In this document: one piece after another, positions 1 to 64,000 of the stretch
Layout: each line of letters opens with the position of its first letter
How positions within the stretch are numbered: the first letter of the stretch is position 1
Assembly (NCBI GenBank): GCA_963744725.1
Contig: CAVUUQ010000002.1
Coordinates: forward strand, 760,541 to 824,540
DNA length: 64,000 bases
From: an uncultured Actinomycetes bacterium
Lineage (GTDB): Bacteria; Actinomycetota; Thermoleophilia; Solirubrobacterales; 70-9
Direction: 5' to 3'
Notes under the pieces: generated by a model
What the model was told of the DNA's origin: nothing
Databases searched by the model: none
Seen by the model: only the letters and a program-made list of their open reading frames with translations
Translations under genes and position numbers: made by a program

Positions 1-193
1 TCCGGCTCGCCACCCAGCCCGCCGGCAAGGCCCCGATCAGCGTCCCCGCCGCGTAGGCGGCAGAGAGGATCCCCGCCGCCGCCTTGCTGAGCCCGAGGTC
101 GTCGACGTACTGGGGGAGCAGCGGCGCGATCGCCGCGTAGAAGGCGACGTCGAGGAAGACCATCGCCGAGGCGAGGAGGAGCAGCCTGCGCAT
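1..193 (-). CDS. MFS transporter, N-terminal part (gene runs off the left edge)
   Basis: Reverse complement of 1-193 starts at ATG (193-191). It reads MRRLLLLASAMVFLDVAFYAAIAPLLPQYVDDLGLSKAAAGILSAAYAAGTLIGALPAGWVASR, a typical MFS TM1-loop-TM2 start. It is absent from the ORF track because the window edge truncates it. Confidence 0.6.
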   Translation of the reverse strand, partial: MRRLLLLASAMVFLDVAFYAAIAPLLPQYVDDLGLSKAAAGILSAAYAAGTLIGALPAGWVASR

Positions 194-261
194 TTGAGCA
201 TCCAATCACTGCAAGGCTCCTTGAGCGCAATCCGTGGCTCTAGCATTGGCGTCGCTCACCC

Positions 262-350
262 GGAGGGGTGGCAGAGCGGTTGAATGCGGCGGCCTTGAAA
301 GCCGTTAGGCCTCGCAAGGGGTCTCGTGGGTTCGAATCCCACCCCCTCCG
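262..350 (+). tRNA. tRNA-Ser (anticodon UGA), type II with long variable arm
   Basis: GGAGGGG acceptor pairs with CCCCTCC. The D-arm GGCAGAGCGGTTGAATGC and the anticodon stem-loop GCGGC-CTTGAAA-GCCGT match the pattern. A long variable arm and the T-arm GTGGGTTCGAATCCCAC follow. It aligns base for base with the general shape of E. coli tRNA-Ser. No CCA is encoded. Confidence 0.9.
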
Positions 351-498
351 CTGAGGGTCCCGAATTTGGCTCTAGGGAGCGCAATGCGCAGGGTCTCGGA
401 GCCGCCGCTTGGTCCGGCTGGATCCGGTAGTGAAAGGGGCTGACGGTGGCACAGCCGGTGGCACAAAACGGCGAGCAAACCCGCATCCCAGGCCGGCT
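292..498 (+). repeat. Direct repeat copy 1: tRNA-Ser from the anticodon loop to the 3' end plus about 150 bp downstream (att-like)
   Basis: Near-identical to 14672-14886, with a few substitutions and one 8-nt indel. The extreme tRNA 3' end recurs again at 18144-18166. Confidence 0.85.
442..467 (+). repeat. GACGGTGGCACAGCCGGTGGCACAAA tandem half-site motif, copy 1
   Basis: The same 25-26-nt motif, carrying two GGTGGCACA half-sites, occurs at 14601-14626 and 14831-14855. All three copies lie next to tRNA-derived att-like sequences. Confidence 0.6.
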
Positions 499-618
499 AG
501 CGGCTGCGGTCGGAAAACGGCAGGGTGGCAAGAACGCTTCGGGCACTGAGCGGCAATCAGCGCCGCCGCAGCGCGTCCAGGCTGCGAGACTCGGCGCCGG
601 AATGCGGGTTGGAGGAAC

Positions 619-1842
619 GTGGGCAAGGGGATGAGACGTCTGGGGATCGCACTAACCGGCCTGGCCGCGGCGGCCGTGTTGGCGGGCGCGACGGCGTCGG
701 CGGCCGGCCCCTCAGAGGAGAAGGTGAGGCTGTCGAGCCAGCTTCACGACTTCGAAGGGGTGCTCGCCTACGACAGCTCGCATCTGCTCCTCACCTCGCG
801 CTACCCGCGACGGCTCGTCCGGATCAATGCCGACGGCTCGCTCGACCGATCCTTCGGCAACGGGGGACGGGCCAGCAAGCCCGCATACGCCGTCACCGTG
901 CTGCCGAACGGCAAGCTCCTGCTCGCCGACGAAGGCGCGCCCCCAGGCGAACCGTCGAACAGCGACGCGGAAGTGACCCGGCTCCTGCCGAACGGCAGAC
1001 CCGATCCGAGCTTCGGCGACGGCGGCACCGTCTTCATCGACTTCGGCGGCGGCTACGACGCTGCCAACTGTGTCGCCGCCGCCGCCAACGGCGACGTTCT
1101 CGTCGGCGGCGAAATGACCACCGCCGTGGGCCGCGGCGGCGGCAACGGGGTGCCGGCGTTCGCCCGCCTGCACCCCGACGGCAGCCTCGACCGCTCCTTC
1201 GGCGAGAACGGTGTGCGGCTGATCGAGAACGTGTACGAAACCGGCATCTTCGCAGTCGCTGCCACCCCCGACGGCGGCGTCGTCGGGGCGACCGGCGGCG
1301 AAGAGTTCTTCGCCGAAGAACTCTGGAAGCTGACCGCGGGCGGCTCGATTGACCGCAGCTTCGGCAAGCGGGGCCGCGTCAATCTTTTCGGCGACAAAGC
1401 GACCTTGCTTCTCCCCATCGAGGTGCTGCCGAGCGGCAGGATCCTGCTCGCCGGCAGCGGACCCATCGGCGGGCCCGAACCAGCCGCGGCGACCCGACTG
1501 CTGCCGAACGGCCGGACCGACCACTCCTTCGGCGACGACGGCTGGGCAAAAGCGAAGATCGGCGGCTTCGTCGACGCCTGGACGATGCTGCCGGGCGGCG
1601 ACATCCTGATCGCGATCTCGCAGGAATTCGGCAAAAAGCGGTCGACCGTCGGCGCGATCGCCTTCACCAGCAGCGGCCAGCTCGACCGGCGCTTCGGACA
1701 CGGCGGTCGTCTGCGGGTGCCCTTCCCCGGCTGGTTCCCGGAAGAAACCGTCGCCGCCCTGGGCAGGCGCCCCGTGTTCCTCGGCAGCGTCGGCAGGCAT
1801 GGCGGCACCTGGTTGGTGAAGATGCCGCCGCTGCGCCGCTAA
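619..1842 (+). CDS. Secreted delta-60 repeat (beta-propeller-like) protein
   Basis: 407-aa ORF with a GTG start (alternative ATG at 631). Signal peptide RRLGIALTGLAAAAVLAGATASAAG. Repeated LLPNG/DGSLDRSFGxxG units are typical of the delta-60 repeat family. Confidence 0.75.
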   Translation: MGKGMRRLGIALTGLAAAAVLAGATASAAGPSEEKVRLSSQLHDFEGVLAYDSSHLLLTSRYPRRLVRINADGSLDRSFGNGGRASKPAYAVTVLPNGKLLLADEGAPPGEPSNSDAEVTRLLPNGRPDPSFGDGGTVFIDFGGGYDAANCVAAAANGDVLVGGEMTTAVGRGGGNGVPAFARLHPDGSLDRSFGENGVRLIENVYETGIFAVAATPDGGVVGATGGEEFFAEELWKLTAGGSIDRSFGKRGRVNLFGDKATLLLPIEVLPSGRILLAGSGPIGGPEPAAATRLLPNGRTDHSFGDDGWAKAKIGGFVDAWTMLPGGDILIAISQEFGKKRSTVGAIAFTSSGQLDRRFGHGGRLRVPFPGWFPEETVAALGRRPVFLGSVGRHGGTWLVKMPPLRR

Positions 1843-1876
1843 CCGGAGGCCCTAGCGTGCTCCGATTTCTCTTGGC

Positions 1877-2172
1877 TTACGGACGGCGAAAGATGGCGTG
1901 GGTGCCGACTCGCCGCCAGATGACGTGAGGCTCGCCCGGGTTTACCTCCGCGCCATATTCGAACGTCGCCCGGCCGTCGTAGGCCCAGGTCATCTCCCAG
2001 ACCCCAGGATGCCCCTGCACCCGCTTGACGCGGAGCTTGGGATGGAATGCCTGGGCACCCCGGCGAGGTCGGCGATGAACTGCGCCACCGCAGCGCGGAA
2101 TTCCCGCTGCTGCTTGGGGCTCAGCCGATCCCAGTCGCGCCAGAACGACGCGAGCACTTCACGCGTCGGCAT
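1877..2172 (-). pseudogene. RelE/ParE-superfamily-like toxin, frameshifted (copy A)
   Basis: Starts MPTREVLASFWRDWDRLSPKQQREFRAAVAQFIADLAG, then loses frame near 2057-2063 through a 1-nt deletion relative to copy B. The correct C-terminus EYGAEVNPGEPHVIWRRVGTHAIFRRP* is readable in another frame and ends at 1877. Confidence 0.6.
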
Positions 2173-2418
2173 CGAGCGGCTTCGTGCGCTCGTCCAACGC
2201 GGCCAAGAAATCCTCGTCGTTCTCGAACCGGGTCACTCGACCGGCAGCAAGATCTCGTCAGCCTCGCGCTCGCGCTGCTGCCATTCCTGGGTCCAGAACC
2301 ATGCCTGCTCGGGGTCGATCCTGCCGTCGGTGATCTCCTTAAGCAGGATCACGGCACCATCGACTGCTCCGTCGGGGAGCCGGTCGACGAGGTCGTGAAG
2401 GTCAGCCTTGGTCACCAT
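2159..2418 (-). pseudogene. Putative antitoxin, frameshifted (copy A)
   Basis: MVTKADLHDLVDRLPDGAVDGAVILLKEITDGRIDPEQAWFWTQEWQQREREADE, then a premature stop. Copy B continues DLVAGRVTRFENDDDFLAALDERTKPLDADA. A 1-nt deletion near 2251-2256 explains the difference. Confidence 0.55.
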
Positions 2419-2453
2419 CCGGATTCTGACAGCCGCGAAGGGTGTTCACCAGC

Positions 2454-2641
2454 TCACGCTGCATCCTCGTCCGCTCCCGGATCTTCCAAAAATGCGTCAA
2501 GTAGAGCGGCGCCTTCCGGCTCGGTCCCCGGCATCAGGTGCCCGTAGAGGTCGAAGGTGACCGTGATCGAGGCGTGCCCTGGGCAGATGCGCCCGAAAGC
2601 ACCGTGGCGGATCCGCAGGATGCGAGGTCGGGGCGTCCGGC
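2454..2641 (-). pseudogene. Tyrosine recombinase (phage-type integrase) C-terminal remnant
   Basis: Reads ...LRIRHGAFG..GHASITVTFDLYGHLMPGTEPEGAALLDAFLEDPGADEDAA*, which resembles the conserved RH...LGHxSxxxTxxxYxH C-terminus with the catalytic Tyr. It is cut off at the IS630 insertion point and the spacing is shortened. Confidence 0.5.
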
Positions 2642-3694
2642 TAGTGACCTGAGTCATTGATCCGCTGGCAGTAGGAGGCGAGGCTCTCGAGAATCTCATC
2701 GGCGCTCTTGTGCCAGACGTAGGGCTTGGGGTTCGTCGTTCCAGTTGGCGATCCAGGTGCGGATCGAGGCGACCAGGTCGCGGACCGAGCGGTGGGCGCC
2801 CCGCTTGATCCACTTCGTGGTCAGCTCCGCGAACCAGCGCTCGACCAGATTCAGCCAGGAGCTGTAGGTCGGGCGTGAAATGCAGGGTGAAGCGTGGATG
2901 GCGCAAGAGCCAGCGTTGGATCTGCGGCGTCTCGTGGGTCGAGGAGTTGTCGAGCACGACGTGGACGTCGAGGTGCGTCTGGCACCGAGCGCTCGATCAG
3001 GCCCAAGAAACGACGGAACTCCTCGGCGCGGTGGCGGGGCGTCATCTCGGCGATCACCTTGCCGGAGGCGACGTCAAGCGCGGCGTAGAGGTTGGTGGTG
3101 CCGTTGCGGACGTAGTCGTGGGTCTGGCGCTCGGGGATCCCGGGCATCAGCGGCAGGATCGGCGCTGAGCGCTCGAGCGCCTGGATCTGGGACTTCTCAT
3201 CGACGCAGAGCACGACCGCGGCTTCGGGCGGGTTGAGGTAGAGCCCGACGATATCTCTCACCTTGTAGACGAACTGCGGGTCGGGCGAGAGCTTGAAGTG
3301 CTCTGAACAGATGGGGCTTCAGCCCGAACGCCCTCCAGATCCGGCTGACCGCGGTCTGGCTCATCCCGGTCTGGGTGGCCATCGATCTGGTCGACCAGTG
3401 GGTGGCGTTCGGCGGGCTCTCCTCGAAGGTCTTGACGATCACCCGCTCGATGTCTTCGTCGCCGATCTGGCGCGGCTTGCCGGGCCGCGGCTCGTCATGG
3501 AGACCGTCGAGGCCGCGCTCGGCGAAGCGGCCACGCCAGCGCCCGACGGTCGAGCGAGTGCAGCCAAGCCGAGCCGCGATCTCCTTGCTCGGCTCGCCCT
3601 CGGCCGCTGCCAGCACGATCCGGCAGCGCAGGCGAGGGCCTGGGCGCTGGTCGGGCGCCGAGCCCATCGCTCGAGCACCTCCCGCTCATCCTCG
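2641..3694 (-). pseudogene. IS630-family DDE transposase, multiply frameshifted and interrupted by IS21
   Basis: Pieces lie in three frames: the HTH part CRIVLAAAEGEPSKEIAARLGCTRSTVGRWRGRF, then VLCVDEKSQIQALER...THDYVRNGTTNLYAALDVASGKV, then LDNSSTHETPQIQRWL and PKPYVWHKSADEILESLASYCQRINDSGH*. The first ~11 codons (MPRRVDVELSE) lie at 5946-5913, on the far side of the IS21. The stop codon uses the flanking TA. Confidence 0.8.
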
Positions 3695-3822
3695 TGTAGG
3701 CGCCGCCTGAAAACTGACCCCCTCTCGCCGGTCGAAAACCGACCCCCCACCGACGGCGGCGAGAGCGTCCGGGGGGATGCAGAGCCTCGGCTCGACCGAA
3801 GAGGACGAGCCGGGAGGAAGGC

Positions 3823-5025
3823 GTGGTCGACGTGGAGCAGTGGGCGCAGATCAGGCGGATGCATGTGGTCGACGGGGTCTCGATCAAGGAGATCGCCAGG
3901 AGGACCGGGCTCGCGCGGAACACGGTCCGCGCGGCGGTCCGCTCCGAGGGGCCGCCGCGGTATGAGCGTGGGCCGCGGCCCTCCAAGCTCGACCCCTTCA
4001 AGGAGGAGATCGAGCGCCTGCTGCGCGCCGACCACCGGCTGCCCGGCACCCGCGTCCGCGAGCTGATCGCCGAGCTCGGCTACGAGGGCGGCAAGACGAT
4101 CCTCGACGACCACCTGCGCGAGGTCCGCCCGCGATTCATCCCGAGGCGCACCTATCAGCGCACCGTCTACCGGCCCGGCGAGATCTGTCAGTTCGACCTC
4201 TGGGAGCCCAAGGTTGAGATCCCGGTCGGCCACGGCCAGACCCGCCGCGCCTGGGTGGTCACGAGCGCCCTTGGGTGGTCGCGCGCCGGCGCCGGGGCGC
4301 TGATCTTCGCCAGGCAGGCCCCCGACATCCTCTGGGGAATGGGGCGGTGCCTGACGAGGTTGGGCGCCCTGCCCGAGACCGTGGTCTGGGACCGCGAGGC
4401 GGCGATCGCCCCGCGGGGGAGGCCGACCGACGCCTTCGCCGCCTTCTGCGGGGGGCTGCCTGTCGGCTGGTCGATCTGCGAGGCGGCCGACCCCGAGTCG
4501 AAGGGCGTGCTCGAGCGCAGCCACCGCTTCCTGCGCTCGAACTTCGAGCCGGGCCGTGCCTTCGCCTCGCCCGGGCACTTCCAGGGAGAGCTCGATGCCT
4601 GGTTCGAGAAGGCGAATCGTCGCCTGCACCGCGGCATCCGCGCGATCCCGGCCGAGCGCCTGGCCGAGGAGCGGGAGCGGATGCGCCCGCTGCCGGGTCG
4701 GATGCCCGAGACCGACCGCCGCTTCGTCACCCGCGTGCCCCAGCAGCCATATCTGCGCCTCGACACCAACGACTACTCGCTCGACCCGAGGGCGGCGGGG
4801 AGGCGGGTGGAGGTCAGGGCCTCCCAGCGCGAGATCACGGCGATCGAGCTGGGCACCGGCGCCCTCGTCGCCTCCCACCGCCGCTCCTTCGCCAGGGGCC
4901 TGACCTTCACCGACCCCGCCCACCAGGCCCTCCTCGACCGGTTGCGCGGCGAGCGCCGCCGCGGACCCCGGGTCGAGGTCGAGACCCGACCGCTCGCCCG
5001 CTACGACGAGCTGATCCCGGCATGA
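3823..5025 (+). CDS. istA: IS21 transposase IstA
   Basis: 400 aa with a GTG start. An N-terminal HTH (VSIKEIARRTGLARNTVR) and a DDE core (QFDLWEP...VVWDREAA...PESKGVLERSH) are typical of IstA. The stop overlaps the istB start (ATGA). Confidence 0.9.
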   Translation: MVDVEQWAQIRRMHVVDGVSIKEIARRTGLARNTVRAAVRSEGPPRYERGPRPSKLDPFKEEIERLLRADHRLPGTRVRELIAELGYEGGKTILDDHLREVRPRFIPRRTYQRTVYRPGEICQFDLWEPKVEIPVGHGQTRRAWVVTSALGWSRAGAGALIFARQAPDILWGMGRCLTRLGALPETVVWDREAAIAPRGRPTDAFAAFCGGLPVGWSICEAADPESKGVLERSHRFLRSNFEPGRAFASPGHFQGELDAWFEKANRRLHRGIRAIPAERLAEERERMRPLPGRMPETDRRFVTRVPQQPYLRLDTNDYSLDPRAAGRRVEVRASQREITAIELGTGALVASHRRSFARGLTFTDPAHQALLDRLRGERRRGPRVEVETRPLARYDELIPA

Positions 5026-5780
5026 CGAAGAGCGCCGAGCTCGCCCACCTCTTCCGCGCCCTGAAGGCGCCGGCCGCGGCACGGGCCGTGCCGAAGCTGG
5101 CCGAGCGGGCACGGGAGGAGGAGTGGTCGCACGAGCGCTTCCTCGAGGCCGTGCTCTCGACCGAGGTCGCCTCGCGCGAGAGCCACGGCGGCGAGAACCG
5201 GATCAAGGCGGCCCGCTTCCCGGCAAGGAAGACGCTGGAGGAGTTCGACTTCACCTTCCAGCGGTCGGTGAAGAAGCAGGTGGTCGAGCACCTGGGCCAG
5301 CTCGACTTCCTGCACGGTCGCGAGAACGTGGTGCTGCTCGGGCCGCCCGGGACGGGGAAGACGCACCTGGCGATCGCGATCGGCATCCGCGCCTGCCTGG
5401 CAGGGCAACGCGTCGCCTTCGCCACCGCGACCGAGTGGGTTGCCCGCCTCGGCGAGGCCAAGCGCCAGGGGGAGTTGGAGGCCGAGCTGCGCCGCCTCTC
5501 CTTCGTGCCGCTGATCGTGGTCGACGAGGTCGGCTACATCCCCTTCGACCCCGAGGCCGCCAACCTGATGTTCAGCCTGGTCTCCGCCAGATACGAGCGG
5601 GCCTCCCTGATCGTCACCTCGAACAAGCCGTTCTCGGCCTGGGGCGAGATCTTCGGCGACGAGGTCGTCGCCGCGGCGATGATCGACCGGCTGGTCCACC
5701 ACGCCGAGATCCTCGCGCTCAAGGGCGACAGCTACCGGCTGCGCGACAAGGACCTGGGTTCCCCACCGCCCCGCGACTGA
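5022..5780 (+). CDS. istB: IS21 helper ATPase IstB
   Basis: 252 aa. Walker A LLGPPGTGKTHLA, Walker B LIVVDEVGY and the IstB signature LIVTSNKPFSAWGEIFGD are present. Confidence 0.9.
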   Translation: MTKSAELAHLFRALKAPAAARAVPKLAERAREEEWSHERFLEAVLSTEVASRESHGGENRIKAARFPARKTLEEFDFTFQRSVKKQVVEHLGQLDFLHGRENVVLLGPPGTGKTHLAIAIGIRACLAGQRVAFATATEWVARLGEAKRQGELEAELRRLSFVPLIVVDEVGYIPFDPEAANLMFSLVSARYERASLIVTSNKPFSAWGEIFGDEVVAAAMIDRLVHHAEILALKGDSYRLRDKDLGSPPPRD

Positions 5781-6350
5781 GCGTTCCCGCCCGCTCCGCC
5801 TCGCCCTCCGGGCTCGGCTCCGCGGGCGGGTCCTCCACCGCCTACCGGGCGCTTTCCAGGGGGGTCAGTTTTAAACCGGCAGAAAGGGGTCAGTTTTCGA
5901 CCGGCGTTGACACCTCGCTGAGCTCGACATCTACACGTCGGGGCATGAGGCCTCCCATCGTCGCCTGTGATGGCGACGACTTCGACGGCCGATCATCTAT
6001 GCCTGCGGACTAACGACTCAGGTCACTAGCACAACGCGAGCATGGCCATAGGGAGCCCATCTCGCGGCGTTGCGGGAACTCCCAGCGCGCGCTCACCCGG
6101 GGCCGTCCTCGGAAAGCAGCGGCCTTCTCTGTCGCCCCATTTCGACTACCTCTCTCGAATTTCGTCACGCCGTAACTCGAGCGGTTTGAGCCTGGCCGCG
6201 ATCGGCGCCCCCATAGGCCAATACAGACGCTCAGGTTGTGCGCCTGCACACTCGCACGCGGCGATTCGGAGCCGAGACGTGAGATCGTGTCCGGTCGCGG
6301 ATTCAGGATGCTTCCCGGATCGTCGAGAGACCTCGCATCCAAGAGGCAAA

Positions 6351-6779
6351 TCAGCAGCGCGCAAAGGAGAGATCCCGTTCGAGCTTCTTGATCGTCTCGG
6401 CAGGCCGGCTCTTCGCGTTTCTCAGGAGGGTTGGCGTGTAGTTCTTCTGATTGAAGGTCGCACCCGCGAAACTGCCGTCGCGCACTACGCGGAGGACAAG
6501 TCGCACTGCGTCACCGCATCCATTCGGCGCTGAGTCGAGCGCTTCCAGTCTTTCCTCGGCAACCACCATTTCTGCGGCGTAGATTTCGTACCTCCGCTGT
6601 ATGTCGAACGGGCTATTGGCCGACTGAATAGATTTCCCCACCCGTTTAGTCGCTTCAATATCTTCTCGCACCTGGAGCGTGAATTGCTGTTTCCACTCTC
6701 TGGGGTCCTCCCTGCTGCTTCCACATGCCGCCAAGAAGATTGCCGCAAGAATTGCGCTGCTAATCAGGATCGCCCGCAT
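6351..6779 (-). CDS. Lipoprotein of unknown function
   Basis: 142 aa. Signal peptide with a lipobox, MRAILISSAILAAIFLAAC|GSS. The DNA is AT-richer than its surroundings. I recognise no family. Confidence 0.55.
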   Translation of the reverse strand: MRAILISSAILAAIFLAACGSSREDPREWKQQFTLQVREDIEATKRVGKSIQSANSPFDIQRRYEIYAAEMVVAEERLEALDSAPNGCGDAVRLVLRVVRDGSFAGATFNQKNYTPTLLRNAKSRPAETIKKLERDLSFARC

Positions 6780-7630
6780 AGCGAAGGACTACCCGTCTGA
6801 TCTCCGTTAAAGCGTGCGCCGCTGACCGGCTCATATCGTCAAAGATGTCTCCATCGCGCAGACCCCTCCTGGAGAGGCCGGATTCCGACCCGGACGGAAC
6901 GAGCTAGACCGTCCACGGCGCGGATACTGCTCGATCCCGCCCTACTCGTCCGGTCCTCGGACCGATGCAGAAGCGCCTAAACGATTCATGGCCGATCGAC
7001 TTCCGGTCGAATCCTTCCCACCGCAGCGGGCGCGGATTCTGAGCTGGGGCTGAGATGGCGCAGACCGCCGAGGTTCGCCGAGGAGATGACCGCGCCCGCC
7101 AGAGGCTCGTGACGACCGCGCGGATTCACGAGTGAGCGCACGCGTTCTCGCGACGCGAAGCGAAACTCGCCCCAGGCCATACCGAGATGCGGTCCATAAG
7201 TTCATCACCCCCTATGAGCGAGACCCAGACGCGCTCGAGCGGGCCTCCGCCGACATCGAGCACGCCGGTCAGCACGCCCCGACGCAGCAGCGGATGTATG
7301 GGAGCAGGCGCGGCTTCGTCAAGACGTTGCCGCTGTGCAGAGGCCCTCGGTGATCGTCGCGCCAGCTGAGCACCCACCCGGATCGGGAGCGCCCTAGGCT
7401 GCTCCCTGCTCTAAACGCACGCCCCGCACCTGCCTCAAATAAGGCGAATTCAGGCGGGCAGACACCGACGATGATCCGGGCCCCGACTCTCAGCGCCCGG
7501 GTCGAGCCGCATCGTAAAAGTCGATCTCCCGAAGCTGTCGTGGATAGTCGTCGAACCGCGCCTCGTCATCCAGCCAAGGAGCAAATTCGTAACCCAGGCT
7601 TTCCGGTTTGGTTAGACTCTCCAGATATAA

Positions 7631-8323
7631 ATGCGCCGTTTACTGACGTTCCTGTTCGCCGCCCTTGCTGCCCTTGCAATTTCCTTGCCAACGGCTCCTG
7701 CATCTGCAGCCAAAGTCGCGGATTCCGTTGTCTCATTCAAGGCAGGAATGGGCGGCTCGAATTTAACTGCATCACCGACACTCTCAGGAGAGATGAGCCA
7801 TATCGGCCCCGTCGATTCTGAGAAGCACATCTTTGCTCATGGAGTCAGCCCGGTAGGGGAACGGTGGGCTGCGTCCGCGGGCGTGTCGAACCGCGGGGAT
7901 CACAAGCGGGAATTTGAGGTTCGCTTTCAGTTCTCGCTCGGCTTTCGATGGGGGATCGAGCAAAACATCCCCAACCGAGGGCGAAAACAAGAGCGAGGTC
8001 AGGCCGACGGCTACACCGGACCATTGTCTGGGGGCGCGCTTGAAAGCGCCGCATTCGGCATAGCAGGACCTGAAGTAGAGACGATCAAGATGAAGATGAG
8101 TGACGACAGTTCGCTCGAAGTGCATCCCACATTTCCACCCATGGCACTTCGCCGGGCTTTCATCTGGATGCGTGGTTTTCGCTACTTTCTCCAATACTAC
8201 CGCGGGGCGGCCTACGTAACTGAATACTGGTTATATGACGCCAATGGGAAGCGGGTTGGTTGTAACAACTACGCTGAAGGATCTCTATCTGCCGCAGTTT
8301 GCGGTTTTAAGCCGGTTACCTAG
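7631..8323 (+). CDS. Secreted protein of unknown function
   Basis: 230 aa. Signal peptide MRRLLTFLFAALAALAISLPTAPASA|AKV. AT-richer codon usage. I recognise no family. Confidence 0.5.
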   Translation: MRRLLTFLFAALAALAISLPTAPASAAKVADSVVSFKAGMGGSNLTASPTLSGEMSHIGPVDSEKHIFAHGVSPVGERWAASAGVSNRGDHKREFEVRFQFSLGFRWGIEQNIPNRGRKQERGQADGYTGPLSGGALESAAFGIAGPEVETIKMKMSDDSSLEVHPTFPPMALRRAFIWMRGFRYFLQYYRGAAYVTEYWLYDANGKRVGCNNYAEGSLSAAVCGFKPVT

Positions 8324-8993
8324 AATCGCATCGAGACCTTCGTTGCGTAGCTTCCCACTGGGTGTGAGCATCTCAAGCGTGACGATTTTGTCCGAGGTCT
8401 ACCGCGAGATGTCCTACACGCATAAGGTTGACCGCGGATGACGGCTGCTCCCTAACAGCCTTATGGGTCTCGCCGGCTGTAGTAGCAGACAACAGCTTGC
8501 AGGCCCTATTGGCTCGCGCGGGGGTCATGCCCACCACCGGCGGGGCGGTGTCGCTGCCCTGCCGTGGTGCTGCTACGGCTTAGACGTACCGGTAGCGTCG
8601 TCGACCGCGAGTACCAGTGGGAGTAGCGGCGCCTCAATGTGGCTCCGCCACTCCCCTTTGAGGGGTTGCAACGACACGCCCGACCAAAGCCGCTTCACCT
8701 GGCATGTAGGCCGGCCTCACGATGTTGCGGGCCCGAGGCGCATGGCCGTCCTCGCTGGCGTTGGTTCCGGTAGGCGAAGGCGATTTTGCTCATCAGCGCC
8801 TCGGGACCGACATCCATCCCAGAAAGGCAAAGGTGTCCTCGGCCATCTAGCGAGCAAAGTTGCAGCTTTGCGAGAGACTGCGGCCGTGGAGAACCTTTCT
8901 AGATCGTTGAGCGGGCTATCCATAGATCCCGGCCAGTCGCCCCGGCCCGCAGTTGGATACCTGCTATCAAAGCCGTTCCAGTGCCAACAGATC

Positions 8994-11900
8994 CTATTGC
9001 GCCCCTCGTAGCTCGTCCACAGCGCCGGGCTTCAGTTTCCATTGGCAAGGGAGCGATTCTTCATCCCTAAGCGGGGCAAGCCAGTGGTAGAAATGCGATC
9101 TTTCCCGAACTATGCGTTCGGCATTTTCTTGTTTCAGAGGATTGACTGGAATGACACCATCTAGCTCTGCACAGATTGCCCTAAGGGGTGCTTTGTCAGC
9201 TTCAAAATCACCGGGTTTCCATCTCCAATCTCCAATGATGTCTAGATGTTCTCTCGAGTGATTGTGGACCACTTCACAGTTTGCATGTACAAGGGGTTCA
9301 CTAGGGCCGCTTTGCCGACAAACAGGTTCATTTTCGGCCTTGACCCAAACTTCTTGGCCCGGACGATAGCTAAACACTCCGGAGGCTGAAACCGCCCAAC
9401 GTAGCGCTGCGTGTGGTGCAACATATTCGTCATATTCCCCATGACACTGTGGCGATTTAATTCCTTTAGCTTCCGTCACTAACAGTTCTCTTGCTTCCCG
9501 TCGAAATTCAGGAACGAATTTTGGGGGTAGTTCGGTACTGGCGTTAAACCCATAACCGCTTGGATCCCACCGACACATGTTGAAATCGTAGGCGCGTTCT
9601 TTTACCCGACTGTGTTTTGGCGAGAAGGCGGGCGCTAGTTCGGATACCTGTTCTTCTTGCTCTTTGCCGAACCTCGTGAGGTTCATGAGAAGGTGTGGTG
9701 CTCTCCTGGGCCCAGTGTCGTTGAGCGTCACGGTCGCAACAGTGGTTTCGCCGGCTTCATTTTCGGTCTCATAGTGCTCTTCAAAGCCGACCAGAACCCG
9801 TGCCGCCCTATCTCGCTGAACTTCACTTGAGTTCAGGGCGCGGTTGTAGACCCGAACGTCGTCGATGCGGCCTTTGAAGCTCGCGCCGAAGACATCGCAG
9901 CCGATCTGCAGCGGCCCTTCGGCCGTCGTCAGGGTTGGGGCGACGTTGGTGCTGTGTTCTTCGTCGCCGAGGGCGCCGTCGACGTAGAGGCGGATGACGT
10001 TGCCGTCGTCGGTCAGAGCGATGTGAGACCAGGCGGGCTCGGGCAGCGGTTCTTCTCCGTAGACGCCGCGGAAGCCTTCGGCGCCGCCTTTGCGCACCCA
10101 AGCCTTCGGAATTTCGTTTTGGCCGGCGAGGAGCTCGTAGGCGTAGGGCTCTTCTTTGCCTGGCGAGTTTTCGTCGGCCATCGAGATCACCGGCAGGGCT
10201 TCTTCTCCCCAGCCCACCGGCCGCACCCAAGCCTCGAGCGTGAATTCTTCGGTCAGTTGCAGGTCTTCGGTGGCGGTGATCGTTACGCAATCTTCTTCGC
10301 CGTCGAACTCGAGCGAGCCGCCGTATTTACCTCTGGCCCATTCGGCGCCTGCGATCGTCCCGGTGTGACCGGCGCCGGTCAGGTCTTCGACCGTGGATCC
10401 TTCGCCTTCGTCGAAGGAGTAAGCAGCGATCGGGCTGCGCTGGGGGGTCTGAATCCCGGTGCTTTCGTTGACCGCCATTTCACCGGGATCGAGCGCTCGG
10501 TTGTAGATCCGCACCTCGTCGATGCGGCCGTCGAAGTAGTCGCCGGTTTCGGTGGAGCCGCCGATCTCGAGGTCGCCTTCCGTGGTGAGGATCGGTTCGG
10601 CTGAGCCGTTGTCGACGAGCTGGCCGTTGACGTAGAGGAAGGTGCGGTTGCCGCCGAAGACCAAGGCGACGTGGCTCCAGGCGTGGGCGTCGAGCGGATC
10701 GTCGGCGTGGATCAGTTCCTGGCCTTCTGCCGCCGCCCCTTCAGGACGGTCGGAGATGGCACCGCCCTCGTAGATCGCGTAGCCGAGCCCGCCTTCGCGC
10801 TGCTTGGCGATCAGCGGCGCTGCTTCGTTTTCGCCGCCGCTCGGGCGGACCCAGGCTTCGAGGGTGAATTCTTCGGTGAAGTCGAGATCAGGCGCGTCGG
10901 GGATCCGCAGCAGGTCTTCTTCGGAGGCGTCGAATTCATAGGCGCCGCCGAAGCGGCCTTTGGCCGTCCAGTTGGCGCCTTCGACCGTCGCCGTGTGGTT
11001 GGCGCCGCTGAGGTCTTCGGCGGTTTCGCCTTCGTCTTTGTCGAAGGAGTACTCGGCGACCGGGCCCTGCTGGGGGGTCTGGATCGGCGCCAGGTCGTTC
11101 TTCACTTCGGCTTCGGAGAGGGCGCGGTTATAGATCCGGGCCTCGTCGATCCGGCCGGTGAACTGGCCGTCGGGGATGTCGCAGCCGATCTTCATCGCGC
11201 CGCTGCCGGTCGCCGGAGAAGTCGGCGCGTATTCGGTGCCGGCCAGTTCGCCGTCGACGTACACGCGCAGGTAGGCGCCGTCGTACGTGGTCGCGATGTG
11301 CTCCCAGGCGTCGGCCCGGAGTTCCGTTTCGCCGATCGCGTACTCGGCTTCCCCGCCTTCGCCGATGAAGCCTTCGGCCTTGTGTTCTTCGCGGGAGCCG
11401 AGACCGAGGCCGTAGGCGAGATCGCCTTCTGATTCCTTGACGATCACCGGGTCGTCGAAGACGCCGCCCTCGGGGCGGACCCAGGCCTCGAGGGTGAATT
11501 CTTCGGAGAGCCGCAGGTCTTCGGCGTCGGCGATGGAGAGGCATTCAGTCCCGCCTTTGCCGTCGAAGCCGATCGCGCCGCCGTACTTGCCCCGCACCCA
11601 GGTACCGGCTTCGATCGTTGCCGGGTGTTCGTTGCCGCTCACGTCTTCGACGGTGGTGTCTTCGCCTTCGCCTTCGTCGAAGGAGTACTCGGCGATCGGT
11701 CCCTGCTGGGGGGTCTGGATCGGGGCGAGCATGTCGGTGCCAATTTCGGTGGGGATCAGGGCGCGGTCGTAGAGGCGCACCTCGTCGATCCGGCCCTTGA
11801 AGGCGTCGTCGGCGCCTTCGAAGATGTCGCCGCCGATCAAGACCGCGCTTTCGCTCGCTTTCGCCAGTGAGGCTGGCTCGGTGCATTTCAGCTGGCCGTC

Positions 11901-13214
11901 GACGTAGAGGCGAAGGAAGGCGCCGTCGAAGCTGAGGGCAAGGTGCGACCAGGCCTTCGCCGGCAGTGGGGCGCCCGGGGAGTTGACCGCGTGGATGCCG
12001 TCGTCGCCTTCGACGAAGCCGGCCGGGCCTTCATCTGCGCCTTCGGCGTGGAGCTGGTAGCTGAGGCCGCCTTCGCGTTCCTTGGTGACGACGGCGCTCC
12101 ATTCGTTTGCTTCGTCGGGCCGCACCCAAGCCTCGAGGGTGAATTCTTCTTCGAAGTCAAAGGCGGGGTCTTCGGGAACCTGGACGAGCGTGCCTTCTTC
12201 GCCGTCGAAGTGGAGGGCCGAGCCGTATTTGCCTTTCGCCCATTCGGCGCCTTCGATGGTGGCGGTGTGTTCGTTGCCTGAGGCGTCGGTGGCGGTGGTG
12301 CCTTCGTCCTCGTCGAAGGCGTAGGCGGCGACCGGGCCGGCGGGCGCGGTTTCGATCGGGGTCGCCATGTCTTCGCCGACTTCTGAGGCATCTAGCGGGC
12401 GGTCGTAGAGGCGAACCTCGTCGATCCGGCCGTCGAAGTATTCGGGGCCGTGTTCGCCGCCGAGGATGTCGGCGCCGATCAGAAGGTCGCCTTCTGAGGT
12501 TTGTACTTCTGAGGCGGGGCCGGTGTCGACCAATTCGCCGTTTACGTAGAGGCGGAGGTGGGCGCCGTCGTCGGTTAAGGCGACGTGGGACCAGGCGTGG
12601 AGGGGAAGGGCGGCGGTGCCGGCGGCGCCTTCTTCGATCCAGGTCTGATTTGAGATATAGCCTTCCGGCACCCCTTTTTCTTTGCCACCGACGTAGAGCG
12701 CGTAGGAGAAGTATTCGTCGGTCTGCTTGGCGATGATCGGGGTCCAGAAGTGTTCTTCGCGGGGGCGGACCCAGGCCTCGAGGGTGAATTCGCCTTCGGT
12801 GAAGCGCAGATCTTCGGAGTCCGGAATCGTTACGACATCGCCGCCTTCTGGGCCGAATTCGAGGGCTCCTCCGTAGCGGCCCTTGACCCGGGTGGCGCCT
12901 TCGATTGTGGCGGTGTGTTCGTTGCCGCTCTCATCTTCGGCGGTATTGCCTTCGGGTTCGTCGAAGGAGTACTCGGCCACCGGGCCTTCGCCGCCGGCGG
13001 CGGCGCGGGCGAGCTCAGGGGCACCACGGGTCCCACCCCCCCAAGGCGCAATCCACACCAGGAGGATCAAGAGCGCTGAAAACAGCAGCACTGCGAGCAC
13101 AGACGAATCGATGCGCCTCCGCAACATTGCAACCCCCTGAAAGAGCCCGGACCGAGACTCGGTGGCGAGAACGGTTAGGAGTCGCCTTTTATTGTGGTCT
13201 TCTCCTTTTGTCAA
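8994..13214 (-). CDS. Giant surface/secreted protein: N-terminal membrane anchor or signal, five LamG (concanavalin-A-like, LamG_3-type) repeats, and a ~280-aa Cys-rich C-terminal domain of unknown family
   Basis: 1406-aa ORF (alternative start M30 at 13127). Hydrophobic segment VLAVLLFSALLILLVWIAPW. Five ~210-aa repeats each contain GP[VI]AxYSFDExEG...SGNEHTATIEG...FTLEAWVRP...AWSH[VLI]AL...LYV[DN]G...GRIDEVR[LI]Y[DN]RAL. The C-terminal ~280 aa (8994-9836) resemble nothing I can name. Confidence 0.85.
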   Translation of the reverse strand: MTKGEDHNKRRLLTVLATESRSGLFQGVAMLRRRIDSSVLAVLLFSALLILLVWIAPWGGGTRGAPELARAAAGGEGPVAEYSFDEPEGNTAEDESGNEHTATIEGATRVKGRYGGALEFGPEGGDVVTIPDSEDLRFTEGEFTLEAWVRPREEHFWTPIIAKQTDEYFSYALYVGGKEKGVPEGYISNQTWIEEGAAGTAALPLHAWSHVALTDDGAHLRLYVNGELVDTGPASEVQTSEGDLLIGADILGGEHGPEYFDGRIDEVRLYDRPLDASEVGEDMATPIETAPAGPVAAYAFDEDEGTTATDASGNEHTATIEGAEWAKGKYGSALHFDGEEGTLVQVPEDPAFDFEEEFTLEAWVRPDEANEWSAVVTKEREGGLSYQLHAEGADEGPAGFVEGDDGIHAVNSPGAPLPAKAWSHLALSFDGAFLRLYVDGQLKCTEPASLAKASESAVLIGGDIFEGADDAFKGRIDEVRLYDRALIPTEIGTDMLAPIQTPQQGPIAEYSFDEGEGEDTTVEDVSGNEHPATIEAGTWVRGKYGGAIGFDGKGGTECLSIADAEDLRLSEEFTLEAWVRPEGGVFDDPVIVKESEGDLAYGLGLGSREEHKAEGFIGEGGEAEYAIGETELRADAWEHIATTYDGAYLRVYVDGELAGTEYAPTSPATGSGAMKIGCDIPDGQFTGRIDEARIYNRALSEAEVKNDLAPIQTPQQGPVAEYSFDKDEGETAEDLSGANHTATVEGANWTAKGRFGGAYEFDASEEDLLRIPDAPDLDFTEEFTLEAWVRPSGGENEAAPLIAKQREGGLGYAIYEGGAISDRPEGAAAEGQELIHADDPLDAHAWSHVALVFGGNRTFLYVNGQLVDNGSAEPILTTEGDLEIGGSTETGDYFDGRIDEVRIYNRALDPGEMAVNESTGIQTPQRSPIAAYSFDEGEGSTVEDLTGAGHTGTIAGAEWARGKYGGSLEFDGEEDCVTITATEDLQLTEEFTLEAWVRPVGWGEEALPVISMADENSPGKEEPYAYELLAGQNEIPKAWVRKGGAEGFRGVYGEEPLPEPAWSHIALTDDGNVIRLYVDGALGDEEHSTNVAPTLTTAEGPLQIGCDVFGASFKGRIDDVRVYNRALNSSEVQRDRAARVLVGFEEHYETENEAGETTVATVTLNDTGPRRAPHLLMNLTRFGKEQEEQVSELAPAFSPKHSRVKERAYDFNMCRWDPSGYGFNASTELPPKFVPEFRREARELLVTEAKGIKSPQCHGEYDEYVAPHAALRWAVSASGVFSYRPGQEVWVKAENEPVCRQSGPSEPLVHANCEVVHNHSREHLDIIGDWRWKPGDFEADKAPLRAICAELDGVIPVNPLKQENAERIVRERSHFYHWLAPLRDEESLPCQWKLKPGAVDELRGAQ
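9837..12986 (-). repeat. Five tandem ~630-bp coding repeats (LamG modules)
   Basis: The protein periodicity is visible directly in the translation. The repeats are diverged but recognisable at DNA level, for example recurring gaattcttcggt / ggcctcgagggtgaattc blocks. Confidence 0.8.
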
Positions 13215-13335
13215 GGAATATGTTTGAGAAGTAGACCTCCACCTGCTAATAAGGCTATCTCTACTGATTTTTAGAGACTGAGGCTCGATCAGATGTCGAT
13301 TGCCCGAATTTGCCTAGGCAGCGGCACTCCGGGCT

Positions 13336-13848
13336 TCAAGCGCCGGGGTCCGCCGCCGCCTCGACCGCGTCGAGCGCCTCTAGGACGGCGTTACCTCGCT
13401 TGCCTCCTAGCCCGTAGAAATGCTCAACCGCGCCACGTCTCCGCTCGGTGCCAACGAGCTCCAGTACCCCGAGCGAGCGGAGTACGCTGAGGTGGTAGGT
13501 GACGTTGGGGAGCCCGTCCGGCAGCGCCTCGTTGAGCGTGACCGGAGAGAGCCCTCGAGCCCCGCGCATCTTCCTGATGATCGAGACGCGGAGAGGATGT
13601 CCGAGCGCACGACCCACCGCTGCCACATCTTCGGCCGAGGGAACTGATTTGACTGTTCGGGGTGCGGCCACGAGCTGACTTGAGACTACGGATCGCCGCG
13701 CCGTCCTGATCCCACTTGGCGCCTGGCTCTCCTTGGCGGCCCAGACAGCCACTGGGCTGCCCGACCGCCGACGCCGTCGCCAGATCGTCGTCCTCTCGCT
13801 CGGGTTCGGAACGATCGGTGCGGCATCTACGGGATCGGCGGTGGTCAT
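13336..13848 (-). CDS. ArsR-like winged-helix transcriptional regulator (start uncertain)
   Basis: The core VAAVGRALGHPLRVSIIRKMRGARGLSPVTLNEALPDGLPNVTYHLSVLRSLGVLELVGTERRRGAVEHFYGL fits the ArsR/SmtB HTH pattern. The N-terminal ~70 aa are low-complexity, so the true start may be internal. Confidence 0.65.
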   Translation of the reverse strand: MTTADPVDAAPIVPNPSERTTIWRRRRRSGSPVAVWAAKESQAPSGIRTARRSVVSSQLVAAPRTVKSVPSAEDVAAVGRALGHPLRVSIIRKMRGARGLSPVTLNEALPDGLPNVTYHLSVLRSLGVLELVGTERRRGAVEHFYGLGGKRGNAVLEALDAVEAAADPGA

Positions 13849-13910
13849 GCCGGATCAGCCCTGTTGCCGAGCAGGTGGATCAACTCGCCGCAGACCTGGC
13901 GGGCACGGGT

Positions 13911-14135
13911 TTACTGCATCAGCCGATCGGCGTCCTCATCGCGACCACGCCGAACGTCCTCGGGCTGGTCGATGCCCTCTTCGGCGCTAACCCTTAGGCG
14001 CCAGAGAGTCTCGGCAAGCTCGTCTTTCGGGACCGTGATGGCGAAGATCTCGCGCCGATCCTCATTTGCGTACCGCTCGGCGGCCTCGAAATCCTCCCGC
14101 TTGATCATCAGCCCGGGGTCAGTGCTCCCGGTCAT
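13911..14135 (-). CDS. Small acidic hypothetical protein
   Basis: 74 aa counted from the internal ATG (MTGSTDPGLMIKREDFEAAERYANEDRREIFAITVPKDELAETLW...). It has the same orientation as the ArsR-like and LamG genes and lies just upstream of them. The call is weak. Confidence 0.3.
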   Translation of the reverse strand: MTGSTDPGLMIKREDFEAAERYANEDRREIFAITVPKDELAETLWRLRVSAEEGIDQPEDVRRGRDEDADRLMQ

Positions 14136-14444
14136 GCGCTGGAGGAGCAGCTGGTGACAGCGCGGCGCGTTCGTTGCGGCCGATCTGAAGCGTGGCGTCC
14201 GACATCGGTTCCCCTTTCGTGGGGGCACCGAAGAGCGGCCCACGGTGTCAGCCCCAGGTCAGGGCGACGGGCAGTACCGTCTCTGTCGGCATCGAAGGAT
14301 CGTTCTTCGGTGCCAGCCCCGGGGGTGTTCCTGCACCTCCGGGGCGCTATGGAATTGTCACGGCGCGGCGACCGTAGCGCCGCCGCGGTGGCGAAGCGAG
14401 TCCGAATCGGCGGTAATCGGCGCCGATCGCCTCATATTGAGGGT

Positions 14445-14468
14445 ATTTCGGGCACTAGTGCCCGAAAT
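14445..14468. repeat. 24-bp perfect palindrome ATTTCGGGCACTAGTGCCCGAAAT
   Basis: Perfect dyad symmetry, flanked by a further inverted pair CCTCATAT (14431-14438) / ATATGAGG (14477-14484). Confidence 0.8.
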
Positions 14469-14533
14469 GGAGGGGATATGAGGGGGTGGTTCGGGATTCC
14501 CTGGCGGGTCGGAAACCCCCGATTAGCAGGGAA

Positions 14534-14563
14534 AGCGGCTGAAGGGATTCGAACCCTCGACCT
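14534..14563 (-). other. tRNA 3'-end-like fragment (T-arm plus acceptor strand), not a complete tRNA
   Basis: The minus strand reads AGGTC-GAGGG-TTCGAAT-CCCTT-CAGCCGC-T. No matching 5' acceptor, D-arm or anticodon stem lies upstream. Confidence 0.55.
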
Positions 14564-14600
14564 TCTGCATGGGCAAGTAAAACGCCAATAGAGGCCGAGC

Positions 14601-14626
14601 GACGGTGGCACAGGCGGTGGCACAAA
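14601..14626 (+). repeat. GACGGTGGCACAGGCGGTGGCACAAA motif, copy 2
   Basis: Matches 442-467 and 14831-14855. It sits 45 bp to the left of the second tRNA-derived repeat. Confidence 0.6.
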
Positions 14627-14671
14627 TTGAGAAAATGGCCTTCCGGAGCGGAACGCGGGCACCCACCCGGC

Positions 14672-14886
14672 GCCTTGAAAGCCGTTAGGCCTTATCCAGG
14701 TCTCGTGGGTTCGAATCCCACCCCCTCCGCTTAGAGGCTCGAATTTGGCTCTAGGGAGCCGTATGCGCAGGGGCTAGGAGGCCGCCGGTCGGTCCGGTTG
14801 TGTCCGGCTGGATCCGGTAGTGAAAGGGCTGACGGTGGCACAGCCGTGGCACAAAACGGCGAGCAAACCCGCATGCCAGGCCGACT
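14672..14886 (+). repeat. Direct repeat copy 2: partial tRNA-Ser (anticodon loop to 3' end, 14672-14731) plus downstream region
   Basis: GCCTTGAAAGCCGTTAGGCCT...GTCTCGTGGGTTCGAATCCCACCCCCTCCGCT, followed by CGAATTTGGCTCTAGGGAGC... as at 292-498. The tRNA 5' half is missing, so this is not a functional gene. Confidence 0.85.
14831..14855 (+). repeat. GACGGTGGCACAGCCGTGGCACAAA motif, copy 3
   Basis: Lies within repeat copy 2. It is one nucleotide shorter than copy 1. Confidence 0.6.
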
Positions 14887-15199
14887 TACGATCGCAACGG
14901 GAATGCGTCAGAGTGGCAAAAGCGCTACGAGCTGCCTGTTGCCGGCACCGAAGTAGGCTCGAACGCGTCTCTTCGATAGTTGCCAGCAGTAACTCGATCG
15001 CTACCGCGAGCAGTGGTCCGGCTGACGCGGTGTGGGAATCTCGACTCCTCTTCGGGGAGCAACGGATCGAGGCCTATTACGCATCACTGGCTTGTGCAGC
15101 GGGCGCCGCCGTCACCCGAGCGCCGGCGACCGCCGCCGGCGGCCGACATAGTCAGGGGGCGCAACCTCGATCGGCTCACGTGGTTGGTTAGACATGCGG

Positions 15200-15534
15200 A
15201 GGGAGCGCCGAGCAATTTGGAGAGTGGGCGGCTACCGCTCGCGCCGCAGCTCATCACTCTCGACAGCGCGGGTCGCGTCGTCGTAGTCGGCACCGTCAAC
15301 GTCGCCTTCGACAAATCCTTGGGGGCGACCGCGGAGCCGGCGGTCACTCGATTGCTCCCGGAAGGCACTCCCGACACGGGTTTCGGCAGCGAAGGTCTTA
15401 CCCTGCTTGAACCGCTTTCCCGCTGGCCCGGCGACGCGACCGGGCTGGTTGACGGGCCAGACGGCTCGATCGTGATCGCGGGCGCGAGCGCGCCGACACT
15501 GGACGGTATTGGAACCAAACGTCGGTTCGCCTGA
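15200..15534 (+). pseudogene. Delta-60-repeat protein fragment (paralog of 619-1842)
   Basis: ...GRVVVVGTVNVAFDKSLGATAEPAVTRLLPEGTPDTGFGSEGLTLL...DGPDGSIVIAG carries the same LLPxGxxDxxFGxxG unit. No signal peptide or credible start is present. The matching 3' tail lies 1.9 kb away at 17404-17510 and is frameshifted. Confidence 0.4.
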
Positions 15535-15661
15535 TCCAAGAGCTTCACGATTCGGTGAGCCACCGACCCCGTTGAGCGGCTCCCTTTGAGGAGCCTTCCG
15601 AACCGGTTTGCGTTCGGGGGCGGAGGGTAAATTCTGAAGTCGGAGCTAGAGGAGGTTCAAG

Positions 15662-16609
15662 ATGTGCACGGGCATCCGGTTCAGCGACGGGGAGGGCCAT
15701 CTCTACCTGGCGCGCAACCTCGACTGGACGAGCGGCTATGGAGAGCAGGTCGTCATGACGCCTCGGGGGTACGCACCCAAGTCACCGTTCGATGGGGTGG
15801 CCGGCATCCGGCATGCGGTCATCGGAATGGGCATCGTGGAGGAGGACACGCCGCTCTACTTCGACTGCGGCAACGATGCCGGCATCGCCGTGGCGGGCCT
15901 CAACTTCCCGGGGTACGCCGAGTACGCCGCTGAGCCTGCGGAGGGGGCGACCAACGTCGCCGCGTTCGAGTTCCCGCTCTGGGTGGCCTCGCAGTTCGAG
16001 AGCGTCGACGAGGTCGAGGCGGCGCTACGCGATGTCGCCATCGTCGATCAGCCGATTAACGAGAAGTACCCGAGCTCCCTGCTCCATTGGGTCATCGGCG
16101 ACTCGCAGCGCGCGATCGTGGTGGAGTACACCGCCGGCGGCATGCACGTCTTCGACGACGACGTCGACGTCCTCGCCAACCAGCCGGGCTTTTCCTGGCA
16201 CCACGAGAACCTGCGCAACTACCTCAACGTGACGCCGGATTTCCCCGAGGACACCGTGCTCGGCCGAGCGCAGTTGGAGCCCTTCGGCTCGGGGTCGCAC
16301 ATGCGGGGGATCCCGGGGGACTACTACTCACCGTCTCGGTTCGTGCGTGCGGCGTATGTCAACGCCCACTATCCGGAGAAGTCGACCGAGGAAGAGAACG
16401 TCAGTCGTGCGTTCCACACCCTGCAGCAAGTCGCGATGGTGGACGGATGCGCAGCCATGGGCTCGGGCGAGTTCGAGAAGACCATCTACACGGGGCTCTT
16501 CTCGTCCCGCACGAATACCTACTACTGGAACACCTACGAGGATCCGGCCATCCAGAGCGTCGCGATGGCGGACCACTCGCCCGACGGAACGGAGCTTGCC
16601 GTCGTGTAG
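15662..16609 (+). CDS. Choloylglycine hydrolase / penicillin V acylase family (Ntn-hydrolase, linear amide C-N hydrolase)
   Basis: 315 aa starting MCTGIRF, with the nucleophile Cys at position 2 after Met removal. LARNLDW and further family blocks are present. A GGAGG Shine-Dalgarno sequence lies 7 nt upstream. Confidence 0.85.
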   Translation: MCTGIRFSDGEGHLYLARNLDWTSGYGEQVVMTPRGYAPKSPFDGVAGIRHAVIGMGIVEEDTPLYFDCGNDAGIAVAGLNFPGYAEYAAEPAEGATNVAAFEFPLWVASQFESVDEVEAALRDVAIVDQPINEKYPSSLLHWVIGDSQRAIVVEYTAGGMHVFDDDVDVLANQPGFSWHHENLRNYLNVTPDFPEDTVLGRAQLEPFGSGSHMRGIPGDYYSPSRFVRAAYVNAHYPEKSTEEENVSRAFHTLQQVAMVDGCAAMGSGEFEKTIYTGLFSSRTNTYYWNTYEDPAIQSVAMADHSPDGTELAVV

Positions 16610-16635
16610 ACGGCCTTGAGCCGACACACGGTCGG

Positions 16636-17094
16636 TTAGATTGCGGCTGGAGGAGGGCCGCTCAGCACGATCGACCCGGCGGCGACGGCGGGCGTCGCCA
16701 GCGATCCCGACCCGATGCCCTCCCCGAGAACGGCATAGGGAACGGTCCGAAGAATCGCGCCGACCGCAAATGCCTCCGAGAAGGCCCGCGCTCCGACCGG
16801 CGATGCACCATCCACGTAGTGAAGCGCCGTCGAATCCGCCCCGCGCCTGGCCACGAAGTCGGGGAGATCCTCGACATGGCGCTCGACCCTTTGGAGTCAT
16901 TCCAGGAGAGCTATTCGGCGGCCAATCACCACCCCAAGCGCCAACGGGATCAGGCCCTTTTCACGCGGTTCGATGTCGTTGACGACGAGATCGCCAGGCC
17001 CGAGTTTGCAGAGCCGTTCAAGACCTTGGCTGCGCTTCAGAGCACGCCGTCGTCGCGGAAAAGTCGGAACGGCGGCCTTCTTCTTCGGGGCCAC
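16636..17094 (-). pseudogene. Hypothetical gene interrupted by one in-frame TGA
   Basis: ORFs 16897-17094 and 16636-16896 are in the same frame and are separated only by the TGA at 16897-16899 (...GRRIALLE*LQRVERHVEDLPDFVARRGADSTALHYVDG...). I recognise no family. Confidence 0.35.
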
Positions 17095-17116
17095 GGTTCC
17101 GATAAGAAACTTCTAG

Positions 17117-17146
17117 TCGGGGAGACAGGATTTGAACCTGCAACGC
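17117..17146 (-). other. tRNA 3'-end-like fragment (tRNA-Pro-like acceptor CGGGGAG), not a complete tRNA
   Basis: The minus strand reads GCGTT-GCAGG-TTCAAAT-CCTGT-CTCCCCG-A. No cloverleaf can be built from the upstream sequence. Confidence 0.5.
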
Positions 17147-17542
17147 TCCGCCCCTAGCCCGCCGATGGAGTGCTGAACGCCTCCGGCCGCATCCCACAGT
17201 CCCCGCGTCCCCGGCAGCGGACTTCAGCGAACCAATCGGACGATGCATCCGGTACAAATGCCGGTACGACGTGCCCTTGGCGACACATGCTGCACGACCC
17301 CCGCGGGTCTAGCGCCGGGAAGCGTCCCGGGAGCGAAAGAGTCGCGATCATGCCTGGCAGCTGTTCGATTTCCATCGCTTCGATCAGACCGGCTACGCCG
17401 CCTCCCGGAAGAGACCGTCGCCGCCCTGGCAGGCGCGCCGTGTTCCTCGGCAGCGCCGGCAGGCACGGCGGCACCTGGTTGGTGAAGATCCCGCCGCTGC
17501 GCCACTGACCGGGGCGCCCTCGCGGCTCCGGTTCTTTGCGGC

Positions 17543-17837
17543 TTACGGACGGCAAAAGATGGAGTGGGTGCCGACTCGCCGCCAGATGACGTGAGGCTCG
17601 CCCGTTGACCTCAGCGCCGTATTCGAACGTCGCTCGGCCGTCGTAGGCCCAGGTCAGCTCCCAGACTCCGGGATGCCCTCGCACTCGCTTAACGCGGAGC
17701 TTGGGATGGAATGCCTGAGCACCCCCTGCGAGGTCGGCGATGAACTGCGCTACCGCAGCACGAAATTCCCGCTGCTGCTTGGGGCTCAACCGATCCCAGT
17801 CGCGCCAGAACGAGGCGAGCACTTCACGCGTCGGCAT
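17543..17837 (-). pseudogene. RelE/ParE-superfamily-like toxin, frameshifted near the 3' end (copy B)
   Basis: MPTREVLASFWRDWDRLSPKQQREFRAAVAQFIADLAGGAQAFHPKLRVKRVRGHPGVWELTWAYDGRATFEYGAEVN. A 2-nt deletion near 17601-17606, relative to copy A, then causes read-through into the artefactual 227-aa ORF 17154-17837. Confidence 0.55.
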
Positions 17838-18081
17838 CGAGCGGCTTCGTGCGCTCGTCCAACGCGGCCAAGAAATCGTCGTCGTTCTCGAACCGAGTCA
17901 CTCGACCGGCAACAAGATCCTCGTCAGCCTCGCGCTCACGCTGCTGCCATTCCTGAGTCCAGAACCATGCTTGCTCGGGGTCGATCCTGCCATCGGTGAT
18001 CTCCTCAAGCAGAATCACGGCACCATCAACTGCTCCGTCGGGGAGCCGGTCGACAAGGTTATGGAGGTCAGCCTTCGTCAC
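17824..18081 (-). CDS. Putative antitoxin (copy B, apparently intact, GTG start)
   Basis: 85 aa: VTKADLHNLVDRLPDGAVDGAVILLEEITDGRIDPEQAWFWTQEWQQREREADEDLVAGRVTRFENDDDFLAALDERTKPLDADA*. The stop overlaps the toxin start by 14 nt, as is usual for type II TA operons. Confidence 0.5.
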   Translation of the reverse strand: MTKADLHNLVDRLPDGAVDGAVILLEEITDGRIDPEQAWFWTQEWQQREREADEDLVAGRVTRFENDDDFLAALDERTKPLDADA

Positions 18082-18143
18082 ATCCGGATTCTGACAGCCG
18101 CGAACGGTGTTCACCAGCCGGCATCGGAAAGGTGCGCCGTGAT

Positions 18144-18166
18144 TTCCGAATCCCACCCCCTCCGCT
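18144..18166 (+). repeat. Direct repeat copy 3: extreme 3' end of tRNA-Ser (att remnant)
   Basis: TTCCGAATCCCACCCCCTCCGCT versus the tRNA GTTCGAATCCCACCCCCTCCGCT. 20 consecutive identical nucleotides (18147-18166). Confidence 0.7.
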
Positions 18167-18327
18167 CGGCCGCCGGCTGCGCGGACCCGCGGCCGGCGGC
18201 TCCGGTCCGCTGGAGCGAGCTGTTCGACTCGCGCAGGATCGGGCCCTGGGTGGAGTCCGCCGGCGCCCTGAGTTGGGGGGTTGCTGCCGGGCGCAGGAAA
18301 GCGGCCCGCGGAGCCGAACCCGGCGAC

Positions 18328-19083
18328 ATGGACGACGCCTCGAAACGCGGCCGGCGGGAGCGGCGGCTGCTGGTCGAGGCCGAACACGTCCGCGACGCCT
18401 TCGGCCTGGTGCTGGCGCTGGTCCTGCTCACCTATGTATTGACCTCGCTGCTCGGGGACCGCGGCTGGGAGTCGGTGGTGATCTCGCTGGCGACCAGCGC
18501 GACCTCGGTTGTCGCCCTGACCAGCGCCCACGTCGAGCCGCGGCGGGTGCGGACCGCCGTCTGGGTCTCGGGCATCACGGTGCTGATGGCGGCGATCGGG
18601 GCGGTCACCCATACGCACCTCTGGCTCGCCATCTCCTCGGCCGTGCAGGTGCTGCTGCTGGCGGTGGCGATGGCGGCGGTGCTGCGGCGGGTGATCGCCA
18701 ACGCCGGCGCCGACTCGCGGACGATCCTCGGTGCGATCAGCGTCTACACCGTGCTCGGCCTGTTCTTCACCTTCATCTACGTCTTCGTCGGGCGGGTCCA
18801 GGACTCGCCATTCTTCGAAGGTCACCCGCACGCCAGCGGCAGCGACTTCATCTTCTTCAGCTACACGACGCTGACCACGACGGGATACGGGGACCTGGTC
18901 CCGGGCGGGCAACCGGGCCGGATGCTCGCCGGCCTGGAGATGATGGTCGGCCAGGTCTTCCTGGTGACGCTGGTCGCCGGTCTGGTCGCCCTCTGGCGGC
19001 CAGGCGAACGGTTCCGGCGGCGGCGGGAGGGCAACGGCGCAGCGGCTGGCGAGGGCGCGGTGCCCCCGGACGCGACTCCTTAG
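18328..19083 (+). CDS. Potassium channel family protein (2-TM pore type)
   Basis: 251 aa from the ATG at 18328. Selectivity filter TLTTTGYGD, flanking TM helices and further N-terminal TM segments are present. The longer 447-aa ORF from 17740 overlaps the TA module and is rejected. Confidence 0.8.
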
Positions 19084-19538
19084 GAGTCGAGCTCGACGCG
19101 CTCGATCGTCTGCGGGTCGACCGGCTTGTCGCGGCCGTCGGTCTTCGACGACTCGATCGCGTCGACCGCGTCCATCCCGTCGACGACCTCGCCGAACACG
19201 GTGTGCTTGCCGTCGAGCCAGGGAGCCGCCGCGATGGTGACGATGAAGAACTGCGAGCCGTTGGTGTTGGGGCCGGCGTTGGCCATCGCCAGCGCCCCCC
19301 GCACGACCTTGTGGTCGTTGATCTCGTCCTCGAAGGTGTAGCCGGGCCCGCCGGTGCCGGTGCCCTCCGGGCAGCCGCCCTGGACCATGAAGTCGGGGAT
19401 GACCCGGTGGAAGACGAGGTCGTCGTAGAAGCCCTCGCCGGCCAGCTTGCGGAAGTTCTCGACCGTCTTCGGCGCGTCCTCGTCGAACAGCTCGACGACG
19501 ACCGGGCCGGCGTTGGTGTGGAAGGTGGCTCGCGACAT
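19080..19538 (-). CDS. Peptidyl-prolyl cis-trans isomerase, cyclophilin type
   Basis: 152 aa: [57 protein letters not shown]...[15 protein letters not shown]...[12 protein letters not shown]. These are canonical cyclophilin blocks. Confidence 0.95.
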
Positions 19539-19588
19539 CGCGGCGAACCCTACACGCCCACGCTCGCCAGGCGCCGCGGACCGGCGGG

Positions 19589-21076
19589 TCAGCTCCGCAC
19601 CTCGACGGTGAGCGGCCGCGAGGAGCCGGGCGCATAGGGCCAGGCGGCTTCGGCCGGCGCCGTCGCCCGCAGCAGGATGCGGGCGACGCCGCTGACGTAG
19701 CGGAAGCGGTAGCTGGCGCGAAAGCGCCCGGCGCGGTCGGTGCGGGTGACGAGCACCGGCCGCCAGCGGTGCGTCTCGCGCTCGCGATAGGAGATCGTCA
19801 CCAGCTTGCCGGGCCGCGGGACGCGGGCGCCGCGGTGACCGACCCGGCCGCTCAGCCGCAGCACCTCCCCGGTTCGCAGCTGCGTCCGCGCCGCCCGCAG
19901 CGAGACCGCGCCGTGGACCCGCAGGGTGAGCCGGCGCCGCGCCGCGCCGAGGCCGCCGGCGAAGACGACCGCGACCTGCCGCGACGGGCCCGCCGCGAGC
20001 GGCAGCCGGAAACCACCCTGCGGCCCGCTGGTGACGGTCGCCGCGGTGCGGCCGCCGCGAGCGCCGCGGGCCGGGCGGGAGACGATCCGCAGGCGCTGGC
20101 CGGCAAGCCCGTCGCGGCCGGCGAGCAGCCGCCCGACGAGCAGGACCCGCTCGCCGGCGTCGACGGTCAGCGCCGAGCCGGCCCGACCGCGGACGCGCAG
20201 CTTGGCACTGATCCGGGTCGACCCCTGGCCGTCCGCGCCGCCGTCGCCGGTGCCGCCTCGACCGCCGTCCGCCCCGCCCCGCCCGCCGGCCCCGCCGCGA
20301 CCACCGGCGCCGCCTTTGCCGCCGTGACCCTCCGGGGACCCGGCGCCGGCCGGCGCTGCCGGCGCCTGCACCGCCATCGGCGCCCCGTCGACGCGCTCGG
20401 TCGTTTCGGCGACGTTGCCGGCGACGTCGCGCGCTTCGGCGCGGAAGAGGTAGGACGCACCCGGCTCGAGCGCCGGCATCGCCGCCGTCACCTCTGTGCC
20501 GAGCGCCCCTCCCACCAGCCGGCTCTCGAGGTCGCTCCAGCGCGCTTCGTCGGCGCGCCGGTAGGAGATCGTCCCGTCGATGACCCCGGACTGCCGGTCG
20601 GCGGCCAGGGCGACGACCTGGGGCGGCGGCGAGCCACCGGCTCCGCCGGGGAGGAAGGAGACAGTCGGCGCGACGTCGTCGAGCCGCAGTAGCGCTTCGG
20701 CTCCGTACGCCGGCGATTCGAAGCCGCCTGCGTCGCGCAGCCAGACCAGCAACCGGAACTGCCCCGCCGCCGGCAGGCGCAAATCGCGCAGTTCGCTCAG
20801 CCCCCAGCCGAGGGCGAGCTGAAGGCCGGAGTCGTAGCCGGGGGCAGTAAGGCGCCAACCGGCGCCGACCACCTGGCCGCCCACCGGGTTCGTCCAGAAG
20901 ACGTCGAAATCGTTGCCCTGGTGCCAGCCGTCGCCGCCTTCTACGGCGAGCCCGAGCGGCGTGAAGACCGTCGGATCTTCGCCACGCGCCTCCCCGGCCA
21001 GCGCCAGCAGCAACCCCAGCGCCAGCGCGATCGCCATCGCCGCCAGCCGGCCCGCCCCGCCGCGCGTCCCCACCAT
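19589..21076 (-). CDS. Secreted protein with an Ig-like/AGN-motif region, a Gly/Arg-rich tract and a C-terminal beta-rich region
   Basis: 495 aa from [32 protein letters not shown] (signal peptide). Contains ...[16 protein letters not shown]... and the low-complexity tract [36 protein letters not shown]. Family unknown. Confidence 0.6.
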
Positions 21077-21197
21077 CTCCACCGTCTTCCTCTCGCCGTT
21101 CGCCATCGCCCCCGCCCAAGGGCTCAGCGGTCCCTCTCTCTCCCCCCTCGCCACGCCCGCCGACCTGCCGCGCACCGCGCTTTGCGAGAATGACCGC

Positions 21198-22346
21198 ATG
21201 CCTCTTCCCACCCAAGAGCAGATCACCGAGCAGCTGCGCGCCGTCATCGACCCCGAGCTGCGGCGCTCGATCGTCGAGCTCGGCATGGTCCGCTCGATCC
21301 TCGTCCAGGAGAGCGGCCGGGTCGAGGTCGTGGTCTCGCTGACCACCTCCGGCTGCCCGATCCGCTCCCACTTCGAAAGCGCCGTCGCCCAGCAGGTCCG
21401 CGAGCTGGAGGGGGTGACCGAGGTCGTGGTCGGCTTCGACGTCCTCTCCGACGAGGAGAAAGGGACCCTCCAGCAGACGCTCGGCCGCGGCAAGCTGCCG
21501 CAGGGCGCGCTGGCCAAGGTCAAGAACGTGATCTGCGTCGCCTCCGGCAAGGGCGGCGTCGGCAAGTCGACGATGACCGCCAACCTGGCCGCGGCGCTGA
21601 CCGCCGAAGGCCACCAGGCCGGCGCCCTCGATTGCGATGTCTACGGCTACTCGATCCCGCGCATGCTCGGCGTCAACGCCAAGCCCGAAGTGAACGCCGA
21701 GCGCAAGATCCTGCCGCTCGACGCGCCCAGCGGGGTCAAGGTGATGTCGATCGGCTTCTTCGTCGAGGACAACGCCGCCGTCGTCTGGCGCGGCCCGATG
21801 CTCCACAAAGCGATCCAGCAGTTCCTCGAGGACGTCGCCTGGGACGAGCTCGAGTACCTGCTGCTCGACCTGCCGCCGGGGACCGGCGACGTCTCGATGA
21901 CGCTGGCCCAGCTGCTGCCGCAGGCGAAGTTCGTGATCGTCACGACGCCGCAGCCGGCGGCCCAGTCGGTGGCCCGGCGCGGCGCCGAGATGGCGGCCAA
22001 ATTCGACCTCGAGATCCTCGGCGTGATCGAGAACATGAGCGGCTTCACCACCCCCGACGGGGAGCGCTTCACGATCTTCGGCGAGGGCGGCGGGCAGCTG
22101 CTCGCCGACGAGCTCGACGTGCCGCTGCTCGGCAAGGTGCCGCTCTCGGAGCCGCTCCGCGAGCACGCCGACAACGGCTCGCCGCTGGCGATCGACGAGC
22201 CCGACGCGCCCGCCTCGCAGGCGATCCGCCAGGCGGCGCGCGGGATCATCGCCGCGACCCCGCAGGAGCTGCCCGTCCTGCAGGCGGTCCCGGGCGGCGC
22301 CGAACCGGCGCCGGTCAGCGGCACGCCGCTGCCGATGGCCCAGTAG
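21198..22346 (+). CDS. mrp: Fe-S cluster carrier ATPase Mrp/ApbC (DUF59 N-terminal domain plus ParA-type P-loop)
   Basis: 382 aa from the ATG at 21198. Contains [23 protein letters not shown] (DUF59), the deviant Walker [11 protein letters not shown], and the [13 protein letters not shown] and LDLPPGTGD blocks. Confidence 0.9.
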
Positions 22347-22355
22347 CGCCGCTTG

Positions 22356-22390
22356 GGCGCTTTCCTCTCGCCATGCGAGAGAAAGGCGCC
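22356..22390 (+). terminator. Imperfect hairpin downstream of mrp
   Basis: GGCGCTTTCCTCTCGC-cat-GCGAGAGAAAGGCGCC, a 16-bp stem with 2 mismatches and no clear U-tract. Confidence 0.4.
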
Positions 22391-22454
22391 CCGAAACCTA
22401 AATTCCCGGTCCGGCGGCGCAACTTTCCGCCCGGTCCTACGTTAAGGTCTCCAC

Positions 22455-22590
22455 ACATTTGCCTAATCCCCGGCTAAGAGAGCTGGGGAACGGGGGACCC
22501 AGGTTTTCGGGGCGAGCCCACTTCGAGTGGGGGCGCAGGCTCCTTCAGCGCCAGCCCGTCAGCTAACCCCGTCGGCTGACGAAGGAGGGT
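22455..22590 (+). promoter_or_regulatory. c-di-AMP riboswitch (ydaO/yuaA class) in the 5' leader of the NlpC/P60 gene
   Basis: Contains the hallmark blocks GCCUAAUC..., GGGGGACCCA, GGGGCGAGCC and CCCGUCAGCUAACCCCGUCGGC. Compare B. subtilis ydaO as I recall it: CGCUUAAUC...GGGGGACCCA...GGGGUGAAUC...CCCGUCAGCUAACCUCGUAAGC. It ends at the SD GAAGGAGGG, immediately before the ATG at 22596. Confidence 0.7.
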
Positions 22591-22595
22591 TTTAG

Positions 22596-23222
22596 ATGCC
22601 GAAGGCCCCTGCGGCGGCCGCCCGAATAGCCGTCCTCAGCACGTTCATCGCGCTCGCGGCGTTGTTCATCGCGATCGCGCTCCCATCGCTCGCCCAGGCC
22701 GCCGACCGCGGCGGGCTGACCGCGTACGAATACGAAGAACCGGCGGAACCGGTCCCGACCGAACCGACCGAAACCGAAGAAGCGGTGCCGCCGACCAGCG
22801 GCGAAGTCGGCCGCGCAACGCTGCTGGGCGGCCGCGCGATCGCGCCGGCCAACGCCCCGACCGCGGTCAAACAGGTGATCGCCGCGGCCAACAAGATCCG
22901 CACCAAGCCCTACATCTGGGGCGGCGGCCACGGCCGCTGGTGGGACAGCGGCTACGACTGCTCAGGCGCCGTCAGCTTCGCTCTGCACGGCGGCCGGCTG
23001 ATGAGCAGCCCGCTGCCGTCCGGTCCGATGATGGGCTGGGGCGCGGCCGGGCGCGGCCGCTGGATCACGATCTACGCCAACGCCGCCCACGCATACATGG
23101 TGGTCGCCGGGCTGCGGTTCGACACCGCCGGCGACGAAGACGAAAGCGGCCCGCGCTGGCACGAAGGCCTCGCCGCGGCCGCCGGCGGGACCTTCGTCGC
23201 CCGCCATCCGGTCGGCTACTGA
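22596..23222 (+). CDS. Secreted NlpC/P60-like cell-wall hydrolase
   Basis: 208 aa. Signal/anchor IAVLSTFIALAALFIAIALPSLAQA. Contains PYIWGGGHGRWWDSGYDCSGAVSFAL, which is the NlpC/P60 catalytic-Cys motif context. Confidence 0.75.
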   Translation: MPKAPAAAARIAVLSTFIALAALFIAIALPSLAQAADRGGLTAYEYEEPAEPVPTEPTETEEAVPPTSGEVGRATLLGGRAIAPANAPTAVKQVIAAANKIRTKPYIWGGGHGRWWDSGYDCSGAVSFALHGGRLMSSPLPSGPMMGWGAAGRGRWITIYANAAHAYMVVAGLRFDTAGDEDESGPRWHEGLAAAAGGTFVARHPVGY

Positions 23223-23273
23223 CGGCCTCTTGCGGCCAACCCGTGCGGCCGGGGGGCCTGCACGGGCGCAAGA

Positions 23274-23311
23274 ACGAGAAAGGGCCGCCATCCGGCGGCC
23301 CTTTCTCGTTC
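23274..23311. terminator. Bidirectional rho-independent-type hairpin between convergent genes
   Basis: AACGAGAAAGGGCCGCC-atcc-GGCGGCCCTTTCTCGTT, a perfect 17-bp stem. Confidence 0.75.
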
Positions 23312-23326
23312 TCCTGAGCGCGGCCC

Positions 23327-23593
23327 CTACGCTTTGCTCTTGTAGTAGTTCGCGTTGATCTCGGCGTATTTCGCCCACTCGGACGGCAACTGGTCCTCGG
23401 CGAAGCAGGCGTCGACCGGGCAGGCCTCGACGCAGGCATCGCAGTCGATGCACTCGTCGGGATCGATGTAGAGCATCTCGACCGAGTCGTAGTCGGGCTC
23501 GTCAGGCGTGGGATGGATGCAGTCGACCGGGCAAACCTCGACGCACGAGTTGTCCTTTTGCCCGATGCACGGCTCGGCGATGACATAGGTCAT
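23327..23593 (-). CDS. fdxA: Ferredoxin, 7Fe (3Fe-4S + 4Fe-4S) FdxA type
   Basis: 88 aa: MTYVIAEPCIGQKDNSCVEVCPVDCIH...CIDCDACVEACPVDA. This is the canonical Cys pattern. Confidence 0.9.
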   Translation of the reverse strand: MTYVIAEPCIGQKDNSCVEVCPVDCIHPTPDEPDYDSVEMLYIDPDECIDCDACVEACPVDACFAEDQLPSEWAKYAEINANYYKSKA

Positions 23594-23785
23594 TCGGAGA
23601 GTCTCCTAATCAGTTTGCAGTGCCGGGACAGAGGCGAAGCCCCCGCCGATGAGCGAATGCCCATTTTAGGGATGTGCGAGGCCCGGGGCTCCCCAGGAGC
23701 CCCCGTGCAGGGGTCGGCGCGCGGCTGGTTAGGGTTGGGGCCGCATGTGCTCGGCAAGGGAAGTCCCCAGGGACGAGGCGCGGCG

Positions 23786-24673
23786 ATGCTGCTGCTGACC
23801 GGCGCTACCGGCTCGATCGGCTCGCGGCTGCTGCCGCTGCTGCTAGAGAGCGGCGAGGACGTCCGCTGCCTGGTCCGCGAGCCGCGCCGGCTCGGCGACC
23901 GCCGGGTCGACGTGCAGATCGCGCTCGGCGACCTCGGCGAGCTCTCCGATCCCTACCTGCTGCGCCAGTCGCTGCGCGGCGTCGACACCGTCGTCCACCT
24001 GGCGGCGACGATCCGCGACCAGCCGCCGAAACGGATCGAGGAGCTGAACGGCCTGGCGACGGTGCGGCTGCTGCGGGCGGCCGAGCGCGGCGGCATCGAG
24101 CGCTTCCACTTCTTCAGCGCCCTCGACGCCTTCGCCGCCCAGCGCACCCGCTTCTTCCGCGCCAAGTGGCTGGCCGAGCAGGCGGTCGACTCCTCGCCGC
24201 TGGCGAGCACCGTCTGGGCGCCCTCGATCGTCTACGACCGCAGCGACCCCTGGATCACGCTGCTGCGCCGCTTCTCCTTCCTGCCGGTGCTGCCGGTCTC
24301 CGGCGCCGGCCGGGCCGAGTTCCAGCCGATCTGGGCCGAGGACGTCGCCCGCTGCGTGGTCGCCGCGCTGGGGCTCGGCAAGGGCGCGGCGCCACGCTAC
24401 GAGATGGCCGGGCCGCAGACACTCAGCTACGACCAGATGTCGGACCTGGTCAGCCGAATCGCCGGCCGGCCTCGTCCACTCGTCCACCTGCCGCTGCCGC
24501 TGGTCCGTTCCAGTTTGATCGCAATCCGCTCCCTTTTCGGTGAGGCCGTGTTCGCTACCTGGGAGGAGGCCGAGTTGATGGAGGTCTCCATGGTCAGCAA
24601 ACGAGGCACGGCCGACGCGCAGGCACTGGGCGTGACGCCGCGAAGGATGAGCGATGTACTGGAGACGACCTAG
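23786..24673 (+). CDS. NAD(P)-binding Rossmann protein, atypical SDR / NmrA- or NDUFA9-like
   Basis: 295 aa from MLLLTGATGSIGSRLLPLL (the GxxGxxG motif). The ORF-track start at 23513 overlaps the ferredoxin gene on the other strand and is rejected. Confidence 0.75.
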   Translation: MLLLTGATGSIGSRLLPLLLESGEDVRCLVREPRRLGDRRVDVQIALGDLGELSDPYLLRQSLRGVDTVVHLAATIRDQPPKRIEELNGLATVRLLRAAERGGIERFHFFSALDAFAAQRTRFFRAKWLAEQAVDSSPLASTVWAPSIVYDRSDPWITLLRRFSFLPVLPVSGAGRAEFQPIWAEDVARCVVAALGLGKGAAPRYEMAGPQTLSYDQMSDLVSRIAGRPRPLVHLPLPLVRSSLIAIRSLFGEAVFATWEEAELMEVSMVSKRGTADAQALGVTPRRMSDVLETT

Positions 24674-25811
24674 AGGGAGTTCCGGCGGCCGCGCCCCGCG
24701 GTTGCGCCCCGCCCCTGGTGCCGCCCGGCGCCCGCGTCCCCTGCTCGCCGCCCTGGCGGCCCTCGCCGCGCTCCTCGTCGCCGCCCCCGGCGCCGGCGCG
24801 ATGTCGCTGGTGCCGCCGAAGCCCGACGTCTACATCGGCGTCTCGGACCGCGGAACGACCGAAGAATTCAACAATTTCGCCGCCCTGACCGGGAAGCACC
24901 CGGCGCTGCTCGAGACCTTCCATCCCTGGGGTAACAGCCTCAACGAGGCCTACGAACGGTGGCGCGAAACCGGCACCCGGCCGATCCTCCACATCTCGAC
25001 CGCCGACGACCAGACGCTGGCCGAGATCATCACTCCGGAGCAGATCGCGCTCGGGGCCGGCGACGACTACCTGCTGCAGCTCAACCAGTTCTTCACCGAA
25101 CGCGGGCTGCCCGCCTACATCCGGCCGCTGGGCGAGCCGAACCGCTGCCTCAACGTCTGGTCGGCGGTCGAATGCGACGGCACGCCGCGCGAAGGCGAAC
25201 ACTCGACCCTCTGGTACAAAGAGGCGTTCCGGCGGATCGTGACGATCGTCCGCGGCGGCCAGTCGCTGGAAGGGATCAACGCGACGCTCGCCGAAATCGG
25301 CCTGCCGCCGCTCAACCGGACCACCGGGCTGCCGCCGGAATCGCTGCCGCTGGCGCCGGTCAGCATCATCTGGAGCCCGCTGCCCGGCGGCTCGCCGCGG
25401 GTGAAAGGCAACTTCCCCGGCAACTACTGGCCGGGCAGCCGCTGGGTCGACTGGGTCGGGACCGACTTCTACTCCGAATATCCGGAATGGGAAGACCTGA
25501 ACCGCTTCTACGAAGCGAAACAGTGGAAGAACAAGCCGATCTCGCTCACCGAGTGGGCCGTCTCCGGCGAAGACGAACCGAAATTCGTCAAGCAGCTGAT
25601 CGCCTGGATCGCCAAGCGGCCGCGGGTGCGGATGCTCGTCTACTACCAGGGCTTCGGGGTCGGCAACAAATACGACCTCAACCTCTATCCGCACACGCTG
25701 AACCAGATCCGCAAGAAGATCCGCCGGCCGAACTTCCTCAGCGAAGCCGAATACAACGCCGGCAAGCTGCCGCCGCTGCCGCCGAAGGAAAAGAAGGCGA
25801 AAGCGAAGTAG
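24654..25811 (+). CDS. Secreted clan GH-A glycoside hydrolase, GH26-like
   Basis: 385 aa. N-terminal Arg-rich region plus the hydrophobic stretch LLAALAALAALLVAAPGAGA. The blocks YIRPLGEPN, DWVGTDFY and ISLTEWAV resemble the GH26 acid/base and nucleophile contexts. Lys-rich tail. Confidence 0.55.
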   Translation: MYWRRPRGSSGGRAPRLRPAPGAARRPRPLLAALAALAALLVAAPGAGAMSLVPPKPDVYIGVSDRGTTEEFNNFAALTGKHPALLETFHPWGNSLNEAYERWRETGTRPILHISTADDQTLAEIITPEQIALGAGDDYLLQLNQFFTERGLPAYIRPLGEPNRCLNVWSAVECDGTPREGEHSTLWYKEAFRRIVTIVRGGQSLEGINATLAEIGLPPLNRTTGLPPESLPLAPVSIIWSPLPGGSPRVKGNFPGNYWPGSRWVDWVGTDFYSEYPEWEDLNRFYEAKQWKNKPISLTEWAVSGEDEPKFVKQLIAWIAKRPRVRMLVYYQGFGVGNKYDLNLYPHTLNQIRKKIRRPNFLSEAEYNAGKLPPLPPKEKKAKAK

Positions 25812-25862
25812 CGACCGCTCCGCCTTGACTTCAACCGGGCTCGAACGCCTAGTCTGAGGCGG

Positions 25863-26822
25863 GTGCCGAGCTTCGACGCGATCGTGGTCGACCGCTTCGG
25901 CGGGCCCGAGGTTTTGAAGCCCGCCGCGGTCGAGGCCTGGCCGCCGGGGCCGGGGAAAGTCGCGATCGAGGTGGAGCTGGCGGGCATCACCTTCGTCGAG
26001 ACCCAGCTGCGCGCCGGCCGGCCGCCGAACCCGGCGCTGATGCCGCAGCTGCCGTGGATCCCCGGCAACGGCGTCGCCGGGACCGTGACCGCGGTCGGCG
26101 AGGGGGCGCCGGAGGAGCTGCTGGGGAAGTGGGTGGTGAGCACCACCGGTGGCGCCGGTGGCTACGCGGCAGAGGTCGAGGTCGACGCCGAGGCGCCGAT
26201 CCCGGTGCCGGACGGGCTGCCGCTGGAGAGCGCCGCGGCGCTGCTCGCCGACGGCCGCACCGCGACGATGCTCGCCGAGGCGGCGGCGATCGAGGCCGGC
26301 GAGCGGGTCCTGGTCGAGGCCGCGGCGGGCGGGGTCGGCTCGCTGCTGGTGCAGCTGGCGGGCGCCGCCGGCGCGACCGTGGTCGCCGCGGCGGGTAGCG
26401 AGCGCAAGCTGGAGGTCGCGCGTGAGCTCGGCGCCGCCGAGGCGATCGACTACTCGCGGCCCGGTTGGGGCGAGGGCGTCGAGCCGGTCGACGTCGTCTT
26501 CGACGGGGTCGGCGGGGAGATCGGCGCCGCCGCCTTCGCGCTGCTCCGCCCCGGTGGCCGCTACCTGCCGTTCGGCGCAGCCGGCGGCTCCTTCGGCTCG
26601 GTCGAGCCGGAGCGGGCCGAGGCTCGCGAGGTCACCGTCACCTCCCCCGGCCGGCCGTCTCCCGCCGAGCTGCGCGCCTTCTCCGAACGCGCCTTCGCCG
26701 CCGCCGGGGCCGGCACCCTGCGCCCGCTGATCGGCCAGCGCTTCCGCCTCGCCGAGGCGGCCAAGGCCCACCGCGCGATCGAAGCCCGCGAGACCGTCGG
26801 CAAGACGCTGCTGGTCCCGTAG
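25863..26822 (+). CDS. Zinc-type alcohol dehydrogenase / quinone oxidoreductase (MDR family)
   Basis: 319 aa with a GTG start. Contains GPEVLK..., NPALMPQLPWIPGNGVAGTV, the AAAGGVGSLLVQLA nucleotide-binding motif, and the C-terminal GKTLLVP. Confidence 0.85.
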   Translation: MPSFDAIVVDRFGGPEVLKPAAVEAWPPGPGKVAIEVELAGITFVETQLRAGRPPNPALMPQLPWIPGNGVAGTVTAVGEGAPEELLGKWVVSTTGGAGGYAAEVEVDAEAPIPVPDGLPLESAAALLADGRTATMLAEAAAIEAGERVLVEAAAGGVGSLLVQLAGAAGATVVAAAGSERKLEVARELGAAEAIDYSRPGWGEGVEPVDVVFDGVGGEIGAAAFALLRPGGRYLPFGAAGGSFGSVEPERAEAREVTVTSPGRPSPAELRAFSERAFAAAGAGTLRPLIGQRFRLAEAAKAHRAIEARETVGKTLLVP

Positions 26823-26850
26823 CTGGCCCGCCGCGGCTCGCCGGCCCATC

Positions 26851-26893
26851 GAGGTTGCCGTTTCGGGCGTATATCGCCTGAAAAGGCAACCTC
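26851..26893 (+). terminator. Long imperfect hairpin after the oxidoreductase gene
   Basis: GAGGTTGCCGTTTCGGGCG-tatat-CGCCTGAAAAGGCAACCTC. Confidence 0.5.
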
Positions 26894-26901
26894 AACGAAA
26901 A

Positions 26902-26927
26902 GAGGGCCCGGCTTGCGCCGGGCCCTC
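26902..26927 (-). terminator. Hairpin downstream of groEL
   Basis: GAGGGCCCGGC-ttgc-GCCGGGCCCTC, a perfect 11-bp GC-rich stem about 30 nt after the groEL stop. Confidence 0.65.
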
Positions 26928-26955
26928 GGAAAACGGCCGTCCCTGGGGGACGTCC

Positions 26956-28593
26956 TTACATCATGCCGCCCATGTCGGGCATGCCGCCACCGGGCATGCC
27001 GCCGCCGCCCTCCTCGGGCGGTTCGGCGATGATCGCCTCCGTCACGAGGATGTTCTTGGCGATCGAAGCGGCGTTCTGGAGCGCCGACCGGGTGACCATG
27101 GTCGGGTCGATCACGCCGGCTTTGATCAGGTCCGTGTACTCGCCGGAGGCCGCGTTCAGGCCTTCGCCGTTCTTCAGCTCACGGACTTTGTTGACGACGA
27201 CCGAGCCCTCCAGGCCGGAGTTCTCGGCGATCTGGCGGACCGGCTCCTCGAGCGCCCGGTGGATGATCCGGGCACCCGTGACCTCGTCGGCCTCGTCGCC
27301 GAGCTTCTCCGGCTTGAGGTCGGCCTGCGCGTTCAGCAGGGCCACGCCACCACCCGGCACGACGCCCTCCTCGAGCGCGGCGCGGGTCGCCTGCAGCGCG
27401 TCCTCGACGCGGTGCTTTTTCTCTTTCATCTCGGTCTCGGTGGCGGCGCCGACTTTGACGACCGCGACACCGCCGGCCAGCTTCGCCAGGCGCTCCTGGA
27501 GCTTCTCCCGGTCGAAGTCGGAATCGGTGTTCTCGATTTCCTGTTTGATCTGCTTGATCCGGCCTTTGATCGAGTCCGGGTCACCGGCGCCGTCGACGAT
27601 CGTGGTCGTGTCTTTGGAGACGACGACGCGACGGGCTTTGCCGAGCTGGGCGAGCTGGGTGTTCTCGAGTTTGAGGCCCATCTCCTCGGTGATCACCTCG
27701 CCACCGCTGAGGATCGCGATGTCCTCGAGCATCCGCTTGCGGCGGTCGCCGAAACCGGGGGCTTTGACGGCGACGCCGGTGAAGGTGCCGCGGAGCTTGT
27801 TGACGACCAGGGTCGCCAGGCACTCGCCCTCAACGTCCTCGGCGACGATCAGCAGCGGTTTGCTCGCCTGCATCACCTGCTCGAGCACCGGCAGGATGTC
27901 CCGCACGGAGCCGATTTTCTGGTTGGCGATGAGGATGTAGGGGTCCTCCAGCACCGCCTCCATGCGGTCCTGGTCGGTCACCATGTAGGGGTTGATATAG
28001 CCTTTGTCGAACTGCATCCCCTCGGTGAACTCGAGGTCCATGGCCAGGGTCTGGCCCTCCTCGACGTTGACCACTCCCTCTTTGCCGACTTTCTCGATCG
28101 CGTCCGCGATCAGCGAGCCGATCTCGTCGTCACCGGCGGAAATCGCGGCGACGCGGGCGATCTGATCTTTGCCGGCGACCTCTTTGGACTGCTTCGAGCG
28201 GAGGTCCTCGACGACCGCGTCGACGGCCTTCTCGATGCCGCGGCGCAGGGCCAGCGGGTTGGCGCCGGCGGCGACGTTCTTGAGGCCCTGGCGAACGATC
28301 GTCTGGGCCAGCAGGGTCGCCGTCGTGGTGCCGTCACCGGCGACGTCGTTGGTCGCGGTCGCGACCTCGCGCACCAGCTGCGCACCCTGGTTCTCGAAGA
28401 CGTCCTCGACCTCGATCTCGCGGGCGATGGTGACGCCGTCGTTGGTGATCGTCGGCGCGCCAAACTTTTTGTCGAGCACGACGTAGCGGCCTTTCGGGCC
28501 GAGGGTTACCTTGACCGCGTTGGCGACGGCATCGACGCCGTTCTGCAGGGCGCCTCTCGCCTCCTCCGCGTACTTCAGCTCCTTGTGAGCCAT
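26956..28593 (-). CDS. groEL: Chaperonin GroEL (Cpn60)
   Basis: 545 aa: [40 protein letters not shown]...[12 protein letters not shown]...[16 protein letters not shown]. The C-terminal GGM tail is present. Confidence 0.98.
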
Positions 28594-28638
28594 CTCTGTT
28601 CAGTCCTCCTTGGTTCTAAGTCCGGTTGGCGTCGGGGG

Positions 28639-28926
28639 TCAGGCGACCTTGGCGAGGATGTCCGACTCGCGCAGGACCAGCAGGTCGTCGCCGTCGACGA
28701 CGATGTCGGTGCCGCCGTATTTGGAGTAGAGGACCTCGTCCCCCTCCGCAACGTCGAGCGGGCGGCGACTGCCGTCCTCCTGGATCGCGCCGTCTCCGAC
28801 CGCGAGCACCTTGCCCTTCTGGGGCTTCTCTTTCGCAGTGTCTGGGAGCACGATGCCGCTGGCAGTCGTCTCCTCCTCCTCGACCGGCTTGATGATGAGC
28901 CGGTCCCCGAGGGGCTTCAGATTCAT
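28639..28926 (-). CDS. groES: Co-chaperonin GroES (Cpn10)
   Basis: 95 aa: [46 protein letters not shown]... Confidence 0.97.
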
Positions 28927-29011
28927 CCGTGAACCTCCGTCTTCGGTAAGCGTGTTTCTAAGGGAAAGCTGAGAATCGCCGCTCTGAAGCCATTTCCGCT
29001 TCTTGCGACGC

Positions 29012-29038
29012 TTGGCACTCTAGTAGGGAGAGTGCCAA
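29012..29038. promoter_or_regulatory. CIRCE operator (HrcA binding site) upstream of groES-groEL
   Basis: TTGGCACTC-N9-GAGTGCCAA, a perfect 9-bp inverted repeat with a 9-nt spacer, 86 bp upstream of the groES ATG. The consensus is TTAGCACTC-N9-GAGTGCTAA. Confidence 0.8.
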
Positions 29039-29104
29039 CCCCTGTGAAGATAGCGAAACCGCGGCGTCGGTCAAGCGCGAACCCCCAGCCCGCCGGGGCG
29101 CGGG

Positions 29105-29581
29105 CTAGTCCGCAGCGAGAAGGCGGCAGCCGAGCAGAGCGGCGAGGCCCTCGCCGCCGCGGGCCATCACCCAGTCGTGGTTCCACTCGAAGGCGCCGCG
29201 CAGGAGCGGCGCCAGGCGGTTCATCCACGGCTTCGTCGTCCGCACATCCCACTCGTAGAGGACCGCGGTGACGCCGTCCTGCTCATAGAGGCGCCAGCGG
29301 CCGACGCCGGCGAGGTCGCCGCTGGCCCGCCCTTCGAGCAGGGTCGGCCGCTCGACCCGGGTGGTGAGGATCTCGAAATGGACCCGGTAGGGCAGCAGGC
29401 TGCGCCAGACCATCCGCGAGACGGTGCCGACGTCGGCCCCGTCGCCGGGCCGGCTCATCTCCTCGGCGACCTCGACCCCGCGCCACCAGCTCGGCCAGCC
29501 GGCCTGGTCGTGGAGCGCCTCCCAGACCGGCTCGCGGGGCGAGTCGAGGAGCCAGGTGGTGAGGAAGGAGTACTCGGCCAC
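29105..29581 (-). CDS. SRPBCC-superfamily protein (polyketide cyclase/dehydrase-like)
   Basis: 158 aa. MAEYSFLTTWLLDSPREPVWEALHDQAGWPSWW... shows the pattern typical of the SRPBCC/START-like fold. Confidence 0.6.
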   Translation of the reverse strand: MAEYSFLTTWLLDSPREPVWEALHDQAGWPSWWRGVEVAEEMSRPGDGADVGTVSRMVWRSLLPYRVHFEILTTRVERPTLLEGRASGDLAGVGRWRLYEQDGVTAVLYEWDVRTTKPWMNRLAPLLRGAFEWNHDWVMARGGEGLAALLGCRLLAAD

Positions 29582-29597
29582 GCGCCGCCGCTCCCCG

Positions 29598-30002
29598 CTA
29601 GTTGTGGCGCGGGGTCTCTCCGTTGCCGATGTGCGGCGCCGGCGGCTCGACGATCTGCGAGAAGCGGATCACCGTGACCTGGTCGTCGTCGTCGACCGGG
29701 CGGCTGTAGAGCTGCTCGAGGAAGCGCTTGGTTTCGTCGAGGCGGCGGAACTCGGGATTGTCGTGCTCGATGTCGCGGCGCGAGAGGCGGGCGATCGGCT
29801 TCACCTCGACGTCGTCGATGACCGCCGTGAAGATCTTCTCGCGGGGGCTGTGGCGGGCCCCGACCGTGATCCAGACGACCTGGCCGCGCTCGTACTTGTT
29901 GCTCTTGTCGCCGAGCCTGATCGTCGCGGTCTTCCGGCCCCGCTTCAGCTGGTCGATGAAGAACGCCGAGTAGAAGTTGAGTACGTAGATGCCACCGCGC
30001 AT
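29598..30002 (-). CDS. ASCH-domain protein
   Basis: 134 aa. FIDQLKRGRKTATIRLGDKSNKYERGQVVWI resembles the ASCH (PUA-like) N-terminal signature. Confidence 0.5.
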   Translation of the reverse strand: MRGGIYVLNFYSAFFIDQLKRGRKTATIRLGDKSNKYERGQVVWITVGARHSPREKIFTAVIDDVEVKPIARLSRRDIEHDNPEFRRLDETKRFLEQLYSRPVDDDDQVTVIRFSQIVEPPAPHIGNGETPRHN

Positions 30003-30100
30003 TGGGGCTCGGAGCCTATAGGAGCGGCGCAGCGTTGCCGGCCTGGACGGTTGTTCGAAGCGCGTCTAGGAGTTCGCCGTTTGCTCCGATGCACTAACCC

Positions 30101-31993
30101 ATGCCCCACGCAGGCTCCACCCGTTCTGGCCGCTTCCTCCTGCTCGCGCTCGCCGCGCTGGCGCTGCTCCTGCTGCTGCCGCTCAGCGGCCGCGCCGCGG
30201 CCGCGACCTGCGCCGGCAAGCAGGTGACGATCATGGGCACCCCGGGCGACGACAACCTGGTCGGCAAAGGCGCCAACGACGTGATCGACGGCGGCGGCGG
30301 CAACGACACGATCAGCGGCGGCCGCAACGGCAACGACACGATCTGCGGCGGCCCCGGCAACGACGTGATCAAAGGCGGCAAGGGCTACGACAGCCTCTAC
30401 GGGGAAGAAGGCGACGACACCCTCTACGGGGAAACCGGCTCCGACATGCTCGACGGCGGCGGCGGCAACGACAAGGAGTACGGCGAAAAGGGCGCCGACA
30501 AGATGCACGGCGGCGCCGGCGACGACTTCCTGATCGGCTTCAAGGGCCCCGACGAAATCGAAGGCGGGGCCGGCGACGACTACCTCGACGGCCAGCAGGG
30601 CTCCGACGAAATCTCCGGCGACGACGGCAACGACCGCCTGCTCGGCGACAAGGGCAACGACAAGGAGCTGGGCGGCGCCGGCGACGACCGGATCGAAGGC
30701 GGCGCCGGCGACGACTCGGACCTGAACGGCGGCGGCGGCCGCGACGAAGTGCTCGGCGGCACCGGCATCGACAACGCCGACGGCGGCCCGGGCGACTTCG
30801 ACATCGTCCGCGGCGACTCCGGCACCGACACCCTCTCCGGCGGCCCCGGCGCCAACGACATCGTCTCCTATGCGAGCGCCACTCGCGGCGGCGTCAAGGT
30901 CAACCTCGCCGCTGACCAGGCGAAAGGCGACGGCCACGACCAGCTGGCCGACTTCGAGGACGTGGTCGGCTCGCCGGAGGCCGACGAAATCACCGGCGAC
31001 GGCGACGAAAACAAGCTCGACGGCGGCGTCGGCGACGACGACCTCGCCAGCGGCGGCGGCGGTGGCGAAGCGTTCGGCGGGCCCGGCAACGACGAATGCG
31101 ACGGCTTCACCGTCGAAAACTCCTGCGGGCCCGAACCCGGCCCGCCGCCCGGCGGCGCCTACGTCGTCCTCAACAGGGGCCTCGACGGCTCCAGCCTCGT
31201 CGTCCAGGGCAGCGGCGGCAACGACGACCTCGCCGTCGGCCAGGGCGGCGGCGGCTGGACCGTCTCCGACAACGGCTCGGTCTTCGCCGGCGACGGCTGC
31301 GCGAACACCAGCCCGCTGGCGGTCCTCTGCGCGGGGGAACCGGGGCTGGCGCTGGTCGTGATCACCGGCGGCGACGGCGACGACCAGATCACGGTCGAAC
31401 CGAGCGTCCCGGCCAGCGCCCAGGTCCGCGCCAACGGCAACGCCGGCAGCGACGACCTGGTCGGCGGCCAGGGCGACGACGTGCTCGAAGCCGGCGAGAA
31501 CTACAACAGCCCCGACGACGGCAACGACCGCCTCGAAGGCAACGGCGGCGCCGACGTCCTCTACGCCGACCCGGGCGCCGACGTCCTGCTCGGCGGCGAC
31601 GGCAACGACCTGCTGGTCAACGCGGTGCCGGTCTGCCAGGGCAACACCTACGACGGCGGCCCCGGCGACGACACCGTCTCCTACGGCCGCTCGAGCGTCG
31701 GCGTCGACGTCACCCTCGGCGGCAGCGGCGGCCCGCCCGGCTGCGGCAGCCCGGACCAGGTGCTCGGCGACAACGAGAGCCTCGAGGGCTCCGACGGCCC
31801 CGACACGCTGGTCGGCGACAACGGCGACAACAGCTTCCTCGGCCACCTCGGCGCCGACACTTTCATCGGCAAGGGCGGCGACGACTTCATCGACGCCGGC
31901 GACGACGGCGCCCACGACGCGAAGATCGACTGCGGCCCGGGCGACGACGAAGCGATCGTCGACAAAACCGACCCGCAGCCGATCAGCTGCTGA
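30101..31993 (+). CDS. Calcium-binding RTX-like repeat protein with N-terminal signal peptide
   Basis: 630 aa. Signal FLLLALAALALLLLLPLSGRAAAA. Dozens of GGxGxD-type nonapeptides are present (GGGGNDTISGGRNGNDTICGGPGNDVIKGGKGYDSLYGEEGDDTLYG...). Confidence 0.85.
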   Translation: MPHAGSTRSGRFLLLALAALALLLLLPLSGRAAAATCAGKQVTIMGTPGDDNLVGKGANDVIDGGGGNDTISGGRNGNDTICGGPGNDVIKGGKGYDSLYGEEGDDTLYGETGSDMLDGGGGNDKEYGEKGADKMHGGAGDDFLIGFKGPDEIEGGAGDDYLDGQQGSDEISGDDGNDRLLGDKGNDKELGGAGDDRIEGGAGDDSDLNGGGGRDEVLGGTGIDNADGGPGDFDIVRGDSGTDTLSGGPGANDIVSYASATRGGVKVNLAADQAKGDGHDQLADFEDVVGSPEADEITGDGDENKLDGGVGDDDLASGGGGGEAFGGPGNDECDGFTVENSCGPEPGPPPGGAYVVLNRGLDGSSLVVQGSGGNDDLAVGQGGGGWTVSDNGSVFAGDGCANTSPLAVLCAGEPGLALVVITGGDGDDQITVEPSVPASAQVRANGNAGSDDLVGGQGDDVLEAGENYNSPDDGNDRLEGNGGADVLYADPGADVLLGGDGNDLLVNAVPVCQGNTYDGGPGDDTVSYGRSSVGVDVTLGGSGGPPGCGSPDQVLGDNESLEGSDGPDTLVGDNGDNSFLGHLGADTFIGKGGDDFIDAGDDGAHDAKIDCGPGDDEAIVDKTDPQPISC

Positions 31994-32006
31994 GCGCCTG
32001 AAGCAT

Positions 32007-32654
32007 TCACTCCGCGGCGAAGCCGCCCTCGCCGATCAGCGGCACGAAGCGGCAGGGGGCGACGGTGGCGCGGGTCAGCTGGCGGCCATGGCGGTGGAAG
32101 GCGACCAGCATCTCCTCGCCTTCCTCGACCACCGGCGCCACCAGGCGGCCGCCGTCGCTGAGCTGCTCGACCAGCGCCGGCGGCGGGCCGGGCGCCGAGG
32201 CGTGGACGGCGATCGCGCCGAACGGCGCCCGCTCGGGGTCGCCGAGGCTGCCGTCGCCGACCTCGAGGTGGACGTTGGCGACGCTGAGCGCGGCCAGCAC
32301 CCGCCGGGCCGAGCGCGACAGCTCGGGGTCGCGCTCGATGCTGATCACCTCGCGGGCGAGCAGGGCGAGGATCGCCGCCGTGTAGCCGGAGCCGGTGCCG
32401 ACCTCGAGCATCCGCTCGCCGCCGGTCAGCGCCAGCTCCTGGCAGATCGCGGCGACGATCCACGGCTGGGAGATCGTCTGCTCGCCGCCGATCGGCAGCG
32501 CCGAGTCCTCGTAGGCGCGGTGGCGCAGCCGCCGTGGCACGAACTCCTCGCGCGGCACCGCCGCCATCGCCTCCAGCACCCGCTCGTCCCAGATCCCGCG
32601 CGCCCGCAGCTGCTTCTCGACCATCGCGGCGCGGCGGGCGGCGTAGTTGCTCAT
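32007..32654 (-). CDS. pcm: Protein-L-isoaspartate O-methyltransferase
   Basis: 215 aa. Contains ...EDSALPIGGEQTISQPWIVAAICQELALTGGERMLEVGTGSGYTAAILA... Confidence 0.92.
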   Translation of the reverse strand: MSNYAARRAAMVEKQLRARGIWDERVLEAMAAVPREEFVPRRLRHRAYEDSALPIGGEQTISQPWIVAAICQELALTGGERMLEVGTGSGYTAAILALLAREVISIERDPELSRSARRVLAALSVANVHLEVGDGSLGDPERAPFGAIAVHASAPGPPPALVEQLSDGGRLVAPVVEEGEEMLVAFHRHGRQLTRATVAPCRFVPLIGEGGFAAE

Positions 32655-32678
32655 CGCCAGTCCCCGGCGCCGGCGGCG

Positions 32679-33431
32679 CTAATAGATGTAGTTCCGCAGC
32701 TTCGGCGGATCGAGCACGGTGACGCGGCCGCGGCCGGAGCGGACGACGCCGGCTCGCTCAAGCTCGGCGAGGAAGCGGCTGACGCTCTCCCGCGAGGTAC
32801 CGGCCAGCTGCGCCAGGTCGGTCTGGTTCATCCGGATCGTCACCTCGCCGGGGGCGGTGCCGTTGCCGTCGAGCTCGACGCCTTCCGCGGTCAGCGCCTC
32901 GCGGCTGAGCTGGGCGAGGATGCCGGCGACCCGGCTCGGCACGGTCTGGAACGACTGGCGGGAGATGCGGACGTTGGCGGCGCGCAGCCGCCGCACCAGC
33001 CCGGCGACCAGCTTCAGCGCGATCTCCGGGTGCCGCGAGAGCAGCGCCCGTACGTCGCCGGCCGGCAGCGCCAGCAGCTCGCCGTCGGTCAGCGCCTCGG
33101 CGCTGGCCGAGCGCTGGTCGCCGTCGAGCATCGCCAGCTCGCCGAAGATCTCGCCGGGGCCGAGCGTCGCCAGCGTGATCGCGCGGCCGTCGGAGTGCTC
33201 GCGGGTGACGCGGAAGCTGCCTGTCTTGACGATGTAGCAGGCGTCCGAGCTGTCGCCCTCGTGGAAGACCCGCGTCCCGGCCGGGAACGAGCGCGGCACG
33301 GCGACGTGCGAGAAGCGCTCCAGCTCGTCCTCTTCGAGGTCCGAGAAGAGCGGCACGCTCTGCAGCAGCTCGACGGCGCTCTGCTCCCCGGCGGACACCG
33401 GACGATTATTGCCCAGCGGCGGCTCCGACAA
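32679..33431 (-). CDS. Crp/Fnr-family transcriptional regulator
   Basis: 250 aa. cNMP-binding domain (LFSDLEEDELERF...GEIFGELAML) plus a C-terminal HTH (NQTDLAQLAGTSRESVSRFLAELERAG). Confidence 0.9.
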   Translation of the reverse strand: MSEPPLGNNRPVSAGEQSAVELLQSVPLFSDLEEDELERFSHVAVPRSFPAGTRVFHEGDSSDACYIVKTGSFRVTREHSDGRAITLATLGPGEIFGELAMLDGDQRSASAEALTDGELLALPAGDVRALLSRHPEIALKLVAGLVRRLRAANVRISRQSFQTVPSRVAGILAQLSREALTAEGVELDGNGTAPGEVTIRMNQTDLAQLAGTSRESVSRFLAELERAGVVRSGRGRVTVLDPPKLRNYIY

Positions 33432-33447
33432 CGGTCCTCCCCCCTGT

Positions 33448-36400
33448 TCAGCGGGCCGATGCGGTCAGTTTGCGGGGACCGCGGCTGAAGCCGGCGCCGA
33501 TCAGCGCCTGCTCGTGGCCGGAGCCGATCACCGCCTCGCCGTCGAGTTTCTCGATCGCCAGTTTCGGCAGGTGGCCGGCCGAGACGGCGTCGGCGAGGGC
33601 CTGCATGGCCCGTTCCAGCTCGTCTCCCTCCATCCGTATCAATCGAAGGATGCCGCGGCCGCCGCGCTCGACGAAGACCTCGGGCTCGCCGTCGCGGAGC
33701 AGCAGGTGGGCGCCGGGGGTGCGGCCCGGCTTGCGGCCGCCCTCGAGTTTCGGCCAGGGCAGTGAGGCGCCGTAGGGGTTGGCCGGGTCGGTGGCGGCGA
33801 GGACGGTGTAGGAGCGGTCGGCTTCGGGCAGCGAGCGCAGCCGCTCGACCGCGCCGGGCAGCGCGAACTGGGCGCCGCCGAGGCCCTCGACGAAGTAGCC
33901 GCGGCGGGCGGTGCCGAGCAGCTCGAGGTTGCCGAGCTCGGCGTAGAGGGTCGAGAAACCACCGGGAACGCCCTCGGCGAGGACGGTCTCGCGGGTGACG
34001 ATCCCGTAGCGCTCGAGCATCAGCTCGGCCTGGGCGCGGAGCCGGGCGCCGGGGCCGGGGGCGTTGGCGAACAGCGGCGCGGTCAGCGACCAGCGGCCCT
34101 GGACTGCGGCGCCGGTCGTCGAGCGGCGGCGGGCGAAGCGGCGGCCGGGGCGCTCGGAGGGCGGCACCGCCCGCAGCCGCGGCGCCCGCAGCGGCGCGAA
34201 GGCGTCGTTGGTCACCTCGCCGGTCCAGGCGAGGTCCCAGAGCGCGTTGTGGAGCTCCTCGTTGGGATACGGCAGATCGGCGAGCAGGTCGAGCCAGAAC
34301 GACGGCCCGGCGGCGAGCCGCTCGCGGATCGCCTCGTGGACCTCGCCGCCCGGCGACTCCAGCTTCGCGTTGGCGGGCGGAGGCCCGGCGAGGCGCACGT
34401 CTTCGCGGAAGTAGAGGGCGACGCGGCCGTCGTTGCGGCCGAGGGCGCCGGCGCCGATCCAGACCAGCTCGCCACTGGTGCAGAGCTCGTCGAGCCAGCC
34501 CTGCGAGTAGGTACCGAGCCGCCGCGGCAGCACGTCGGCCTCCCAGACTTTCGGGGTCAGCGCGACGCCCTGCAGCGGCACCAGCGCCTCGCGCAGGCGG
34601 TCGAGGCCGGCACCGGCCGGCCGGAACGCGTCGACGTTCTGCCAGCTCGGCAGGAAGCGGGCCAGCTCGGAGCGGTCGGCGGCCTCGACCTCCTTGCGCA
34701 GCCGCGCCAGGCTGGCGCGGCGGACGCGGCGCAGGACGTCGGCGTCGCACCACTCGCGCTCGCTGCCGCCGGGCAGGAGCTCGCCCCGCACCATCGCCCC
34801 TTCGGCCTCCAGCTCGCGCAGCCCCGGCGCCGGGTCCACCCCGTAGCGGGCGGTGAGCTGGTGGGTCGGGAAGGGGCCGTGGGTGCGGGCGTAGCGGCGG
34901 ACCAGGGCGCGCATCGCGTCGGGGTGCTCCTCGAGGAAGGTCTCCGGCAGCCCGGGCGGCTCGGGGACGCCGAGCGCGTCGCGGTAGAGGCCGGCGTCCT
35001 CGGCGGCGATGTAGCGCTCCTCGCCGGCGATCCGGACCCGGGCGACGCGCCGCTCGGCGACCAGTTTCTCGAGCATCGACTTCGCCGAGTAGCCCTCCGC
35101 GACCCGCTCCTCGCACTCGGCCGCGGTCAGGTCGCCGAGGTTGCGGAGCACCTGCTGCAGCGCGTCGCGGTCGCCGGCGCGGCCCGCCTCGGTGCGGTGC
35201 TGCAACTGTGCCTCGACCTCCTCCAGTGCCTCGGGGTCGATCAGCTCGCGCAGCTCCTCCTGGCCGAGCAGCTCACGCAGCAGGTCGCGGTCGAGGGCCA
35301 GCGCCGCCGCCCGCCGCTCGGCGTTCGGCGTGTCCCCCTCGTACATGTAGGTGGCGACGTAGTCGAAGAGCAGCGAGGAGGCGAACGGCGAGGCGGTCGG
35401 CGTCTCGACCTCGACCAGGCTGATCTGGCGAGCGTGCAGCTTGCTCAGCAGGTCCCGCAGCGAAGGCAGGTCGAGGACATCCTGCAGGCACTCGCGGAAG
35501 GTCTCGAGGATGACCGGGAAGCGGGGAAAGTCGCGGGCGACTTCGAGCAGGCTCTGGCTCTTCAGTCGCTGCTGCCAGAGCGGGGTCCGTTTGCCCGGGT
35601 AGGCGCGCGGGATCAGCAGCGAGCGGGAGGCGTTCTCGCGGAAGCGGGCGCCGAACAGGGCCGAGCCGGAGAGCTCGCTGACGATCAGGTCCTCGATTTC
35701 GTCGGGCTCGATCAGGACCATGTCGGCGGCCGGCGCCTCGTCGGCGTCGGGGAGGTGGATGACGATGCCGTCGTCGGACCAGATCGCGTCGGCCTCGAGG
35801 TCGTACTCGGCGCGGATCTTGGCGGCGAGCGCCAGCCCCCAGGCGGAGTGAACGCGGCCCCCGAAGGGGGAGAGGATGCAGAGGCGCCAGTCGCCGATCT
35901 CGTCGCGGAAGCGCTCGACGACGATCGACTCGTCGGAGGGGACGACGCGGGTCGCCTGCTGCTGCTCTCGCAGGTAGGAGACCAGGTTGTTGGCGGCGCG
36001 CGGGTCGAGGTCATATTCCCTGGCCAGCTGCTCGGGCTCCATCGAGACCGCCTCGCGGGAGAACTCGCCGATCGCGCGGCCGAGCTCGGCGGGGCGGCCG
36101 ATCCCGTCGCCGCGCCAGAACGGCACCGCGCCGGGGGCGCCCGGCGCCGGGGTGACGATCACCCGGTCGCGGGTGATTTCCTCGATCCGCCAGGAGGAGG
36201 AGCCGAGCAGGAAGGTCTGGCCGGGGCGCGCCTCGTAGACCATCTCCTCGTCGAGCTCGCCGACCCGGCGGCCGTCCGGCAGGTGGACGCCGTAGAGGCC
36301 GCGGTCGGGGATCGTGCCGGCGTTGGTGACGACCAGCTGGCGGGCGCCTTTGCGGCCGTGGATCGTCCCCTGGGTGCGGTCCCAGACGATCCGCGGCCGC

Positions 36401-37974
36401 AGCTCGGCGAAGCGGTCCGAGGGGTAGCGGCCGTCGAGCATGTCGAGCACGTTCTCGAGCTGCTCGCGGGAGAGGTCGTGGAAGGACTGGGTGGCCGTCA
36501 CCAGCCGCTCGACCTCGTCGACCTCCCACTCGTCGAGCGCCGCCATCGAGACCAGGTGCTGGGCGAGCACGTCGAGCGGGTTCTGCGGGATCGTCGTCTC
36601 CTCGATCTCCGCCTCGCGCATGCGGCGGGCGACGACCGCGCACTCGAGCAGGTCGCCGCGGTATTTGGGGAAGATCCGCCCTTTCGAGACTTCGCCCATG
36701 CGGTGGCCGGCGCGGCCGATCCGCTGCAGGCCGCGGGTCACCGACTTCGGCGACTCGACCTGGATGACGAGGTCGACGGCGCCCATGTCGATGCCGAGCT
36801 CGAGCGAGCTGGTGGCGACCAGGCAGGGGAGTTCGCCCGACTTCAGCAGCTCCTCGACCAGGGTCCGCTCCTCGTGGGCCAGCGAGCCGTGGTGGGCGCG
36901 GGCGATCTCGACGTAGGGCATCGCCTCGCCGGTGTCCTCGTGGCGCGGCGGGTCGTCGTGACCGCCGTGCTCGGTGGCTGGAAGCTCCTGCTCGCCTTCG
37001 CCGTTGGCGAGCTCGTTCATGCGCTTGGCGAGGCGCTCGGCGGCGCGGCGGTTGTTGACGAAGATGATCGTCGAGGTGTGTTCCTGGACGAGCTCGAGGA
37101 GCTTCGGGTAGATCGCGGGCCAGATCGAGCGGACGTGGGCGCTGGGCTCGATTTCGGTCGGCGGCGGGCCGTCCTCGCTCGGGTAGGCAGGCGCGCCCGG
37201 GTCGGACATGTCCTCGACCGGGACGACGATCTCGAGGTCGAGCTCCTTCTTCTGGCCGGCGTCGACGATCTCGCACTTCCGCTTCGGGCCGACCAGGAAC
37301 TTGGCGATCCGCTCGAGCGGGCGCTGGGTGGCCGAGAGGCCGATCCGCTGGATCCCAGAGTGGGCGTCGGCGGCGCCGGTCCCCTCCTCCGCTTCGGCGT
37401 GCCGGCGGACGTGGTCCTCGAGCCGCTCCAACGTCAGCGCCAGGTGAGATCCCCGCTTCGTTTGCGCCACCGCGTGGATCTCATCCACGATCACCGCCTC
37501 GACCCCGGTGAGGGTCTCGCGCACCTGCGAGGAGAGCATCAGGTAGAGCGACTCGGGGGTCGTGATCAGGATGTCGGGCGGGTCTTTGGCCATCTGCCGC
37601 CGTTCTTTCTGCGAGGTGTCGCCGGTCCGCAGGCCGACGGCGATCTCGGCGCCGATCCCGCGCAGCGGCGCCCGCAGGTTGCGCTCGATGTCGTAGGAGA
37701 GCGCTTTCAGCGGCGAGACGTAGACGAGCCGGACGCCGGTGCCGAGCTGCGGCTCACGGGAGAGCTTGTCGATTCCCCAGAGGAAGCTGGCGAGGGTCTT
37801 GCCGGAGCCGGTCGGGGCGCAGATCAACGCGTTGGCGCCGCCGGCGATCGCCGCCCAGCCGCCGACCTGGGCGGGGGTCGGCCCCTCGAAGGAGGCCTCG
37901 AACCAGCGCCGCACCGGCGCCGAGAACGGCGCCAGAGGGTCGGACTTCGGACTGCGTTTCGTCGCGGTGGTCAA
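33448..37974 (-). CDS. lhr: ATP-dependent helicase Lhr (large helicase-related protein)
   Basis: 1508 aa. Contains PTPAQVGGWAAIAGGANALICAPTGSGKTL, the DEIH box VDEIHAV, and HHGSLAHEER...TSSLELGID...QRIGRAGH, followed by the long Lhr-specific C-terminal extension. Confidence 0.95.
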   Translation of the reverse strand: MTTATKRSPKSDPLAPFSAPVRRWFEASFEGPTPAQVGGWAAIAGGANALICAPTGSGKTLASFLWGIDKLSREPQLGTGVRLVYVSPLKALSYDIERNLRAPLRGIGAEIAVGLRTGDTSQKERRQMAKDPPDILITTPESLYLMLSSQVRETLTGVEAVIVDEIHAVAQTKRGSHLALTLERLEDHVRRHAEAEEGTGAADAHSGIQRIGLSATQRPLERIAKFLVGPKRKCEIVDAGQKKELDLEIVVPVEDMSDPGAPAYPSEDGPPPTEIEPSAHVRSIWPAIYPKLLELVQEHTSTIIFVNNRRAAERLAKRMNELANGEGEQELPATEHGGHDDPPRHEDTGEAMPYVEIARAHHGSLAHEERTLVEELLKSGELPCLVATSSLELGIDMGAVDLVIQVESPKSVTRGLQRIGRAGHRMGEVSKGRIFPKYRGDLLECAVVARRMREAEIEETTIPQNPLDVLAQHLVSMAALDEWEVDEVERLVTATQSFHDLSREQLENVLDMLDGRYPSDRFAELRPRIVWDRTQGTIHGRKGARQLVVTNAGTIPDRGLYGVHLPDGRRVGELDEEMVYEARPGQTFLLGSSSWRIEEITRDRVIVTPAPGAPGAVPFWRGDGIGRPAELGRAIGEFSREAVSMEPEQLAREYDLDPRAANNLVSYLREQQQATRVVPSDESIVVERFRDEIGDWRLCILSPFGGRVHSAWGLALAAKIRAEYDLEADAIWSDDGIVIHLPDADEAPAADMVLIEPDEIEDLIVSELSGSALFGARFRENASRSLLIPRAYPGKRTPLWQQRLKSQSLLEVARDFPRFPVILETFRECLQDVLDLPSLRDLLSKLHARQISLVEVETPTASPFASSLLFDYVATYMYEGDTPNAERRAAALALDRDLLRELLGQEELRELIDPEALEEVEAQLQHRTEAGRAGDRDALQQVLRNLGDLTAAECEERVAEGYSAKSMLEKLVAERRVARVRIAGEERYIAAEDAGLYRDALGVPEPPGLPETFLEEHPDAMRALVRRYARTHGPFPTHQLTARYGVDPAPGLRELEAEGAMVRGELLPGGSEREWCDADVLRRVRRASLARLRKEVEAADRSELARFLPSWQNVDAFRPAGAGLDRLREALVPLQGVALTPKVWEADVLPRRLGTYSQGWLDELCTSGELVWIGAGALGRNDGRVALYFREDVRLAGPPPANAKLESPGGEVHEAIRERLAAGPSFWLDLLADLPYPNEELHNALWDLAWTGEVTNDAFAPLRAPRLRAVPPSERPGRRFARRRSTTGAAVQGRWSLTAPLFANAPGPGARLRAQAELMLERYGIVTRETVLAEGVPGGFSTLYAELGNLELLGTARRGYFVEGLGGAQFALPGAVERLRSLPEADRSYTVLAATDPANPYGASLPWPKLEGGRKPGRTPGAHLLLRDGEPEVFVERGGRGILRLIRMEGDELERAMQALADAVSAGHLPKLAIEKLDGEAVIGSGHEQALIGAGFSRGPRKLTASAR

Positions 37975-38044
37975 CCCACCGATCTTACGCAGACGCCCCC
38001 GTCGGCCCGCACGCAGCTGACGGGGGCTGCCGGCAACTGCCCCG

Positions 38045-39190
38045 CTAGGGGGTGCCGCCGGCGAACTTCACGTATTCGTTCCAGGACGGCTTCGGTTTGA
38101 AGCCTTCGCCGAACAGGCCGGTGCCGTTACAGAAGTTGCAGGCGCCGGTCTGGTCGTCGACCGAGAACCAGTAGACCCGCTTCAGCCGCCACTGCGCCGC
38201 TTTCGCGACCAGCAGGTGGAAGGCGCCGCGCAGCTGCGTGACCTGCCCCTGCACGCCCTTGGCGAAGATGTTTTCCAGCGGGTTCGCCGGCGGCGGCTGC
38301 GAGCTCCAGCCGAGCTCGGTGATCCAGAGGCCCTTGGCGGTGTCTTTGTTTTCCGCCAGGACGCCGCGGAATTCTTCGATCTCCGGCGTCAGTTCGCGGT
38401 AGTTGCCGGTGTACGGGTGGAGCGCGACGCCGGTGAACTTGGTCTTGATGCCGGGCGTCAGTTCGTACATCTTCGCCAGGAACCTGGACGCGTAGGGGCT
38501 CGGGGCGCCTTTCGCTTTGCCGCCCTTGGGCCGGGCGAACATGCCGCCGAGAATGATCTGGGCGCTCGGGTCGACGCTGCGGGCGGCGGCGAAGGAGATC
38601 TTCACCAGCTGCCCGTATTCGGCCGGGTTCGGGTGGGCGATGAAGTACTTGAAGTTCTCCTCGTTCCAGATCTGCCAGGCGCGGATCGGCCGTTTCGGGA
38701 CGGTCGGGTTTTCGGCCCAGAAGGTGCCGGTCGGGCCGTAGCGCTGGACCGCGGCTTTGACGAAGTTCGACCAGGCGGTCGCCGCGATGCCGGTGACCGG
38801 CAGCCGCGTCGGCGCCTTGACCGCGCCGCCGGTGCCCTGCACCGACGCCTGCGGCACCGCCCAGCGCGGCGCGTTCATCAGGAACGGCAGCACGTCGAGG
38901 CCGGCGCCCGCGGTGCGTTTCACGTAGGCGTCGAATTCAGACCAGTTGAAGGCGCCACCGCGAGTCGGCTGGACCGCGGACCAATCGACCGGGGTGCGGA
39001 CGGTTTCGACGCCGCCCCGCTTCAGCCGCGCCCACTGTTCTTCGCTGGGGACCGCCTGCGGGACGACGCCCCAGAAGTTGGCGGGCAGCGCCTGGGCGGC
39101 GGAGGCGAAGGCCAGCAGCGCGAATGCGACCGTCGTCAGTGCGAGCGCGAGCGCGCGCGACTTCCTCATTTGCTTCCTCGCTTTCGACAT
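38045..39190 (-). CDS. Secreted clan GH-A (TIM-barrel) glycoside hydrolase
   Basis: 381 aa. Signal ALALALTTVAFALLAFASAAQA. AWQIWNEENF gives the acid/base NE context and LWITELGWSS the nucleophile E. The exact GH family was not determined. Confidence 0.65.
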   Translation of the reverse strand: MSKARKQMRKSRALALALTTVAFALLAFASAAQALPANFWGVVPQAVPSEEQWARLKRGGVETVRTPVDWSAVQPTRGGAFNWSEFDAYVKRTAGAGLDVLPFLMNAPRWAVPQASVQGTGGAVKAPTRLPVTGIAATAWSNFVKAAVQRYGPTGTFWAENPTVPKRPIRAWQIWNEENFKYFIAHPNPAEYGQLVKISFAAARSVDPSAQIILGGMFARPKGGKAKGAPSPYASRFLAKMYELTPGIKTKFTGVALHPYTGNYRELTPEIEEFRGVLAENKDTAKGLWITELGWSSQPPPANPLENIFAKGVQGQVTQLRGAFHLLVAKAAQWRLKRVYWFSVDDQTGACNFCNGTGLFGEGFKPKPSWNEYVKFAGGTP

Positions 39191-39195
39191 CGGGG

Positions 39196-39798
39196 TCAGC
39201 TCGCCTTGGGCGAGACCTGGGAACCGCCGCTGCCGTCCTGACGGCGCTGACGGTAGATCACGGCGCCGATCGAGATCGCCGCCAGGACGACCACGATGAT
39301 GATGATCAGGAGCAGCGCGGAGGAACCGCCGCCGCCGCTGGTCTTGTGGCTCGCCTGTTCTCCGCTGGAGTTGGAGGAGGAGGCGACCGCATGCCCCTGG
39401 CCGACCGAGCCGGCTGCGGGACTCTTCGAGCCGCCAGCTTCATTACCCTGGCCGGAGTTGCCGCCGGTACCGCCGTTGCCGCCGGTATTCCCTCCAGCCG
39501 CGGCGCCCTGTTCATGCTTTTCGCTTTCGGAAGATTCATCTTCAGTCGGTTCGCCGTTGGTGCCGGTCGTTCCGGAACTTTCCGCCTGGGCTTCGTTTCC
39601 ACCTTCGCGATGCTGCTTCTTGTGCTTCTTCGCGGTGGTTTCGTTACCGACGGTGGGGACTTCGGTTTCGTAGATGGCTCCGGCCGATTCCGCCTGGGCG
39701 GCGATCGGGAAGACCACTGATGCCAGAGCAAGCAGCGCTAGCAGAGGCAAGAAGGCGACTCGGGCCGAGCTACGGCGCGGGTGGCGGGGGCGACGCAT
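39196..39798 (-). CDS. Secreted low-complexity (Gly/Ser/Asn/Glu-rich) protein with C-terminal transmembrane anchor
   Basis: 200 aa from the internal ATG at 39798 (MRRPRHPRRSSARVAFLPLLALLALASVVFPIAAQA). C-terminal segment ALLLIIIIVVVLAAISIGAVIY, followed by a basic tail. Confidence 0.55.
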   Translation of the reverse strand: MRRPRHPRRSSARVAFLPLLALLALASVVFPIAAQAESAGAIYETEVPTVGNETTAKKHKKQHREGGNEAQAESSGTTGTNGEPTEDESSESEKHEQGAAAGGNTGGNGGTGGNSGQGNEAGGSKSPAAGSVGQGHAVASSSNSSGEQASHKTSGGGGSSALLLIIIIVVVLAAISIGAVIYRQRRQDGSGGSQVSPKAS

Positions 39799-41732
39799 TC
39801 CGCGAGAGATTAGAGGAATGGTCGGCGTTTGCGGCGCCCGCCGTCCTGGTGATCGCCCTATCCCTGGCCGAAGGCGGATTTGGGGTGACCGCTCGGCACA
39901 TCGCCGGGCTGGCGATCTGGTTGGTGATCGTTGGCCTCCTGGCGATGGGCGCTGCGTCGCGCTCCGCGATCGCGAAGCCCTTCTATTGGGCAGGGGGATT
40001 ACTTCTTGCATTCGCGCTCTTCTCCGCTCTGTCGTCGCTTTGGTCCGGCTCGGCTGAGCTCAGCGTGGTGGAGGCAGACCGGGTTCTCGTCTACCTCGGG
40101 GTCTTCGTTGCCGCATTCCTAATCGCGCAAACCGACCAGAGGCGGCAACGTTTCGGTGAAGGCATCGCGGTCGCGATCGCGGTGATCGCGGTAATTGCGC
40201 TCGCCAGCCGCCTCCTCCCTCATGCGATCAGCGTCGGACCGCCGCTCGGGAGCGGCCCGAGGCTGCGCTATCCGCTCGGTTACTGGAATGCCGACGGCTC
40301 GCTGTTCGCGCTCGGCTCGATCCTGCTCGTCTGGGTCAGCCGCTACTCGCTGAACGCGATCTTGCGCTGGCTGGCGGTGGCGCTGCTGCCGATCGTCCTC
40401 GTCGCCCTCTACTTCACCTACTCGCGCGGCGGCTTGCTGGCGCTCGCCGTCGGCTTGCTGGCGATGCTGGTGCTCTCCCATGACCGCCTCTGGCTGCTGG
40501 CGACGGTCGCGGTCGGCGGCCTGGCGGCGCTGCCGGCGCTGCTCGCGGTGCAGGCCCGGTCCGGGATCGCCAACAACGTCGTCGAACCGGGGGCGATCGA
40601 CCAGGGGGTGACGGTCGCGCTGTTCGTCGTGCTCGGGGTCGCGATCGCGCTGGCCCTGTTCGCCGGCCTGCGCCAGCTGGAGCAGCGCGGCGGCGTCTTC
40701 ACCGGCCGGGCGGTGGCGATCTCCCGCGATCGCCGGGTGCTGCGCGGAATCGCCCTGGTCGCGGCGCTGATCGGGATCGGCGCCGCGATCGCCGTCGGCG
40801 GCCGCGCCTGGGACCAGTTCTCGAGCAATGACCTGCAGCTGGCCCAGCCGCAGCAGCGGTTCGAAACGCTCTCGGGTGCCGGCCGCCACGATTTCTATCG
40901 GGTCGCGATCGATGCCTTCGAAGAAGAGCCGATCATCGGCCACGGCGCCGGCACCTACCAGTTCTCCTGGAACCAGCTGCGCCACCAACCGATCACCAAC
41001 AAACTCGCCCACTCGCTCTACCTGCAGGCCTTCGCCGAGCTCGGCCTGATCGGCGGGCTGATCATCCTGGCGCTGGTCCTGCTCCTGCTCTGGACCGCCT
41101 TCGCCGCCTGGCGCGCTGCCAGCGGCCGCCAGCGCGAAGCGCTCGGGGCGCTGTTCGCCGTCGCCCTCGCCTTCGCGGTCGGGGCGGCGATCGACTGGCT
41201 CTGGGAGGTGGCGGTGGTCGGCGCCATCTTCTTCCTCGCGACCGGTGCGGCGGTCGCGGCTCGCTGCCGCCAGCTCGTCGATGCCCGCACGGCCGCCAAC
41301 GGCAGCGGCCGGCAGCAGCGCCGCTACGGCCTGGCGATCGCGGGCCTGGCGATCGCCTGGCTGACCGCGCTGGCGCTGATCGGCCCGCTGCTCGTCGACC
41401 GCGAGATCGACGCCAGCAAAGCGGCAGCGACGAACGGCGACCTCGTGGGCGCCGAAAACCACGCGAAGACCGCGCGGACGATCGAGCCCTGGGCGGCGAG
41501 CCCCTACGTGCAGCTGGGGCTGGTGGCGCAGGCGCAGGAAAACCTGCCATTGGCGGCCGAACGCCTGCAGGACGCGATCGACCGCGAGGATCACAACTGG
41601 GTCCTCTACTACCTGCTGGCCAGGGTCCAGCACGAAGCCGGCGAAGAAAGCGCCGCCCAGGCCAGTTTGGCGAAGGCGAAGGAGCTAAACCCGCTTGAAG
41701 CGTGTTTGAGTGAAGGATGGGAAGGCTGCTGA
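39720..41732 (+). CDS. O-antigen ligase / Wzy_C-family polytopic membrane protein with C-terminal TPR-like domain (start uncertain, probably 39800-39850)
   Basis: Contains YFTYSRGGLLALAVGLL and IGHGAGTYQF...KLAHSLYLQAFAELGLIGGL, hallmarks of the WaaL/O-antigen-polymerase family. About 12 TM segments. The soluble tail has TPR-like helices. The only ATG (39720) would overlap the divergent gene 39196-39798. Confidence 0.75.
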   Translation: MPEQAALAEARRRLGPSYGAGGGGDAFRERLEEWSAFAAPAVLVIALSLAEGGFGVTARHIAGLAIWLVIVGLLAMGAASRSAIAKPFYWAGGLLLAFALFSALSSLWSGSAELSVVEADRVLVYLGVFVAAFLIAQTDQRRQRFGEGIAVAIAVIAVIALASRLLPHAISVGPPLGSGPRLRYPLGYWNADGSLFALGSILLVWVSRYSLNAILRWLAVALLPIVLVALYFTYSRGGLLALAVGLLAMLVLSHDRLWLLATVAVGGLAALPALLAVQARSGIANNVVEPGAIDQGVTVALFVVLGVAIALALFAGLRQLEQRGGVFTGRAVAISRDRRVLRGIALVAALIGIGAAIAVGGRAWDQFSSNDLQLAQPQQRFETLSGAGRHDFYRVAIDAFEEEPIIGHGAGTYQFSWNQLRHQPITNKLAHSLYLQAFAELGLIGGLIILALVLLLLWTAFAAWRAASGRQREALGALFAVALAFAVGAAIDWLWEVAVVGAIFFLATGAAVAARCRQLVDARTAANGSGRQQRRYGLAIAGLAIAWLTALALIGPLLVDREIDASKAAATNGDLVGAENHAKTARTIEPWAASPYVQLGLVAQAQENLPLAAERLQDAIDREDHNWVLYYLLARVQHEAGEESAAQASLAKAKELNPLEACLSEGWEGC

Positions 41733-43222
41733 TGAGCACCCCCGACGTCGAGCGCAAGCGGTCGATCCGCATCCGTCGCGGCGCCAACGCCGAGCCGCCG
41801 GCGGAGCCGGGCTCGATCGAGCACCTGGTCGGCGCCGGCGCCGAGGCCCTGCGGCGGCGCGGGGCGCTGCTGCGACGGCTGCTCGCCTGCGGCGACTGGA
41901 TCGCGCTGGCGACCACGCTCGTCGTCGTCACCGCGGTCAGCAGCGGGACCGACGTCGGCACCCTGTTCTGGGCGATCCTCTTCAGCCCGGCCTGGATCGT
42001 CGTCGTCAAGCTGCAGGGCCTCTACGACAACGACCACCGCCGGATCCGACACAGCACCTTCGACGAGGTGCCCTCGCTGGTCTCGGCGACGGTGCTGGGG
42101 GCTCTGGTCCTCGACGGGTTGCTGGCGCTGAGCCCGGTCGGCCCGCTCAGCTCGACCAGCGCGATCGCGGTCGGGGTCGGCACCCTGGTCGGCTCATTCT
42201 GTTTGCGGGCGACGATCCGCTTCTTCTGGCACCACCTGACGGGGCTCGCTCCGGGGCTGGCGATCGGCCCGGGCGCCGCGGTCGACACCGTCGCCCGCCG
42301 CGTCTCCACCCATCCCGAGACGCGGCTGGTGCTGGTCGGCTACCTCTCCGAGGAGGGCTCCTCGAAATCGGCCGAGCTGCCGCGCCTGGGGACGATCGCC
42401 GACATCGCCCAGGTCGCCGCCGAGCTGGCGGTCGAGCGCGTCGTCGTCACCGAACAGGAGATGAGCGAGCCGGCCGCCGAGCACCTGATCGAGCAGTGCA
42501 AGGCGGCCGGCCTGGCGCTCACCTTCCTGCCCCAGCACTACGGCCTGCTAGGCCCGGGAATCGAGCTCAACCGCCTCGCCGAGCTGCCGGTCCTCGACTT
42601 CCGCTTCAGCGACCCGCCGCGCTCGACCCAGGCGATGAAGCGGGCGATGGACATCGGCGTCTCCGCCGTCGCCCTGCTGCTGCTCTCGCCGCTGCTGCTG
42701 GTGATCGCGCTCTGGATCCTGCTCGACACCGGCCGCCCGATCCTCTTCCGCCAGCGCCGCGCCGGCAAGGACGGGGTGCCGTTCACGATGGTCAAGTTCC
42801 GGACGATGGTCGCCGACGCGGAAGCGCGGTTGCCGGAGCTGATCGACCTGGAGACGCTCGAGGAGCCGGCCTTCAAGATCCGCAACGACCCGCGGGTGAC
42901 GCGCTCCGGCCGCTTCCTGCGCCGCACCAGCCTCGACGAGCTGCCGCAGCTCTTCAACGTGCTGTTCGGCAGGATGTCGCTGGTCGGGCCGCGGCCGGAG
43001 GAGGAGAGCGTCGTCGCCCTCTACGACGAGCGGCAGCGGCGGCGGCTGGCGATCAAGCCGGGGATGACCGGGCCGATGCAGGTCTACGGCCGCAGCGACC
43101 TGACCTTCGAGGAGCGGCTGGCGATGGAGCGCGACTACCTCGACAACCTCTCGATCTTCACCGACCTGGCGATCCTGATGCGGACGCCGCGGGCGATGGT
43201 CCACGGCGAAGGCGCCTACTAG
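41717..43222 (+). CDS. Polyprenyl-phosphate hexose-1-phosphate transferase (WbaP/WcaJ-type initiating sugar transferase)
   Basis: 501 aa (alternative ATG at 41732 overlaps the upstream stop as TGATG). The C-terminal catalytic domain reads KRAMDIGVSAVALLLLSPLLLVIALWILLDTGRPILFRQRRAGKDGVPFTMVKFRTM...DPRVTRSGRFLRRTSLDELPQLFNVLFGRMSLVGPRP. Confidence 0.92.
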   Translation: MGRLLMSTPDVERKRSIRIRRGANAEPPAEPGSIEHLVGAGAEALRRRGALLRRLLACGDWIALATTLVVVTAVSSGTDVGTLFWAILFSPAWIVVVKLQGLYDNDHRRIRHSTFDEVPSLVSATVLGALVLDGLLALSPVGPLSSTSAIAVGVGTLVGSFCLRATIRFFWHHLTGLAPGLAIGPGAAVDTVARRVSTHPETRLVLVGYLSEEGSSKSAELPRLGTIADIAQVAAELAVERVVVTEQEMSEPAAEHLIEQCKAAGLALTFLPQHYGLLGPGIELNRLAELPVLDFRFSDPPRSTQAMKRAMDIGVSAVALLLLSPLLLVIALWILLDTGRPILFRQRRAGKDGVPFTMVKFRTMVADAEARLPELIDLETLEEPAFKIRNDPRVTRSGRFLRRTSLDELPQLFNVLFGRMSLVGPRPEEESVVALYDERQRRRLAIKPGMTGPMQVYGRSDLTFEERLAMERDYLDNLSIFTDLAILMRTPRAMVHGEGAY

Positions 43223-43238
43223 CGCTGGCGAGCGCGGT

Positions 43239-43746
43239 TCACTGCTCAGCGAAGAGCTCCTCCACGAAGAACCGCGCGGCCGGGTCGAGGCGATCGCCGA
43301 AGGTCCGCTCCGCCACCGCCAGCACCTCTGCCGCACTCCGCAGCCCCAGCTCGCCGGCCAGTAAGCGCACGTCCTCCTCGTCCTCACCGACCCGGTGCGC
43401 CAGCACCTTGAGGGCGAGGAGAATCTCGGGCGAGGCGGCAAGACAGCGCAGTCCCGGCAGGTCCAATACCGGTGCGGCGGCCGGGTCATCACCGGCGAGG
43501 AACCCCTTGACCGCGTCGTTGAGCCAGCCCGGCGGCAGATCCATCTCGCGAGCGACGGAGGCAGCGCACTCGTAGACGACCGCCTTCGGCTCGAAGACGG
43601 CGTCGATGTCGCGGGTCGCGCGCCGCTCGTCGAAGGCGAGGGCGATCGCGGCGCCGCCGACCACGTACATCTCGCCGCTGACGCCGCGCCGGTCGAGCTC
43701 CGCGGCAAGCGCCGTGAACGCGCGCGATGATCTCGACCCGATCCAT
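43239..43746 (-). pseudogene. Minimal nucleotidyltransferase-fold protein (Pol-beta superfamily), probably frameshifted near its 5' end
   Basis: The ORF from M at 43670 reads MYVVGGAAIALAFDERRATRDIDAVF (NTase motif GG...DID). An ATG at 43746 sits 1 nt after the upstream gene's stop and reads MDRVEIIAR. In-frame sequence upstream of 43670 reads RAFTALAAELDRRGVSGE. The two are joined only by a 1-nt shift in the GCGCGCG run near 43725-43731. Confidence 0.5.
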
Positions 43747-43747
43747 C

Positions 43748-44182
43748 TCAGACCCGGTGCAGGGAGCGCTCGGGAAGGAAGACGCCGCGCCGGCGAAAGG
43801 CGGCCGGGGCCTGGGCGATCGCGATGGCTCGGAAGCCTCGGGTCTCGCTGACGAACCAGAAGTGATCGAGGAAGCGGTCCGACTCGACGGACCAGGCCGG
43901 TCGGATCAGTCCGTGGACGGTTGCGAGGTGCTCCGCGAGTGCACCGAGGTAGGCGTCCTGCCGAGGGTCGCCGGTCGACTCGGGGCGCTCAGCGATGGCG
44001 CTCGTACGCCATCGCTCGTCCCCCGCAAGCGCGAACTCGTCGAGGAACTCGCGCACCGCGTGGTGAAAGTCCTCGCCGTCGATGGCGCGCCTCGCCACTC
44101 CGACCAAGGTCTGGGTCAGTCGCTCCAGCGGGACAGGATGGGTGGAAAGCCACTCAGATCGGGTGTCGAGCCGGGTCGCCAT
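43748..44182 (-). CDS. Hypothetical protein, partner of the downstream nucleotidyltransferase (possible antitoxin-like remnant)
   Basis: 144 aa with no recognisable HTH. The gene ends 1 nt before the ATG of the NTase gene, which indicates operon coupling. Confidence 0.45.
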   Translation of the reverse strand: MATRLDTRSEWLSTHPVPLERLTQTLVGVARRAIDGEDFHHAVREFLDEFALAGDERWRTSAIAERPESTGDPRQDAYLGALAEHLATVHGLIRPAWSVESDRFLDHFWFVSETRGFRAIAIAQAPAAFRRRGVFLPERSLHRV

Positions 44183-44238
44183 CTTGCCGATGGTAGGGCG
44201 CGGGGCTGAGGGACCACCTCCCGAATTACGCTGAATCG

Positions 44239-45108
44239 ATGAACCTCGAGGTCGTGATCGTCAGCCACGGCGCCGAAGCGCTGCTGCGGCGCTGCTTGCA
44301 GTCGCTGCGCGAGCACCCGCCGGGCGGGGCGGCGATGAGCGTCACCGTCGTCGACAGCGGCAGCCCCGACCGGACGCCGGAGATGGTCGCCGGCGAGTTC
44401 CCGGAGGTGAAGCTGGAGCGGCGCGGCAACGTCGGCTTCTCGGCGGCCAACAACGTGGCGCTGCGCGAGAGCACGGCCGACGCCGTCCTCCTGCTCAACC
44501 CCGACACCGAGGTCTACGCCGGCACCCTCGACGCCGGCCTCGCCCGCCTCGACGCCGACCCGGAGGTGGGAATGGTCGGGGTGAAGCTGGTGCTCGAGTC
44601 GGGCCAGCTCGACCACGCCTGCAAGCGCTCCTTCCCGACCCCGCTGGCGGCGCTCGCCCACTTCACCGGGATCGGCCGCGGCGCGGGCGCCGGCGAGCGG
44701 CTCGGCCAGTACCGGGCCACCCACCTCGGCGACGAGGAGCCGGGCGAGGTCGACGCGGTGAACGGCGCCTTCATGCTCTGCCGGGCCGCGGCGATCGCCG
44801 AGGTCGGCCTGCTCGACGAGGGCTACTGGCTCTACATGGAGGACCTCGACTGGTGCCACCGCTTCTGGGACGCCGGCTGGAAGGTCTTCTACGAGCCGGC
44901 GGGGACCGCGCTGCACGTCAAGGGCGCCTCCAGCGGCGGCCGGCGGCGGCCGAAGCAGGAGATCGCCTTCCACCGCGGCATGGGCCGCTTCTATCGGCGC
45001 TTCGACGCGCCCGTCGAGAGCCCGCTGCTGAACCTCGCCGTCTACCTCGGGATCGGCGCCAAACTGGCGCTGGCGCTGGTGATCGGCGCCTACCGGCGGG
45101 CGACGTAG
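44239..45108 (+). CDS. Family 2 glycosyltransferase
   Basis: 289 aa. Contains VVIVSHGAEALLRRCLQSL...VVDSGSPDRT...NVGFSAANNVA...LLNPDTEV...EDLDWCHR, the typical GT2 (rhamnosyltransferase-like) layout. Confidence 0.88.
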   Translation: MNLEVVIVSHGAEALLRRCLQSLREHPPGGAAMSVTVVDSGSPDRTPEMVAGEFPEVKLERRGNVGFSAANNVALRESTADAVLLLNPDTEVYAGTLDAGLARLDADPEVGMVGVKLVLESGQLDHACKRSFPTPLAALAHFTGIGRGAGAGERLGQYRATHLGDEEPGEVDAVNGAFMLCRAAAIAEVGLLDEGYWLYMEDLDWCHRFWDAGWKVFYEPAGTALHVKGASSGGRRRPKQEIAFHRGMGRFYRRFDAPVESPLLNLAVYLGIGAKLALALVIGAYRRAT

Positions 45109-45902
45109 CCGCTCTGCAGGATCGCCATCTCCGGCGTGCCGAGGTCGAACGGCCGCACGTCCTCGAACTCGGCCAGCAGGGTGCCGGTCACGTAGGAGCG
45201 CGGGTGGTAGGCGCTGCAGAGGTTGCGTCCCGACATCCGCGGCCGTTCGACGACCAGCTCGCCGCGCTCGAAGCGGGTCCGCTCCTCGTCGGTCAGGCGG
45301 GTCACCATCGACTCGCCGAGGACGCTGACCACGAGCAGGCCGCCGGGGCGGAGGATGCGGCGGAACTCGGCGATCCAGGCGTCCTGCAGCTCGCGGTCGA
45401 GGTGGGAGAAGACCGAGAGCGCGTAGACGAGGTCGAACTGGCCGTCGGCGTATCCGGTCGGCGGCGCCAGCCCGTTGACGTTGGGGTGGACGAAGGGCAG
45501 CCCCTCGCGGAGCCAGGCGACCAGGTCGGGGTTGTAGTCGGAGCCGTGCAGCTCGGGCCCCTCGACCTTGCCCCAGTGGCGCAGCACGCGGCCGCAGCCG
45601 CAGCCGAAGTCGAGCACCGCGGCGAGCTCGGCCGGCTCGCGCCCGGCCTCGCGGACGGCGTCGGCGATCGAGTCGAACATCGCCTCGCCGAGGACGAGGA
45701 AGCGCGGCCCGTCGCCGCTGCGTCCGTCGACCAGCAGCCGCAGCCGCGCCGGCGGCAGCGGCAGCCCGTCGGGGCGCGGGTCGGGCCCGTCGTCGGCCTG
45801 CCGCACCAGCCACTCTTCGCGCAGCTTCTCGACCGGCCCCAGCAGCCGGGTCCGCTCGAGCGCGTTGGCGACGCGGCTCCGAGTCTGCTGCTTCAGGGTC
45901 AT
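45090..45902 (-). CDS. Class I SAM-dependent methyltransferase
   Basis: 270 aa. Motif I VLDFGCGCGRVLRHW and post-I/II blocks (FDLVYALSVFSHL, LRPGGLLVVS) are present. Confidence 0.85.
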   Translation of the reverse strand: MTLKQQTRSRVANALERTRLLGPVEKLREEWLVRQADDGPDPRPDGLPLPPARLRLLVDGRSGDGPRFLVLGEAMFDSIADAVREAGREPAELAAVLDFGCGCGRVLRHWGKVEGPELHGSDYNPDLVAWLREGLPFVHPNVNGLAPPTGYADGQFDLVYALSVFSHLDRELQDAWIAEFRRILRPGGLLVVSVLGESMVTRLTDEERTRFERGELVVERPRMSGRNLCSAYHPRSYVTGTLLAEFEDVRPFDLGTPEMAILQSGYVARR

Positions 45903-45972
45903 CGGCTCGACAACCTACCCAGCCGCCCGGAGTAGCGGTCGCGTCGCTGCGGCGGCGCTCCGCGTGCCGGCG

Positions 45973-47598
45973 CTAGCCGGTCGCCGATGCGCGCGGCGGT
46001 GGCGGCGGGCGCCGGGTGACCGCCGAGGAGCGGCCGGCGGAGGCCGAGACCCAGCGCGAGCGGCGGCTGAAGACGCCGACCTTGACGCGGTCCGTCTTGC
46101 GGACCAGGATCAGGCTGAAGATCGCCCCCAGCAGGGCGATCCCGGCGGAGACCGCGAAGGTGACCTGGAAGGCGCTGACGTGGGAGGCGATCACGTCGGG
46201 TTCGATGATCTGCAGCAGGTGGCTGCCGGGCAGGTGCTTGAGCCCCGACTGCTCGGCCTGGATGATCAGCTCGCGCGCCCGTTCGGTCTGCTCCGGGGTC
46301 GGGTGGACCCCCTGCTCGGCGAGCTTTTCGTCGAGCACGTGGAAGTTGATCCCGAGCTCGACCGCGGTCAGCGCGGCGATCCCGAGCGCGCCGCCGAGCT
46401 GCTCGGAGGTGTTGATCATCCCCGCCCCCTCGCCGACGTCTTTCTCCGGCACCGCGGTCAGCCCGGTCGGGTCGTTGACGGTGAGGACGATCCCCAGCCC
46501 GAGCCCCTGCAGCAGCAGCCCCGGGATCAGCGCGACCGCCGATTCCTGCGAAACCGAGACGGCGAGGACGACGCCGGAGGCGGCGAGGACGAGGAAGCCG
46601 GCGACCAGCGGCCAGCGACCGCCGAAGCGGTCGAAGGCCTTCCCGGCCAGCGGCCCGGCGAGGATGATCGGGATCGTCGCCGGGATCAGCGCCACCCCGG
46701 CCGCGGCGGGCGAGACGCCGACCACCAGCAGCAGGAAGAACGGCGTCAGGAAGCCGAGCCCGAGCTCGACCATCCCGGCGAGCAGCTGGCTGACGTTGGC
46801 GGCGAGGAAGTTCTCGTGGCGGAACAGCTTGAAGTCGATCATCGGGTTGGCGGCTCGCCGCTCGATCACCAGGAAGACCGGGATCAGGAGCACCCCGGCG
46901 ACGATCGGGATCAGCGTCTGCGGGTCGCCCCAGCCCGCCTCCGGCCCTTCCGAGAGGCCGAAGATCAGCGTCCCGATCGCCAAGGCGAAGGTGACGACCC
47001 CCGGCAGGTCGAGGTCCCGCGAGGCGCCCGCGTCGGGCTCGAGGCGCGGCGTCGCCCGCAGCGTGATCGCCACCGCGATCACCGCCAGCGGCACGTTGAT
47101 GAGGAAGACCAGCCGCCAGTCGATCGCGGTCAAGGCGCCGCCGAGGACGGGGCCCAGCGCGGCGAAGAAGGCCGAGGCGCCGGCCAGGATGCCGAGCGCC
47201 GCCCCCTTGCTCTCGTCCGGATACACGGCGCTGACGATCGCCAGCGCGGTCGGCATCATCAGCGCCGCCCCGGCGCCCTGCAGCGCCCGCGCCGCGATCG
47301 CCCAGGGGAGGTCCTGCGAGAGCCCCATCGCCGTCGTCGCCACCCCGAAGATCACCGCGCCGATCAGGAACACGCGGCGCATCCCGAACAGGTCGCCGAG
47401 CCGGCCGCCGAAGACCATCAGCGCCGCCAGCGGCAGGATGTTGGCGGTCATCAGCCACTGCGACTGGCCGACCGAGGCGTGCAGGTCCTGGATCGCGTGC
47501 GGCGTCGCCAGCGGCACCGCGGTCTGGTCGACGAGGATCATCGAGCTCGCCAGCGTCATCGCCGCCAACGTCAACCGCCTGTCGCGCCGCGAGATCAC
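45973..47598 (-). CDS. MFS transporter, DHA2 (14-TMS, EmrB/QacA-like) type
   Basis: 541 aa. Contains LMVFGGRLGDLFGMRRVFLIG (the MFS motif A context). 14 hydrophobic segments were judged by eye. Confidence 0.85.
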   Translation of the reverse strand: MISRRDRRLTLAAMTLASSMILVDQTAVPLATPHAIQDLHASVGQSQWLMTANILPLAALMVFGGRLGDLFGMRRVFLIGAVIFGVATTAMGLSQDLPWAIAARALQGAGAALMMPTALAIVSAVYPDESKGAALGILAGASAFFAALGPVLGGALTAIDWRLVFLINVPLAVIAVAITLRATPRLEPDAGASRDLDLPGVVTFALAIGTLIFGLSEGPEAGWGDPQTLIPIVAGVLLIPVFLVIERRAANPMIDFKLFRHENFLAANVSQLLAGMVELGLGFLTPFFLLLVVGVSPAAAGVALIPATIPIILAGPLAGKAFDRFGGRWPLVAGFLVLAASGVVLAVSVSQESAVALIPGLLLQGLGLGIVLTVNDPTGLTAVPEKDVGEGAGMINTSEQLGGALGIAALTAVELGINFHVLDEKLAEQGVHPTPEQTERARELIIQAEQSGLKHLPGSHLLQIIEPDVIASHVSAFQVTFAVSAGIALLGAIFSLILVRKTDRVKVGVFSRRSRWVSASAGRSSAVTRRPPPPPRASATG

Positions 47599-47628
47599 CG
47601 TCGCGGCGCCAGCCTAATCGCCGCCCGG

Positions 47629-48177
47629 CTACCAGGGAAGGGTGTCGGCGATCTCCGCGAGGCGCGGCGCGTTCTTGTCGCGCTCGGAGAGCAGCGGCTC
47701 GGCGACCCGCCAGTCGACCCCCACCCCGGGGTCGTCCCAGGCGATCCCGGCCTCGGTCGCCGGGTCATACAGCGAGGACACCTGGTAGCAGACGTCGGCG
47801 ATCTCGCTGAGCACCGCGAAGCCATGTCCGAAGCCGACCGGCACGTAGAGCTGGCGGTGCTCGACGTCGTCGAGGACGTGCGCCTCCCACTGCCCATAGG
47901 TCGGCGAGTCGCGGCGCAGGTCGACGGCGACGTCGAGGACCTCACCGCGGGCGGCGCGGACCAGCTTCGCCTGGCCGGGCGAGGTCTGGAAATGGATTCC
48001 GCGCAGCGTCCCGCGCGAGGAGCGCGAGTGGTTGTGCTGGACGAAGGAGGCGTCGACGCCGAGCTCGGCCCATTCGCAGGCGGCGAAGGTCTCGACCATG
48101 AACCCCCGCTGGTCGCCGTGGACCGCGGGTTCGATCAGCACCAGTCCGTCGAGCTTGGTCGGCAAGCGCGTGGCCAT
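47629..48177 (-). CDS. rmlC: dTDP-4-dehydrorhamnose 3,5-epimerase
   Basis: 182 aa. Contains ...HGDQRGFMVETF...FVQHNHSRSSRGTLRGIHFQ...QAKLVRAARGEVLDVAVDLR...FGHGFAVLSE... Confidence 0.93.
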   Translation of the reverse strand: MATRLPTKLDGLVLIEPAVHGDQRGFMVETFAACEWAELGVDASFVQHNHSRSSRGTLRGIHFQTSPGQAKLVRAARGEVLDVAVDLRRDSPTYGQWEAHVLDDVEHRQLYVPVGFGHGFAVLSEIADVCYQVSSLYDPATEAGIAWDDPGVGVDWRVAEPLLSERDKNAPRLAEIADTLPW

Positions 48178-48336
48178 CGGCGCGCGAGTCTATCCCGGGC
48201 GAACCGCCGCACGTGGCGTGGTCGAGACCGGGTCCTGTGAAAGCCTTGCGACGATGCCCAAGGGAGGGTCCGAAAGCTGACCGAGCTGCGCCTGGCGGGA
48301 CTCCTCGCCTTCCACCTGCTGCTGATCGGCCTGCCG

Positions 48337-49971
48337 ATGGTCGCCGCCTCGCTCCTCGCCGCGCGGGCCGGCGTCCGCCACGTCGCGGTGCTGCTCGCGA
48401 TCGCCCTGGCGGTCAGCGGCGGCGCGGCGATGCTGACCTTCTGGGCGTACTACGCCAACCACCTCATCGGCCTCGCCGTCTCCTACCTCGTGCCGCTCGT
48501 CTCGGCGCTTCTGATCGGCTTCGTCCTCTGGGACTGGCGGCCCGAGCGCGAGCTGGTGCGGGCGATCGCGACCCCATTCGCGCTCTGGGCCCTGGCCACC
48601 GCCTTCCTCGTCTTCTTCGGCTTCATCCACGGCGGCAGCGATCACCCGCTCGAAGTCGCCGGCACCCGCTTCGCCGCCGGGATCACGACCGACAACCTGA
48701 TCCCCCACTTCTTCACCGAATGGTTCTACGGGCACGGTCACCACGGCACGCCACCGATCTTCCAACCCGATTGGCTGGCCAGCGACCGACCGCCGCTGCA
48801 GATCGGCTACGGGCTCGCCCAGCGGCCCTGGTTCTGGAACCTCAATGGGCTCGACTCGCAGCTGATCGGCGTCGCCCTGCAGCAGCTCTGGGTGATCGGC
48901 CTCTGGGCGCTGCTAGCGGCCTTCAAGGTGCGCCGGCTGAGCGGCGCGCTGGCGCTGATCGCCGTCCTCTTCAGCCCGTTAGCGATCGTCAACGGCTTCT
49001 TCGTCTGGCCGAAGCTGCTGCCGGCGGCGCTGCTGCTCGGCGCCGCGGCGCTGGTGATGACGCCGCTCTGGGAGCGGACCCGGGCCGATTGGCGACTGGC
49101 GGCGTTGGTCGGCGCGCTAGCGGCGTTGGCGATGCTCGCCCACGGCTCGAGCATCTTCGCGATCATCCCGCTGGCGATCGTCGCCCTCTGGCGCGGGGTG
49201 CCGAGCTGGCGCTGGATCGGCGCGGCGGCGGCGATCGGGATCCTCCTGCTCGCTCCCTGGTCGGCCTATCAGAAGTGGGGCGACCCGCCCGGTAACCGGC
49301 TCGACCGCTGGTTCCTCGCCGGCGACAGCGAAGTCAAGGAAGAAGGGACGCTGACCGCGATCGTCAACGCCTACTCCGACGAAGGGCTCGGCGGCGCCCT
49401 CCACAACAAGTACGAGAACCTCGTCACCGTGGTCGGCGGCGGCCCGTCTTACGAAGCGGCGAAACGGAGCGTCGAAGCGATCGAAGCCGACCAGATCCCC
49501 GACGCGCTGAACAACGTCCGGCAGGTTTTCTTCTTCGACTTCCTGCCGGGGATGGGCCTGCTGGTGGTGGCGCCGCTCGTAATGCTGTTCGGCAGGCGCC
49601 GCGTCCGCGACCCTGGCGACTGGAGCTTCGCGCTGACCGCCTACGTCGTGGTCGGGATCGGGCTGCTCGCCTGGGTGCTGATCCTGTTCGGCAACGACGT
49701 CGCCCGCACCGACATCCACCAGGGGAGCTACATGCTGCCGATCCTCGGCCTCGCCGCCGGCGCGGTCGGGCTGCGCGCCGTCGTCCCCCGCTTCGCCAAC
49801 TGGTTCGTCCCGATCGCGGCGCTCTTGATGCTGGCGCTGTACGTGCCGAGCGTGACCCCCGAAGAAGGGACCAGCTATTCGGTGCTGGCGATGGTCTTAG
49901 CGGCGGTCTTCGGCGGCGGCTTCTGCTGGCTGGCGCTTCAGCCCAAGGCCTTGCCGTACTGGCGTTCGTAG
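48337..49971 (+). CDS. Large polytopic membrane protein, family not recognised (candidate GT-C-like glycosyltransferase or polymerase)
   Basis: 544 aa from the first ATG. The open frame continues upstream (LTELRLAGLLAFHLLLIGLP), so a non-ATG start near 48277 is possible. About 12-14 TM segments with a ~110-aa soluble insert (residues ~325-435). Confidence 0.65.
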   Translation: MVAASLLAARAGVRHVAVLLAIALAVSGGAAMLTFWAYYANHLIGLAVSYLVPLVSALLIGFVLWDWRPERELVRAIATPFALWALATAFLVFFGFIHGGSDHPLEVAGTRFAAGITTDNLIPHFFTEWFYGHGHHGTPPIFQPDWLASDRPPLQIGYGLAQRPWFWNLNGLDSQLIGVALQQLWVIGLWALLAAFKVRRLSGALALIAVLFSPLAIVNGFFVWPKLLPAALLLGAAALVMTPLWERTRADWRLAALVGALAALAMLAHGSSIFAIIPLAIVALWRGVPSWRWIGAAAAIGILLLAPWSAYQKWGDPPGNRLDRWFLAGDSEVKEEGTLTAIVNAYSDEGLGGALHNKYENLVTVVGGGPSYEAAKRSVEAIEADQIPDALNNVRQVFFFDFLPGMGLLVVAPLVMLFGRRRVRDPGDWSFALTAYVVVGIGLLAWVLILFGNDVARTDIHQGSYMLPILGLAAGAVGLRAVVPRFANWFVPIAALLMLALYVPSVTPEEGTSYSVLAMVLAAVFGGGFCWLALQPKALPYWRS

Positions 49972-50921
49972 TACTCGCGGTACTCGCCGGAGCGGATCGC
50001 GCCCCACCAGTCCTCGTTGTCGCGGTACCAGGCGACGGTTTTCTCGAGCCCCTCGGCGAAGTGGACCTGCGCCTCCCAGCCGAGGTCGGCCTTCAGCTTC
50101 GCCGAGGAGAGCGAGTAGCGACGGTCGTGGCCGGGGCGGTCGGTGACGTATTCGATCAGCGACTCGTCGCCGCCGGTCAGCTCGATCACCCGCTTCACCA
50201 CCTCGATGTTCTCGCACTCGTCGGGACCGCCGACGTTGTAGGCCTCACCGGCCTTGCCCTTGGCGAGCACGGTGTGGATGCCGCGGCAGAAGTCCTCGAC
50301 GTAGAGCCAGTTGCGGACCTGGCGGCCGTCGCCGTAGACCGGCAGCGAGTCGCCGTGGATCGCGTTGAGGACCATCAGCGGGATCAGCTTCTCCGGGTAC
50401 TGGCGCGGGCCGTAGTTGTTGGAGCCGCGGACGATCGAGGCGTCGATCCCGTAGGTGTGGACGTGGGCGGCGACCAGCAGGTCGCCGGCCGCCTTGGTGG
50501 CCGAGTAGGGCGAGGAGGGGTCGAGCGGCGAGGTCTCGGTAAAGGAGCCGGAGTCGATCGAGCCGTAGACCTCGTCGGTCGAGACCTGGACGTAGCGCTG
50601 GACGCCGAGCTCGCGGGCGGCGTCGAGCAGCGTGCCGGTGCCGATCACGTGGGTGCGGGCGAAGGCGTCCTGGTCGTCGATCGAGCGGTCGACGTGCGAC
50701 TCGGCAGCGAAGTTGACGACCGCCTCGCAGCCGGCCATCGCCTCGCGGACGATCGCCGGGTCCTCGATCCCCCCCTCGATCAGCTGCGTCCCCTCCGGCA
50801 GGTTCTCCGGCCGGCCGGCGTAGGTGAGCTTGTCGAGGACGACGATCTCGTGCTCGGCGCCGGCGATCCGCACGTAGGTCGAGCCGATGAAGCCGGCCGC
50901 TCCGGTGACCAACAGTCTCAT
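49938..50921 (-). CDS. rmlB: dTDP-glucose 4,6-dehydratase
   Basis: 327 aa from MRLLVTGAAGFIGS (ATG 50921, forming an ATGA overlap with the rmlD stop). Contains YSATKAAGDLLV (YxxxK) and DRPGHDRRY. Confidence 0.95.
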   Translation of the reverse strand: MRLLVTGAAGFIGSTYVRIAGAEHEIVVLDKLTYAGRPENLPEGTQLIEGGIEDPAIVREAMAGCEAVVNFAAESHVDRSIDDQDAFARTHVIGTGTLLDAARELGVQRYVQVSTDEVYGSIDSGSFTETSPLDPSSPYSATKAAGDLLVAAHVHTYGIDASIVRGSNNYGPRQYPEKLIPLMVLNAIHGDSLPVYGDGRQVRNWLYVEDFCRGIHTVLAKGKAGEAYNVGGPDECENIEVVKRVIELTGGDESLIEYVTDRPGHDRRYSLSSAKLKADLGWEAQVHFAEGLEKTVAWYRDNEDWWGAIRSGEYREYYERQYGKALG

Positions 50922-51766
50922 TGCGTTTCCTCCGCTTCTCGTTGGGCCAGGTACCCGGCCAGGCCGTCGCGCCACGAGGGCAGCCGGATCGGGTGCTCGC
51001 GCTGGCTGGCGAGCACCGAGTAGGCCGGGCGCGGCGCCGGCCGGCCGAATTCCTCGGTCGTCACCGACAGCACTTTGCAGTCCACCTTCGCCTGCTCGTA
51101 GATCTCGCGGGCGAATTCGTAGAAGGAGATCTCGCCCTCGGCCGCCATGTGGTGGATCCCGAACTCGACCCCCTCGATCAGCCGCACGATCCCGTAGGCG
51201 AGATGCCAGGTGTAGGTCGGCGACAGCACCTGGTCGCGGACGACGAGGACCTCGCTCTGCGTCGCCCCCAGCCGCAGCATCGTCTCGACGAAGTTGTTGC
51301 CGCCGATCCCGAACAGCCCCGACGAGCGGACCACGAAGTGGCGCTTGTTGGCGGCGATCGTCGCCTCCTCGCCGGCCAGTTTGGTGCGCCCGTAGGCGCC
51401 CAGCGGCGCCGGCTGGTCGGACTCGACGTAGGGCGTCCGCTTGGTCCCGTCGAAGACGTAGTCGGTAGAGACCTGGACCACGGCGGCGCCCACTTCGGCC
51501 GCCGCGGCGGCAACGTTGCCCGCCCCGGCCCCGTTGACCGCGAACGCCGCCTCCTCGGCCTCCTCGGCACCGTCGACGTCGGTCCAGGCGGCGCTGTTGA
51601 TGAGCACGTCCGGCCGCTCGAGGTCGACCTTGCGGCGGACCGCGTCGGCGTCGGTGATGTCGAGCTCGGCGTGCCCGAAGCCGACCACGTCGTGGCCGGC
51701 GTTGCCGGCGGCGAGCATCAGGTCGCGGCCGAGCATGCCGGCGGCGCCGGTGATGAGCAGCTTCAT
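50918..51766 (-). CDS. rmlD: dTDP-4-dehydrorhamnose reductase
   Basis: 282 aa. Contains MKLLITGAAGMLGRDL...INSAAWTDVDGAE...STDYVFDG...YGRTKLAGE... Confidence 0.93.
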   Translation of the reverse strand: MKLLITGAAGMLGRDLMLAAGNAGHDVVGFGHAELDITDADAVRRKVDLERPDVLINSAAWTDVDGAEEAEEAAFAVNGAGAGNVAAAAAEVGAAVVQVSTDYVFDGTKRTPYVESDQPAPLGAYGRTKLAGEEATIAANKRHFVVRSSGLFGIGGNNFVETMLRLGATQSEVLVVRDQVLSPTYTWHLAYGIVRLIEGVEFGIHHMAAEGEISFYEFAREIYEQAKVDCKVLSVTTEEFGRPAPRPAYSVLASQREHPIRLPSWRDGLAGYLAQREAEETQ

Positions 51767-51840
51767 CGGATGGGGTTTGGGACTTTGGGGTGCTGCACGA
51801 GCCGCAACAGGCTAGATGATCGATTCCTAATTCTCCTCGC

Positions 51841-52344
51841 TCACGAGGCAGAGCCCGGCAGCTCGTCGATGTCGGTCAGCTCGGCGATGTCGCGAAGGTC
51901 CTGGGGACGTCCGCTGGCGCGCTTCATCGCGATGAGGTCGTCGAGCGAGGCGATCCTGACCGACGCCCCGCGCACCTCCACCTCGATCGCCCGCCTGCGA
52001 AGGTCCCCGTATGGCGGGGCGCCGACCGCTCGGTTAAGCACGTCGAGATCACCGGCGGCGGTCGGGAGCTTGAGGATCGTTGCGCGAGCCAGGTCGAAGC
52101 TGTCGCGTGGATCGAGCTCACGAAAGCTCGAATCTACAGCCACCTCCGGGGCGCTTAGCTCGTCGAGCGCGGCGGCAAGTCGGTCGTAGTTGGACTCCTC
52201 CGGCGCGGGGACGATGTCCACGTCGAGCGTCAGGCGCCGGGAACCGTGGGCGTTCGCGGCGATTCCGCCGATCGCCACGTAGTCGACGTCGTGCCGCTGC
52301 AGCGCCGCGAAGATCGCCTGCGGCGAGAAGGCGGCCTCGCTCAT
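51841..52344 (-). CDS. Minimal nucleotidyltransferase-fold protein (putative toxin of an XRE-NTase module)
   Basis: 167 aa from MSEAAFSPQ. Contains VAIGGIAANAHGSRRLTLDVDIV (the G[GS]...DxD NTase motif) and the C-terminal IASLDDLIAMKRASGRPQDLRDI. The ATGA overlaps the stop of the upstream XRE gene. Confidence 0.65.
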   Translation of the reverse strand: MSEAAFSPQAIFAALQRHDVDYVAIGGIAANAHGSRRLTLDVDIVPAPEESNYDRLAAALDELSAPEVAVDSSFRELDPRDSFDLARATILKLPTAAGDLDVLNRAVGAPPYGDLRRRAIEVEVRGASVRIASLDDLIAMKRASGRPQDLRDIAELTDIDELPGSAS

Positions 52345-52664
52345 CGCCGCGCCGCGGCGCCGCGCAGGTCGCTGGCGAAGGCGGCGGCGTCGAAAGCACG
52401 TTCGAGCCGCTCCGCCATCGGTCGGGCGCTGTGGACGCGGCGCCAATCTCGATCTTCCTCGCCGACGTCGACGCGCTCGCTCCGCAAGCGGACCCGCTCG
52501 CCCATGACCAGCAGCAGCCGATCGATGGACTCGACCGACGGCGAGACCTCGTCCCGCTCGAGTCGCGAGATCCACGCCTGGCTCGCACCGGCACGGAGGG
52601 CGAGGCGGCGTTGGGAAAGACCATGACGACGCCGTGCGTCTCGGATCAGCTCACCGCTCGTCAT
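52341..52664 (-). CDS. XRE-family helix-turn-helix protein (putative antitoxin/regulator)
   Basis: 107 aa. GELIRDARRRHGLSQRRLALRAGASQAWISRLERDEVSPSVESIDRLLLVMG is a canonical Cro/C1-type HTH. Confidence 0.8.
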   Translation of the reverse strand: MTSGELIRDARRRHGLSQRRLALRAGASQAWISRLERDEVSPSVESIDRLLLVMGERVRLRSERVDVGEEDRDWRRVHSARPMAERLERAFDAAAFASDLRGAAARR

Positions 52665-52872
52665 GGTCGTATGATACTCGATCGAGCATCACTGTGGGTG
52701 CGGGAGCGGGCGGTTCTTAGCCGGCGAGCATCCGTTCGACCGCCGCGAAGAGCATTGCGACGGTGCGCCCGAGCACTCGCCGCTCGCGATCGTTCAGCGC
52801 GGCGGCGTCGAGGCTGCTGTCCGACCGGAGGCCCACCACCCGCAGAATAGGACTGCGGGGGCGTTCGCGGGT

Positions 52873-53949
52873 TCAGACGATTTCGATCTCGCAGTTGTCG
52901 CCGGCCAGCATCCGCAGCGTGCGCGGCGGGCCGTCGCTGCGGGTGAGCTTGACGTTGCGGCCGAGCAGGCTGGCCTCCATCCGGGTGCCGAGGTCCTGGA
53001 CGACGGAGCCGGAGAGGACGATCGAGTGCTCGACCTCGCAGCGGCTGATCTCGACGTCCTCGCCGATCGAGGTGTAGGGGCCGATGTAAGCGTCCTCGAT
53101 CTTCGCGCCGGCGCCGATCACGGCGGGGCCGCGAATGACGGAGCGGACCAGCTTGGCGCCTGGGGCGACGACCACCCGGCCCTCGACCCGCGACTCGTCG
53201 TCGACCTCTCCCTCGACGCTTCCGACCAGCTCCTCGAGGACGAGGCGGTTGGCCTCGAGCATGTCGGCGAGCTGGCCGGTGTCCTTCCACCAGCCGCGCA
53301 CTACCTCGGAGCGGACCGCCTTGCCGTCGTCGATCAGGCCCTGGATCGCCTCGGTGATCTCGTACTCGCCGCGCCAGGAGGGCTCCAGCTTGCGGGCCGC
53401 CTCGAAGATCGAGGGGCTGAAGAGGTAGACGCCGACCAGGGCCAAGTTCGAGGGCGGGTCCTTCGGCTTCTCGATCAGGCGGACGATGTGCTCGCCGTCG
53501 AGCTCGGCGACGCCGTAGGACTGCGGGTCCTCGACCGGGGTGAGCAGGATCAGCGCCTCCGGTTCGGCCTCCTTGAAGGTCGCGACGAGGCCGCGCAGGC
53601 CGTCGCGGAGGAGGTTGTCGCCAAGGTACATGACGAAGGACGAGTCGCCGATGAAGTCGGCCGCGGTCAGCACCGCGTGGGCGAGGCCGGCCGGCTTGTC
53701 CTGGAGGATGTAGGTGATCGTGGCGCCGAACTGGGAGCCGTCGCCGGCCGCCGCTTCGATCTCGCCGCCGGTCTCCGGGGCGATGATGATCCCGATCTCG
53801 GTCACCCCGGCGTCGACCAGCGCCTCGATCCCGTAAAAGAGGACCGGCTTGTTGGCGACCGGGACCAGCTGCTTCGCAGAGGTATGCGTGATCGGCCGCA
53901 GGCGGGTGCCGGCGCCGCCAGAGAGAATGAGTCCCTTCAGAGCCTCCAT
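52873..53949 (-). CDS. rmlA: Glucose-1-phosphate thymidylyltransferase, long form with C-terminal left-handed beta-helix
   Basis: MEALKGLILSGGAGTRLRPITHTSAKQLVPVANKPVLFYGIEAL... The C-terminal hexapeptide-repeat region is present. The ORF track extends to a TTG at 53961. Confidence 0.9.
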   Translation of the reverse strand: MEALKGLILSGGAGTRLRPITHTSAKQLVPVANKPVLFYGIEALVDAGVTEIGIIIAPETGGEIEAAAGDGSQFGATITYILQDKPAGLAHAVLTAADFIGDSSFVMYLGDNLLRDGLRGLVATFKEAEPEALILLTPVEDPQSYGVAELDGEHIVRLIEKPKDPPSNLALVGVYLFSPSIFEAARKLEPSWRGEYEITEAIQGLIDDGKAVRSEVVRGWWKDTGQLADMLEANRLVLEELVGSVEGEVDDESRVEGRVVVAPGAKLVRSVIRGPAVIGAGAKIEDAYIGPYTSIGEDVEISRCEVEHSIVLSGSVVQDLGTRMEASLLGRNVKLTRSDGPPRTLRMLAGDNCEIEIV

Positions 53950-53985
53950 TCGACGCTGCAACCCTAGCTAGGAACCGGAACTTCC

Positions 53986-54918
53986 GTGCAGGCCACGATC
54001 TTCATCCCCAGCTTCAACAGCGAGACGCGCATAAGTCGCGCTCTCGCCGGCCTGCGCGGTCAGAGCCGGGAGGCCGAGGTGATCGTCGTCGACAACGGCT
54101 CGGGCGACGCGACCGTCGAGCTCGTCCGCGAGCGCTTCCCCGAGGTCGAGGTGCTTGAGCTCGGCGCCAACCTTGGCTTCGGGCCCGCCCTCAACCGTGG
54201 CGTCGCCGCCCGCCCGGAGGCCGATCCGGTGATCCTCCTCAACGACGACGCCGAGCCGGAGCCGGAGTTCGTCGCTGCTCTGCTCGAGCGGCTTGGCGAC
54301 GGGGTCGACTCGGTGGCCGGCGTGATGGTCCAGGAGTCCGACCCGGGCCGGATCGACTCGGCAGGTGTCGTCGCCGACCGGACGCTGATGGGGTTCGACT
54401 ATCTGCACGGCGAGCCGGTCGCGGCGGCGACCAGCGCCGCCGACCCACTCGGCCCGACCGGCGGCGCCGCCCTCTACCGGCGCGCGGCCTTCGACGCGAT
54501 CGGCGGCTTCGACGAGCGGATCTTCCTCTACTACGAGGACCTCGACCTGGCGCTGCGCCTGGCCGCGGCGGGCGGAGGCTGCCGCCTGGCCGCGAACGCC
54601 CGCGCCGTCCACGCCTACTCCGCCAGCCTCGGCGCCGCCAGCCCCGACAAGTACGCGGCGACCGGCTGGAGCCGCGGCTACATGCTGCGCCGCTACGGGG
54701 TCACGGGCAAGCGGCGATTGGCGCTGCGAGCGCTCGCCTGCGAGGGAGTCCTCTGCGCCGGGCAGATCGCCCGCGACCGGACCGCCGCCGGCCTCGCCGG
54801 TCGCTGGCGCGGCTGGCGCGCCGCCGCCGGCCTCGCGCGCCGCGACGTCGATGGCGCCCCGCTGCTGGACCTCAGCGCCCGCGAAGCGCTGGCGCTGCGC
54901 CGGCGCCGACGCGGTTAG
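53986..54918 (+). CDS. Family 2 glycosyltransferase
   Basis: 310 aa with a GTG start. Contains IFIPSFNSETRISRALAGL...VIVVDNGSGDATVELV...NLGFGPALNRG...LLNDDAEPE...YEDLDLALR. Confidence 0.88.
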   Translation: MQATIFIPSFNSETRISRALAGLRGQSREAEVIVVDNGSGDATVELVRERFPEVEVLELGANLGFGPALNRGVAARPEADPVILLNDDAEPEPEFVAALLERLGDGVDSVAGVMVQESDPGRIDSAGVVADRTLMGFDYLHGEPVAAATSAADPLGPTGGAALYRRAAFDAIGGFDERIFLYYEDLDLALRLAAAGGGCRLAANARAVHAYSASLGAASPDKYAATGWSRGYMLRRYGVTGKRRLALRALACEGVLCAGQIARDRTAAGLAGRWRGWRAAAGLARRDVDGAPLLDLSAREALALRRRRRG

Positions 54919-54928
54919 CGCCGCGCCC

Positions 54929-55883
54929 TCAGCCGGCGCCGAGCCAGCGGCGTGCACGAGCGAGGTCGCCCTCGCGGCGCAGGCGGCGGCGCTCGCGCGA
55001 CGCGTACGGCAGCCGGCCGAGGCCTTCGAGCTTGCCGCGCAGGGTGGCGCCGAGCCGTCGCTGCCCCGCGGCGCGGACGAGCGAGCCGGCCTCAACCGCG
55101 GCGATCCGCGGCAGCGCCGAGGCCGGCACGAACTTGGCCTGGGTGACGAGGCGGTTGCGGGCGACCAACCTCGCGTTCCAGGCGGTTGGCCGCGCCGCCG
55201 ACGCCAGCCAGGAGGCATTGCCGAGGTGCCAGGCGACAGCCGCCGGCTCGTAGGCGAATCGCCAGCCGGCAACCTGGGCCCGCACGTTCAGGCCGACATC
55301 CTCGTAGAAGGAGAAGTAGCTCTCGTCGTAGCCGCCGAGCGCGGCGAACAGCGCCCGTCGCAGTAAGCAGGCGGCGCCGCAGACGCCGAAGACCTCGCGC
55401 GGCCGCCGAGTCGCGGGCCCCTGCGCCTCTCCCGCGCCGATCTCGTAGCGCCCGGCCGTCCGCGGTCAGCGCCATCCCGGCGCTGTACAGCCGCGCCTTC
55501 TCGGCGTCGCGCCCCTCCCCCTCGAGCTGCAGGATCCGCGGCTGAACGCCACCGAGGCCCGGGTCGGCGTCCAGCGCGGCGACCAGCGCGTCCAGCGCCC
55601 CTGCGGCCAGCTCGGCGTCGGCGTTCAGCGCTAGGACAAGCGGCGCCGTCGTCCGCGCCACGCCGAGGTTGACGGCGGCGGCGAAGCCGCGGTTCTCCGG
55701 CAGCGCGAGGTGCTCGACGCCACGTTCGCGGAGCAGCTCGAGCGTGCCGTCGCGCGACCCGTTGTCGACTACCAGCAGCTCGACGCCGTCGCCCTGCGCG
55801 GCGACCGAGTCGAGGCAGCGCGGCAGCAGCTCGACCGAGTTCCAGCTGGGAATGACGACCGCGGCGGTCGAGCCCTCGCCCAT
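54929..55883 (-). pseudogene. Family 2 glycosyltransferase, disrupted by a frameshift near 55447-55452
   Basis: N-terminal frame: MGEGSTAAVVIPSWNSVELLPRCLDS...VVDNGSRDGT...NRGFAAAVNLG...ALNADAEL...LYSAGMALTADGRA. The continuation YEIGAGEAQGPATRRPREVFGVCGAACLLRRALFAALGGYDESYFSFYEDVGLNVRAQVAGWRFAYEPAAVAWHLG is in a different frame. Confidence 0.75.
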
Positions 55884-55903
55884 CGTGGGTAGCCTTGCAC
55901 GCC

Positions 55904-56791
55904 ATGAGCACTCTCGGCGAAACCGACCGCCCGACCAAGACCGAGTCCGAGCAGCGCCCGCAGTCGCCCGACTACCTGGCGGCGCGCGCAGTCTTCGCCG
56001 AGAGCTTCCTCTTCGGCGAGGGCCTCGAGATCGGGCCCCTGCACCAGCCGCTGGCGACGCCGCGGGACGCGCGTGCCCGCTACGTCGACCGAATGCCGGT
56101 CGAGGAGCTGCGCCGCGAGTACCCCGAGTTGGCGACCTGGGACCTGACCGAGCCCGACATCGTCGACGACGGCGAGACGCTGGCGACGGTCGCGCCGGAG
56201 AGCCAGGACTTCATCGTCGCCAATCACTTCCTCGAGCACACCGAGGACCCGATCGGGACGATCCTCACCCACCTCTCGAAATTGAGGCCGGGCGGGATCC
56301 TCTTCTACGCGGTGCCGGACAAGCGCTACACCTTCGACTTCCGACGCCCCGCCACCCCGCTCGACCATATGGTCGCCGACCACGAGCAGGGCGCCGAGCG
56401 GTCGCGGCGCGAGCACTACGAGGAGTGGTCACGGCTGGTGATCGATCCGGACGCCGAGGACGGCAAGGATTGGCAGGAGCGGGCTGAGGAGCTGCGAGAC
56501 GTCGGCTACTCGATCCACATGCACACCTGGGGCGAAGCCGAGTTCCTGCGGCTGGTGCTCGAGTGCCGCGAGCGCTCCGACGGAGACTTCGACCTCGTCG
56601 CCGCCGCCCACCAGGGCCTCGAGTTCATCGTCGTCCTCCGCAAACGGGGCGCTCTCCCGGCGCCGGGACCGGACTCCCAGTGGGTGGTCCGCAACCCGCC
56701 CCCGGCGCCGTCCCAGCCCGACCCCGGCATGCGCCGCCGCATCCGGCGGGCGCTGCAGTCGGCCAAACGCGAGATCGTCCGCGAGTACTAG
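55904..56791 (+). CDS. SAM-dependent methyltransferase-like protein
   Basis: 295 aa from the ATG at 55904 (the track start at 55895 is TTG). Contains GLEIGPLHQPL...DFIVANHFLEHTEDPIGTILTHLSKLRPGGILFYAVPD, a Methyltransf_11/23-like core lacking a classical GxGxG. Confidence 0.6.
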   Translation: MSTLGETDRPTKTESEQRPQSPDYLAARAVFAESFLFGEGLEIGPLHQPLATPRDARARYVDRMPVEELRREYPELATWDLTEPDIVDDGETLATVAPESQDFIVANHFLEHTEDPIGTILTHLSKLRPGGILFYAVPDKRYTFDFRRPATPLDHMVADHEQGAERSRREHYEEWSRLVIDPDAEDGKDWQERAEELRDVGYSIHMHTWGEAEFLRLVLECRERSDGDFDLVAAAHQGLEFIVVLRKRGALPAPGPDSQWVVRNPPPAPSQPDPGMRRRIRRALQSAKREIVREY

Positions 56792-56803
56792 GGGCCCGCC
56801 TCC

Positions 56804-58477
56804 CTAGGCGGGGCAGACCCAGGCTTGCTGGCCGGCCTGGACGTGGACGAACCACGGGTATTCCGGCGCCTTGTCCTCGGGGACGGTCAGTTCCATCTCG
56901 GCCCCCCCTGGCAAGCTGACGAGCTGCACCGGGTATTCGCCCTGGGAGAAGCGCCGCATCGAAACCGCGGCTTCGCCGCCGGGGGCGACGAAGATGCGGG
57001 CCTTGCCGGGCCCGACGGGCGTCTCCGGCACTGCGATGCCGCCGGGCGGGATCGCGGTGCAGGCGGACCCGGTCACCTCCCCGGGTTCGTAGCCGTCGAG
57101 CACGGTGGTGGTGCTGAGCGGCAGCGCCTGCGAGAGGACGACGTCCCCCCAATGGCGCCCGACCTCCGGTGCATCGGCGAGTTCGGACGGCGAGTAGCCG
57201 GCCGAGCCGTGCTCGCGGACTGCCGGCAGGTAGTCGCCGCCGTTGACGTTGATCAGGGAGGGAGTGCCGGCGACTTCGGGAGCGAGCACGAATTCCGGCT
57301 TGACGGTGTTTTCCGCGATGTCGATCGCGCCGGTGTCGGCGCGGGTCAGCACCGTCTGTTCCTTCAACCAGTCGTAGCCGTCCTTGAGCTGGGCGAGATT
57401 CGGCATCACCGCCAGCACCGTGACCGCGGCCCCGATCCACAGCGCGCGCTTGCCGAGGCGGATGCCCTGGGCGGAGAACAGCTCGATCCCGAGCAGCAGG
57501 ACGAAGGCGACGCCGGCGTAGACGTAGCGGACCGAGGTCGCTTCGCGGCCGGGGATGAAGTTGAAGGCGGCCAGCAGCCAGAAGCTCAAGGCCGCGGCCG
57601 CGATCGGCCAGAAGGTCCGCGGGACGCCCGGCCGTCGCCACTGACCGTAGATCGCCAGCGCGATTGCCGCCACCGCCAGCGCCGGGCCCCAGGCGGAAGG
57701 TCCGGCTGCGCCGGAGAGCGGGGCGTTGGAGAGGCCGAACAGCGAGGCCAGCGCCGAGCCGATCCCTTCGAACGTGTAGACGGGCGACTCGAGCAGGTTC
57801 CGCAGCGTCAGGTGATGTTCGGCGTCGTGACCCCAGCCGCCGTACCAGACGACGTAGAGGACCGCCGGGATCGCGACGATCCAGAGCCGGGCCCAGCCGC
57901 GCTCGCGGTGGGCGAGGCCGACCGCCACCAGCGCCGCCAACCAGAAGGACAGCCCGAGGCTGCCGAACCCGATCGAGATCAGCAGCAGCACGCAAGCCCA
58001 GACGTCGCCGGCCCGATCTTCGCGTTCGAGCACCAGCAGCATCCCCAGCCCGGCGGCGAACGGGGCGGTGAACTCCATCTCGAACGGCCAAAGCAGGATC
58101 TGCCAGGCCGAGCCGAGAAAGAGCAGGACCACCGCGGCGAAGAGCGCCAGCCAGGGCCCGACCCGGCGCTTGGCGTAGACGTAGAGGAGCGCCCCCGAGG
58201 CGAGCAGCGTCACCGTCATGAACAGCATTTCCGGGCGCGCCGAGGTCATCCCGAAGACCTCGACGAGCAGCTTCTCGACCGCCACCTGGAAGACGATCAG
58301 GTGCTCGTTGTGCGGGGCGAGGAAGGAGTGGGCGTCGAACGGCTGCCGTTCGAGCAGCACCGCCCAGGCGTCCTGGAAGAAGGTCAGCTGCCAGCCGAGC
58401 GCGATCAGCAGGACCGCGGCGGCCAGCAGGGCCCCGATCAGGAGCAGATCCGGTTCTAGTCGCCGCCGCCAAGCCAT
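56804..58477 (-). CDS. Polytopic membrane protein with ~190-aa C-terminal extracytoplasmic domain, unrecognised family (paralog of 62574->64000)
   Basis: 557 aa from MAWRRRLEPDLLLIGALLAAAVLL (ATG 58477). About 10 TM segments, then the soluble tail LKEQTVLTRADTGAIDIAEN...PWFVHVQAGQQAWVCPA. Confidence 0.7.
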   Translation of the reverse strand: MAWRRRLEPDLLLIGALLAAAVLLIALGWQLTFFQDAWAVLLERQPFDAHSFLAPHNEHLIVFQVAVEKLLVEVFGMTSARPEMLFMTVTLLASGALLYVYAKRRVGPWLALFAAVVLLFLGSAWQILLWPFEMEFTAPFAAGLGMLLVLEREDRAGDVWACVLLLISIGFGSLGLSFWLAALVAVGLAHRERGWARLWIVAIPAVLYVVWYGGWGHDAEHHLTLRNLLESPVYTFEGIGSALASLFGLSNAPLSGAAGPSAWGPALAVAAIALAIYGQWRRPGVPRTFWPIAAAALSFWLLAAFNFIPGREATSVRYVYAGVAFVLLLGIELFSAQGIRLGKRALWIGAAVTVLAVMPNLAQLKDGYDWLKEQTVLTRADTGAIDIAENTVKPEFVLAPEVAGTPSLINVNGGDYLPAVREHGSAGYSPSELADAPEVGRHWGDVVLSQALPLSTTTVLDGYEPGEVTGSACTAIPPGGIAVPETPVGPGKARIFVAPGGEAAVSMRRFSQGEYPVQLVSLPGGAEMELTVPEDKAPEYPWFVHVQAGQQAWVCPA

Positions 58478-58525
58478 GGGGGGCGCGAGTCTAACTTTCC
58501 GGCTCGTCTGATAATCCACCGCTCC

Positions 58526-60388
58526 GTGACGCGGGTGGGCAAGCGCATCGAACTGAGCGGGGAGCGGATCGCGATCCTGGCGCTGCTGGCGCTGGCCGCG
58601 ATCGGGCTGCTGCTCGGGATCCTCGAACCGCCGCCGGAAGGCGTCCACGGCGGACGCGCCGAACAACTACTCGACCTGGTGCGGACGGTCGGCACCGCCG
58701 CCCTGGCGATCGCCGTCCTGCTCGGGCCCGGTGTGATCTGGAAGGCGACCTCACCGCCCGGCAAACCGGTCGGGCTGGCTTTCGTCGCCCTACCGGGCCT
58801 GCTGCTGCTCTTCCTGGTTGGCATCCTGGCCTGGGTGCTGGGCGGGTCTCTGGCGCCGCGCGACACCTGCCTCGCGGTGGTTGCCCCGGTGCTGGCGGCG
58901 CTGATCTTCGCCGCCCTGGCCGGCACGCAGGAGGACGTCTTCGAACCGGAGGAGCGCCGCACGCTGCTGATCGTCGGCTGCGTGCTCGGCCTGGCGATCG
59001 CCAGGGCGCTCTGGTCGCTGGGGCCGGAGGGCGAACTGTACGCCGGCACGATCTCCCGCTCGCTCGAGGTCGGCGACCGCTCCGACAGCCGCATCTCCTT
59101 CATCCTGCCGCAGCTGGTCGCAAACCACGCCGGCCCCTACAGCCCGTTCGCGACCGAAATGTTCCTGCCCTACAACTTCTCCAGCCGCGGCCCGGTGCCG
59201 GGGCTGGCGAGCACCCCGGTCGTCCTGCTGGCCGGCGGCCACCCGCCCGAGTCGTTCCCCGAACAGCCGTGGTCGCCGTTCGACTACGGCGGCTTCGCCG
59301 CGTACCGGATCGCGATGATGGTTTTCGCCTGCACCGCCTTCCTCGCCCTCTGGGATCTGACCAGGCGACTGCTGGGGACGATGGCGGCGCGGCTCGGCCT
59401 GCTGCTGGCGGCCACCACGCCGTTCCTCGTCCACGAGGTCTGGTTCACCTGGCCGAAGATGCTGGCGGCGGCGCTGGTCCTGGCGGCCGCGATCTGCGTC
59501 ATCGAGCGCCGCCCCTTCGCCGCCGGCCTGCTCGCCGGCCTCGGCTACCTGATGCACCCGGTGGCGCTGCTCTCGCTGCCGGTTCTCGGCCTGTTGGCGC
59601 TCTGGCCGCTGCGCGGGGCGCGCTGGAACCGGCCCCGGATCATGCAGGGCGTCGGCATCGTCGCGGGGCTGGCGGTCTTCCTGCTCGCCTGGCGCCTCTA
59701 CAACGGCTCCCACTACGACCAGAACCAGTTCATCGAATACTTCCGCAACGCGGGAATCGTCCTGCGGCCGACGATCCCGCACTGGATCCACTACCGGCTC
59801 GATTCGCTGGGGAACACCGTCGTGCCGCTGCTGCTCCCGCTCGGCTCGGCCGACAGCCAATCGATCAACGTCGTCGGCGGCACCTCCCCCGGCGTCGTCC
59901 ACTTCTTCTTCCAGTACTGGAACACGGTCCCGTTCGGCTTCGCGATCGTCTTCCTGCCGATGTTGCTGGTCGGCCTCTGGCGGGCGTTGCGGCGCTGGCC
60001 CTGGGCGACCACGGCGACCGTGCTGATCCCGTTCTTCCTCTTCGTCGTCTACTGGGGCTCCTCGACCGCCGGGCTGATGCGCGAGGGGCTGCAGACCTGG
60101 GCGCTGACCGTCGTCATCGTCCTCGCCTGCGAGCAGGCGGCGAGCGGCTTCGGCTGGCTGCGCTCGACCCCGGCACGGCTGGTGCTGATGCTGCGCGCGG
60201 TCGAGGTCTTCGCGGTAGCCGCGGTGCCGACGCTGGCGACCCGCCACGAAGTCGTCGCCAGCCTCTATCCGGTCACCGACACGGTCGCGTTCGTCGCGAT
60301 GACCGCTCTTTCCGCCATGCTCGGCGTGTTGGTCTGGAAGCTGAAACCGCCGTCAGACCCAATCCCCCACAACCGGGCTCCACGCTAG
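58526..60388 (+). CDS. Large (~16 TM) polytopic membrane protein, unrecognised family (candidate GT-C-like enzyme or polymerase)
   Basis: 620 aa with a GTG start. Hydrophobic throughout, with short loops such as LEVGDRSDSRISF and NGSHYDQNQFIEYFRN. It is divergent from 56804-58477 and sits directly upstream of wzt. Confidence 0.7.
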   Translation: MTRVGKRIELSGERIAILALLALAAIGLLLGILEPPPEGVHGGRAEQLLDLVRTVGTAALAIAVLLGPGVIWKATSPPGKPVGLAFVALPGLLLLFLVGILAWVLGGSLAPRDTCLAVVAPVLAALIFAALAGTQEDVFEPEERRTLLIVGCVLGLAIARALWSLGPEGELYAGTISRSLEVGDRSDSRISFILPQLVANHAGPYSPFATEMFLPYNFSSRGPVPGLASTPVVLLAGGHPPESFPEQPWSPFDYGGFAAYRIAMMVFACTAFLALWDLTRRLLGTMAARLGLLLAATTPFLVHEVWFTWPKMLAAALVLAAAICVIERRPFAAGLLAGLGYLMHPVALLSLPVLGLLALWPLRGARWNRPRIMQGVGIVAGLAVFLLAWRLYNGSHYDQNQFIEYFRNAGIVLRPTIPHWIHYRLDSLGNTVVPLLLPLGSADSQSINVVGGTSPGVVHFFFQYWNTVPFGFAIVFLPMLLVGLWRALRRWPWATTATVLIPFFLFVVYWGSSTAGLMREGLQTWALTVVIVLACEQAASGFGWLRSTPARLVLMLRAVEVFAVAAVPTLATRHEVVASLYPVTDTVAFVAMTALSAMLGVLVWKLKPPSDPIPHNRAPR

Positions 60389-60391
60389 CGT

Positions 60392-61723
60392 GTGAGAGCC
60401 CTCGCGAGAGGGCGCCCCGAAGAAATGACCTCCACGCCGCTCGAAAACGCGCTCGCGAGCTCTCGCGCCTCCCGTCGCGATTCGTTCGGGCCGACCGCAA
60501 TCCAGGTCGAAGACCTGCACAAGTACTTCCGCATCCCGATCCAGCGGGTCGATTCTCTGAAAGAGCGGGCGGTGCACCCATTTGCCTCGCGCGACTACCG
60601 TGAGCTCAGAGCGCTCAACGGGATCTCCTTCGAGATCCGCCAAGGCGAGTTCTTCGGGATCGTCGGCCGCAACGGCTCGGGCAAGAGCACGCTGCTGAAG
60701 CTCCTCGCCAGCATCTATCGCGCGGACTCGGGCACGATCCGGATCGCCGGCCGCCTGGCCCCGTTCATCGAGCTCGGCGTCGGCTTCAATCACGAGCTGA
60801 CCGCCCGCGAGAACGTCGTCCTCAACGGCGTGATGATGGGTCTGACGCCGAAGGAGATGCGATCCCGCCTCGACCAGGTGATTGACTTCGCCGAGTTGCG
60901 CGAGTTCGCCGACCTGAAGCTGAAGAACTACTCCTCGGGGATGATGGTGCGGCTGGCCTTCTCAGTGATGATGGAGGCTGATGCCGACGTGCTGCTGATC
61001 GACGAGGTGCTCGCGGTCGGCGATGCCTCGTTCCAGCAGAAATGCGCGGATGCCTTTCACCAGATGAAATCGGAAGGCAAGACGATCGTTCTCGTCACCC
61101 ACGAGATGGGAGCCGTAGAAACGTACTGCCACCGCGCGATGCTCCTCGCCGACGGCGAGATCAAGCACGTTGGAGATCCGGCGGAGACCGGGCGGGAATA
61201 TCTCAAGTTGAACTTCACCGGCGAGGCAGCGGTCGAGGAGCCGGAGCCACTCGAGGGGGATGACGACGAAGAGGACGAGCAGCGGAGCGAGAAAGGGGAG
61301 GGTGCTCGCCTCCTCAGCACGCGAATCGAGAACGCGGCGGGAGATGAGACGACGACCCTGGAGTTGGGGGAGCCGATTCGCGTCGCGCTTGAGCTGGAAC
61401 TCCTGCAGAAGGTTCCCGGCCTGCACGTGGGCCTGGTGATCGCCAACGCGGACGACATCTCGCTCTTCGAAGTGGGTATTCCGGTCCAGTCGAGGGACGG
61501 GTACGACATCAAGGGCGACAAGGTCTCGGTTACCACCACCATCCAGAACCCGCTCGGCACCGGACGCCACTTCATCCACTGTGGCGTGCAGAGCCCCTTT
61601 GGCATCTCGGTCTATAAGGAGAAAGTGGCGAGCTTCGTCATCTTCGGCTCCCAGAGCTCTCCCGGGTTGATTGCTCCCGCGAGCGAATCCGAAGCCGTGA
61701 TCGAGGGCGAGGAGACGTCGTGA
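60392..61723 (+). CDS. wzt: Polysaccharide ABC-transporter ATP-binding protein Wzt/TagH type, with C-terminal beta-sandwich (Wzt_C-like) domain
   Basis: 443 aa (GTG at 60392 or ATG at 60425). Walker A GRNGSGKSTLLK, signature YSSGMMVRLAF, Walker B LLIDEVLAVGD, an acidic linker, then a ~150-aa domain LLSTRIENAAGDETTTLELGEPIRVALELELL... Confidence 0.9.
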   Translation: MRALARGRPEEMTSTPLENALASSRASRRDSFGPTAIQVEDLHKYFRIPIQRVDSLKERAVHPFASRDYRELRALNGISFEIRQGEFFGIVGRNGSGKSTLLKLLASIYRADSGTIRIAGRLAPFIELGVGFNHELTARENVVLNGVMMGLTPKEMRSRLDQVIDFAELREFADLKLKNYSSGMMVRLAFSVMMEADADVLLIDEVLAVGDASFQQKCADAFHQMKSEGKTIVLVTHEMGAVETYCHRAMLLADGEIKHVGDPAETGREYLKLNFTGEAAVEEPEPLEGDDDEEDEQRSEKGEGARLLSTRIENAAGDETTTLELGEPIRVALELELLQKVPGLHVGLVIANADDISLFEVGIPVQSRDGYDIKGDKVSVTTTIQNPLGTGRHFIHCGVQSPFGISVYKEKVASFVIFGSQSSPGLIAPASESEAVIEGEETS

Positions 61724-62577
61724 GCGCGCCGATCGAGCCGTCTCAACTTCAAACCGTGAACGGCCCGTCGGCCCTTGGCGGCGGTTTTCGCCGATTCAGG
61801 GACCTGCTGCTGTTGATGTCCGTGACGGAGTTCAAGCGCGTCTACTTCGGCACGGTCCTCGGCTACCTCTGGTCTTTGATCCGGCCGCTGCTGCTCTTCG
61901 GGGTCCTGCTCTTCGTCTTCACCAAGGTGTTCCGCGTCGGCAGCGAACACGTCGAACACTATGCGGTGATGCTGCTGCTCGGCATCGTCCTGTTCACCTT
62001 CTTCCAGGAATCGTCCGGCGCCGCTGTCACGTCGGTCCTGGCGCAGGAGGGAGTGGTGCGCAAGACGCAGTTCCCGCGACTCGTGATTCCGCTGTCGACC
62101 GTTCTCACCAGCCTCTTCAATCTCTGTCTCAACCTGATCGTGGTGCTGGCGTTCGTGCTGGCGTTCGGCGTCTCACCCGTGTGGAGTTGGCTGCTGTTCC
62201 CGGTCGCCCTCGCGCTCCTCTTCGCCTTCACCTGCGCCGTTGGCATGGCGCTCTCGGTGCTCTACGTGAGGTTTCGCGACGTCGCGATCATCTGGGCCGT
62301 CGTCTCCCAGGTGCTTCTCTACATGACGCCGATCCTCTATCCGGTCGACGCCTTCAACAACGCCACCTACGAACACCTCCTGATGATCAACCCGTTGGCG
62401 GTGATCTTCACCGAGGTCCGTATCTGGATCCTCCACGAAGCCGGCGCGCCGACCGCACTCGAAAGCGCCGGCGGCTGGCTCGGTCTGCTGCCCGCGATCG
62501 CGATCTTCGTCGGCGTCTGCATCTACGGGGCCTGGATCTTCCAGCGCGAAGCGCCGCGAATCGCCGAGGCCCTCTAG
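61720..62577 (+). CDS. wzm: ABC-2 type polysaccharide export permease Wzm/TagG type
   Basis: 285 aa. The GTG overlaps the wzt stop (GTGA). Contains FKRVYFGTVLGYLWSLIRPLLLFGVLLFVF and six TM segments. Confidence 0.88.
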   Translation: MSAPIEPSQLQTVNGPSALGGGFRRFRDLLLLMSVTEFKRVYFGTVLGYLWSLIRPLLLFGVLLFVFTKVFRVGSEHVEHYAVMLLLGIVLFTFFQESSGAAVTSVLAQEGVVRKTQFPRLVIPLSTVLTSLFNLCLNLIVVLAFVLAFGVSPVWSWLLFPVALALLFAFTCAVGMALSVLYVRFRDVAIIWAVVSQVLLYMTPILYPVDAFNNATYEHLLMINPLAVIFTEVRIWILHEAGAPTALESAGGWLGLLPAIAIFVGVCIYGAWIFQREAPRIAEAL

Positions 62578-64000
62578 CGACAGATCCGCACCGCGGAGGT
62601 CGATTCGACCTGCAGGTGCCAGGGCTGGGAAGCTTCGTCGCGGGGGATTCCAAGCTTCGCCGTCTCGCCCGCTGGGACCGTCCCGAGATCGACTGGAAAT
62701 TCGGCGACGGAGTAACGCCGCGCATGCAGGTGCGCTTCGGCGCCGCCGGCGGCGACGGTGTAGGTACCGGGACCGAGTTCGAGTTCCGGTGGCGATTCTC
62801 CGCCCACGGAGGAGCAGCGACCGCCCGTGCCTGCACTCCCACTCGGCACGACCTTCAGCGAAAGCGGCAGTGCGCTAGCCAGCAGAACGTCCGCCCAATG
62901 CTGCGCGAGGGGAGTTGCTTTCGTCAACTCCTCAGGCGTGTAGGCCGGGGAGCCGTGTTCGTCGGTGACTTCGAGATAAGGCCCGGGGATGATCGTGACG
63001 TTCGCGAGAGTCCCGGTGATCGACGGGTCCATCACCATGTCGGGCGGAACGGTGCGGCGCGCGATCTCCAAGGCGGCGGTATCGGCCCGAGTCAGTTCGC
63101 CCTGGGTTTCGAAGACTTCGGATCCTTCCTTGAGCAGCGCGATATTCCCCGCCAGCGCACAGGCGACGACGATGGCAAGCACCGCGAGGCCACGACGCCC
63201 GACCCGCACGCCATCGAGCAGATCGGACAGCATCATCACCAGGAAGATCACGCCGGCGTAGACGTAGCGGTTCGAGGCTGCCTCGCGGCCGGGAATGTAG
63301 TTGAAGGCGGCGAGGACCCAGTACGAAGCGGCGGCGGCGGCGGCGGGCCAGAAACGCGGGGAGACGAATCTACGCCGGCGCTGCCAGGCAACGGCGGCGG
63401 CGATCAGGGCCAGCAACAGGCCCCGGCCCCAAATCGGTTCGGCCGTGCTCGCTTCGGTCTCGACGTTCAGGCCAACCAAGGAGGCCACCGATTGAGCGAG
63501 ACCATCGAGGACGAAGCGGGGCATCTCGAGGATGTTTTGGAGGGTGAGGTGATGTTCAGCCGTGTGGCCCCAGCCGAGATACCAGATGAGATAGAGCACC
63601 GCGGGTACGACGACGACGTAGCCACGGCTCCATCCGAGGCTGGAACGGCTCTGCCAGACGACGACGGCCGCGGCGACGGCGAACGACAGACCGAGGCTCC
63701 CGAATCCGATCGAGACGATCAGCAACAGGCAGGCCCAGACGTCGGCGCGCCGATCTCGGCGTTCGAGCAGAAGCATCGCCCCGAGTCCCGCCATCACGCC
63801 GCCCGAAAAGTCAATCTCGAACGGCCAGAGCAGGATCATCCAGGAGGAGCCGATGAACAGCACTGGCAGGACGGCGAGGAGGGCGAGCCAGGGGCCCAAC
63901 CTGCGGCGTACGTAGACGAACAGAACAGCGCCGGCGGCCAGCAAGGTGGCCGTCATCACGAACATTTCCGGATGGGCGCTCGACAGCCCAAAAATCTGCT
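62574..64000 (-). CDS. Polytopic membrane protein, paralog of 56804-58477 (5' end lies beyond the right edge)
   Basis: The open frame continues to the window edge (…IFGLSSAHPEMFVMTATLL aligns with VFGMTSARPEMLFMTVTLL of the paralog, about 100 aa into that protein). Its stop codon shares the CTAG tetranucleotide with the wzm stop. Confidence 0.7.
   Translation of the reverse strand, partial: QIFGLSSAHPEMFVMTATLLAAGAVLFVYVRRRLGPWLALLAVLPVLFIGSSWMILLWPFEIDFSGGVMAGLGAMLLLERRDRRADVWACLLLIVSIGFGSLGLSFAVAAAVVVWQSRSSLGWSRGYVVVVPAVLYLIWYLGWGHTAEHHLTLQNILEMPRFVLDGLAQSVASLVGLNVETEASTAEPIWGRGLLLALIAAAVAWQRRRRFVSPRFWPAAAAAASYWVLAAFNYIPGREAASNRYVYAGVIFLVMMLSDLLDGVRVGRRGLAVLAIVVACALAGNIALLKEGSEVFETQGELTRADTAALEIARRTVPPDMVMDPSITGTLANVTIIPGPYLEVTDEHGSPAYTPEELTKATPLAQHWADVLLASALPLSLKVVPSGSAGTGGRCSSVGGESPPELELGPGTYTVAAGGAEAHLHARRYSVAEFPVDLGTVPAGETAKLGIPRDEASQPWHLQVESTSAVRICR

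Follow-up and report, generated by a model that had tools for sequence, protein, structure and literature searches.

Probable tandem remains of related integrative elements behind a tRNA-Ser(UGA) gene in an uncultured Solirubrobacterales bacterium

The approximately 18 kb located behind the tRNA-Ser(UGA) gene of this bacterium are most probably what is left of two or more related integrative elements, inserted successively by a tyrosine integrase at the 3' end of the tRNA (tandem accretion); we put the probability of this reading at roughly 0.85. An earlier note had proposed such tandem integration by a tyrosine recombinase, and the proposal is supported, as the tRNA copies align, the composition of the region deviates and an empty site was found in relatives. 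The insertions are deduced by comparison with species that share just 75-82% identity with the flanks. The window, i.e. the whole stretch of DNA that was analysed, is 64,000 nucleotides long; all coordinates are in window numbering (table 1), and the two islands, A and B, occupy the stretch between the tRNA-Ser(UGA) gene and a K+-channel gene.

Table 1. Features of the tRNA-Ser(UGA) locus, in window numbering.
Feature	Position	Strand	Evidence or remark
Left flank, 5' end of MFS-type transporter gene, conserved core genome	1-192	-	sequence read directly
tRNA-Ser(UGA), intact, attL junction of island A	262-351	+	ARAGORN, Rfam 60.5 bits, genome-wide tRNA list; core 333-352
P' arm of island A, element left end	353-544	+	tandem GGTGGCACA repeats 445-466
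Delta-60 repeat / DUF5122 beta-propeller gene, 407 aa, intact	619-1842	+	Pfam PF17164; TIGR02608 124 bits, above cut-off
Cassette copy A: 85-aa 'antitoxin-like' and 98-aa 'toxin-like' gene	1877-2418	-	ORF fragments
Tyrosine integrase remnant, last ~41 codons	2454-2579	-, opposite to tRNA	tblastn with G019 integrase, E 8e-10; blastn orientation
IS630-family element, split by nested IS21	2633-6037 (2633-3683 plus 5924-6037)	-	HTH_32/HTH_28 and DDE_3 matches
IS21-family element	3684-5923	+	istA 3823-5025 and istB 5025-5780, both intact
AT-richer orphan cargo	6038-8990		GC 54-60%; tetranucleotide L1 up to 0.56
1406-aa protein with five LamG_3 repeats	8994-13214	-	Pfam PF13385, E 3.5e-147
ArsR/SmtB-like HTH regulator	13336-13848	-	Pfam HTH_20; NF033788 below cut-off
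tRNA-Gly(GCC)-type attachment junction fragment, in island A	14415-14575	-, inverted relative to tRNA-Ser copies	genome matches
P arm of island A	14576-14671	+	tandem GGTGGCACA repeats 14604-14625
Copy 2, partial tRNA-Ser, anticodon loop to 3' end; attR of A fused to attL of B	14672-14731	+	
P' arm of island B	14732-14932	+	GGTGGCACA / GTGGCACA repeats 14834-14855
Second delta-60 / DUF5122 gene, fragment	14980-15534	+	Pfam PF17164, E 4e-6
Choloylglycine (bile-salt) hydrolase family gene, intact	15662-16609	+	Pfam CBAH, E 1.5e-88; NF038245 389.6 bits, above cut-off
tRNA-Pro(GGG) orphan 3' end	17117-17146	-	25 nt identical to C1:1019345-1019369
716-bp duplicate of 1736-2453	17403-18118	-	92% identity; blastn self-comparison, alignment, ORFs
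Copy 3, 20-nt core only, attR of island B, no P arm upstream	18147-18166	+	
Right flank, K+-channel (Ion_trans_2) gene	18328-19083	+	Pfam; tblastn and blastn synteny

Copies of the tRNA-Ser 3' end

The existence of direct copies of the tRNA-Ser 3' end is confirmed. An intact tRNA-Ser(UGA) gene stands at position 262, as had been claimed (ARAGORN places it at 262-351, Rfam at 262-350); it is the single tRNA that ARAGORN detects in the window, and the genome-wide tRNA list holds no second intact tRNA-Ser(UGA). The 20-mer CGAATCCCACCCCCTCCGCT occurs at exactly three sites in the window, starting at 333, 14712 and 18147, all on the forward strand, and was never encountered in 100 dinucleotide-preserving shuffles. 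The islands are hence bounded by a tRNA gene and direct repeats of its 3' end, in three exact cores of which the second belongs to a 60-nt copy, and, judged by the spacing of the repeats, island A is 14,379 bp long and island B 3,435 bp.

The three copies aligned as predicted. The second was described in the earlier note as running from the anticodon loop to the 3' end, which agrees with the alignment apart from a variable-arm block: 21 identical nucleotides are followed by 7-8 nt that differ (CGCAAGGG in the tRNA, TATCCAG in copy 2) and then by 32 identical nucleotides. As its variable arm is foreign, copy 2 is no copy of the resident gene; with a P arm before it and a P' arm behind it, it marks the place where the two elements meet. 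For the third copy, a length of 20-23 nt (18144-18166) had been given, of which the exact 20-nt core stands, the bases upstream being tRNA-like only loosely; this core is the sole marker of the right end of island B.

The same site in related genomes

Positions 2-352 of the window align with the tRNA-Ser loci of nine relatives at 76-82% identity. The empty site that was expected in related genomes was seen in three congeneric Solirubrobacterales (G015, G007 and G016), in which the K+-channel gene follows 50-190 bp after tRNA-Ser(UGA) and with which the window flanks (2-352 and 18379-19200) align at 75-82%. At the same site, other congeners (G005, G001, G019 and G011) carry unrelated islands, which measure 3.7, 5.9 and 9.8 kb or, as a tandem, 4.5+9.7 kb, each with a partial tRNA copy at its end, so that presence and absence differ between related genomes exactly at the repeats. 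None of the cargo of the window islands was found in the relatives' islands at the tRNA-Ser site. The K+-channel gene starts 162 bp past copy 3, and synteny with relatives bears out the statement that housekeeping genes resume there.

Integrase and attachment arms

The reported integrase remnant is present in island A, reduced to about 41 C-terminal codons, and over 32 aa of this C-terminus it shares 84% identity with the integrase of the G011 tRNA-Ser island. It was detected only with a relative's integrase as query: a six-frame search of the genome with PF00589 returned no integrase in the islands, and the only intact tyrosine recombinases genome-wide were two high-scoring Xer-like genes. 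The claim that no intact integrase remains thus holds for the islands and, these two genes apart, for the whole genome. An intact 411-aa PF00589 tyrosine integrase is found in G019, next to attR and 37 bp before the partial tRNA copy, and integrase fragments or relatives also occur at tRNA-Ser in G011, G091 and one further Solirubrobacterales MAG. The layout in G019, G011 and G091 is integrase, (cassette), P arm and partial tRNA, all on the tRNA strand, whereas the window has only the inverted remnant, which lies together with the cassette on the opposite strand.

An inversion of most of island A, which would have produced this reversed integrase-plus-cassette block, has in our judgement an even chance of having occurred. 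No inverted repeats were found at the proposed breakpoints, and positions 14576-14671, taken as the continuation of the post-integrase sequence of G011, G019, G005, G001 and L024, scored at shuffle level. An inversion mediated by the integrase between inverted Ser and Gly cores was rejected, as the left breakpoint has no core.

The arms that flank the copies are conserved and attP-like. The P' arms of islands A and B are 81% identical, and that of A is approximately 80% identical to an arm on a soil metagenome contig, the only one retrieved in a metagenome scan, which carries different cargo and no integrase. The two arms are therefore as distant from each other as from the arm of another organism. 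The paired GGTGGCACA motif has three occurrences genome-wide and no more; P' arm A aligns with the G011 arms, in which GGTGCCAC stands twice at the matching position, and in G091, G019, G005 and G011 the partial copies are preceded by equivalent tandem repeats (TGGCGCAC or GGTGCCA). Tandem arm repeats thus occupy matching positions across several species with a lineage-specific sequence, and could be binding sites of the integrase. The right arm of island B is missing entirely.

Island A also holds a junction fragment of another specificity, consisting of the 3' 40-53 nt of tRNA-Gly and its P' arm with a 24-bp palindrome (14445-14468); it matches C1:1272552-1272604 at 98% over 53 nt and C1:1268959-1269133 at 74% over 176 nt. 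One could imagine that the tRNA-Ser and tRNA-Gly elements of this Solirubrobacterales lineage form a family of small phage-satellite-like islands whose integrases read lineage-specific repeats (GGTGGCACA, GGTGCCAC or TGGCGCAC), and that the inverted tRNA-Gly junction records an exchange of ends, but we regard this as rather unlikely. If true, elements that differ in tRNA specificity could switch target by such an exchange.

Gene content and composition

Between 6 and 18 kb, GC content is 54-67% (genome: 70-71%) and the L1 distance in tetranucleotide composition is 0.32-0.56. Across the genome this distance averages 0.196 and has its 99th percentile at 0.381, so that this part lies above the 95th to 99th percentile of the genome. 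The cargo had been described as AT-richer, which is valid for 6-18 kb and not for the first 6 kb, where composition is host-like (1-6 kb is not atypical). Past copy 3, composition is normal again. ORFs supported by GC3 make up 21% of the islands versus 86% of the remaining window.

The IS elements that had been noted between the copies are confirmed, and they lie in island A. IstA and IstB of the IS21 element exceed their NCBIfam cut-offs (NF033546, 194.5 bits; NF038214, 294 bits) and lie between inverted repeats at 3684-3748 and 5859-5923; a second copy of this element was sought in the genome and none was found. The surrounding IS630-type element has terminal inverted repeats of 38 nt (2633-2670 and 6000-6037), and its HTH/DDE_3 transposase, read in three frames, contains several frameshifts. 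The orphan cargo at 6038-8990 has no Pfam or PHROG match, and the LamG_3 protein has a paralogue, 87% identical, at C2:338201-340984.

The small two-gene cassette is present in each island, broken by two 1-nt deletions in copy A and by one 2-nt deletion in copy B (17543-18081), and among 120 genomes of the family, 17 have intact homologous pairs. It had been read as toxin-antitoxin modules: a duplicated pair of small genes does exist, but it matches no toxin or antitoxin family model. Indeed, single and profile searches gave no Pfam, NCBIfam, PHROG or credible PDB match, and a profile of eight homologues found only short, chance-level matches in PDB (the best, E 4e-5, over 17 residues of a WD-40 protein). 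What fits a type II toxin-antitoxin system is only that two small genes overlap and that the pair is patchily distributed.

History of the locus

At each insertion, the tRNA-like stretch of the element's attP would have recombined with the tRNA, rebuilding a working tRNA at the left and leaving a partial copy at the right. Decay would have come next: all but the last 41 codons of the integrase gene of A would have been lost, first an IS630 and later an IS21 would have inserted, a piece of a tRNA-Gly-type element end would have been joined into the island, and the integrase-plus-cassette block would have acquired its wrong orientation, most simply by the inversion considered above. Island B would have lost its integrase and right arm and retained the 20-nt core. 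As it stands, island A is a rearranged mosaic and not a single coherent element.

The 716-bp block complicates this history. It contains the last delta-60 codons and the cassette, and at 92% identity its two copies are much closer than the arms (81%), a difference for which a simple history of two insertions does not account; the delta-60 fragment of island B shows only weak similarity to the gene of island A. A degenerate fourth att core was sought at about 2454-2500, at the end of the A/B homology, and is absent. A recent origin of island B by duplication of A's left end was rejected, the arms being just 81% identical and equidistant from the foreign arm. A single element, whose one integration gave copies 1 and 3, with the middle copy and the A/B similarity produced later by internal duplication or unequal recombination, would account for the shared block and for the fact that both islands open with an arm, a delta-60 gene and a small cassette. 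We nevertheless consider it very unlikely: the P' arms are as far apart as either is from the metagenome arm, copy 2 has a variable arm unlike that of the resident tRNA and a canonical P arm upstream, and 81% next to 92% in adjacent segments misfits one duplication.

Under successive insertion of related elements, both islands would now probably be fixed accessory DNA, because an intact integrase of this kind is absent from the genome, in which the two Xer-like genes are the only intact tyrosine recombinases. Slightly less likely again than a single integration is continued mobility as integrase-less CIMEs, in which an integrase acting in trans, from an incoming element or phage, might cut out A, B or the two together via the three cores. 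The three cores match exactly, the arms at copies 1 and 2 still have intact tandem repeats, and mobilisation of CIMEs is documented elsewhere (PMC5704250); however, an intact integrase of this family is absent from the genome, a P arm is missing at copy 3 and the interior of island A is rearranged. An assembly artefact or chance match is extremely improbable, as nothing was found in its favour, shuffles never reproduced the core, copies and arms have diverged where a collapsed-repeat misassembly would leave them identical, several independent genomes have the same architecture at the same site, and ORFs in the remaining window are long and intact.

Tandem accretion and decay of tRNA-targeting islands are textbook biology, and the locus is in principle nothing new: it is a clear but ordinary case of accessory genes collected at tRNA genes. 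Its value lies in defining tRNA-Ser(UGA) as an integration hotspot in poorly studied, mostly uncultured soil Actinomycetota, in identifying which integrase family and which arm motifs use this site, and in giving clean limits within which 18 kb can be annotated as accessory. This DNA includes a gene of the bile-salt hydrolase family, a surface protein with five LamG repeats and an IS21 that appears to be intact.

Comparison with known systems

In the accretion and decay model (PMC5704250, PMC3146451), an element integrates at a gene end, decays to an integrase-less form that keeps its att sites and is joined by a second integration, which gives attL, element 1, hybrid att, element 2 and attR (PMC5704250). 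The window resembles the tandem accretion, at tRNA 3' ends, of integrative elements (ICESt1/ICESt3-type elements of Streptococcus, IMEs) and CIMEs (PMC5704250) in its three direct copies, its hybrid middle site with P and P' arms and its decay; it differs in having no recognisable conjugation or mobilisation genes, in its host (Solirubrobacterales, Actinomycetota) and in the right att site of island B, a bare 20-nt core. Island B itself has the traits of a CIME in tandem accretion: it carries no recombinase or transfer genes, keeps a core and P' arm at the left and a core at the right, and has a related neighbour, its P' arm being related to that of A.

Several tandem islands also lie behind the single-copy small RNA gene ssrA of Dehalococcoides (McMurdie et al. 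2011, PMC3146451), each bounded by a 20-bp direct repeat of the gene 3' end, and many of them, devoid of an integration module, are thought to be fixed or mobilised in cis. The likeness to the window concerns the tandem arrangement, the 20-bp 3'-end repeats and the missing integration module (PMC3146451). In Dehalococcoides, however, the serine recombinase DsiB lies beside attL and the target is tmRNA, whereas here a tyrosine integrase family beside attR targets tRNA-Ser.

Among AICEs, the attP identity segment of pSAM2 and SLP1 spans the anticodon loop to the tRNA 3' end. The window shares with the integration of pSAM2-type AICEs and actinophages an actinobacterial host, a tyrosine integrase and an identity from anticodon loop to 3' end (60 nt here), but Pfam detected no replication (RepSA or prim-pol) or FtsK/SpoIIIE-like transfer gene in the 30 island ORFs, which sets it apart from pSAM2-type AICEs. 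PICI-like satellites typically combine, in approximately 10-15 kb, an integrase, a repressor, a replication module and a gene that redirects packaging, e.g. a small terminase; none of these is in the window. The one intact relative, the island in G019, has an integrase, a Cro/CI-type regulator and a small terminase subunit, and no recognised replication gene; as it carries the latter two of these genes, it is more like a phage remnant or satellite than an AICE.

Repeats of the tRNA-Ser(UGA) 3' end

The only tRNA gene of the window, tRNA-Ser(UGA), was located by ARAGORN at 262-351 on the plus strand (262-350, 60.5 bits, for Rfam), and there is no second tRNA-Ser(UGA) in the genome (3.94 Mb in two contigs, C1 and C2, the latter carrying the window). 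The 20-mer that ends this gene, CGAATCCCACCCCCTCCGCT, occurs at exactly three sites of the window (333, 14712 and 18147, all on the plus strand) and in none of 100 dinucleotide-preserving shuffles, confirming as written the three copies of the tRNA 3' end claimed in the earlier note. Copy 2 reaches back to 14672 and comprises, in order, 21 identical nucleotides from the anticodon loop, a differing variable-arm block of 7-8 nt and 32 identical nucleotides; copy 3 consists of the 20-nt core only. Core spacing is 14,379 bp for island A, between copies 1 and 2, and 3,435 bp for island B, between copies 2 and 3. The finding is genuine, and there is good support for reading these 18 kb as tRNA-targeting integrative elements that accreted in tandem and decayed.

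The compositional deviation to be looked for over 1-20 kb held for 6-18 kb, where the tetranucleotide distance is 0.32-0.56 (genome mean 0.196, 99th percentile 0.381), but not ahead of 6 kb, where, as past 18 kb, the distance is normal. Long GC3-supported open reading frames (ORFs) cover 21% of the islands versus 86% of the other 46 kb, which, judging from the sequence, makes decay a likelier source of the island frameshifts than sequencing error.

The same site in relatives

Forty relatives were searched and ten loci then retrieved; the relatives' genomes with named records belong to the Solirubrobacterales (Actinomycetota). The predicted empty site was seen in three of them (G015, G007 and G016), where an orthologue of the K+-channel gene that flanks the islands on the right (18328-19083, plus strand) lies approximately 50-190 bp past the tRNA-Ser(UGA) core. 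In the window, this gene begins 162 bp past copy 3, and positions 2-352 and 18379-19200 match adjoining positions of the three genomes at 75-82% (DNA).

The tRNA-Ser(UGA) site is occupied in G005 (3.7 kb, no integrase), G001 (5.9 kb, no integrase found), G019 (9.8 kb, intact integrase) and G011 (4.5 + 9.7 kb in tandem, with three copies and an integrase fragment). Each of these islands closes with a partial copy of tRNA-Ser that spans the anticodon loop through the 3' end, and their cargo has nothing in common with that of the window. Stacking at this site is recurrent within the genus. The G011 locus (L013, G011:C1:917000-936999), where the three tandem copies show the 4.5 and 9.7 kb spacing, holds a further 1.3 kb ahead of the K+-channel gene, opening with arm-like sequence. 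At another locus (L018, G010:C1:1933000-1945000), the tRNA and the gene beyond the K+ channel are present and the K+-channel gene is absent; even the ‘core’ flank on the right varies.

Integrase and attachment arms

The terminal gene of the G019 island encodes an intact 411-aa tyrosine integrase (PF00589 and SAM-like N-terminal domains), on the tRNA strand and with its stop 37 bp ahead of the partial tRNA copy. A related fragment has the same position and orientation in G011, and in another Solirubrobacterales MAG the integrase located 600 bp away from tRNA-Ser(UGA) is 81% identical. A further relative, G091, shows on a single strand an integrase (48% identical), then the small two-gene cassette, the P arm and the partial copy of tRNA-Ser. 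From the layouts of G019, G011 and G091, a canonical order emerges: tRNA, P' arm, cargo, integrase, (cassette), P arm, partial tRNA, where P' and P are attP-like stretches beside the cores. The G019 element itself (L015, G019:C91:47000-63000, island 2621-12366), intact over 9.8 kb at tRNA-Ser(UGA), encodes, besides the integrase, a small terminase subunit (phrog_1496, E 2e-18) and a regulator of the Cro/CI type, and looks from this gene content like a phage remnant or satellite-like island.

A six-frame PF00589 search gave no match inside the islands of the window. Using the G019 integrase as query, tblastn recovered the end of an integrase gene on the minus strand, its last codons lying at 2454-2579 (GHASITVTFDLYGHLMPG...); over 32 aa, this remnant is 84% identical to the integrase of the G011 island. 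The remaining PF00589 matches in the genome comprise two high-scoring Xer-like genes, the others being gene fragments or frameshifted genes, so that no integrase is left that could move islands A and B. Both earlier statements, that an integrase remnant is present and that no intact integrase persists, were therefore borne out. Residual excision would appear as a join of ...GTGGGTTCGAATCCCACCCCCTCCGCT to the sequence after 18166, or as a circle of 14576-14731 to 353 onwards; no such junctions are expected.

The stretches of approximately 200 bp past copies 1 and 2 (the P' arms) are 81% identical, and each is approximately 80% identical to the stretch past the 3' end of a tRNA-Ser on a soil metagenome contig whose cargo differs. 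They align with the G011 arms, GGTGGCACA in the window and GGTGCCAC in G011 each occurring twice at equal distance from the core. The GGTGGCACA tandem motif is also found 45-70 nt upstream of copy 2, and genome-wide the paired motif is restricted to these three places. Equivalent tandem repeats (TGGCGCAC or GGTGCCA) lie upstream of the partial tRNA copies of G091, G019, G005 and G011. We infer that the tandem arm repeats represent arm-type binding sites of attP. Copy 2 lies between a P arm (left) and a P' arm (right) and, on this view, would be the hybrid joint to be expected where two elements integrated in tandem. Copy 3 has no P arm, and the small cassette begins 65 nt ahead of it.

Contents and history of the islands

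Features of islands A and B
Island	Feature	Position	Strand	State
A	delta-60/DUF5122 gene	619-1842		intact
A	small two-gene cassette	1877-2418	minus	broken by two 1-nt deletions
A	IS630-family element	after integrase remnant		transposase multiply frameshifted; split by nested IS21
A	IS21 element	3684-5923		inverted repeats; istA, istB intact; IstA and IstB above NCBIfam cut-offs
A	AT-richer orphan ORFs (~3 kb)	right of IS elements
A	1406-aa five-LamG gene	right of orphan ORFs
A	ArsR-like regulator	right of five-LamG gene
A	tRNA-Gly(GCC) 3' 40-53 nt, downstream arm and 24-bp palindrome	14415-14575	minus
B	delta-60 gene fragment
B	choloylglycine-hydrolase-family gene			intact
B	tRNA-Pro(GGG) 3' end, 25 nt	17117-17146	minus	orphan
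B	716-bp duplicate of 1736-2453			92% identical; cassette broken by another deletion than the copy in A

At 73%, the GC content of the IS21 element is host-like, and the genome holds it in single copy; with both of its genes intact, it may still be active. Part of the LamG gene (10225-13011) has an 87%-identical paralogue on the same contig (C2:338201-340984), indicating that some of the cargo is host-like or was exchanged with the chromosomal gene. The right interior of island A (13932-14429) is 68-74% identical to C2:231191-231741, adjoining tRNA-Thr(UGU), which suggests a further related island end. At the true tRNA-Pro(GGG) (C1:1019296-1019960), a homologue of the 98-aa ‘toxin-like’ protein of the small cassette, whose partner has 85 aa, lies approximately 300 bp downstream.

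The two small overlapping genes of the cassette recur as an intact pair scattered across the family (17 of 120 genomes, 14 of 58 genera), the upstream partner sometimes being different. This recurrence would fit a toxin-antitoxin (TA) module. Neither protein matched Pfam, NCBIfam, PHROG or PDB sequences, profile searches included, and the TA modules announced in the earlier note are thus called ‘TA-like’ only.

An origin of the A and B arms by duplication is rejected, since they are as distant from each other as from the foreign arm; this argues for independent acquisitions, and the 92% block must then be a later exchange between the islands. Under the usual model, in which the element adjoining the intact tRNA inserted last (PMC5704250), island A would be the more recent arrival.

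In island A, the integrase remnant and the cassette run in the same direction, 35 nt apart, as in G091 and another relative (G109); their orientation is opposite to that of the tRNA, and they lie 12 kb from the P arm expected after them. The simplest repair of this layout would be an inversion of roughly 1.86-14.58 kb; reversing it would give integrase, cassette, approximately 27 nt, arm repeats and partial tRNA, with the spacing of G091. We give this inversion even odds, because its breakpoints show no inverted repeats, the direct homology test was uninformative and the 716-bp block of island B holds the same junction.

Comparison with a second array and known systems

A second tandem array exists in the same genome, outside the window (C1:1261712-1302054), and is larger than the tRNA-Ser one: behind tRNA-Gly(GCC) come four direct partial copies, each spanning the anticodon loop through the 3' end (approx. 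1268959, 1272552, 1299245 and 1302016), with an integrase fragment at C1:1267252-1267494. Over 53 nt, the tRNA-Gly segment of island A matches one of these copies at 98% identity; its core and arm lie inverted, with the tRNA-Ser-type P arm approximately 20 bp away. Its perfect palindrome (14445-14468) is also found past the partial tRNA-Gly copy at C1:1268978, and may be a protein-binding site of Gly-type elements.

AICEs carry replication and transfer genes, whereas none was found in islands A and B, and an AICE identity is ruled out on this ground. Tandem accretion and decay are known from streptococcal ICE/IME/CIME arrays (PMC5704250) and from the ssrA islands of Dehalococcoides (PMC3146451). 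The window is a further example of this known phenomenon.

Follow-up and report, generated by a model that had tools for sequence, protein, structure and literature searches.

A gene for a LamG-array protein lies at positions 8994-13127 on the reverse strand of the window, by which we mean the whole 64,000-nucleotide stretch of DNA analysed here. Its last part differs in base composition from the repeats before it, and a sequence-only reading had likened this to the conserved scaffold and foreign tip of polymorphic toxins and cassette-swapped adhesins. The locus therefore raises the question of whether the C-terminal part is an exchangeable module, and what such a module may do.

The LamG-array protein and its C-terminal domain

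The mechanical open reading frame (ORF), 8994-13214 (-), contains 1406 residues from TTG 13214, and its residue numbering is used throughout. The true start is probably ATG 13127, as in the source-record annotation, which gives a protein of 1377 residues. This start yields a normal N-terminus, with RRR and a hydrophobic stretch, and the N-termini of LamG-array homologs begin likewise. We read the membrane anchor or signal proposed from the sequence as a probable signal peptide or signal anchor at residues 30-58 (MLRRRIDSSVLAVLLFSALLILLVWIAPW, 13041-13127 (-)). The protein is probably cell-associated. Residues 78-1127 (9834-12983 (-)) contain the five LamG modules already recognised by eye, matched by Pfam as five stretches of Laminin_G_3 (PF13385) with an E-value of 3.5e-147 and 485 bits against a gathering score of 27.6. 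The last LamG motif, ending in RVYNRAL, directly precedes the tail. This junction motif (GRIDDVRVYNRAL, 9834-9872 (-)) closes LamG5. The GC3 change point falls here, nucleotide homology to locus L002 stops here, and so does the stretch of identity with contig L001 have its breakpoint here. By Pfam, the protein and its immediate neighbours contain no trafficking domain or secretion-system component (T5SS, T6SS, T7SS, LXG, PAAR), the only export feature being the Sec-type N-terminus, and the protein matches no known polymorphic-toxin motif or pre-toxin domain.

The tail of ~280 residues consists of a ~70-residue linker and a conserved core of ~200 residues. The linker, or pre-domain (residues 1128-1198, 9621-9833 (-)), has a GC3 of 0.57 and is common to LamG-type relatives only. 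The core (residues 1199-1400, 9015-9620 (-)) has a GC3 of 0.42 and is beta-rich. It has six cysteines, not the eight counted earlier, and all six are invariant across the family in the alignment. Conserved polar residues besides cysteine are few (R9, Y85, H176, D/N127), and the alignment reveals no recognisable catalytic motif. The domain is rare: a search of 1.84 billion proteins gave 35 representatives, each with the domain as its C-terminal end, on scaffolds that include LamG arrays, NHL/Ig giants, and mixed and other types. Its fusion to a LamG array occurs in at least 14 independent proteins. The core of the AlphaFold model has a pLDDT above 90, and the pTM is 0.72. The low-confidence parts of the model are the two loops between cysteine pairs, which are also the sites of large insertions and deletions in the family. 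Three disulfides are predicted. Searches of Pfam (with 32 members), NCBIfam, PADLOC and PHROGs and a profile search of the PDB returned no match to the domain, and Foldseek found no common fold among PDB or BFVD structures (best E-values 0.42 and 0.37, respectively, TM about 0.2). No housekeeping fold that would speak against the sequence-only reading was thus seen. The domain is a previously undescribed family of its own, and its model makes it a candidate new fold.

A codon-usage step at the end of the array

Sliding GC drops from ~0.65 in the array to 0.50-0.51 at 9000-9600, close to the 50% estimated by eye. GC3 falls from 0.80 in the array to 0.46 in the tail and 0.42 in its core while GC1 and GC2 stay unchanged, so the shift is one of codon usage and not of amino-acid content. 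The maximum-likelihood change point lies after residue 1128 (2-lnL support 1125-1130, window position ~9830, log-likelihood ratio 60.9), at the end of LamG5, and the compositional break thus coincides with the domain boundary as had been claimed. It is a step within about 5 codons with no gradient. In the 29 other ORFs of the window, the GC3 of 200-codon segments (352 in all) has a median of 0.935 and never drops below 0.625. We note that the repeat region is not as GC-rich as the host, contrary to the first impression: the host median GC3 is 0.92, and the array and the tip both lie below it.

The scaffold has over 1000 homologs, the few with names being from Solirubrobacterales, and the window protein is 41-59% identical to this family over the array. 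We classified the tails of the 118 top LamG-scaffold homologs. On a shared N-terminal and central region, they carry at least five tail classes plus singletons: a glycoside hydrolase (GH) clan-A-like domain (PF11790) in 41, a Cys/FN3-like class without assignment in 27, the present domain in 15, Peptidase_A4 in 13 and Amidase_6 in 8. Recognisable hydrolases therefore end 62 of the 118 proteins. The same scaffold is combined with different C-termini, and the present tail is far from invariably attached. Divergence of all tails starts just past the RAL of the LamG end motif GRIDxVRxYxRAL, which closes each module and not only the last. The amidase, GH and class-2 loci likewise have their GC3 change point at the junction motif, and in class-3 loci it lies nearby. 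All tip classes checked have tips of higher AT content than the arrays that carry them, so tail and array do not share one composition in the homologs either. In L002, from a genome of 77% GC, GC is 0.75-0.79 in the flank, 0.63-0.67 in the array and 0.50 in the tip. The architecture seen by the sequence-only reading is therefore real, but 'toxin' is not an established label, given that among the alternative tips ordinary-looking exo-hydrolases predominate.

Partner genes and a mobile context

Each of the 12 distinct homolog loci examined that carry this tip has a gene for a small protein as its next downstream neighbour on the same strand, and in many cases this gene overlaps the stop codon of the tip gene. 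The partner proteins have 130-240 residues and an N-terminal signal, lipobox or transmembrane (TM) segment; those of loci L005, L009 and L015 have a lipobox or TM-like N-terminus. They form four sequence families, a to d, and types a and b show marginal homology only (hhalign E 0.009). Partners co-diverge with their tips and are slightly more diverged in 8 of 9 pairs. As in the window, the composition of tip and partner departs from that of the core in the homolog loci. Tip and partner also move jointly between unrelated scaffolds, with identities of 45% and 48% for P0003 and L003, and of 34% and 30% for P0004 and L004. We inspected a single GH locus and a single amidase locus, and no partner-like gene was found downstream in either. 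Together with the commonness of ordinary exo-hydrolase tips, this suggests that antagonism may not be a trait of the whole scaffold family.

The arrangement in the window is different. The spacer at 8324-8993 (GC 0.60-0.64) contains no credible ORF on the strand of the gene, and no repeat or terminator, which agrees with its description as essentially ORF-free. It had been concluded that no immunity-like ORF follows on the same strand. This is correct, but a partner homolog on the opposite strand was missed. At 7631-8323 (+), convergent with the LamG gene across a gap of 670 bp, lies a gene for a 230-residue exported protein with a signal peptide (...APASA/AK) and a likewise low GC3 of 0.58. 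It is the sole partner homolog in the window and belongs to type a, being homologous to the gene directly after the C-terminal domain gene in L008, but the C-terminal domain of the window clusters with tips that have type-c partners. Cleavable signals of the AxA type are present both in the window partner and in those of type c.

The context of the LamG gene is mobile, as indicated by insertion sequences and tRNA-half direct repeats in the window and by homolog loci whose neighbours are T4SS genes or SIR2-HerA. A ~210-bp direct repeat starts in the anticodon loop of tRNA-Ser(TGA) (262-351 (+); left repeat copy 287-495). The right copy at 14668-14883 (+) comprises the 3' half of the tRNA and ~150 bp, is 86% identical, and brackets with the left one a ~14.4-kb segment containing the LamG gene. 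A tRNA gene at one end and a copy of its 3' part at the other are the ends expected of a tRNA-associated integrative genomic island. This tRNA is the only one in the window, so that the tRNA island described earlier is not a cluster, although the 3' half recurs. IS21-family istA/istB lie inside the segment (3823-5780 (+)), and the window also has an IS630-like fragment. Apart from these, no integrase or recombinase gene was found in the bracketed island, and its other ORFs have no family. The ArsR/SmtB-like HTH regulator upstream of the LamG gene (13336-13848 (-)) and the 74-residue acidic ORF (13911-14135 (-)) are present as described before, and neither is conserved in homolog loci. Contig L001 (14,250 bp) is a circular permutation of window positions 498-14691, as an excised circular form would be, but its junction lacks ~185 bp of the repeat, and the contig may be an assembler artefact. 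Between the window and L001, the array interior at 9846-12590 differs by about 20%, and the tip and both flanks are identical; the L001 array has many frameshifts and may be a poor long-read consensus.

What the C-terminal domain may be

We tentatively read the domain as an exchangeable extracytoplasmic effector with a cognate exported immunity protein or inhibitor, similar to polymorphic toxins, and regard this as a real possibility that falls short of being probable. The protein would be exported by Sec, and its stalk of five ConA-like modules would present an exchangeable C-terminal cassette beginning right after the end motif of the last module. Because each module closes with this motif, it may offer a ready homology patch for recombination. 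In the window gene, the cassette would be the linker plus the beta-rich domain, with the three predicted disulfides as staples. The domain would have its target, another cell or a polymer, outside the cytoplasm, and the small exported partner, normally encoded directly downstream, would bind or neutralise it. In overall logic, this would match a polymorphic toxin that acts on the envelope and is countered by an exported immunity protein. In favour of this reading are the variable tips on a conserved scaffold, the GC3 step at the junction, the separate domain family with its invariant cysteines, the adjacent and co-diverging partners that change scaffold along with the tip, and the mobile context. 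Against it stand the few conserved polar residues, the lack of a recognised catalytic motif, of a pre-toxin or of a trafficking domain (by Pfam), the marginal homology of partner types a and b, and the window partner itself, which is inverted, 670 bp away and of type a instead of c.

Other functions would fit parts of the same evidence. The domain could be a module that binds and has no enzyme activity. Stabilised by disulfides and equipped with hypervariable loops, it would sit at the far end of a lectin-like stalk and serve kin recognition or adhesion and not killing, with the partner as ligand, co-receptor or assembly factor. Such a tip is somewhat unlikely but deserves attention: conservation is nearly all structural (six Cys, Gly, Pro, aromatics), the large indels coincide with the low-confidence loops of the model, LamG, NHL and Ig scaffolds are typical of adhesins, and the partner co-diverges with the tip. 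However, hydrolases otherwise fill the same scaffold position, Foldseek detects no lectin, CBM or Ig-like fold, and effector/inhibitor pairs are where such tight coupling of translation with a small exported protein is commoner. The frequency of hydrolase tips would in turn favour a new enzyme module that degrades polymers outside the cell, as a hydrolase or otherwise, for which LamG arrays could serve as substrate-binding modules and the partner as a dedicated maturation factor or inhibitor (foldase- or staphostatin-like). We consider this quite unlikely, as there is no conserved catalytic constellation (the His of QCHG and that of HLD are not conserved) and no structural similarity to any enzyme by Foldseek. 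It is more improbable still that the domain is a docking module, tethering the protein by its far end to a cognate partner bound to the surface, in a cohesin-dockerin-like manner with pairs diversifying for specificity. The lipobox or TM-like partners and the co-divergence of pairs are consistent with docking, but the window and type-c partners would be released owing to their cleavable signals, paralogs place enzymes and not anchors at the tip, and there are no dockerin or cohesin matches.

The break itself might have arisen without cassette import, if GC-biased gene conversion among paralogous LamG modules raised the GC3 of the array and unique tips remained as low in GC3 as a young or mobile gene. 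That array and tip both lie below the host median is in keeping with this, and the divergent array interior between identical tip and flanks in L001 would make the array the recombining part. We nevertheless think this origin unlikely, in view of the abruptness of the step, the occurrence of tip-partner pairs on unrelated scaffolds, the low GC3 of the partner gene and the doubtful consensus of the L001 array. A chimeric assembly of paralogs sharing LamG motifs would also place breakpoints in repeated motifs and a different array between identical flanks, as in L001, but an intact 1377-residue ORF on a 1.46-Mb contig and the same fusion in at least 14 independent proteins make it extremely improbable.

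Comparison with known systems bears on the effector reading. The framework reportedly set out by Zhang et al. in 2012 covers Rhs/YD-repeat and CdiA polymorphic toxins with adjacent immunity genes. Like these, the present proteins are large exported repeat proteins, with a tip and small gene AT-richer than the core and with adjoining mobile elements. A conserved motif may likewise mark the start of the variable C-terminal domain, though it closes every LamG module, and a putative cognate small gene lies directly downstream in the homolog loci but is inverted in the window. Unlike those toxins, the present proteins have LamG repeats instead of RHS or FHA, the junction motif RxYxRAL instead of PxxxxDPxGL or VENN, and no T5SS, T6SS or T7SS component or known pre-toxin domain; many of their tips are GH, peptidase or amidase domains, and the present tip is a candidate new fold with three predicted disulfides. 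Envelope-acting interbacterial effectors with exported immunity proteins, such as the T6SS amidase Tae/Tai pairs, share an action site outside the cytoplasm (as proposed here), a cognate protein with signal peptide or lipobox, and rapid parallel divergence, but here an actinobacterium, presumably monoderm, would deliver the effector on a stalk exported by Sec, and there is no sequence or fold relationship. A GC drop across the CT and immunity region is reported for CDI loci of P. aeruginosa (PMC4725963). Multimodular secreted GHs and peptidases with ConA-like or CBM arrays resemble the scaffold family in its PF11790, Peptidase_A4 and Amidase_6 ends and N-terminal signal peptide, but usually have no codon-usage step at the catalytic module and no co-diverging exported partner gene. 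The window protein is a clear member of the PF13385 scaffold family annotated as 'LamG domain-containing protein [Solirubrobacterales bacterium]', an annotation silent on C-terminal modules, junction and partner genes.

In our literature search, LamG arrays of Solirubrobacterales were the subject of no paper, and 'polymorphic toxin' occurred together with LamG only in a Rickettsia paper (preprint and published version), each term once. Even under the modest readings, the codon-usage step recurring across the tip classes and loci checked is a simple sequence-only signature for exchangeable modules in high-GC genomes, the ~200-residue domain with its confident model and no PDB match stands as a candidate new fold, and the tip-partner pairs are a ready set for studying protein-protein co-evolution. 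To our knowledge, nothing is known about interbacterial or antifungal antagonism in this abundant, almost uncultured soil lineage. It is conceivable, though rather doubtful in its full extent, that soil Solirubrobacterales and related Actinomycetota have an undescribed polymorphic effector system, in which Sec-exported LamG-array proteins and NHL/Ig giants swap C-terminal cassettes at RxYxRAL, and one cassette is a new-fold, three-disulfide toxin acting outside the cytoplasm that moves as a two-gene module with its immunity protein, these exported proteins evolving fast and belonging to at least four families. If the effector reading is true, a new delivery scaffold (LamG arrays), a junction motif, an effector fold and several partner families would join the polymorphic effector repertoire.

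A codon-usage step between the LamG array and its exchangeable ends

The LamG-array ORF (8994-13214, minus strand) encodes 1406 aa when read from TTG, and residue numbers refer to this reading. In the source record of the 1.46-Mb contig, the product is 1377 aa and starts at ATG 13127, which gives a normal N-terminus of MLRRR followed by 22 hydrophobic residues. Pfam detects five Laminin_G_3 stretches in the protein (E 3.5e-147) and no match beyond residue ~1134. The base composition of the window is 69% GC over 64 kb, and GC along the gene is ~0.65 at 9900-12900 versus 0.50-0.51 at 9000-9600. Nearly all of the GC loss in the tail comes from third codon positions, as GC1/GC2/GC3 are 0.69/0.47/0.80 in the array and 0.66/0.45/0.42 in the tail core. 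The maximum-likelihood GC3 change point is after residue 1128 (2-lnL support 1125-1130; window ~9830; log-likelihood gain 60.9), and the step coincides with the C-terminal end of the last LamG module, ...GRIDDVRVYNRAL, residues 1115-1127. As a control, 352 stretches, each of 200 codons and taken from 29 further ORFs in the window, have a minimum GC3 of 0.625 and a median of 0.935. Given this minimum and the position of the change point, the break is genuine, far outside chance expectation and step-like. The sequence-only reading had placed a compositional break at the domain boundary, and this is borne out by the drop in GC3. Other details of that reading need correction: the array is not as GC-rich as the host (GC3 0.80 against a host median of 0.92), the tail contains six cysteines instead of eight, and the window has a single tRNA and no cluster. 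A DGR-type variable region at the tip was also considered and is unsupported, as the window contains no repeat of the tip DNA.

A search with residues 30-1140 retrieved over 1000 proteins (E<1e-30), with array identities of 41-59%; where the source names them, they are called 'LamG domain-containing protein [Solirubrobacterales bacterium]'. For 118 scaffold homologs, we took the sequence following the last LamG end motif as the tail and clustered these tails. The classes are a clan GH-A-like TIM-barrel (41 tails; PF11790, 26.7 bits; WEIWNEPN...WVTELGFPV), a small Cys/FN3-like end with no assigned family (class 2, 27 tails), the Cys-rich C-domain (15 tails, window included), Peptidase_A4 (13 tails), Amidase_6 (8 tails), and one pair plus singletons (11 tails), one singleton having RHS repeats and, by eye, a seemingly trypsin-like end. 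The C-domain is therefore not invariably attached to the scaffold, since the homologs other than these 15 of 118 have different tails. In every case, divergence between the tails begins right behind ...[ND]RAL. These observations show that an exported LamG-array scaffold bears exchangeable ends.

The step is also found in relatives. At locus L002, from an 'uncultured Actinomycetota' MAG, GC is 75-79% in the flanks, 63-67% in the array and 50% in the tip, and nucleotide homology to the window ends at window 9802-9835. The C-domain tip is the lowest-GC part of the gene in all eleven other readable homolog loci (ten distinct, L005 and L006 being near-identical), with a small margin in L003 (0.61 in the tip versus 0.64) and a slight GC3 drop of 0.02-0.08 in L003-L008. 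GC3 falls from 0.836 to 0.504 at an amidase tip (L011), from 0.835 to 0.543 at a class 2 tip (L012) and from 0.774 to 0.433 at a GH tip (L013). The change point is at 1116 versus a motif end at 1116 in the amidase locus and at 1088 versus 1089 in the GH locus; in the class 2 locus it is 15 residues past the motif end, which lies at the edge of the support interval. Because the step recurs across loci and tip classes, the compositional break is a property of the junction across the protein family and is not peculiar to the window gene. Rhs elements likewise show a GC drop over the C-terminal/immunity region. For CDI loci, an abrupt drop over this region has been described (PMC4725963).

The Cys-rich terminal domain and its partner gene

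Word-indexed searches with the tail, and with a 32-member profile, retrieved no more than the 100% identical fragment P0001 and a single relative, and the tip family emerged only with an exhaustive phmmer search. Against 1.84 billion cluster representatives, this search recovered 35 proteins with E down to 3e-51, and the match is the extreme C-terminus in 35 of 35. Locus searches with smaller tip alignments gave one genome locus and six metagenome loci. In the 32-member alignment, six cysteines and one glycine are invariant, R9, F13, W75, Y85, P99, P109, G155, P158 and H176 are near-invariant, and two loops differ greatly in length. No aligned member is matched by any Pfam family, and the C-domain has no match in a profile search against PDB sequences or in NCBIfam, PADLOC and PHROGs. 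AlphaFold2 with this alignment gives a beta-rich model (mean pLDDT 78.6, pTM 0.72, 101 residues at or above 90), for which Foldseek finds no match in the PDB (best E 0.42, TM ~0.2) or BFVD (best E 0.37). Within the limits of these two comparisons, the predicted fold appears to be undescribed. Readings of RAY, SASG, HLD and H176 as an ADP-ribosyltransferase (R / S-x-S / E-x-E) or as a 2-His-1-carboxylate site (HxD...H) were rejected because the positions are not conserved across the 32 members. The domain is found on five-LamG arrays (P0004, P0022, L002), on NHL-propeller/Big_13 giants of 1200-2000 aa (P0005, P0011 and others), on P0032, which combines Ig-like domains (Big_13 and Big_3_3) with two LamG modules, and on a 551-aa protein without known domain (L003). 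This Cys-rich, always-terminal domain constitutes a new family.

In all 12 distinct C-domain homolog loci, read from DNA or gene calls and with the near-identical L005 and L006 counted as one, a protein of 130-240 aa is encoded directly downstream of the tip gene on the same strand, with an N-terminal signal peptide, lipobox or TM segment. This partner gene overlaps the end of the tip gene in three loci (L004, L008, L016); most of the others start within ~100 bp of the tip-gene stop, and that of L002 at 150 bp. The partners form four sequence families: type a in L008; type b in L004, L005/L006, L007, L009, L010, L016 and probably the P0121 locus; type c in L002, L003 and probably the P0036 contig, judged there from the gene call of a 133-aa downstream gene alone; and type d in L015, with an uncalled copy in L014. 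No partner is matched in Pfam or NCBIfam, and PADLOC and PHROGs searches of tips and partners found none. In profile-profile comparison, types a and b have a marginal link (E 0.009) and type c has no link to either. A single-sequence structure model of the partner is unusable (pLDDT 36). The partner is a co-diverging exported gene: its identity follows tip identity and is slightly lower in 8 of 9 pairs (tip/partner, for example, 69/59, 57/45 and 36/34%). Tip and partner identities are 45% and 48% between P0003 (LamG) and L003 (non-LamG), and 34% and 30% between P0004 (LamG) and L004 (NHL). With this co-divergence and the joint occurrence on unrelated scaffolds, tip and partner behave as a two-gene module.

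The sequence-only reading had found no obvious immunity-like ORF following the LamG gene on its strand. This is correct for the spacer 8324-8993, which has no convincing ORF, repeat or terminator, but a partner homolog lies beyond it at 7631-8323, on the strand opposite to the LamG gene. It encodes a 230-aa exported protein that belongs to type a and shares 27% identity with the L008 partner across 139 aa (E 4e-15). This gene is the only partner homolog in the window and is located 670 bp from the LamG stop codon, with a GC3 of 0.58. A six-frame HMM search of the window found no type b or c partner and no orphan C-domain fragment, and tblastn of the window with the L002 partner gave no match. 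In the tree, the window tip groups with tips having type c partners, and with no type c homolog in the window, 7631-8323 is a plausible but not secure candidate for the cognate partner.

One locus of each of three other tip classes was read downstream: the amidase tip is followed by a 58-aa ORF, the GH tip (L013) by a DUF5122 propeller, and the class 2 tip (L012) by a 242-aa protein without a signal. The last, at L012 7227-7955 (+), begins 72 bp after class 2 tip P0042, belongs to no family and has a GC of 0.545, and may be the cytoplasmic equivalent of the exported partners.

The segment around the gene

The LamG gene lies within a ~14.4-kb stretch with a tRNA-Ser (262-351) and a ~210-bp direct repeat at its bounds (287-495 and 14668-14883, 86% identical, starting in the anticodon loop). 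The stretch contains a DUF5122 propeller gene at its left end (619-1842), an IS630-like DDE_3 fragment (2851-3261, minus strand) and an apparently intact IS21 (3823-5780, plus strand; istA 400 aa, istB 252 aa; GC3 0.95), the latter two 3-6 kb downstream of the LamG gene. A lipoprotein-type ORF of 142 aa (6351-6779, minus strand as the LamG gene; LAACGSS; GC3 0.66) has no family match and no homolog in the other loci. An ArsR-like ORF (13336-13848, minus strand) is 170 aa long in the window and in the contig L001, but in the source record its called product has 77 aa only; the long N-terminal part is Arg/Ser-rich and may be untranslated. Neither this ORF nor a 74-aa acidic ORF is conserved at homolog loci, and both were therefore excluded from the system. 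No integrase is found among the genes of the stretch. DUF5122 beta-propellers recur beside LamG-array genes, namely at L013 7890-9317, downstream of the GH-tipped gene, and here.

The entire left flank (tRNA 3' half, propeller gene and 166-aa ORF) seems to be duplicated to the right of the LamG segment (287-2453 and 14668-18118), as suggested by another direct repeat with copies at 1736-2453 and 17403-18118 (92% identical) and by a DUF5122-like fragment at 14980-15534. The right copy contains a gene for a choloylglycine hydrolase/penicillin V acylase (15662-16609). Elsewhere in the window are a c-di-AMP riboswitch (ydaO/yuaA leader, RF00379; 22450-22592, plus strand; 69.7 bits versus a gathering score of 38) and, near the right end, two diverged direct repeats ~5.7 kb apart (57782-58234/63519-63971, 72%; 57510-57581/63250-63321, 86%).

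L001, a 14,250-bp metagenome contig (ENA ERZ25039475 contig_39065), is a circular permutation of window 498-14691. At its junction (~2249-2255), the anticodon-loop core GCCTTGAAAGCCGTT is joined directly to window ~496, with ~185 bp of the repeat missing, and L001 may represent an excised circular form, a tandem copy or an artefact of the assembly. It is 100% identical to the window from ~7400 to 9845 (partner, spacer, tip and linker), 99-100% over 12600-13800, 98.7% in the following 300 bp, and 99-100% over IS21 (3600-5780) but 90-94% over the IS630-like fragment. The array interior, 9846 to ~12590, is only 75-82% identical. The first difference is in codons of the RVYNRAL motif, and the breakpoints are in conserved LamG motifs (WSHVALT... 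in LamG1, RVYNRAL in LamG5). Either recombination with a paralog has exchanged the array, or the L001 consensus is poor, as its array is full of frameshifts; under either explanation, the junction motif is where the histories of array and tip part.

Neighbours in homolog loci are VirD4/VirB4-like genes with EccE, or a SIR2-HerA pair. In the P0121 locus (JGI 3300056388), L009 and L010, class 3 LamG genes adjoin a T4SS coupling protein (VirD4/TraG-like) and an EccE-like gene, and L009 4144-4704 and L010 3304-3996 are, by eye, seemingly VirB4-like fragments, 93% identical to each other. This gene content suggests that class 3 LamG genes are carried on conjugative elements. In L003, a SIR2-like and HerA-like pair (9081-12085, minus strand) lies 2.5 kb from the C-domain/partner module on the 551-aa non-LamG protein; SIR2-like and HerA-like proteins are a known anti-phage pair.

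Possible function of the tip and its partner

The LamG system would work like the Rhs and CdiA polymorphic toxins and like envelope-acting effector/immunity pairs, yet we do not class it among them. It shares with polymorphic toxins a conserved core that bears variable tips, and a deviant composition of tip and downstream gene. A conserved motif marks the junction, but the same motif closes each LamG module; a downstream gene on the same strand occurs in homologs but not in the window. No known trafficking or pre-toxin domain is present. The decisive feature of polymorphic toxins is toxicity neutralised by the partner, which in the LamG system is hypothetical. Our literature search turned up no study of LamG arrays in Solirubrobacterales, and for 'polymorphic toxin' with LamG only a Rickettsia study (preprint and published version), which uses each term once.

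Several explanations may account for these observations. The array-tip junction is unlikely to be an assembly chimera, because at least 14 independent proteins share the same fusion. Biased gene conversion in the arrays is a further explanation, which would concern the GC3 contrast. For the tip itself, the main alternative is a binding or recognition module with the partner as its ligand or assembly factor; this reading is favoured by the hypervariable loops and by the absence of catalytic residues that are conserved, and we consider it rather unlikely overall. The tip could also be an enzyme with the partner as a maturation factor, or the two could be a docking pair.

We tentatively favor a putative effector with a cognate exported inhibitor (immunity) protein, because this model joins the adjacency, coupling and co-divergence of the two genes, the several partner families and the compositional signature, although we hold it to be possible rather than probable. 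The six invariant cysteines are predicted to form three disulfides, which would suit a C-domain that works outside the cytoplasm, and the exported partner, as its putative inhibitor, would bind it.

Follow-up and report, generated by a model that had tools for sequence, protein, structure and literature searches.

A conserved Solirubrobacterales gene cluster with GT-C-type membrane proteins and a proposed pathway for an ABC-exported, rhamnose-containing surface glycan

The window analysed here is a stretch of 64,000 nucleotides from a member of the Solirubrobacterales, which places it, as a first-pass annotation had supposed, in a high-GC lineage outside the Corynebacteriales. GC3 frame analysis together with Pfam and NCBIfam scans confirmed the gene content between 38.0 and 64.0 kb, and the recognisable genes listed by that annotation are present. 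This interval encodes four large polytopic membrane proteins, here called A to D, alongside the exporter proteins Wzm and Wzt (the latter carrying a Wzt_C domain) and the rhamnose enzymes RmlC, RmlB, RmlD and RmlA. Further genes code for a hydrolase resembling PslG, a ligase-like protein of Wzy_C+TPR layout, a WbaP/WcaJ-type phosphoglycosyltransferase (PGT), two methyltransferases and three GT2 glycosyltransferases, one of which is frameshifted. Curated cut-offs are reached or exceeded by the domain calls for the PGT, the Wzy_C protein, the GT2s and methyltransferases, the Rml enzymes and both transporter subunits, including the Wzt_C domain. An MFS transporter gene (45973-47598, minus strand) and the frameshifted third GT2 gene (54929-55880, minus strand) were missing from the earlier list. 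The features are as follows:

38045-39190, minus strand: secreted PslG-like glycoside hydrolase, 381 aa, with an N-terminal signal or anchor helix (phmmer against PDB)
39720-41732, plus strand: polytopic Wzy_C (WaaL/PglL-type) protein with a C-terminal TPR tail (Pfam)
41717-43222, plus strand: large polyprenyl-phosphate hexose-1-phosphate transferase of WbaP/WcaJ type, the initiating enzyme (Pfam/NCBIfam)
44239-45108, plus strand: GT2 glycosyltransferase of 289 aa, GT2_289 (Pfam Glycos_transf_2, 56.5 bits)
45090-45902, minus strand: SAM-dependent methyltransferase, 270 aa (Pfam Methyltransf_23/12/11/25)
45973-47598, minus strand: MFS transporter, 541 aa (Pfam MFS_1, 181 bits)
47629-48177, minus strand: RmlC, dTDP-4-dehydrorhamnose 3,5-epimerase (Pfam dTDP_sugar_isom, 222.6 bits)
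48337-49971, plus strand: protein A, GT-C-fold membrane protein, 544 aa (AF2 model and Foldseek)
49938-50975, minus strand: assigned as RmlB, dTDP-glucose 4,6-dehydratase (Pfam GDP_Man_Dehyd, 230 bits; Epimerase, 210 bits)
50918-51766, minus strand: RmlD, dTDP-4-dehydrorhamnose reductase (Pfam RmlD_sub_bind, 299.5 bits)
52873-53961, minus strand: long-form sugar-1-phosphate nucleotidylyltransferase, inferred RmlA (Pfam NTP_transferase, 201.6 bits, and LbH matches)
53986-54918, plus strand: soluble GT2 glycosyltransferase, 310 aa, with an Arg-rich tail (Pfam Glycos_transf_2, 73.3 bits)
54929-55880, minus strand: second conserved GT2 gene, of a 319-aa type, frameshifted near 55405-55464 (tblastn)
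55895-56791, plus strand: methyltransferase, 298 aa (Pfam Methyltransf_23, 34 bits)
56804-58477, minus strand: protein B, GT-C-fold membrane protein, 557 aa (AF2 model and Foldseek)
58526-60388, plus strand: protein C, GT-C glycosyltransferase of PMT_2/GT87 type, 620 aa (Pfam)
60392-61723, plus strand: Wzt, ABC transporter ATPase with a C-terminal glycan-binding domain (Pfam)
61720-62577, plus strand: Wzm, ABC-2 permease (Pfam ABC2_membrane, 60.4 bits)
62574-64000, minus strand: protein D, a paralogue of B, with about 72 N-terminal residues beyond the window end (BLASTP)

The conserved locus begins earlier than position 39720, where the first-pass annotation had placed its start, at the hydrolase gene: of 80 metagenomic loci, 65 have this gene next to that for the Wzy_C+TPR protein. 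The hydrolase has no match in a Pfam scan, matches PslG in the PDB (5bx9/4zn2, E 1.2e-7) and carries a hydrophobic segment at residues 11-35. The neighbouring protein scores 54.7 bits for Wzy_C (cut-off 31.7), while its tail scores 22.3 bits for TPR_19, under the cut-off, and NCBIfam adds only weak ligase and TPR matches. Its domains make it a candidate ligase or O-oligosaccharyltransferase acting on the exported glycan. The same arrangement of Wzy_C and C-terminal TPR is found in WsfB and PglL, and so indicates protein (S-layer-type) glycosylation as much as a wall polymer (PMC2943079). The PGT gene (Bac_transf, 214 bits; TIGR03025, 356 bits against a cut-off of 295) follows the Wzy_C gene in 66/80 loci. 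GT2_289, which comes after the PGT gene in 56/80 and has a single, C-terminal hydrophobic segment (262-285), is possibly an adaptor or first rhamnosyl transferase. The 270-aa methyltransferase occurs in 11 of 80 Wzy_C-anchored loci. The MFS gene is seldom conserved in the locus, its counterpart in a relative has another MFS gene and a TetR gene as neighbours, and the transporter is probably outside the glycan pathway.

Rhamnose supply is encoded in the middle of the cluster. RmlB was assigned from its domain and from its context inside the rml run of relatives; the RmlA role of the protein at 52873-53961, an NTP_transferase domain followed by a left-handed beta-helix tail, is inferred from its position at the head of that run. 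The 310-aa GT2, in which a hydropathy scan found no hydrophobic segment, is retained in 60 of 80 loci anchored on B and is a probable cytoplasmic chain-building (rhamnosyl) transferase. The second conserved GT2 gene, intact in 55/80 relatives, is matched by Pfam in its C-terminal half only. Searched by tblastn, its intact orthologue from a close relative (L001) aligns over residues 5-143 at 55880-55464 (frame -3) and 163-318 at 55405-54938 (frame -1). The frameshift hits one of two core GT2 genes, which we count against the explanation favoured below. The 298-aa methyltransferase adjoins Wzt in 21/80 loci and is a candidate chain-end capping enzyme.

The four polytopic proteins are real coding genes (GC3 0.80-0.93, hundreds of homologues each). 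They had been described as unplaceable in any family by motif, and for A and B this holds: scans against Pfam and NCBIfam gave nothing meaningful for A and no match for B. Both belong to large families outside the coverage of these databases, with at least 1261 homologues of A and 4949 cluster representatives matching B; some B-family members weakly match PMT_2, YfhO, DUF6056, DUF6057 and PTPS_related. C, on the other hand, is assignable to PMT_2 (29.3 bits, cut-off 26.1) and GT87 (26.1 bits, cut-off 25), with a weak GT22 match, and some of its homologues are labelled 'glycosyltransferase family 39 protein' by NCBI. D, whose reading frame is still open at the window edge, is 48% identical to B over 483 aligned positions starting from B residue 73 (E 4e-135), so that three families are represented rather than four.

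The earlier proposal had depended on a GT-C fold, and the evidence supports one for all four proteins: by Pfam for C, by AlphaFold models for A and B, and by paralogy for D. The AF2 model of A (pLDDT 90.3, pTM 0.93) matches Pmt4, ALG9, EmbB, PglB, ALG12, STT3 and AftB in the PDB by Foldseek, and its family aligns with that of C by hhalign (73% probability, E 3e-5). The model of B (pLDDT 93.1) matches ArnT (E 3e-4, TM 0.44) as well as EmbA/B/C, PglB, AglB, STT3, ALG9, AftD and AftA. Nearly all of the top PDB matches of both models are GT-C enzymes, with probability ~1.0. The matches themselves are moderate (TM-scores 0.35-0.48, E ~3e-4), and we count this against the favoured explanation. Each family also keeps conserved acidic residues in a long loop predicted to be exofacial. 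In A the loop motif W146...D150-R-P-P-L-Q is invariant, as are D119, W224-P-K and H269-G; in C, E170, R185, D187, R189 and W309-P-K are invariant and D184 is at least 90% conserved. Among 129 diverse relatives 29-50% identical to B, D36 is conserved in 95%, R317/Y318 in 98% and C473/C555 in 97-99%, with D/E at 37, H59, R152 and D158 also conserved. The residue beside D36 is Ala in the B of the window and Asp or Glu in 90% of the family, a further point against the favoured explanation. Neither a confident assignment of all four proteins to families with other roles nor a lack of GT-C architecture and conserved acidic residues was found.

B consists of a membrane module of ~350 aa and a beta-rich, disulfide-bearing C-terminal domain of ~200 aa, whose near-invariant Cys pair argues for an exofacial location. 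This layout, the presence of PglB, AglB and STT3 among its top fold matches, the existence of metagenomic proteins in which Wzy_C is joined to B (GT2 is joined to B in others) and the lack of a monosaccharide donor synthase in the locus would all suit a role for B and D as en-bloc transferases, which would hand on an exported undecaprenyl-diphosphate-linked glycan whole, to protein or some other acceptor, instead of attaching sugars one at a time. We regard this as very unlikely. ArnT and Emb match B at least as well as the oligosaccharyltransferases do, and the locus already encodes a dedicated Wzy_C+TPR ligase-like protein. PglB, AglB and STT3 are defined by a WWDYG-type motif, and B has no sequence-level match to any of them.

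The cluster is conserved in uncultured soil Solirubrobacterales, being syntenic in 80 species-level Solirubrobacterales/Thermoleophilia MAGs. Counting genes at up to 10 kb from B, we found Wzm in 71 of 80 species-level genomes, Wzt in 69, A in 58, the two core GT2s in 60 and 55, and RmlB, RmlA and RmlD in 50, 49 and 42, respectively. C is present in 18 of these 80 loci, a rarity that might suggest that the GT-C proteins are merely co-located and act on other substrates, for example in PMT-like protein O-mannosylation or on PIM/lipomannan-type lipoglycans. C does match the protein and PIM mannosyltransferase families PMT_2 and GT87, and a cultured Solirubrobacter contains phosphatidylinositol mannosides (PIMs; PMC10722151). 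The tight synteny of A and B with Wzm/Wzt, GT2 and rml genes over 80 genomes despite rearrangements, together with the proteins that fuse B with Wzy_C or with GT2, makes this explanation highly improbable.

A further question is whether the cluster comprises two adjacent pathways: a Psl-like or Wzy-type exopolysaccharide module (hydrolase, Wzy_C+TPR, PGT and GT2_289) and an independent ABC system (rml, GT2, Wzm-Wzt and GT-C) with its initiator encoded elsewhere. The hydrolase matches PslG, and a PGT paired with a Wzy_C protein is reminiscent of Psl and other Wzy-type loci. Furthermore, in the close relatives L001 and L003 the ABC/GT-C/rml block ends at MFS and TetR genes without the PGT block, and cooperation between the two blocks may therefore not be universal. 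A PGT lies within 10 kb of B in only 1/80 loci, but this low count is largely an effect of flank length, as at least 12 of these loci have GT2_289 at their edge. Almost every long contig with a Wzy_C anchor carries hydrolase-Wzy_C-PGT-GT2, then rmlCBDA, then core GT2 genes, and neither a Wzx flippase nor a chain-length regulator was found. An ABC-dependent pathway, moreover, requires an initiating PGT as well as a ligase. Two separate pathways are thus unlikely.

Wzt (ABC_tran, 76.8 bits; Wzt_C, 38.4 bits against a cut-off of 30.4) and Wzm form the exporter. The premise that a polymer using this route is finished in the cytoplasm is outdated: for the rhamnose polysaccharides of streptococci, lactococci and enterococci, decoration by GT-C enzymes after ABC transport is established (PMC9574508), and it has likewise been reported for O-antigens (PMC11127046). 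The likeness to arabinogalactan drawn in the first-pass annotation survives only in general outline. In detail, initiation is of WbaP/WcaJ type here and of WecA type there, and in the window we found no Galf (Glf/GlfT), decaprenyl-phospho-arabinose (UbiA/DprE), Emb/Aft-family or LCP genes. Closer precedents are the Geobacillus slg cluster for an S-layer rhamnan, which combines a PGT resembling WbaP with rml genes, methyl capping, a Wzm/Wzt exporter and a transferase of Wzy_C type (PMC2943079), and the streptococcal and lactococcal polysaccharides, ABC-exported rhamnans decorated by GT-C enzymes (PMC9574508).

These differences bear on an assembly in two stages like that of arabinogalactan, in which the exported rhamnose chain is a primer only and A, B/D and C polymerise a second large domain outside, yielding a core wall heteropolymer. 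Three to four GT-C genes, the core conservation of A and B beside Wzm/Wzt, the Emb/Aft fold matches of B and its Emb-like beta-rich C-terminal exofacial domain are consistent with such a scheme, as is the small number (two or three) of small GT2 enzymes for cytoplasmic synthesis. Against it stand the window's lack of UbiA/DprE- or GtrB-type donor synthesis, Glf/GlfT and an LCP ligase, a ligase-like protein that is of WaaL/PglL type, and the finding of no sequence membership in Emb/Aft families; the methyltransferases and the Wzt_C domain point instead to export of a chain already complete and capped. We consider this form of assembly improbable.

On balance, we favour reading the conserved locus, from ~38.0 kb to beyond 64.0 kb, as a single system for an ABC-transporter-dependent, rhamnose-containing surface glycan with GT-C elaboration outside the membrane and transfer by the Wzy_C+TPR protein. 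We infer its catalytic steps, sugar donors and acceptor, and what each GT-C protein does, as follows. The WbaP/WcaJ-type transferase would place hexose-1-phosphate on undecaprenyl phosphate, and chain extension in the cytoplasm would be the task of soluble GT2 enzymes drawing on dTDP-rhamnose from RmlABCD. A methyltransferase would then probably cap or O-methylate the chain, and the lipid-linked polymer would be exported via Wzm-Wzt, with recognition of the chain end expected to fall to Wzt through its C-terminal domain. After export the glycan is most likely modified outside the membrane: A, C and the paralogous pair B and D, three to four membrane glycosyltransferases, would add or extend sugars at the exofacial side, the C-terminal domains of B and D probably holding the acceptor glycan. 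The Wzy_C+TPR protein would pass the finished glycan to a surface protein or other envelope molecule, and the PslG-like hydrolase may trim it.

The donors of the GT-C enzymes would be polyprenyl-phosphate sugars made elsewhere in the genome. Neither the window nor the conserved core encodes a membrane-anchored polyprenyl-phosphate sugar synthase of GtrB/GacI/Ppm1 type, GtrA, a Wzx flippase or UbiA/DprE, and this lack of a donor source for four GT-C enzymes also counts against the favoured explanation. The PIM-containing Solirubrobacter strain suggests that polyprenyl-phosphate mannose is available in the order, and its whole-cell sugars include rhamnose and galactose (PMC10722151).

The predicted rhamnose glycan locus of this Thermoleophilia genome is conserved and probably encodes an ABC-transporter-dependent pathway of the E. 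coli O9a/S-layer glycan (slg) type, combined with a WaaL/PglL-type ligase and three GT-C families, two of which lack a Pfam or NCBIfam assignment. Since the window has a G+C content of ~70%, spurious frames abound in unfiltered ORF lists; coding frames were chosen by third-position G+C and then scanned against Pfam and NCBIfam. In the resulting map, A, B, C and D denote four large polytopic membrane proteins.

Genes of the predicted rhamnose glycan locus (window positions, strand, product)
38045-39190, minus: secreted PslG-like glycoside hydrolase (phmmer against PDB, E 1.2e-7)
39720-41732, plus: Wzy_C protein with TPR tail (Pfam Wzy_C)
41717-43222, plus: WbaP/WcaJ-type phosphoglycosyltransferase, PGT (Pfam Bac_transf; TIGR03025 above cut-off)
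44239-45108, plus: GT2 of 289 aa (GT2_289)
45090-45902, minus: methyltransferase
45973-47598, minus: MFS transporter
47629-48177, minus: RmlC
48337-49971, plus: protein A
49938-50975, minus: RmlB
50918-51766, minus: RmlD
52873-53961, minus: RmlA-like nucleotidylyltransferase, long form
53986-54918, plus: GT2 of 310 aa (GT2_310)
54929-55880, minus: GT2 of the 319-aa type, frameshifted
55895-56791, plus: methyltransferase
56804-58477, minus: protein B
58526-60388, plus: protein C
60392-61723, plus: Wzt with Wzt_C domain
61720-62577, plus: Wzm
62574->64000, minus: protein D, N-terminus past the window end

Frame analysis and the Pfam/NCBIfam scan left the gene inventory and coordinates of the first-pass annotation essentially intact, adding three genes that it had overlooked: the MFS gene, the frameshifted GT2 and the hydrolase gene, which is the true left edge of the locus. 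Pfam recognises the RmlA-D and GT2 enzymes and two methyltransferase genes, and identifies the ABC2_membrane and ABC_tran genes at 60392-62577 as a Wzm-Wzt exporter adjoining the glycosyltransferases. The Wzt_C domain of Wzt scores 38.4 bits (cut-off 30.4) and the Wzy_C domain of the 39720-41732 protein 54.7 bits (cut-off 31.7); the TPR tail of the latter falls under its cut-off (22.3 against 25).

Several smaller features of the locus were also recorded. The hydrolase has no Pfam match, lies outside the span first proposed for the locus, and has the Wzy_C+TPR gene as its neighbour in 65 of 80 loci. The 319-aa-type GT2 is divided between two reading frames near 55405-55464 and is intact at 319 aa in relatives; the split is either a real pseudogene or an assembly indel error. 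In a relative, the homologue of the MFS gene neighbours another MFS gene and one for a TetR regulator, so the MFS protein probably serves in efflux and has no connection with the glycan. Two further ORFs on the minus strand (43239-43988 and 51841-52575) give weak matches to DUF6036 (nucleotidyltransferase-like), have lower third-position G+C and are 32% identical to each other over 96 residues; being present in only 0/80 and 1/80 related loci, they look like small insertions.

The first-pass annotation had regarded all four polytopic proteins as unassignable. This does not hold for C, which reaches Pfam gathering scores for both PMT_2 (29.3 bits against 26.1) and GT87 (26.1 against 25), and some of whose homologues are named "glycosyltransferase family 39 protein" by NCBI. 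D is a paralogue of B, with 48% identity over 483 aligned positions (E 4e-135). Neither A nor B belongs to a curated family in Pfam or NCBIfam; in the NCBIfam scan A, B and C went unmatched and the one match for D was at chance level, and PDB sequences searched with A, B and C, both as single sequences and as profiles, yielded nothing useful. Homologues of A and B are numerous but are labelled "hypothetical protein" or nameless in their sources, and those with an organism name come from Solirubrobacterales metagenome-assembled genomes (MAGs). The B family comprises at least 4949 cluster representatives at 50% identity (E <= 1e-3 in an exhaustive profile search, 1605 of them at E <= 1e-30), and the A family at least 1261 homologues.

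All four proteins are polytopic by hydropathy scan, as are A and B by the helices of their AlphaFold2 models, in keeping with the ~8-13 or more transmembrane helices typical of GT-C enzymes. These models, built from family alignments, reached a pLDDT of 93.1 and pTM of 0.91 for B, and 90.3 and 0.93 for A. Searched against the PDB with Foldseek, B matched ArnT (5ezm, E 3.1e-4, TM 0.44), EmbA/B/C, PglB, AglB, STT3, ALG9, AftD, AftA and Pmt4, while A matched Pmt4 (9i5k, E 2.5e-4), ALG9, EmbB, PglB, ALG12 (TM 0.43-0.48), STT3 and AftB. Nearly every match at a probability near 1 was a GT-C enzyme; transporters and toxins also appeared, at low probability and with very low TM-scores. With moderate TM-scores of 0.35-0.48, the real matches speak for a common fold and not for closeness to any single enzyme. 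Similarity of the modelled membrane modules to solved GT-C enzymes thus supports the assignment of A and B as GT-C-type proteins. The fold on which the first-pass annotation had made its interpretation conditional is therefore predicted throughout: for A and B by the models and Foldseek, for C by its PMT_2/GT87 matches and for D by paralogy to B.

At the sequence level, the evidence for GT-C status of A and B agrees weakly with the fold. Alignment of the A and C families by hhalign gave a probability of 73% (E 3e-5) around a common W-P-K...H segment. A few B relatives weakly match PMT_2, YfhO, DUF6056, DUF6057 or PTPS_related, while the window B itself matches none; we take PMT_2, YfhO and PTPS_related to be GT-C-type families. 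Since hhalign found no relationship between the B family and those of A and C, B is tied to GT-C only through its fold and these weak matches. Among metagenomic proteins, the B-family module occurs fused to a Wzy_C domain (P0388, 1225 aa), a GT2 domain (P0411, 930 aa), another polytopic protein (P0426) and a second B module (P0382). Such fusions support a functional link, and gene-calling artefacts are also possible.

Under the predicted topology, conserved acidic residues lie in an early exofacial loop of B (D36), A (D119/D150) and C (D184/D187), as the first-pass annotation had anticipated for GT-C enzymes. The exofacial location is deduced from the positive-inside rule and, for B, also from a cysteine pair. 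B opens with an Arg-rich N-terminus and a single helix, after which comes a loop containing two short helices. D36 immediately follows TM1 and is retained by 95% of 129 diverse relatives with 29-50% identity to B; at the next position, 90% of the 129 carry Asp or Glu. W38, R44, H59, R152, D158 and R317-Y318 are likewise retained. At residue 37 the window B has Ala and its close relatives Thr or Ala; the counterpart in D falls past the window end. The beta-rich C-terminal domain of B (~200 residues) holds the near-invariant pair C473 and C555, which argues for its placement outside the cell. The invariant residues of A (D119, W146 and D150-R-P-P-L-Q) lie in a long loop after the third helix, placed outside by the positive-inside rule. 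Those of C (E170, R185, D187 and R189, with D184 at least 90% conserved) lie in a long loop preceding the PMT_2-like core.

An in-frame stretch upstream of the ATG of A (48241-48336, plus strand; …LRLAGLLAFHLLLIGLP) matches an extra N-terminal helix of A homologues. It contains no ATG, GTG or TTG, and the closest relatives start at the same Met; A is either N-terminally shortened here or initiated from an unusual codon.

The locus is shared across a lineage. A scan of one genome per species recovered 181 stretches encoding B relatives, and the best 80 of these 181, which we analysed, all derive from MAGs labelled Solirubrobacterales, Thermoleophilia or, more broadly, actinomycete. In these 80 loci we found, no further than 10 kb from B, Wzm (71/80), Wzt (69/80), the 310-aa GT2 (60/80), A (58/80), the 319-aa-type GT2 (55/80), RmlB (50/80), RmlA (49/80), RmlD (42/80), the Wzt-side methyltransferase (21/80) and C (18/80); many contigs are short, so these counts are lower bounds. 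The common order is A, B, Wzm, Wzt, an optional methyltransferase, GT2, GT2 and rmlA-D-B-C. A further 80 metagenomic loci, with the Wzy_C+TPR gene as anchor, show the order hydrolase, Wzy_C, PGT, GT2, then rmlC-B-D-A and the core GT2s on nearly every contig of sufficient length. Together, the synteny of the two sets indicates that the ~26-kb whole is a recurrent supercluster; the Wzy_C/PGT block lies away from the other block in some close relatives. Variable segments of the relatives hold extra GT2/GT4 genes and other unassigned polytopic proteins, as is typical of surface-glycan loci. Examples of the latter occur in the related loci L015 (11642-13027), L020 (11705-13474) and L017 (14769-16004 and 16203-18131); they have 411-642 aa, ~8-10 hydrophobic segments and no Pfam match. 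By HMM search the polytopic ORFs of these variable regions are not homologues of A, B or C, and those of L015, L020 and L017 may be further unclassified membrane glycosyltransferases.

Judged by their sequences, the recognisable genes appear to fit the ABC-transporter-dependent scheme point by point. For Gram-positives this scheme is best documented in the S-layer glycan of Geobacillus stearothermophilus, with WsaP, rmlABCD, rhamnosyltransferases, Wzm/Wzt and a Wzy_C transferase, and with a 2-O-methyl cap that is the predicted ligand of Wzt (PMC2943079). It is established for streptococci, lactococci and enterococci that GT-C enzymes of low sequence conservation modify an ABC-exported rhamnan on the extracytoplasmic side (PMC9574508), and three-component GT-C addition after export is reported as a common pathway for bacterial glycans (PMC11127046). 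From the gene match and these precedents we propose a four-step pathway. The chain would be assembled and capped in the cytoplasm, exported by Wzm-Wzt, glycosylated outside by the GT-C enzymes and finally ligated by the Wzy_C+TPR protein. The presence of Wzt_C alongside methyltransferases suggests a chain-end cap, predicted to be read by the exporter. A Wzx/Wzy pathway was rejected, as the locus has Wzm/Wzt and neither a flippase nor a chain-length regulator.

The main gap in the proposed pathway is the donor for the GT-C enzymes. No polyprenyl-phosphate sugar synthase gene was found in the scanned window ORFs, and no GtrA- or Wzx-type flippase by Pfam in the window. A role for one of the small GT2 enzymes as a GtrB/ArnC/DPM1-type synthase was set aside because they have no membrane anchors (a single hydrophobic segment in GT2_289, none in GT2_310 or the 319-aa type) and their matches to the NCBIfam ArnC, PpgS and DPM-type synthase profiles are far under cut-off. 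An extra small GT2 occurs in the variable regions of some relatives. A cultured Solirubrobacter has phosphatidylinositol mannosides, with rhamnose, galactose and xylose among its whole-cell sugars (PMC10722151); given the mannosides, polyprenyl-phosphate mannose synthesised elsewhere could plausibly serve as donor, at least to the GT87/PMT_2-like C. If the glycan is protein-linked, secreted repeat proteins of the RTX type could be candidate acceptors. One such protein (631 aa, eight RTX calcium-binding repeat stretches) is encoded 6 kb upstream of the locus (30098-31993, plus strand).

With the slg clusters of G. stearothermophilus NRS 2004/3a and Paenibacillus alvei the locus shares a WbaP-like initiator (WsaP), rmlABCD, a Wzy_C-domain transferase, Wzm/Wzt export, and cytoplasmic rhamnosyltransferases and capping methyltransferase activity (both predicted roles at the window locus); the 39720-41732 protein has a C-terminal TPR in common with WsfB and PglL (PMC2943079). 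The slg clusters differ in having no GT-C enzymes as reviewed, and their rhamnosyltransferases WsaC-F are different proteins (PMC2943079). Furthermore, the window locus has no S-layer protein gene identified alongside it and belongs to Actinomycetota (Thermoleophilia), not Bacillota. The streptococcal, lactococcal and enterococcal GAC/Rgp/EPA systems share rml genes and a two-gene ABC exporter and, as predicted for the window locus, assemble a rhamnan on undecaprenyl phosphate in the cytoplasm and modify it outside with polytopic GT-C-fold enzymes of low sequence conservation that are recognised by structure (PMC9574508). However, they use a TagO/WecA-type start, LCP attachment to peptidoglycan, and GT-C enzymes with a GtrB/GacI-like synthase and a flippase (PMC9574508), whereas the window locus has a WbaP/WcaJ-type start and a Wzy_C+TPR ligase-like protein, and no synthase, flippase or LCP gene lies in the window. 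The multicomponent set of GtrB/GacI synthase and flippase beside a GT-C enzyme is likewise absent from the window. The GT-C families of the locus also differ from those of the PMC11127046 system, and the three-component partner genes are absent here. E. coli O9a/O8-type systems combine a Wzt C-terminal glycan-binding domain with methyltransferases and a WaaL-family ligase, as does the window locus, but its host belongs to a monoderm-type actinobacterial lineage without a lipid A-core. Neither a WbdD-like kinase nor a coiled-coil ruler was detected at the locus.

The first-pass annotation had likened the locus to arabinogalactan and raised the possibility of an undescribed wall glycopolymer. 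Arabinogalactan is built from a WecA-type GlcNAc-1-P start and a WbbL rhamnosyl linker, followed by a Galf galactan made through Glf, GlfT1 and GlfT2; Aft and Emb GT-C enzymes then act, with decaprenyl-phospho-arabinose from UbiA and DprE1/2, and attachment is by an LCP ligase. The resemblance stands in outline, so that the first-pass idea of a wall glycopolymer with this layout is supported in part: the pathway predicted for the window locus likewise has a lipid-linked rhamnose-containing chain, Wzm-Wzt export (PMC13649706) and then several GT-C enzymes outside. It fails on the defining components, which are absent from the window. The WecA/WbbL/GlfT1/GlfT2/Glf set was not found in the scanned ORFs by Pfam/NCBIfam, the best GlfT1 match of a locus GT2 reaching 28.5 bits against an NCBIfam cut-off of 330, and the Emb/Aft sequence families, UbiA, DprE1/2 and LCP ligase gave no Pfam/NCBIfam match in the window, although Emb/Aft, UbiA, DprE or LCP genes could lie elsewhere in the genome. 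The likeness of A and B to Emb/Aft is at fold level only. The locus instead has a Wzt_C domain, methyltransferases and a WaaL-like protein, and its initiator and ligase-like protein are of different families.

According to a stronger version of this comparison, A, B/D and C would do more than decorate side chains: as dedicated polymerising machinery outside the membrane, they would construct a second glycan domain upon an exported rhamnose-containing primer. We consider this unlikely; nothing here specifically supports a second polymer built outside. If true, it would mean that Thermoleophilia have a core envelope heteropolymer made in two stages like arabinogalactan, but begun by a WbaP-type enzyme, finished by a WaaL-type ligase and built with GT-C families unrelated to the mycobacterial ones, and that the two-stage strategy had an independent origin within Actinomycetota.

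Solirubrobacterales are abundant soil Actinomycetota, and our literature search on their wall or envelope glycans and glycosyltransferases returned no specific description. Being conserved, with a stable core and variable parts, the locus is a candidate for the principal surface-glycan locus in this group. It adds two sizeable GT-C-fold families (A and B) beyond Pfam and NCBIfam assignment, in which D36 and R317-Y318 of B and the DRPPLQ motif of A present targets for structural and biochemical work. The combination of ABC export, GT-C finishing and a WaaL/PglL-type ligase was not found among the precedents compared. If the proposed model is right, ABC export with GT-C finishing outside the cell reaches a third major Gram-positive lineage, past Bacillota and Corynebacteriales.

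Elsewhere in the window, a stretch of lower G+C (6000-18000; 0.57-0.66 against ~0.70) is a possible acquired island. It encodes a 1439-aa protein with five LamG-type domains (8994-13313, minus strand) and adjoins a gene whose product has the C-terminal domain of a Mu transposase (3718-5025, plus strand).
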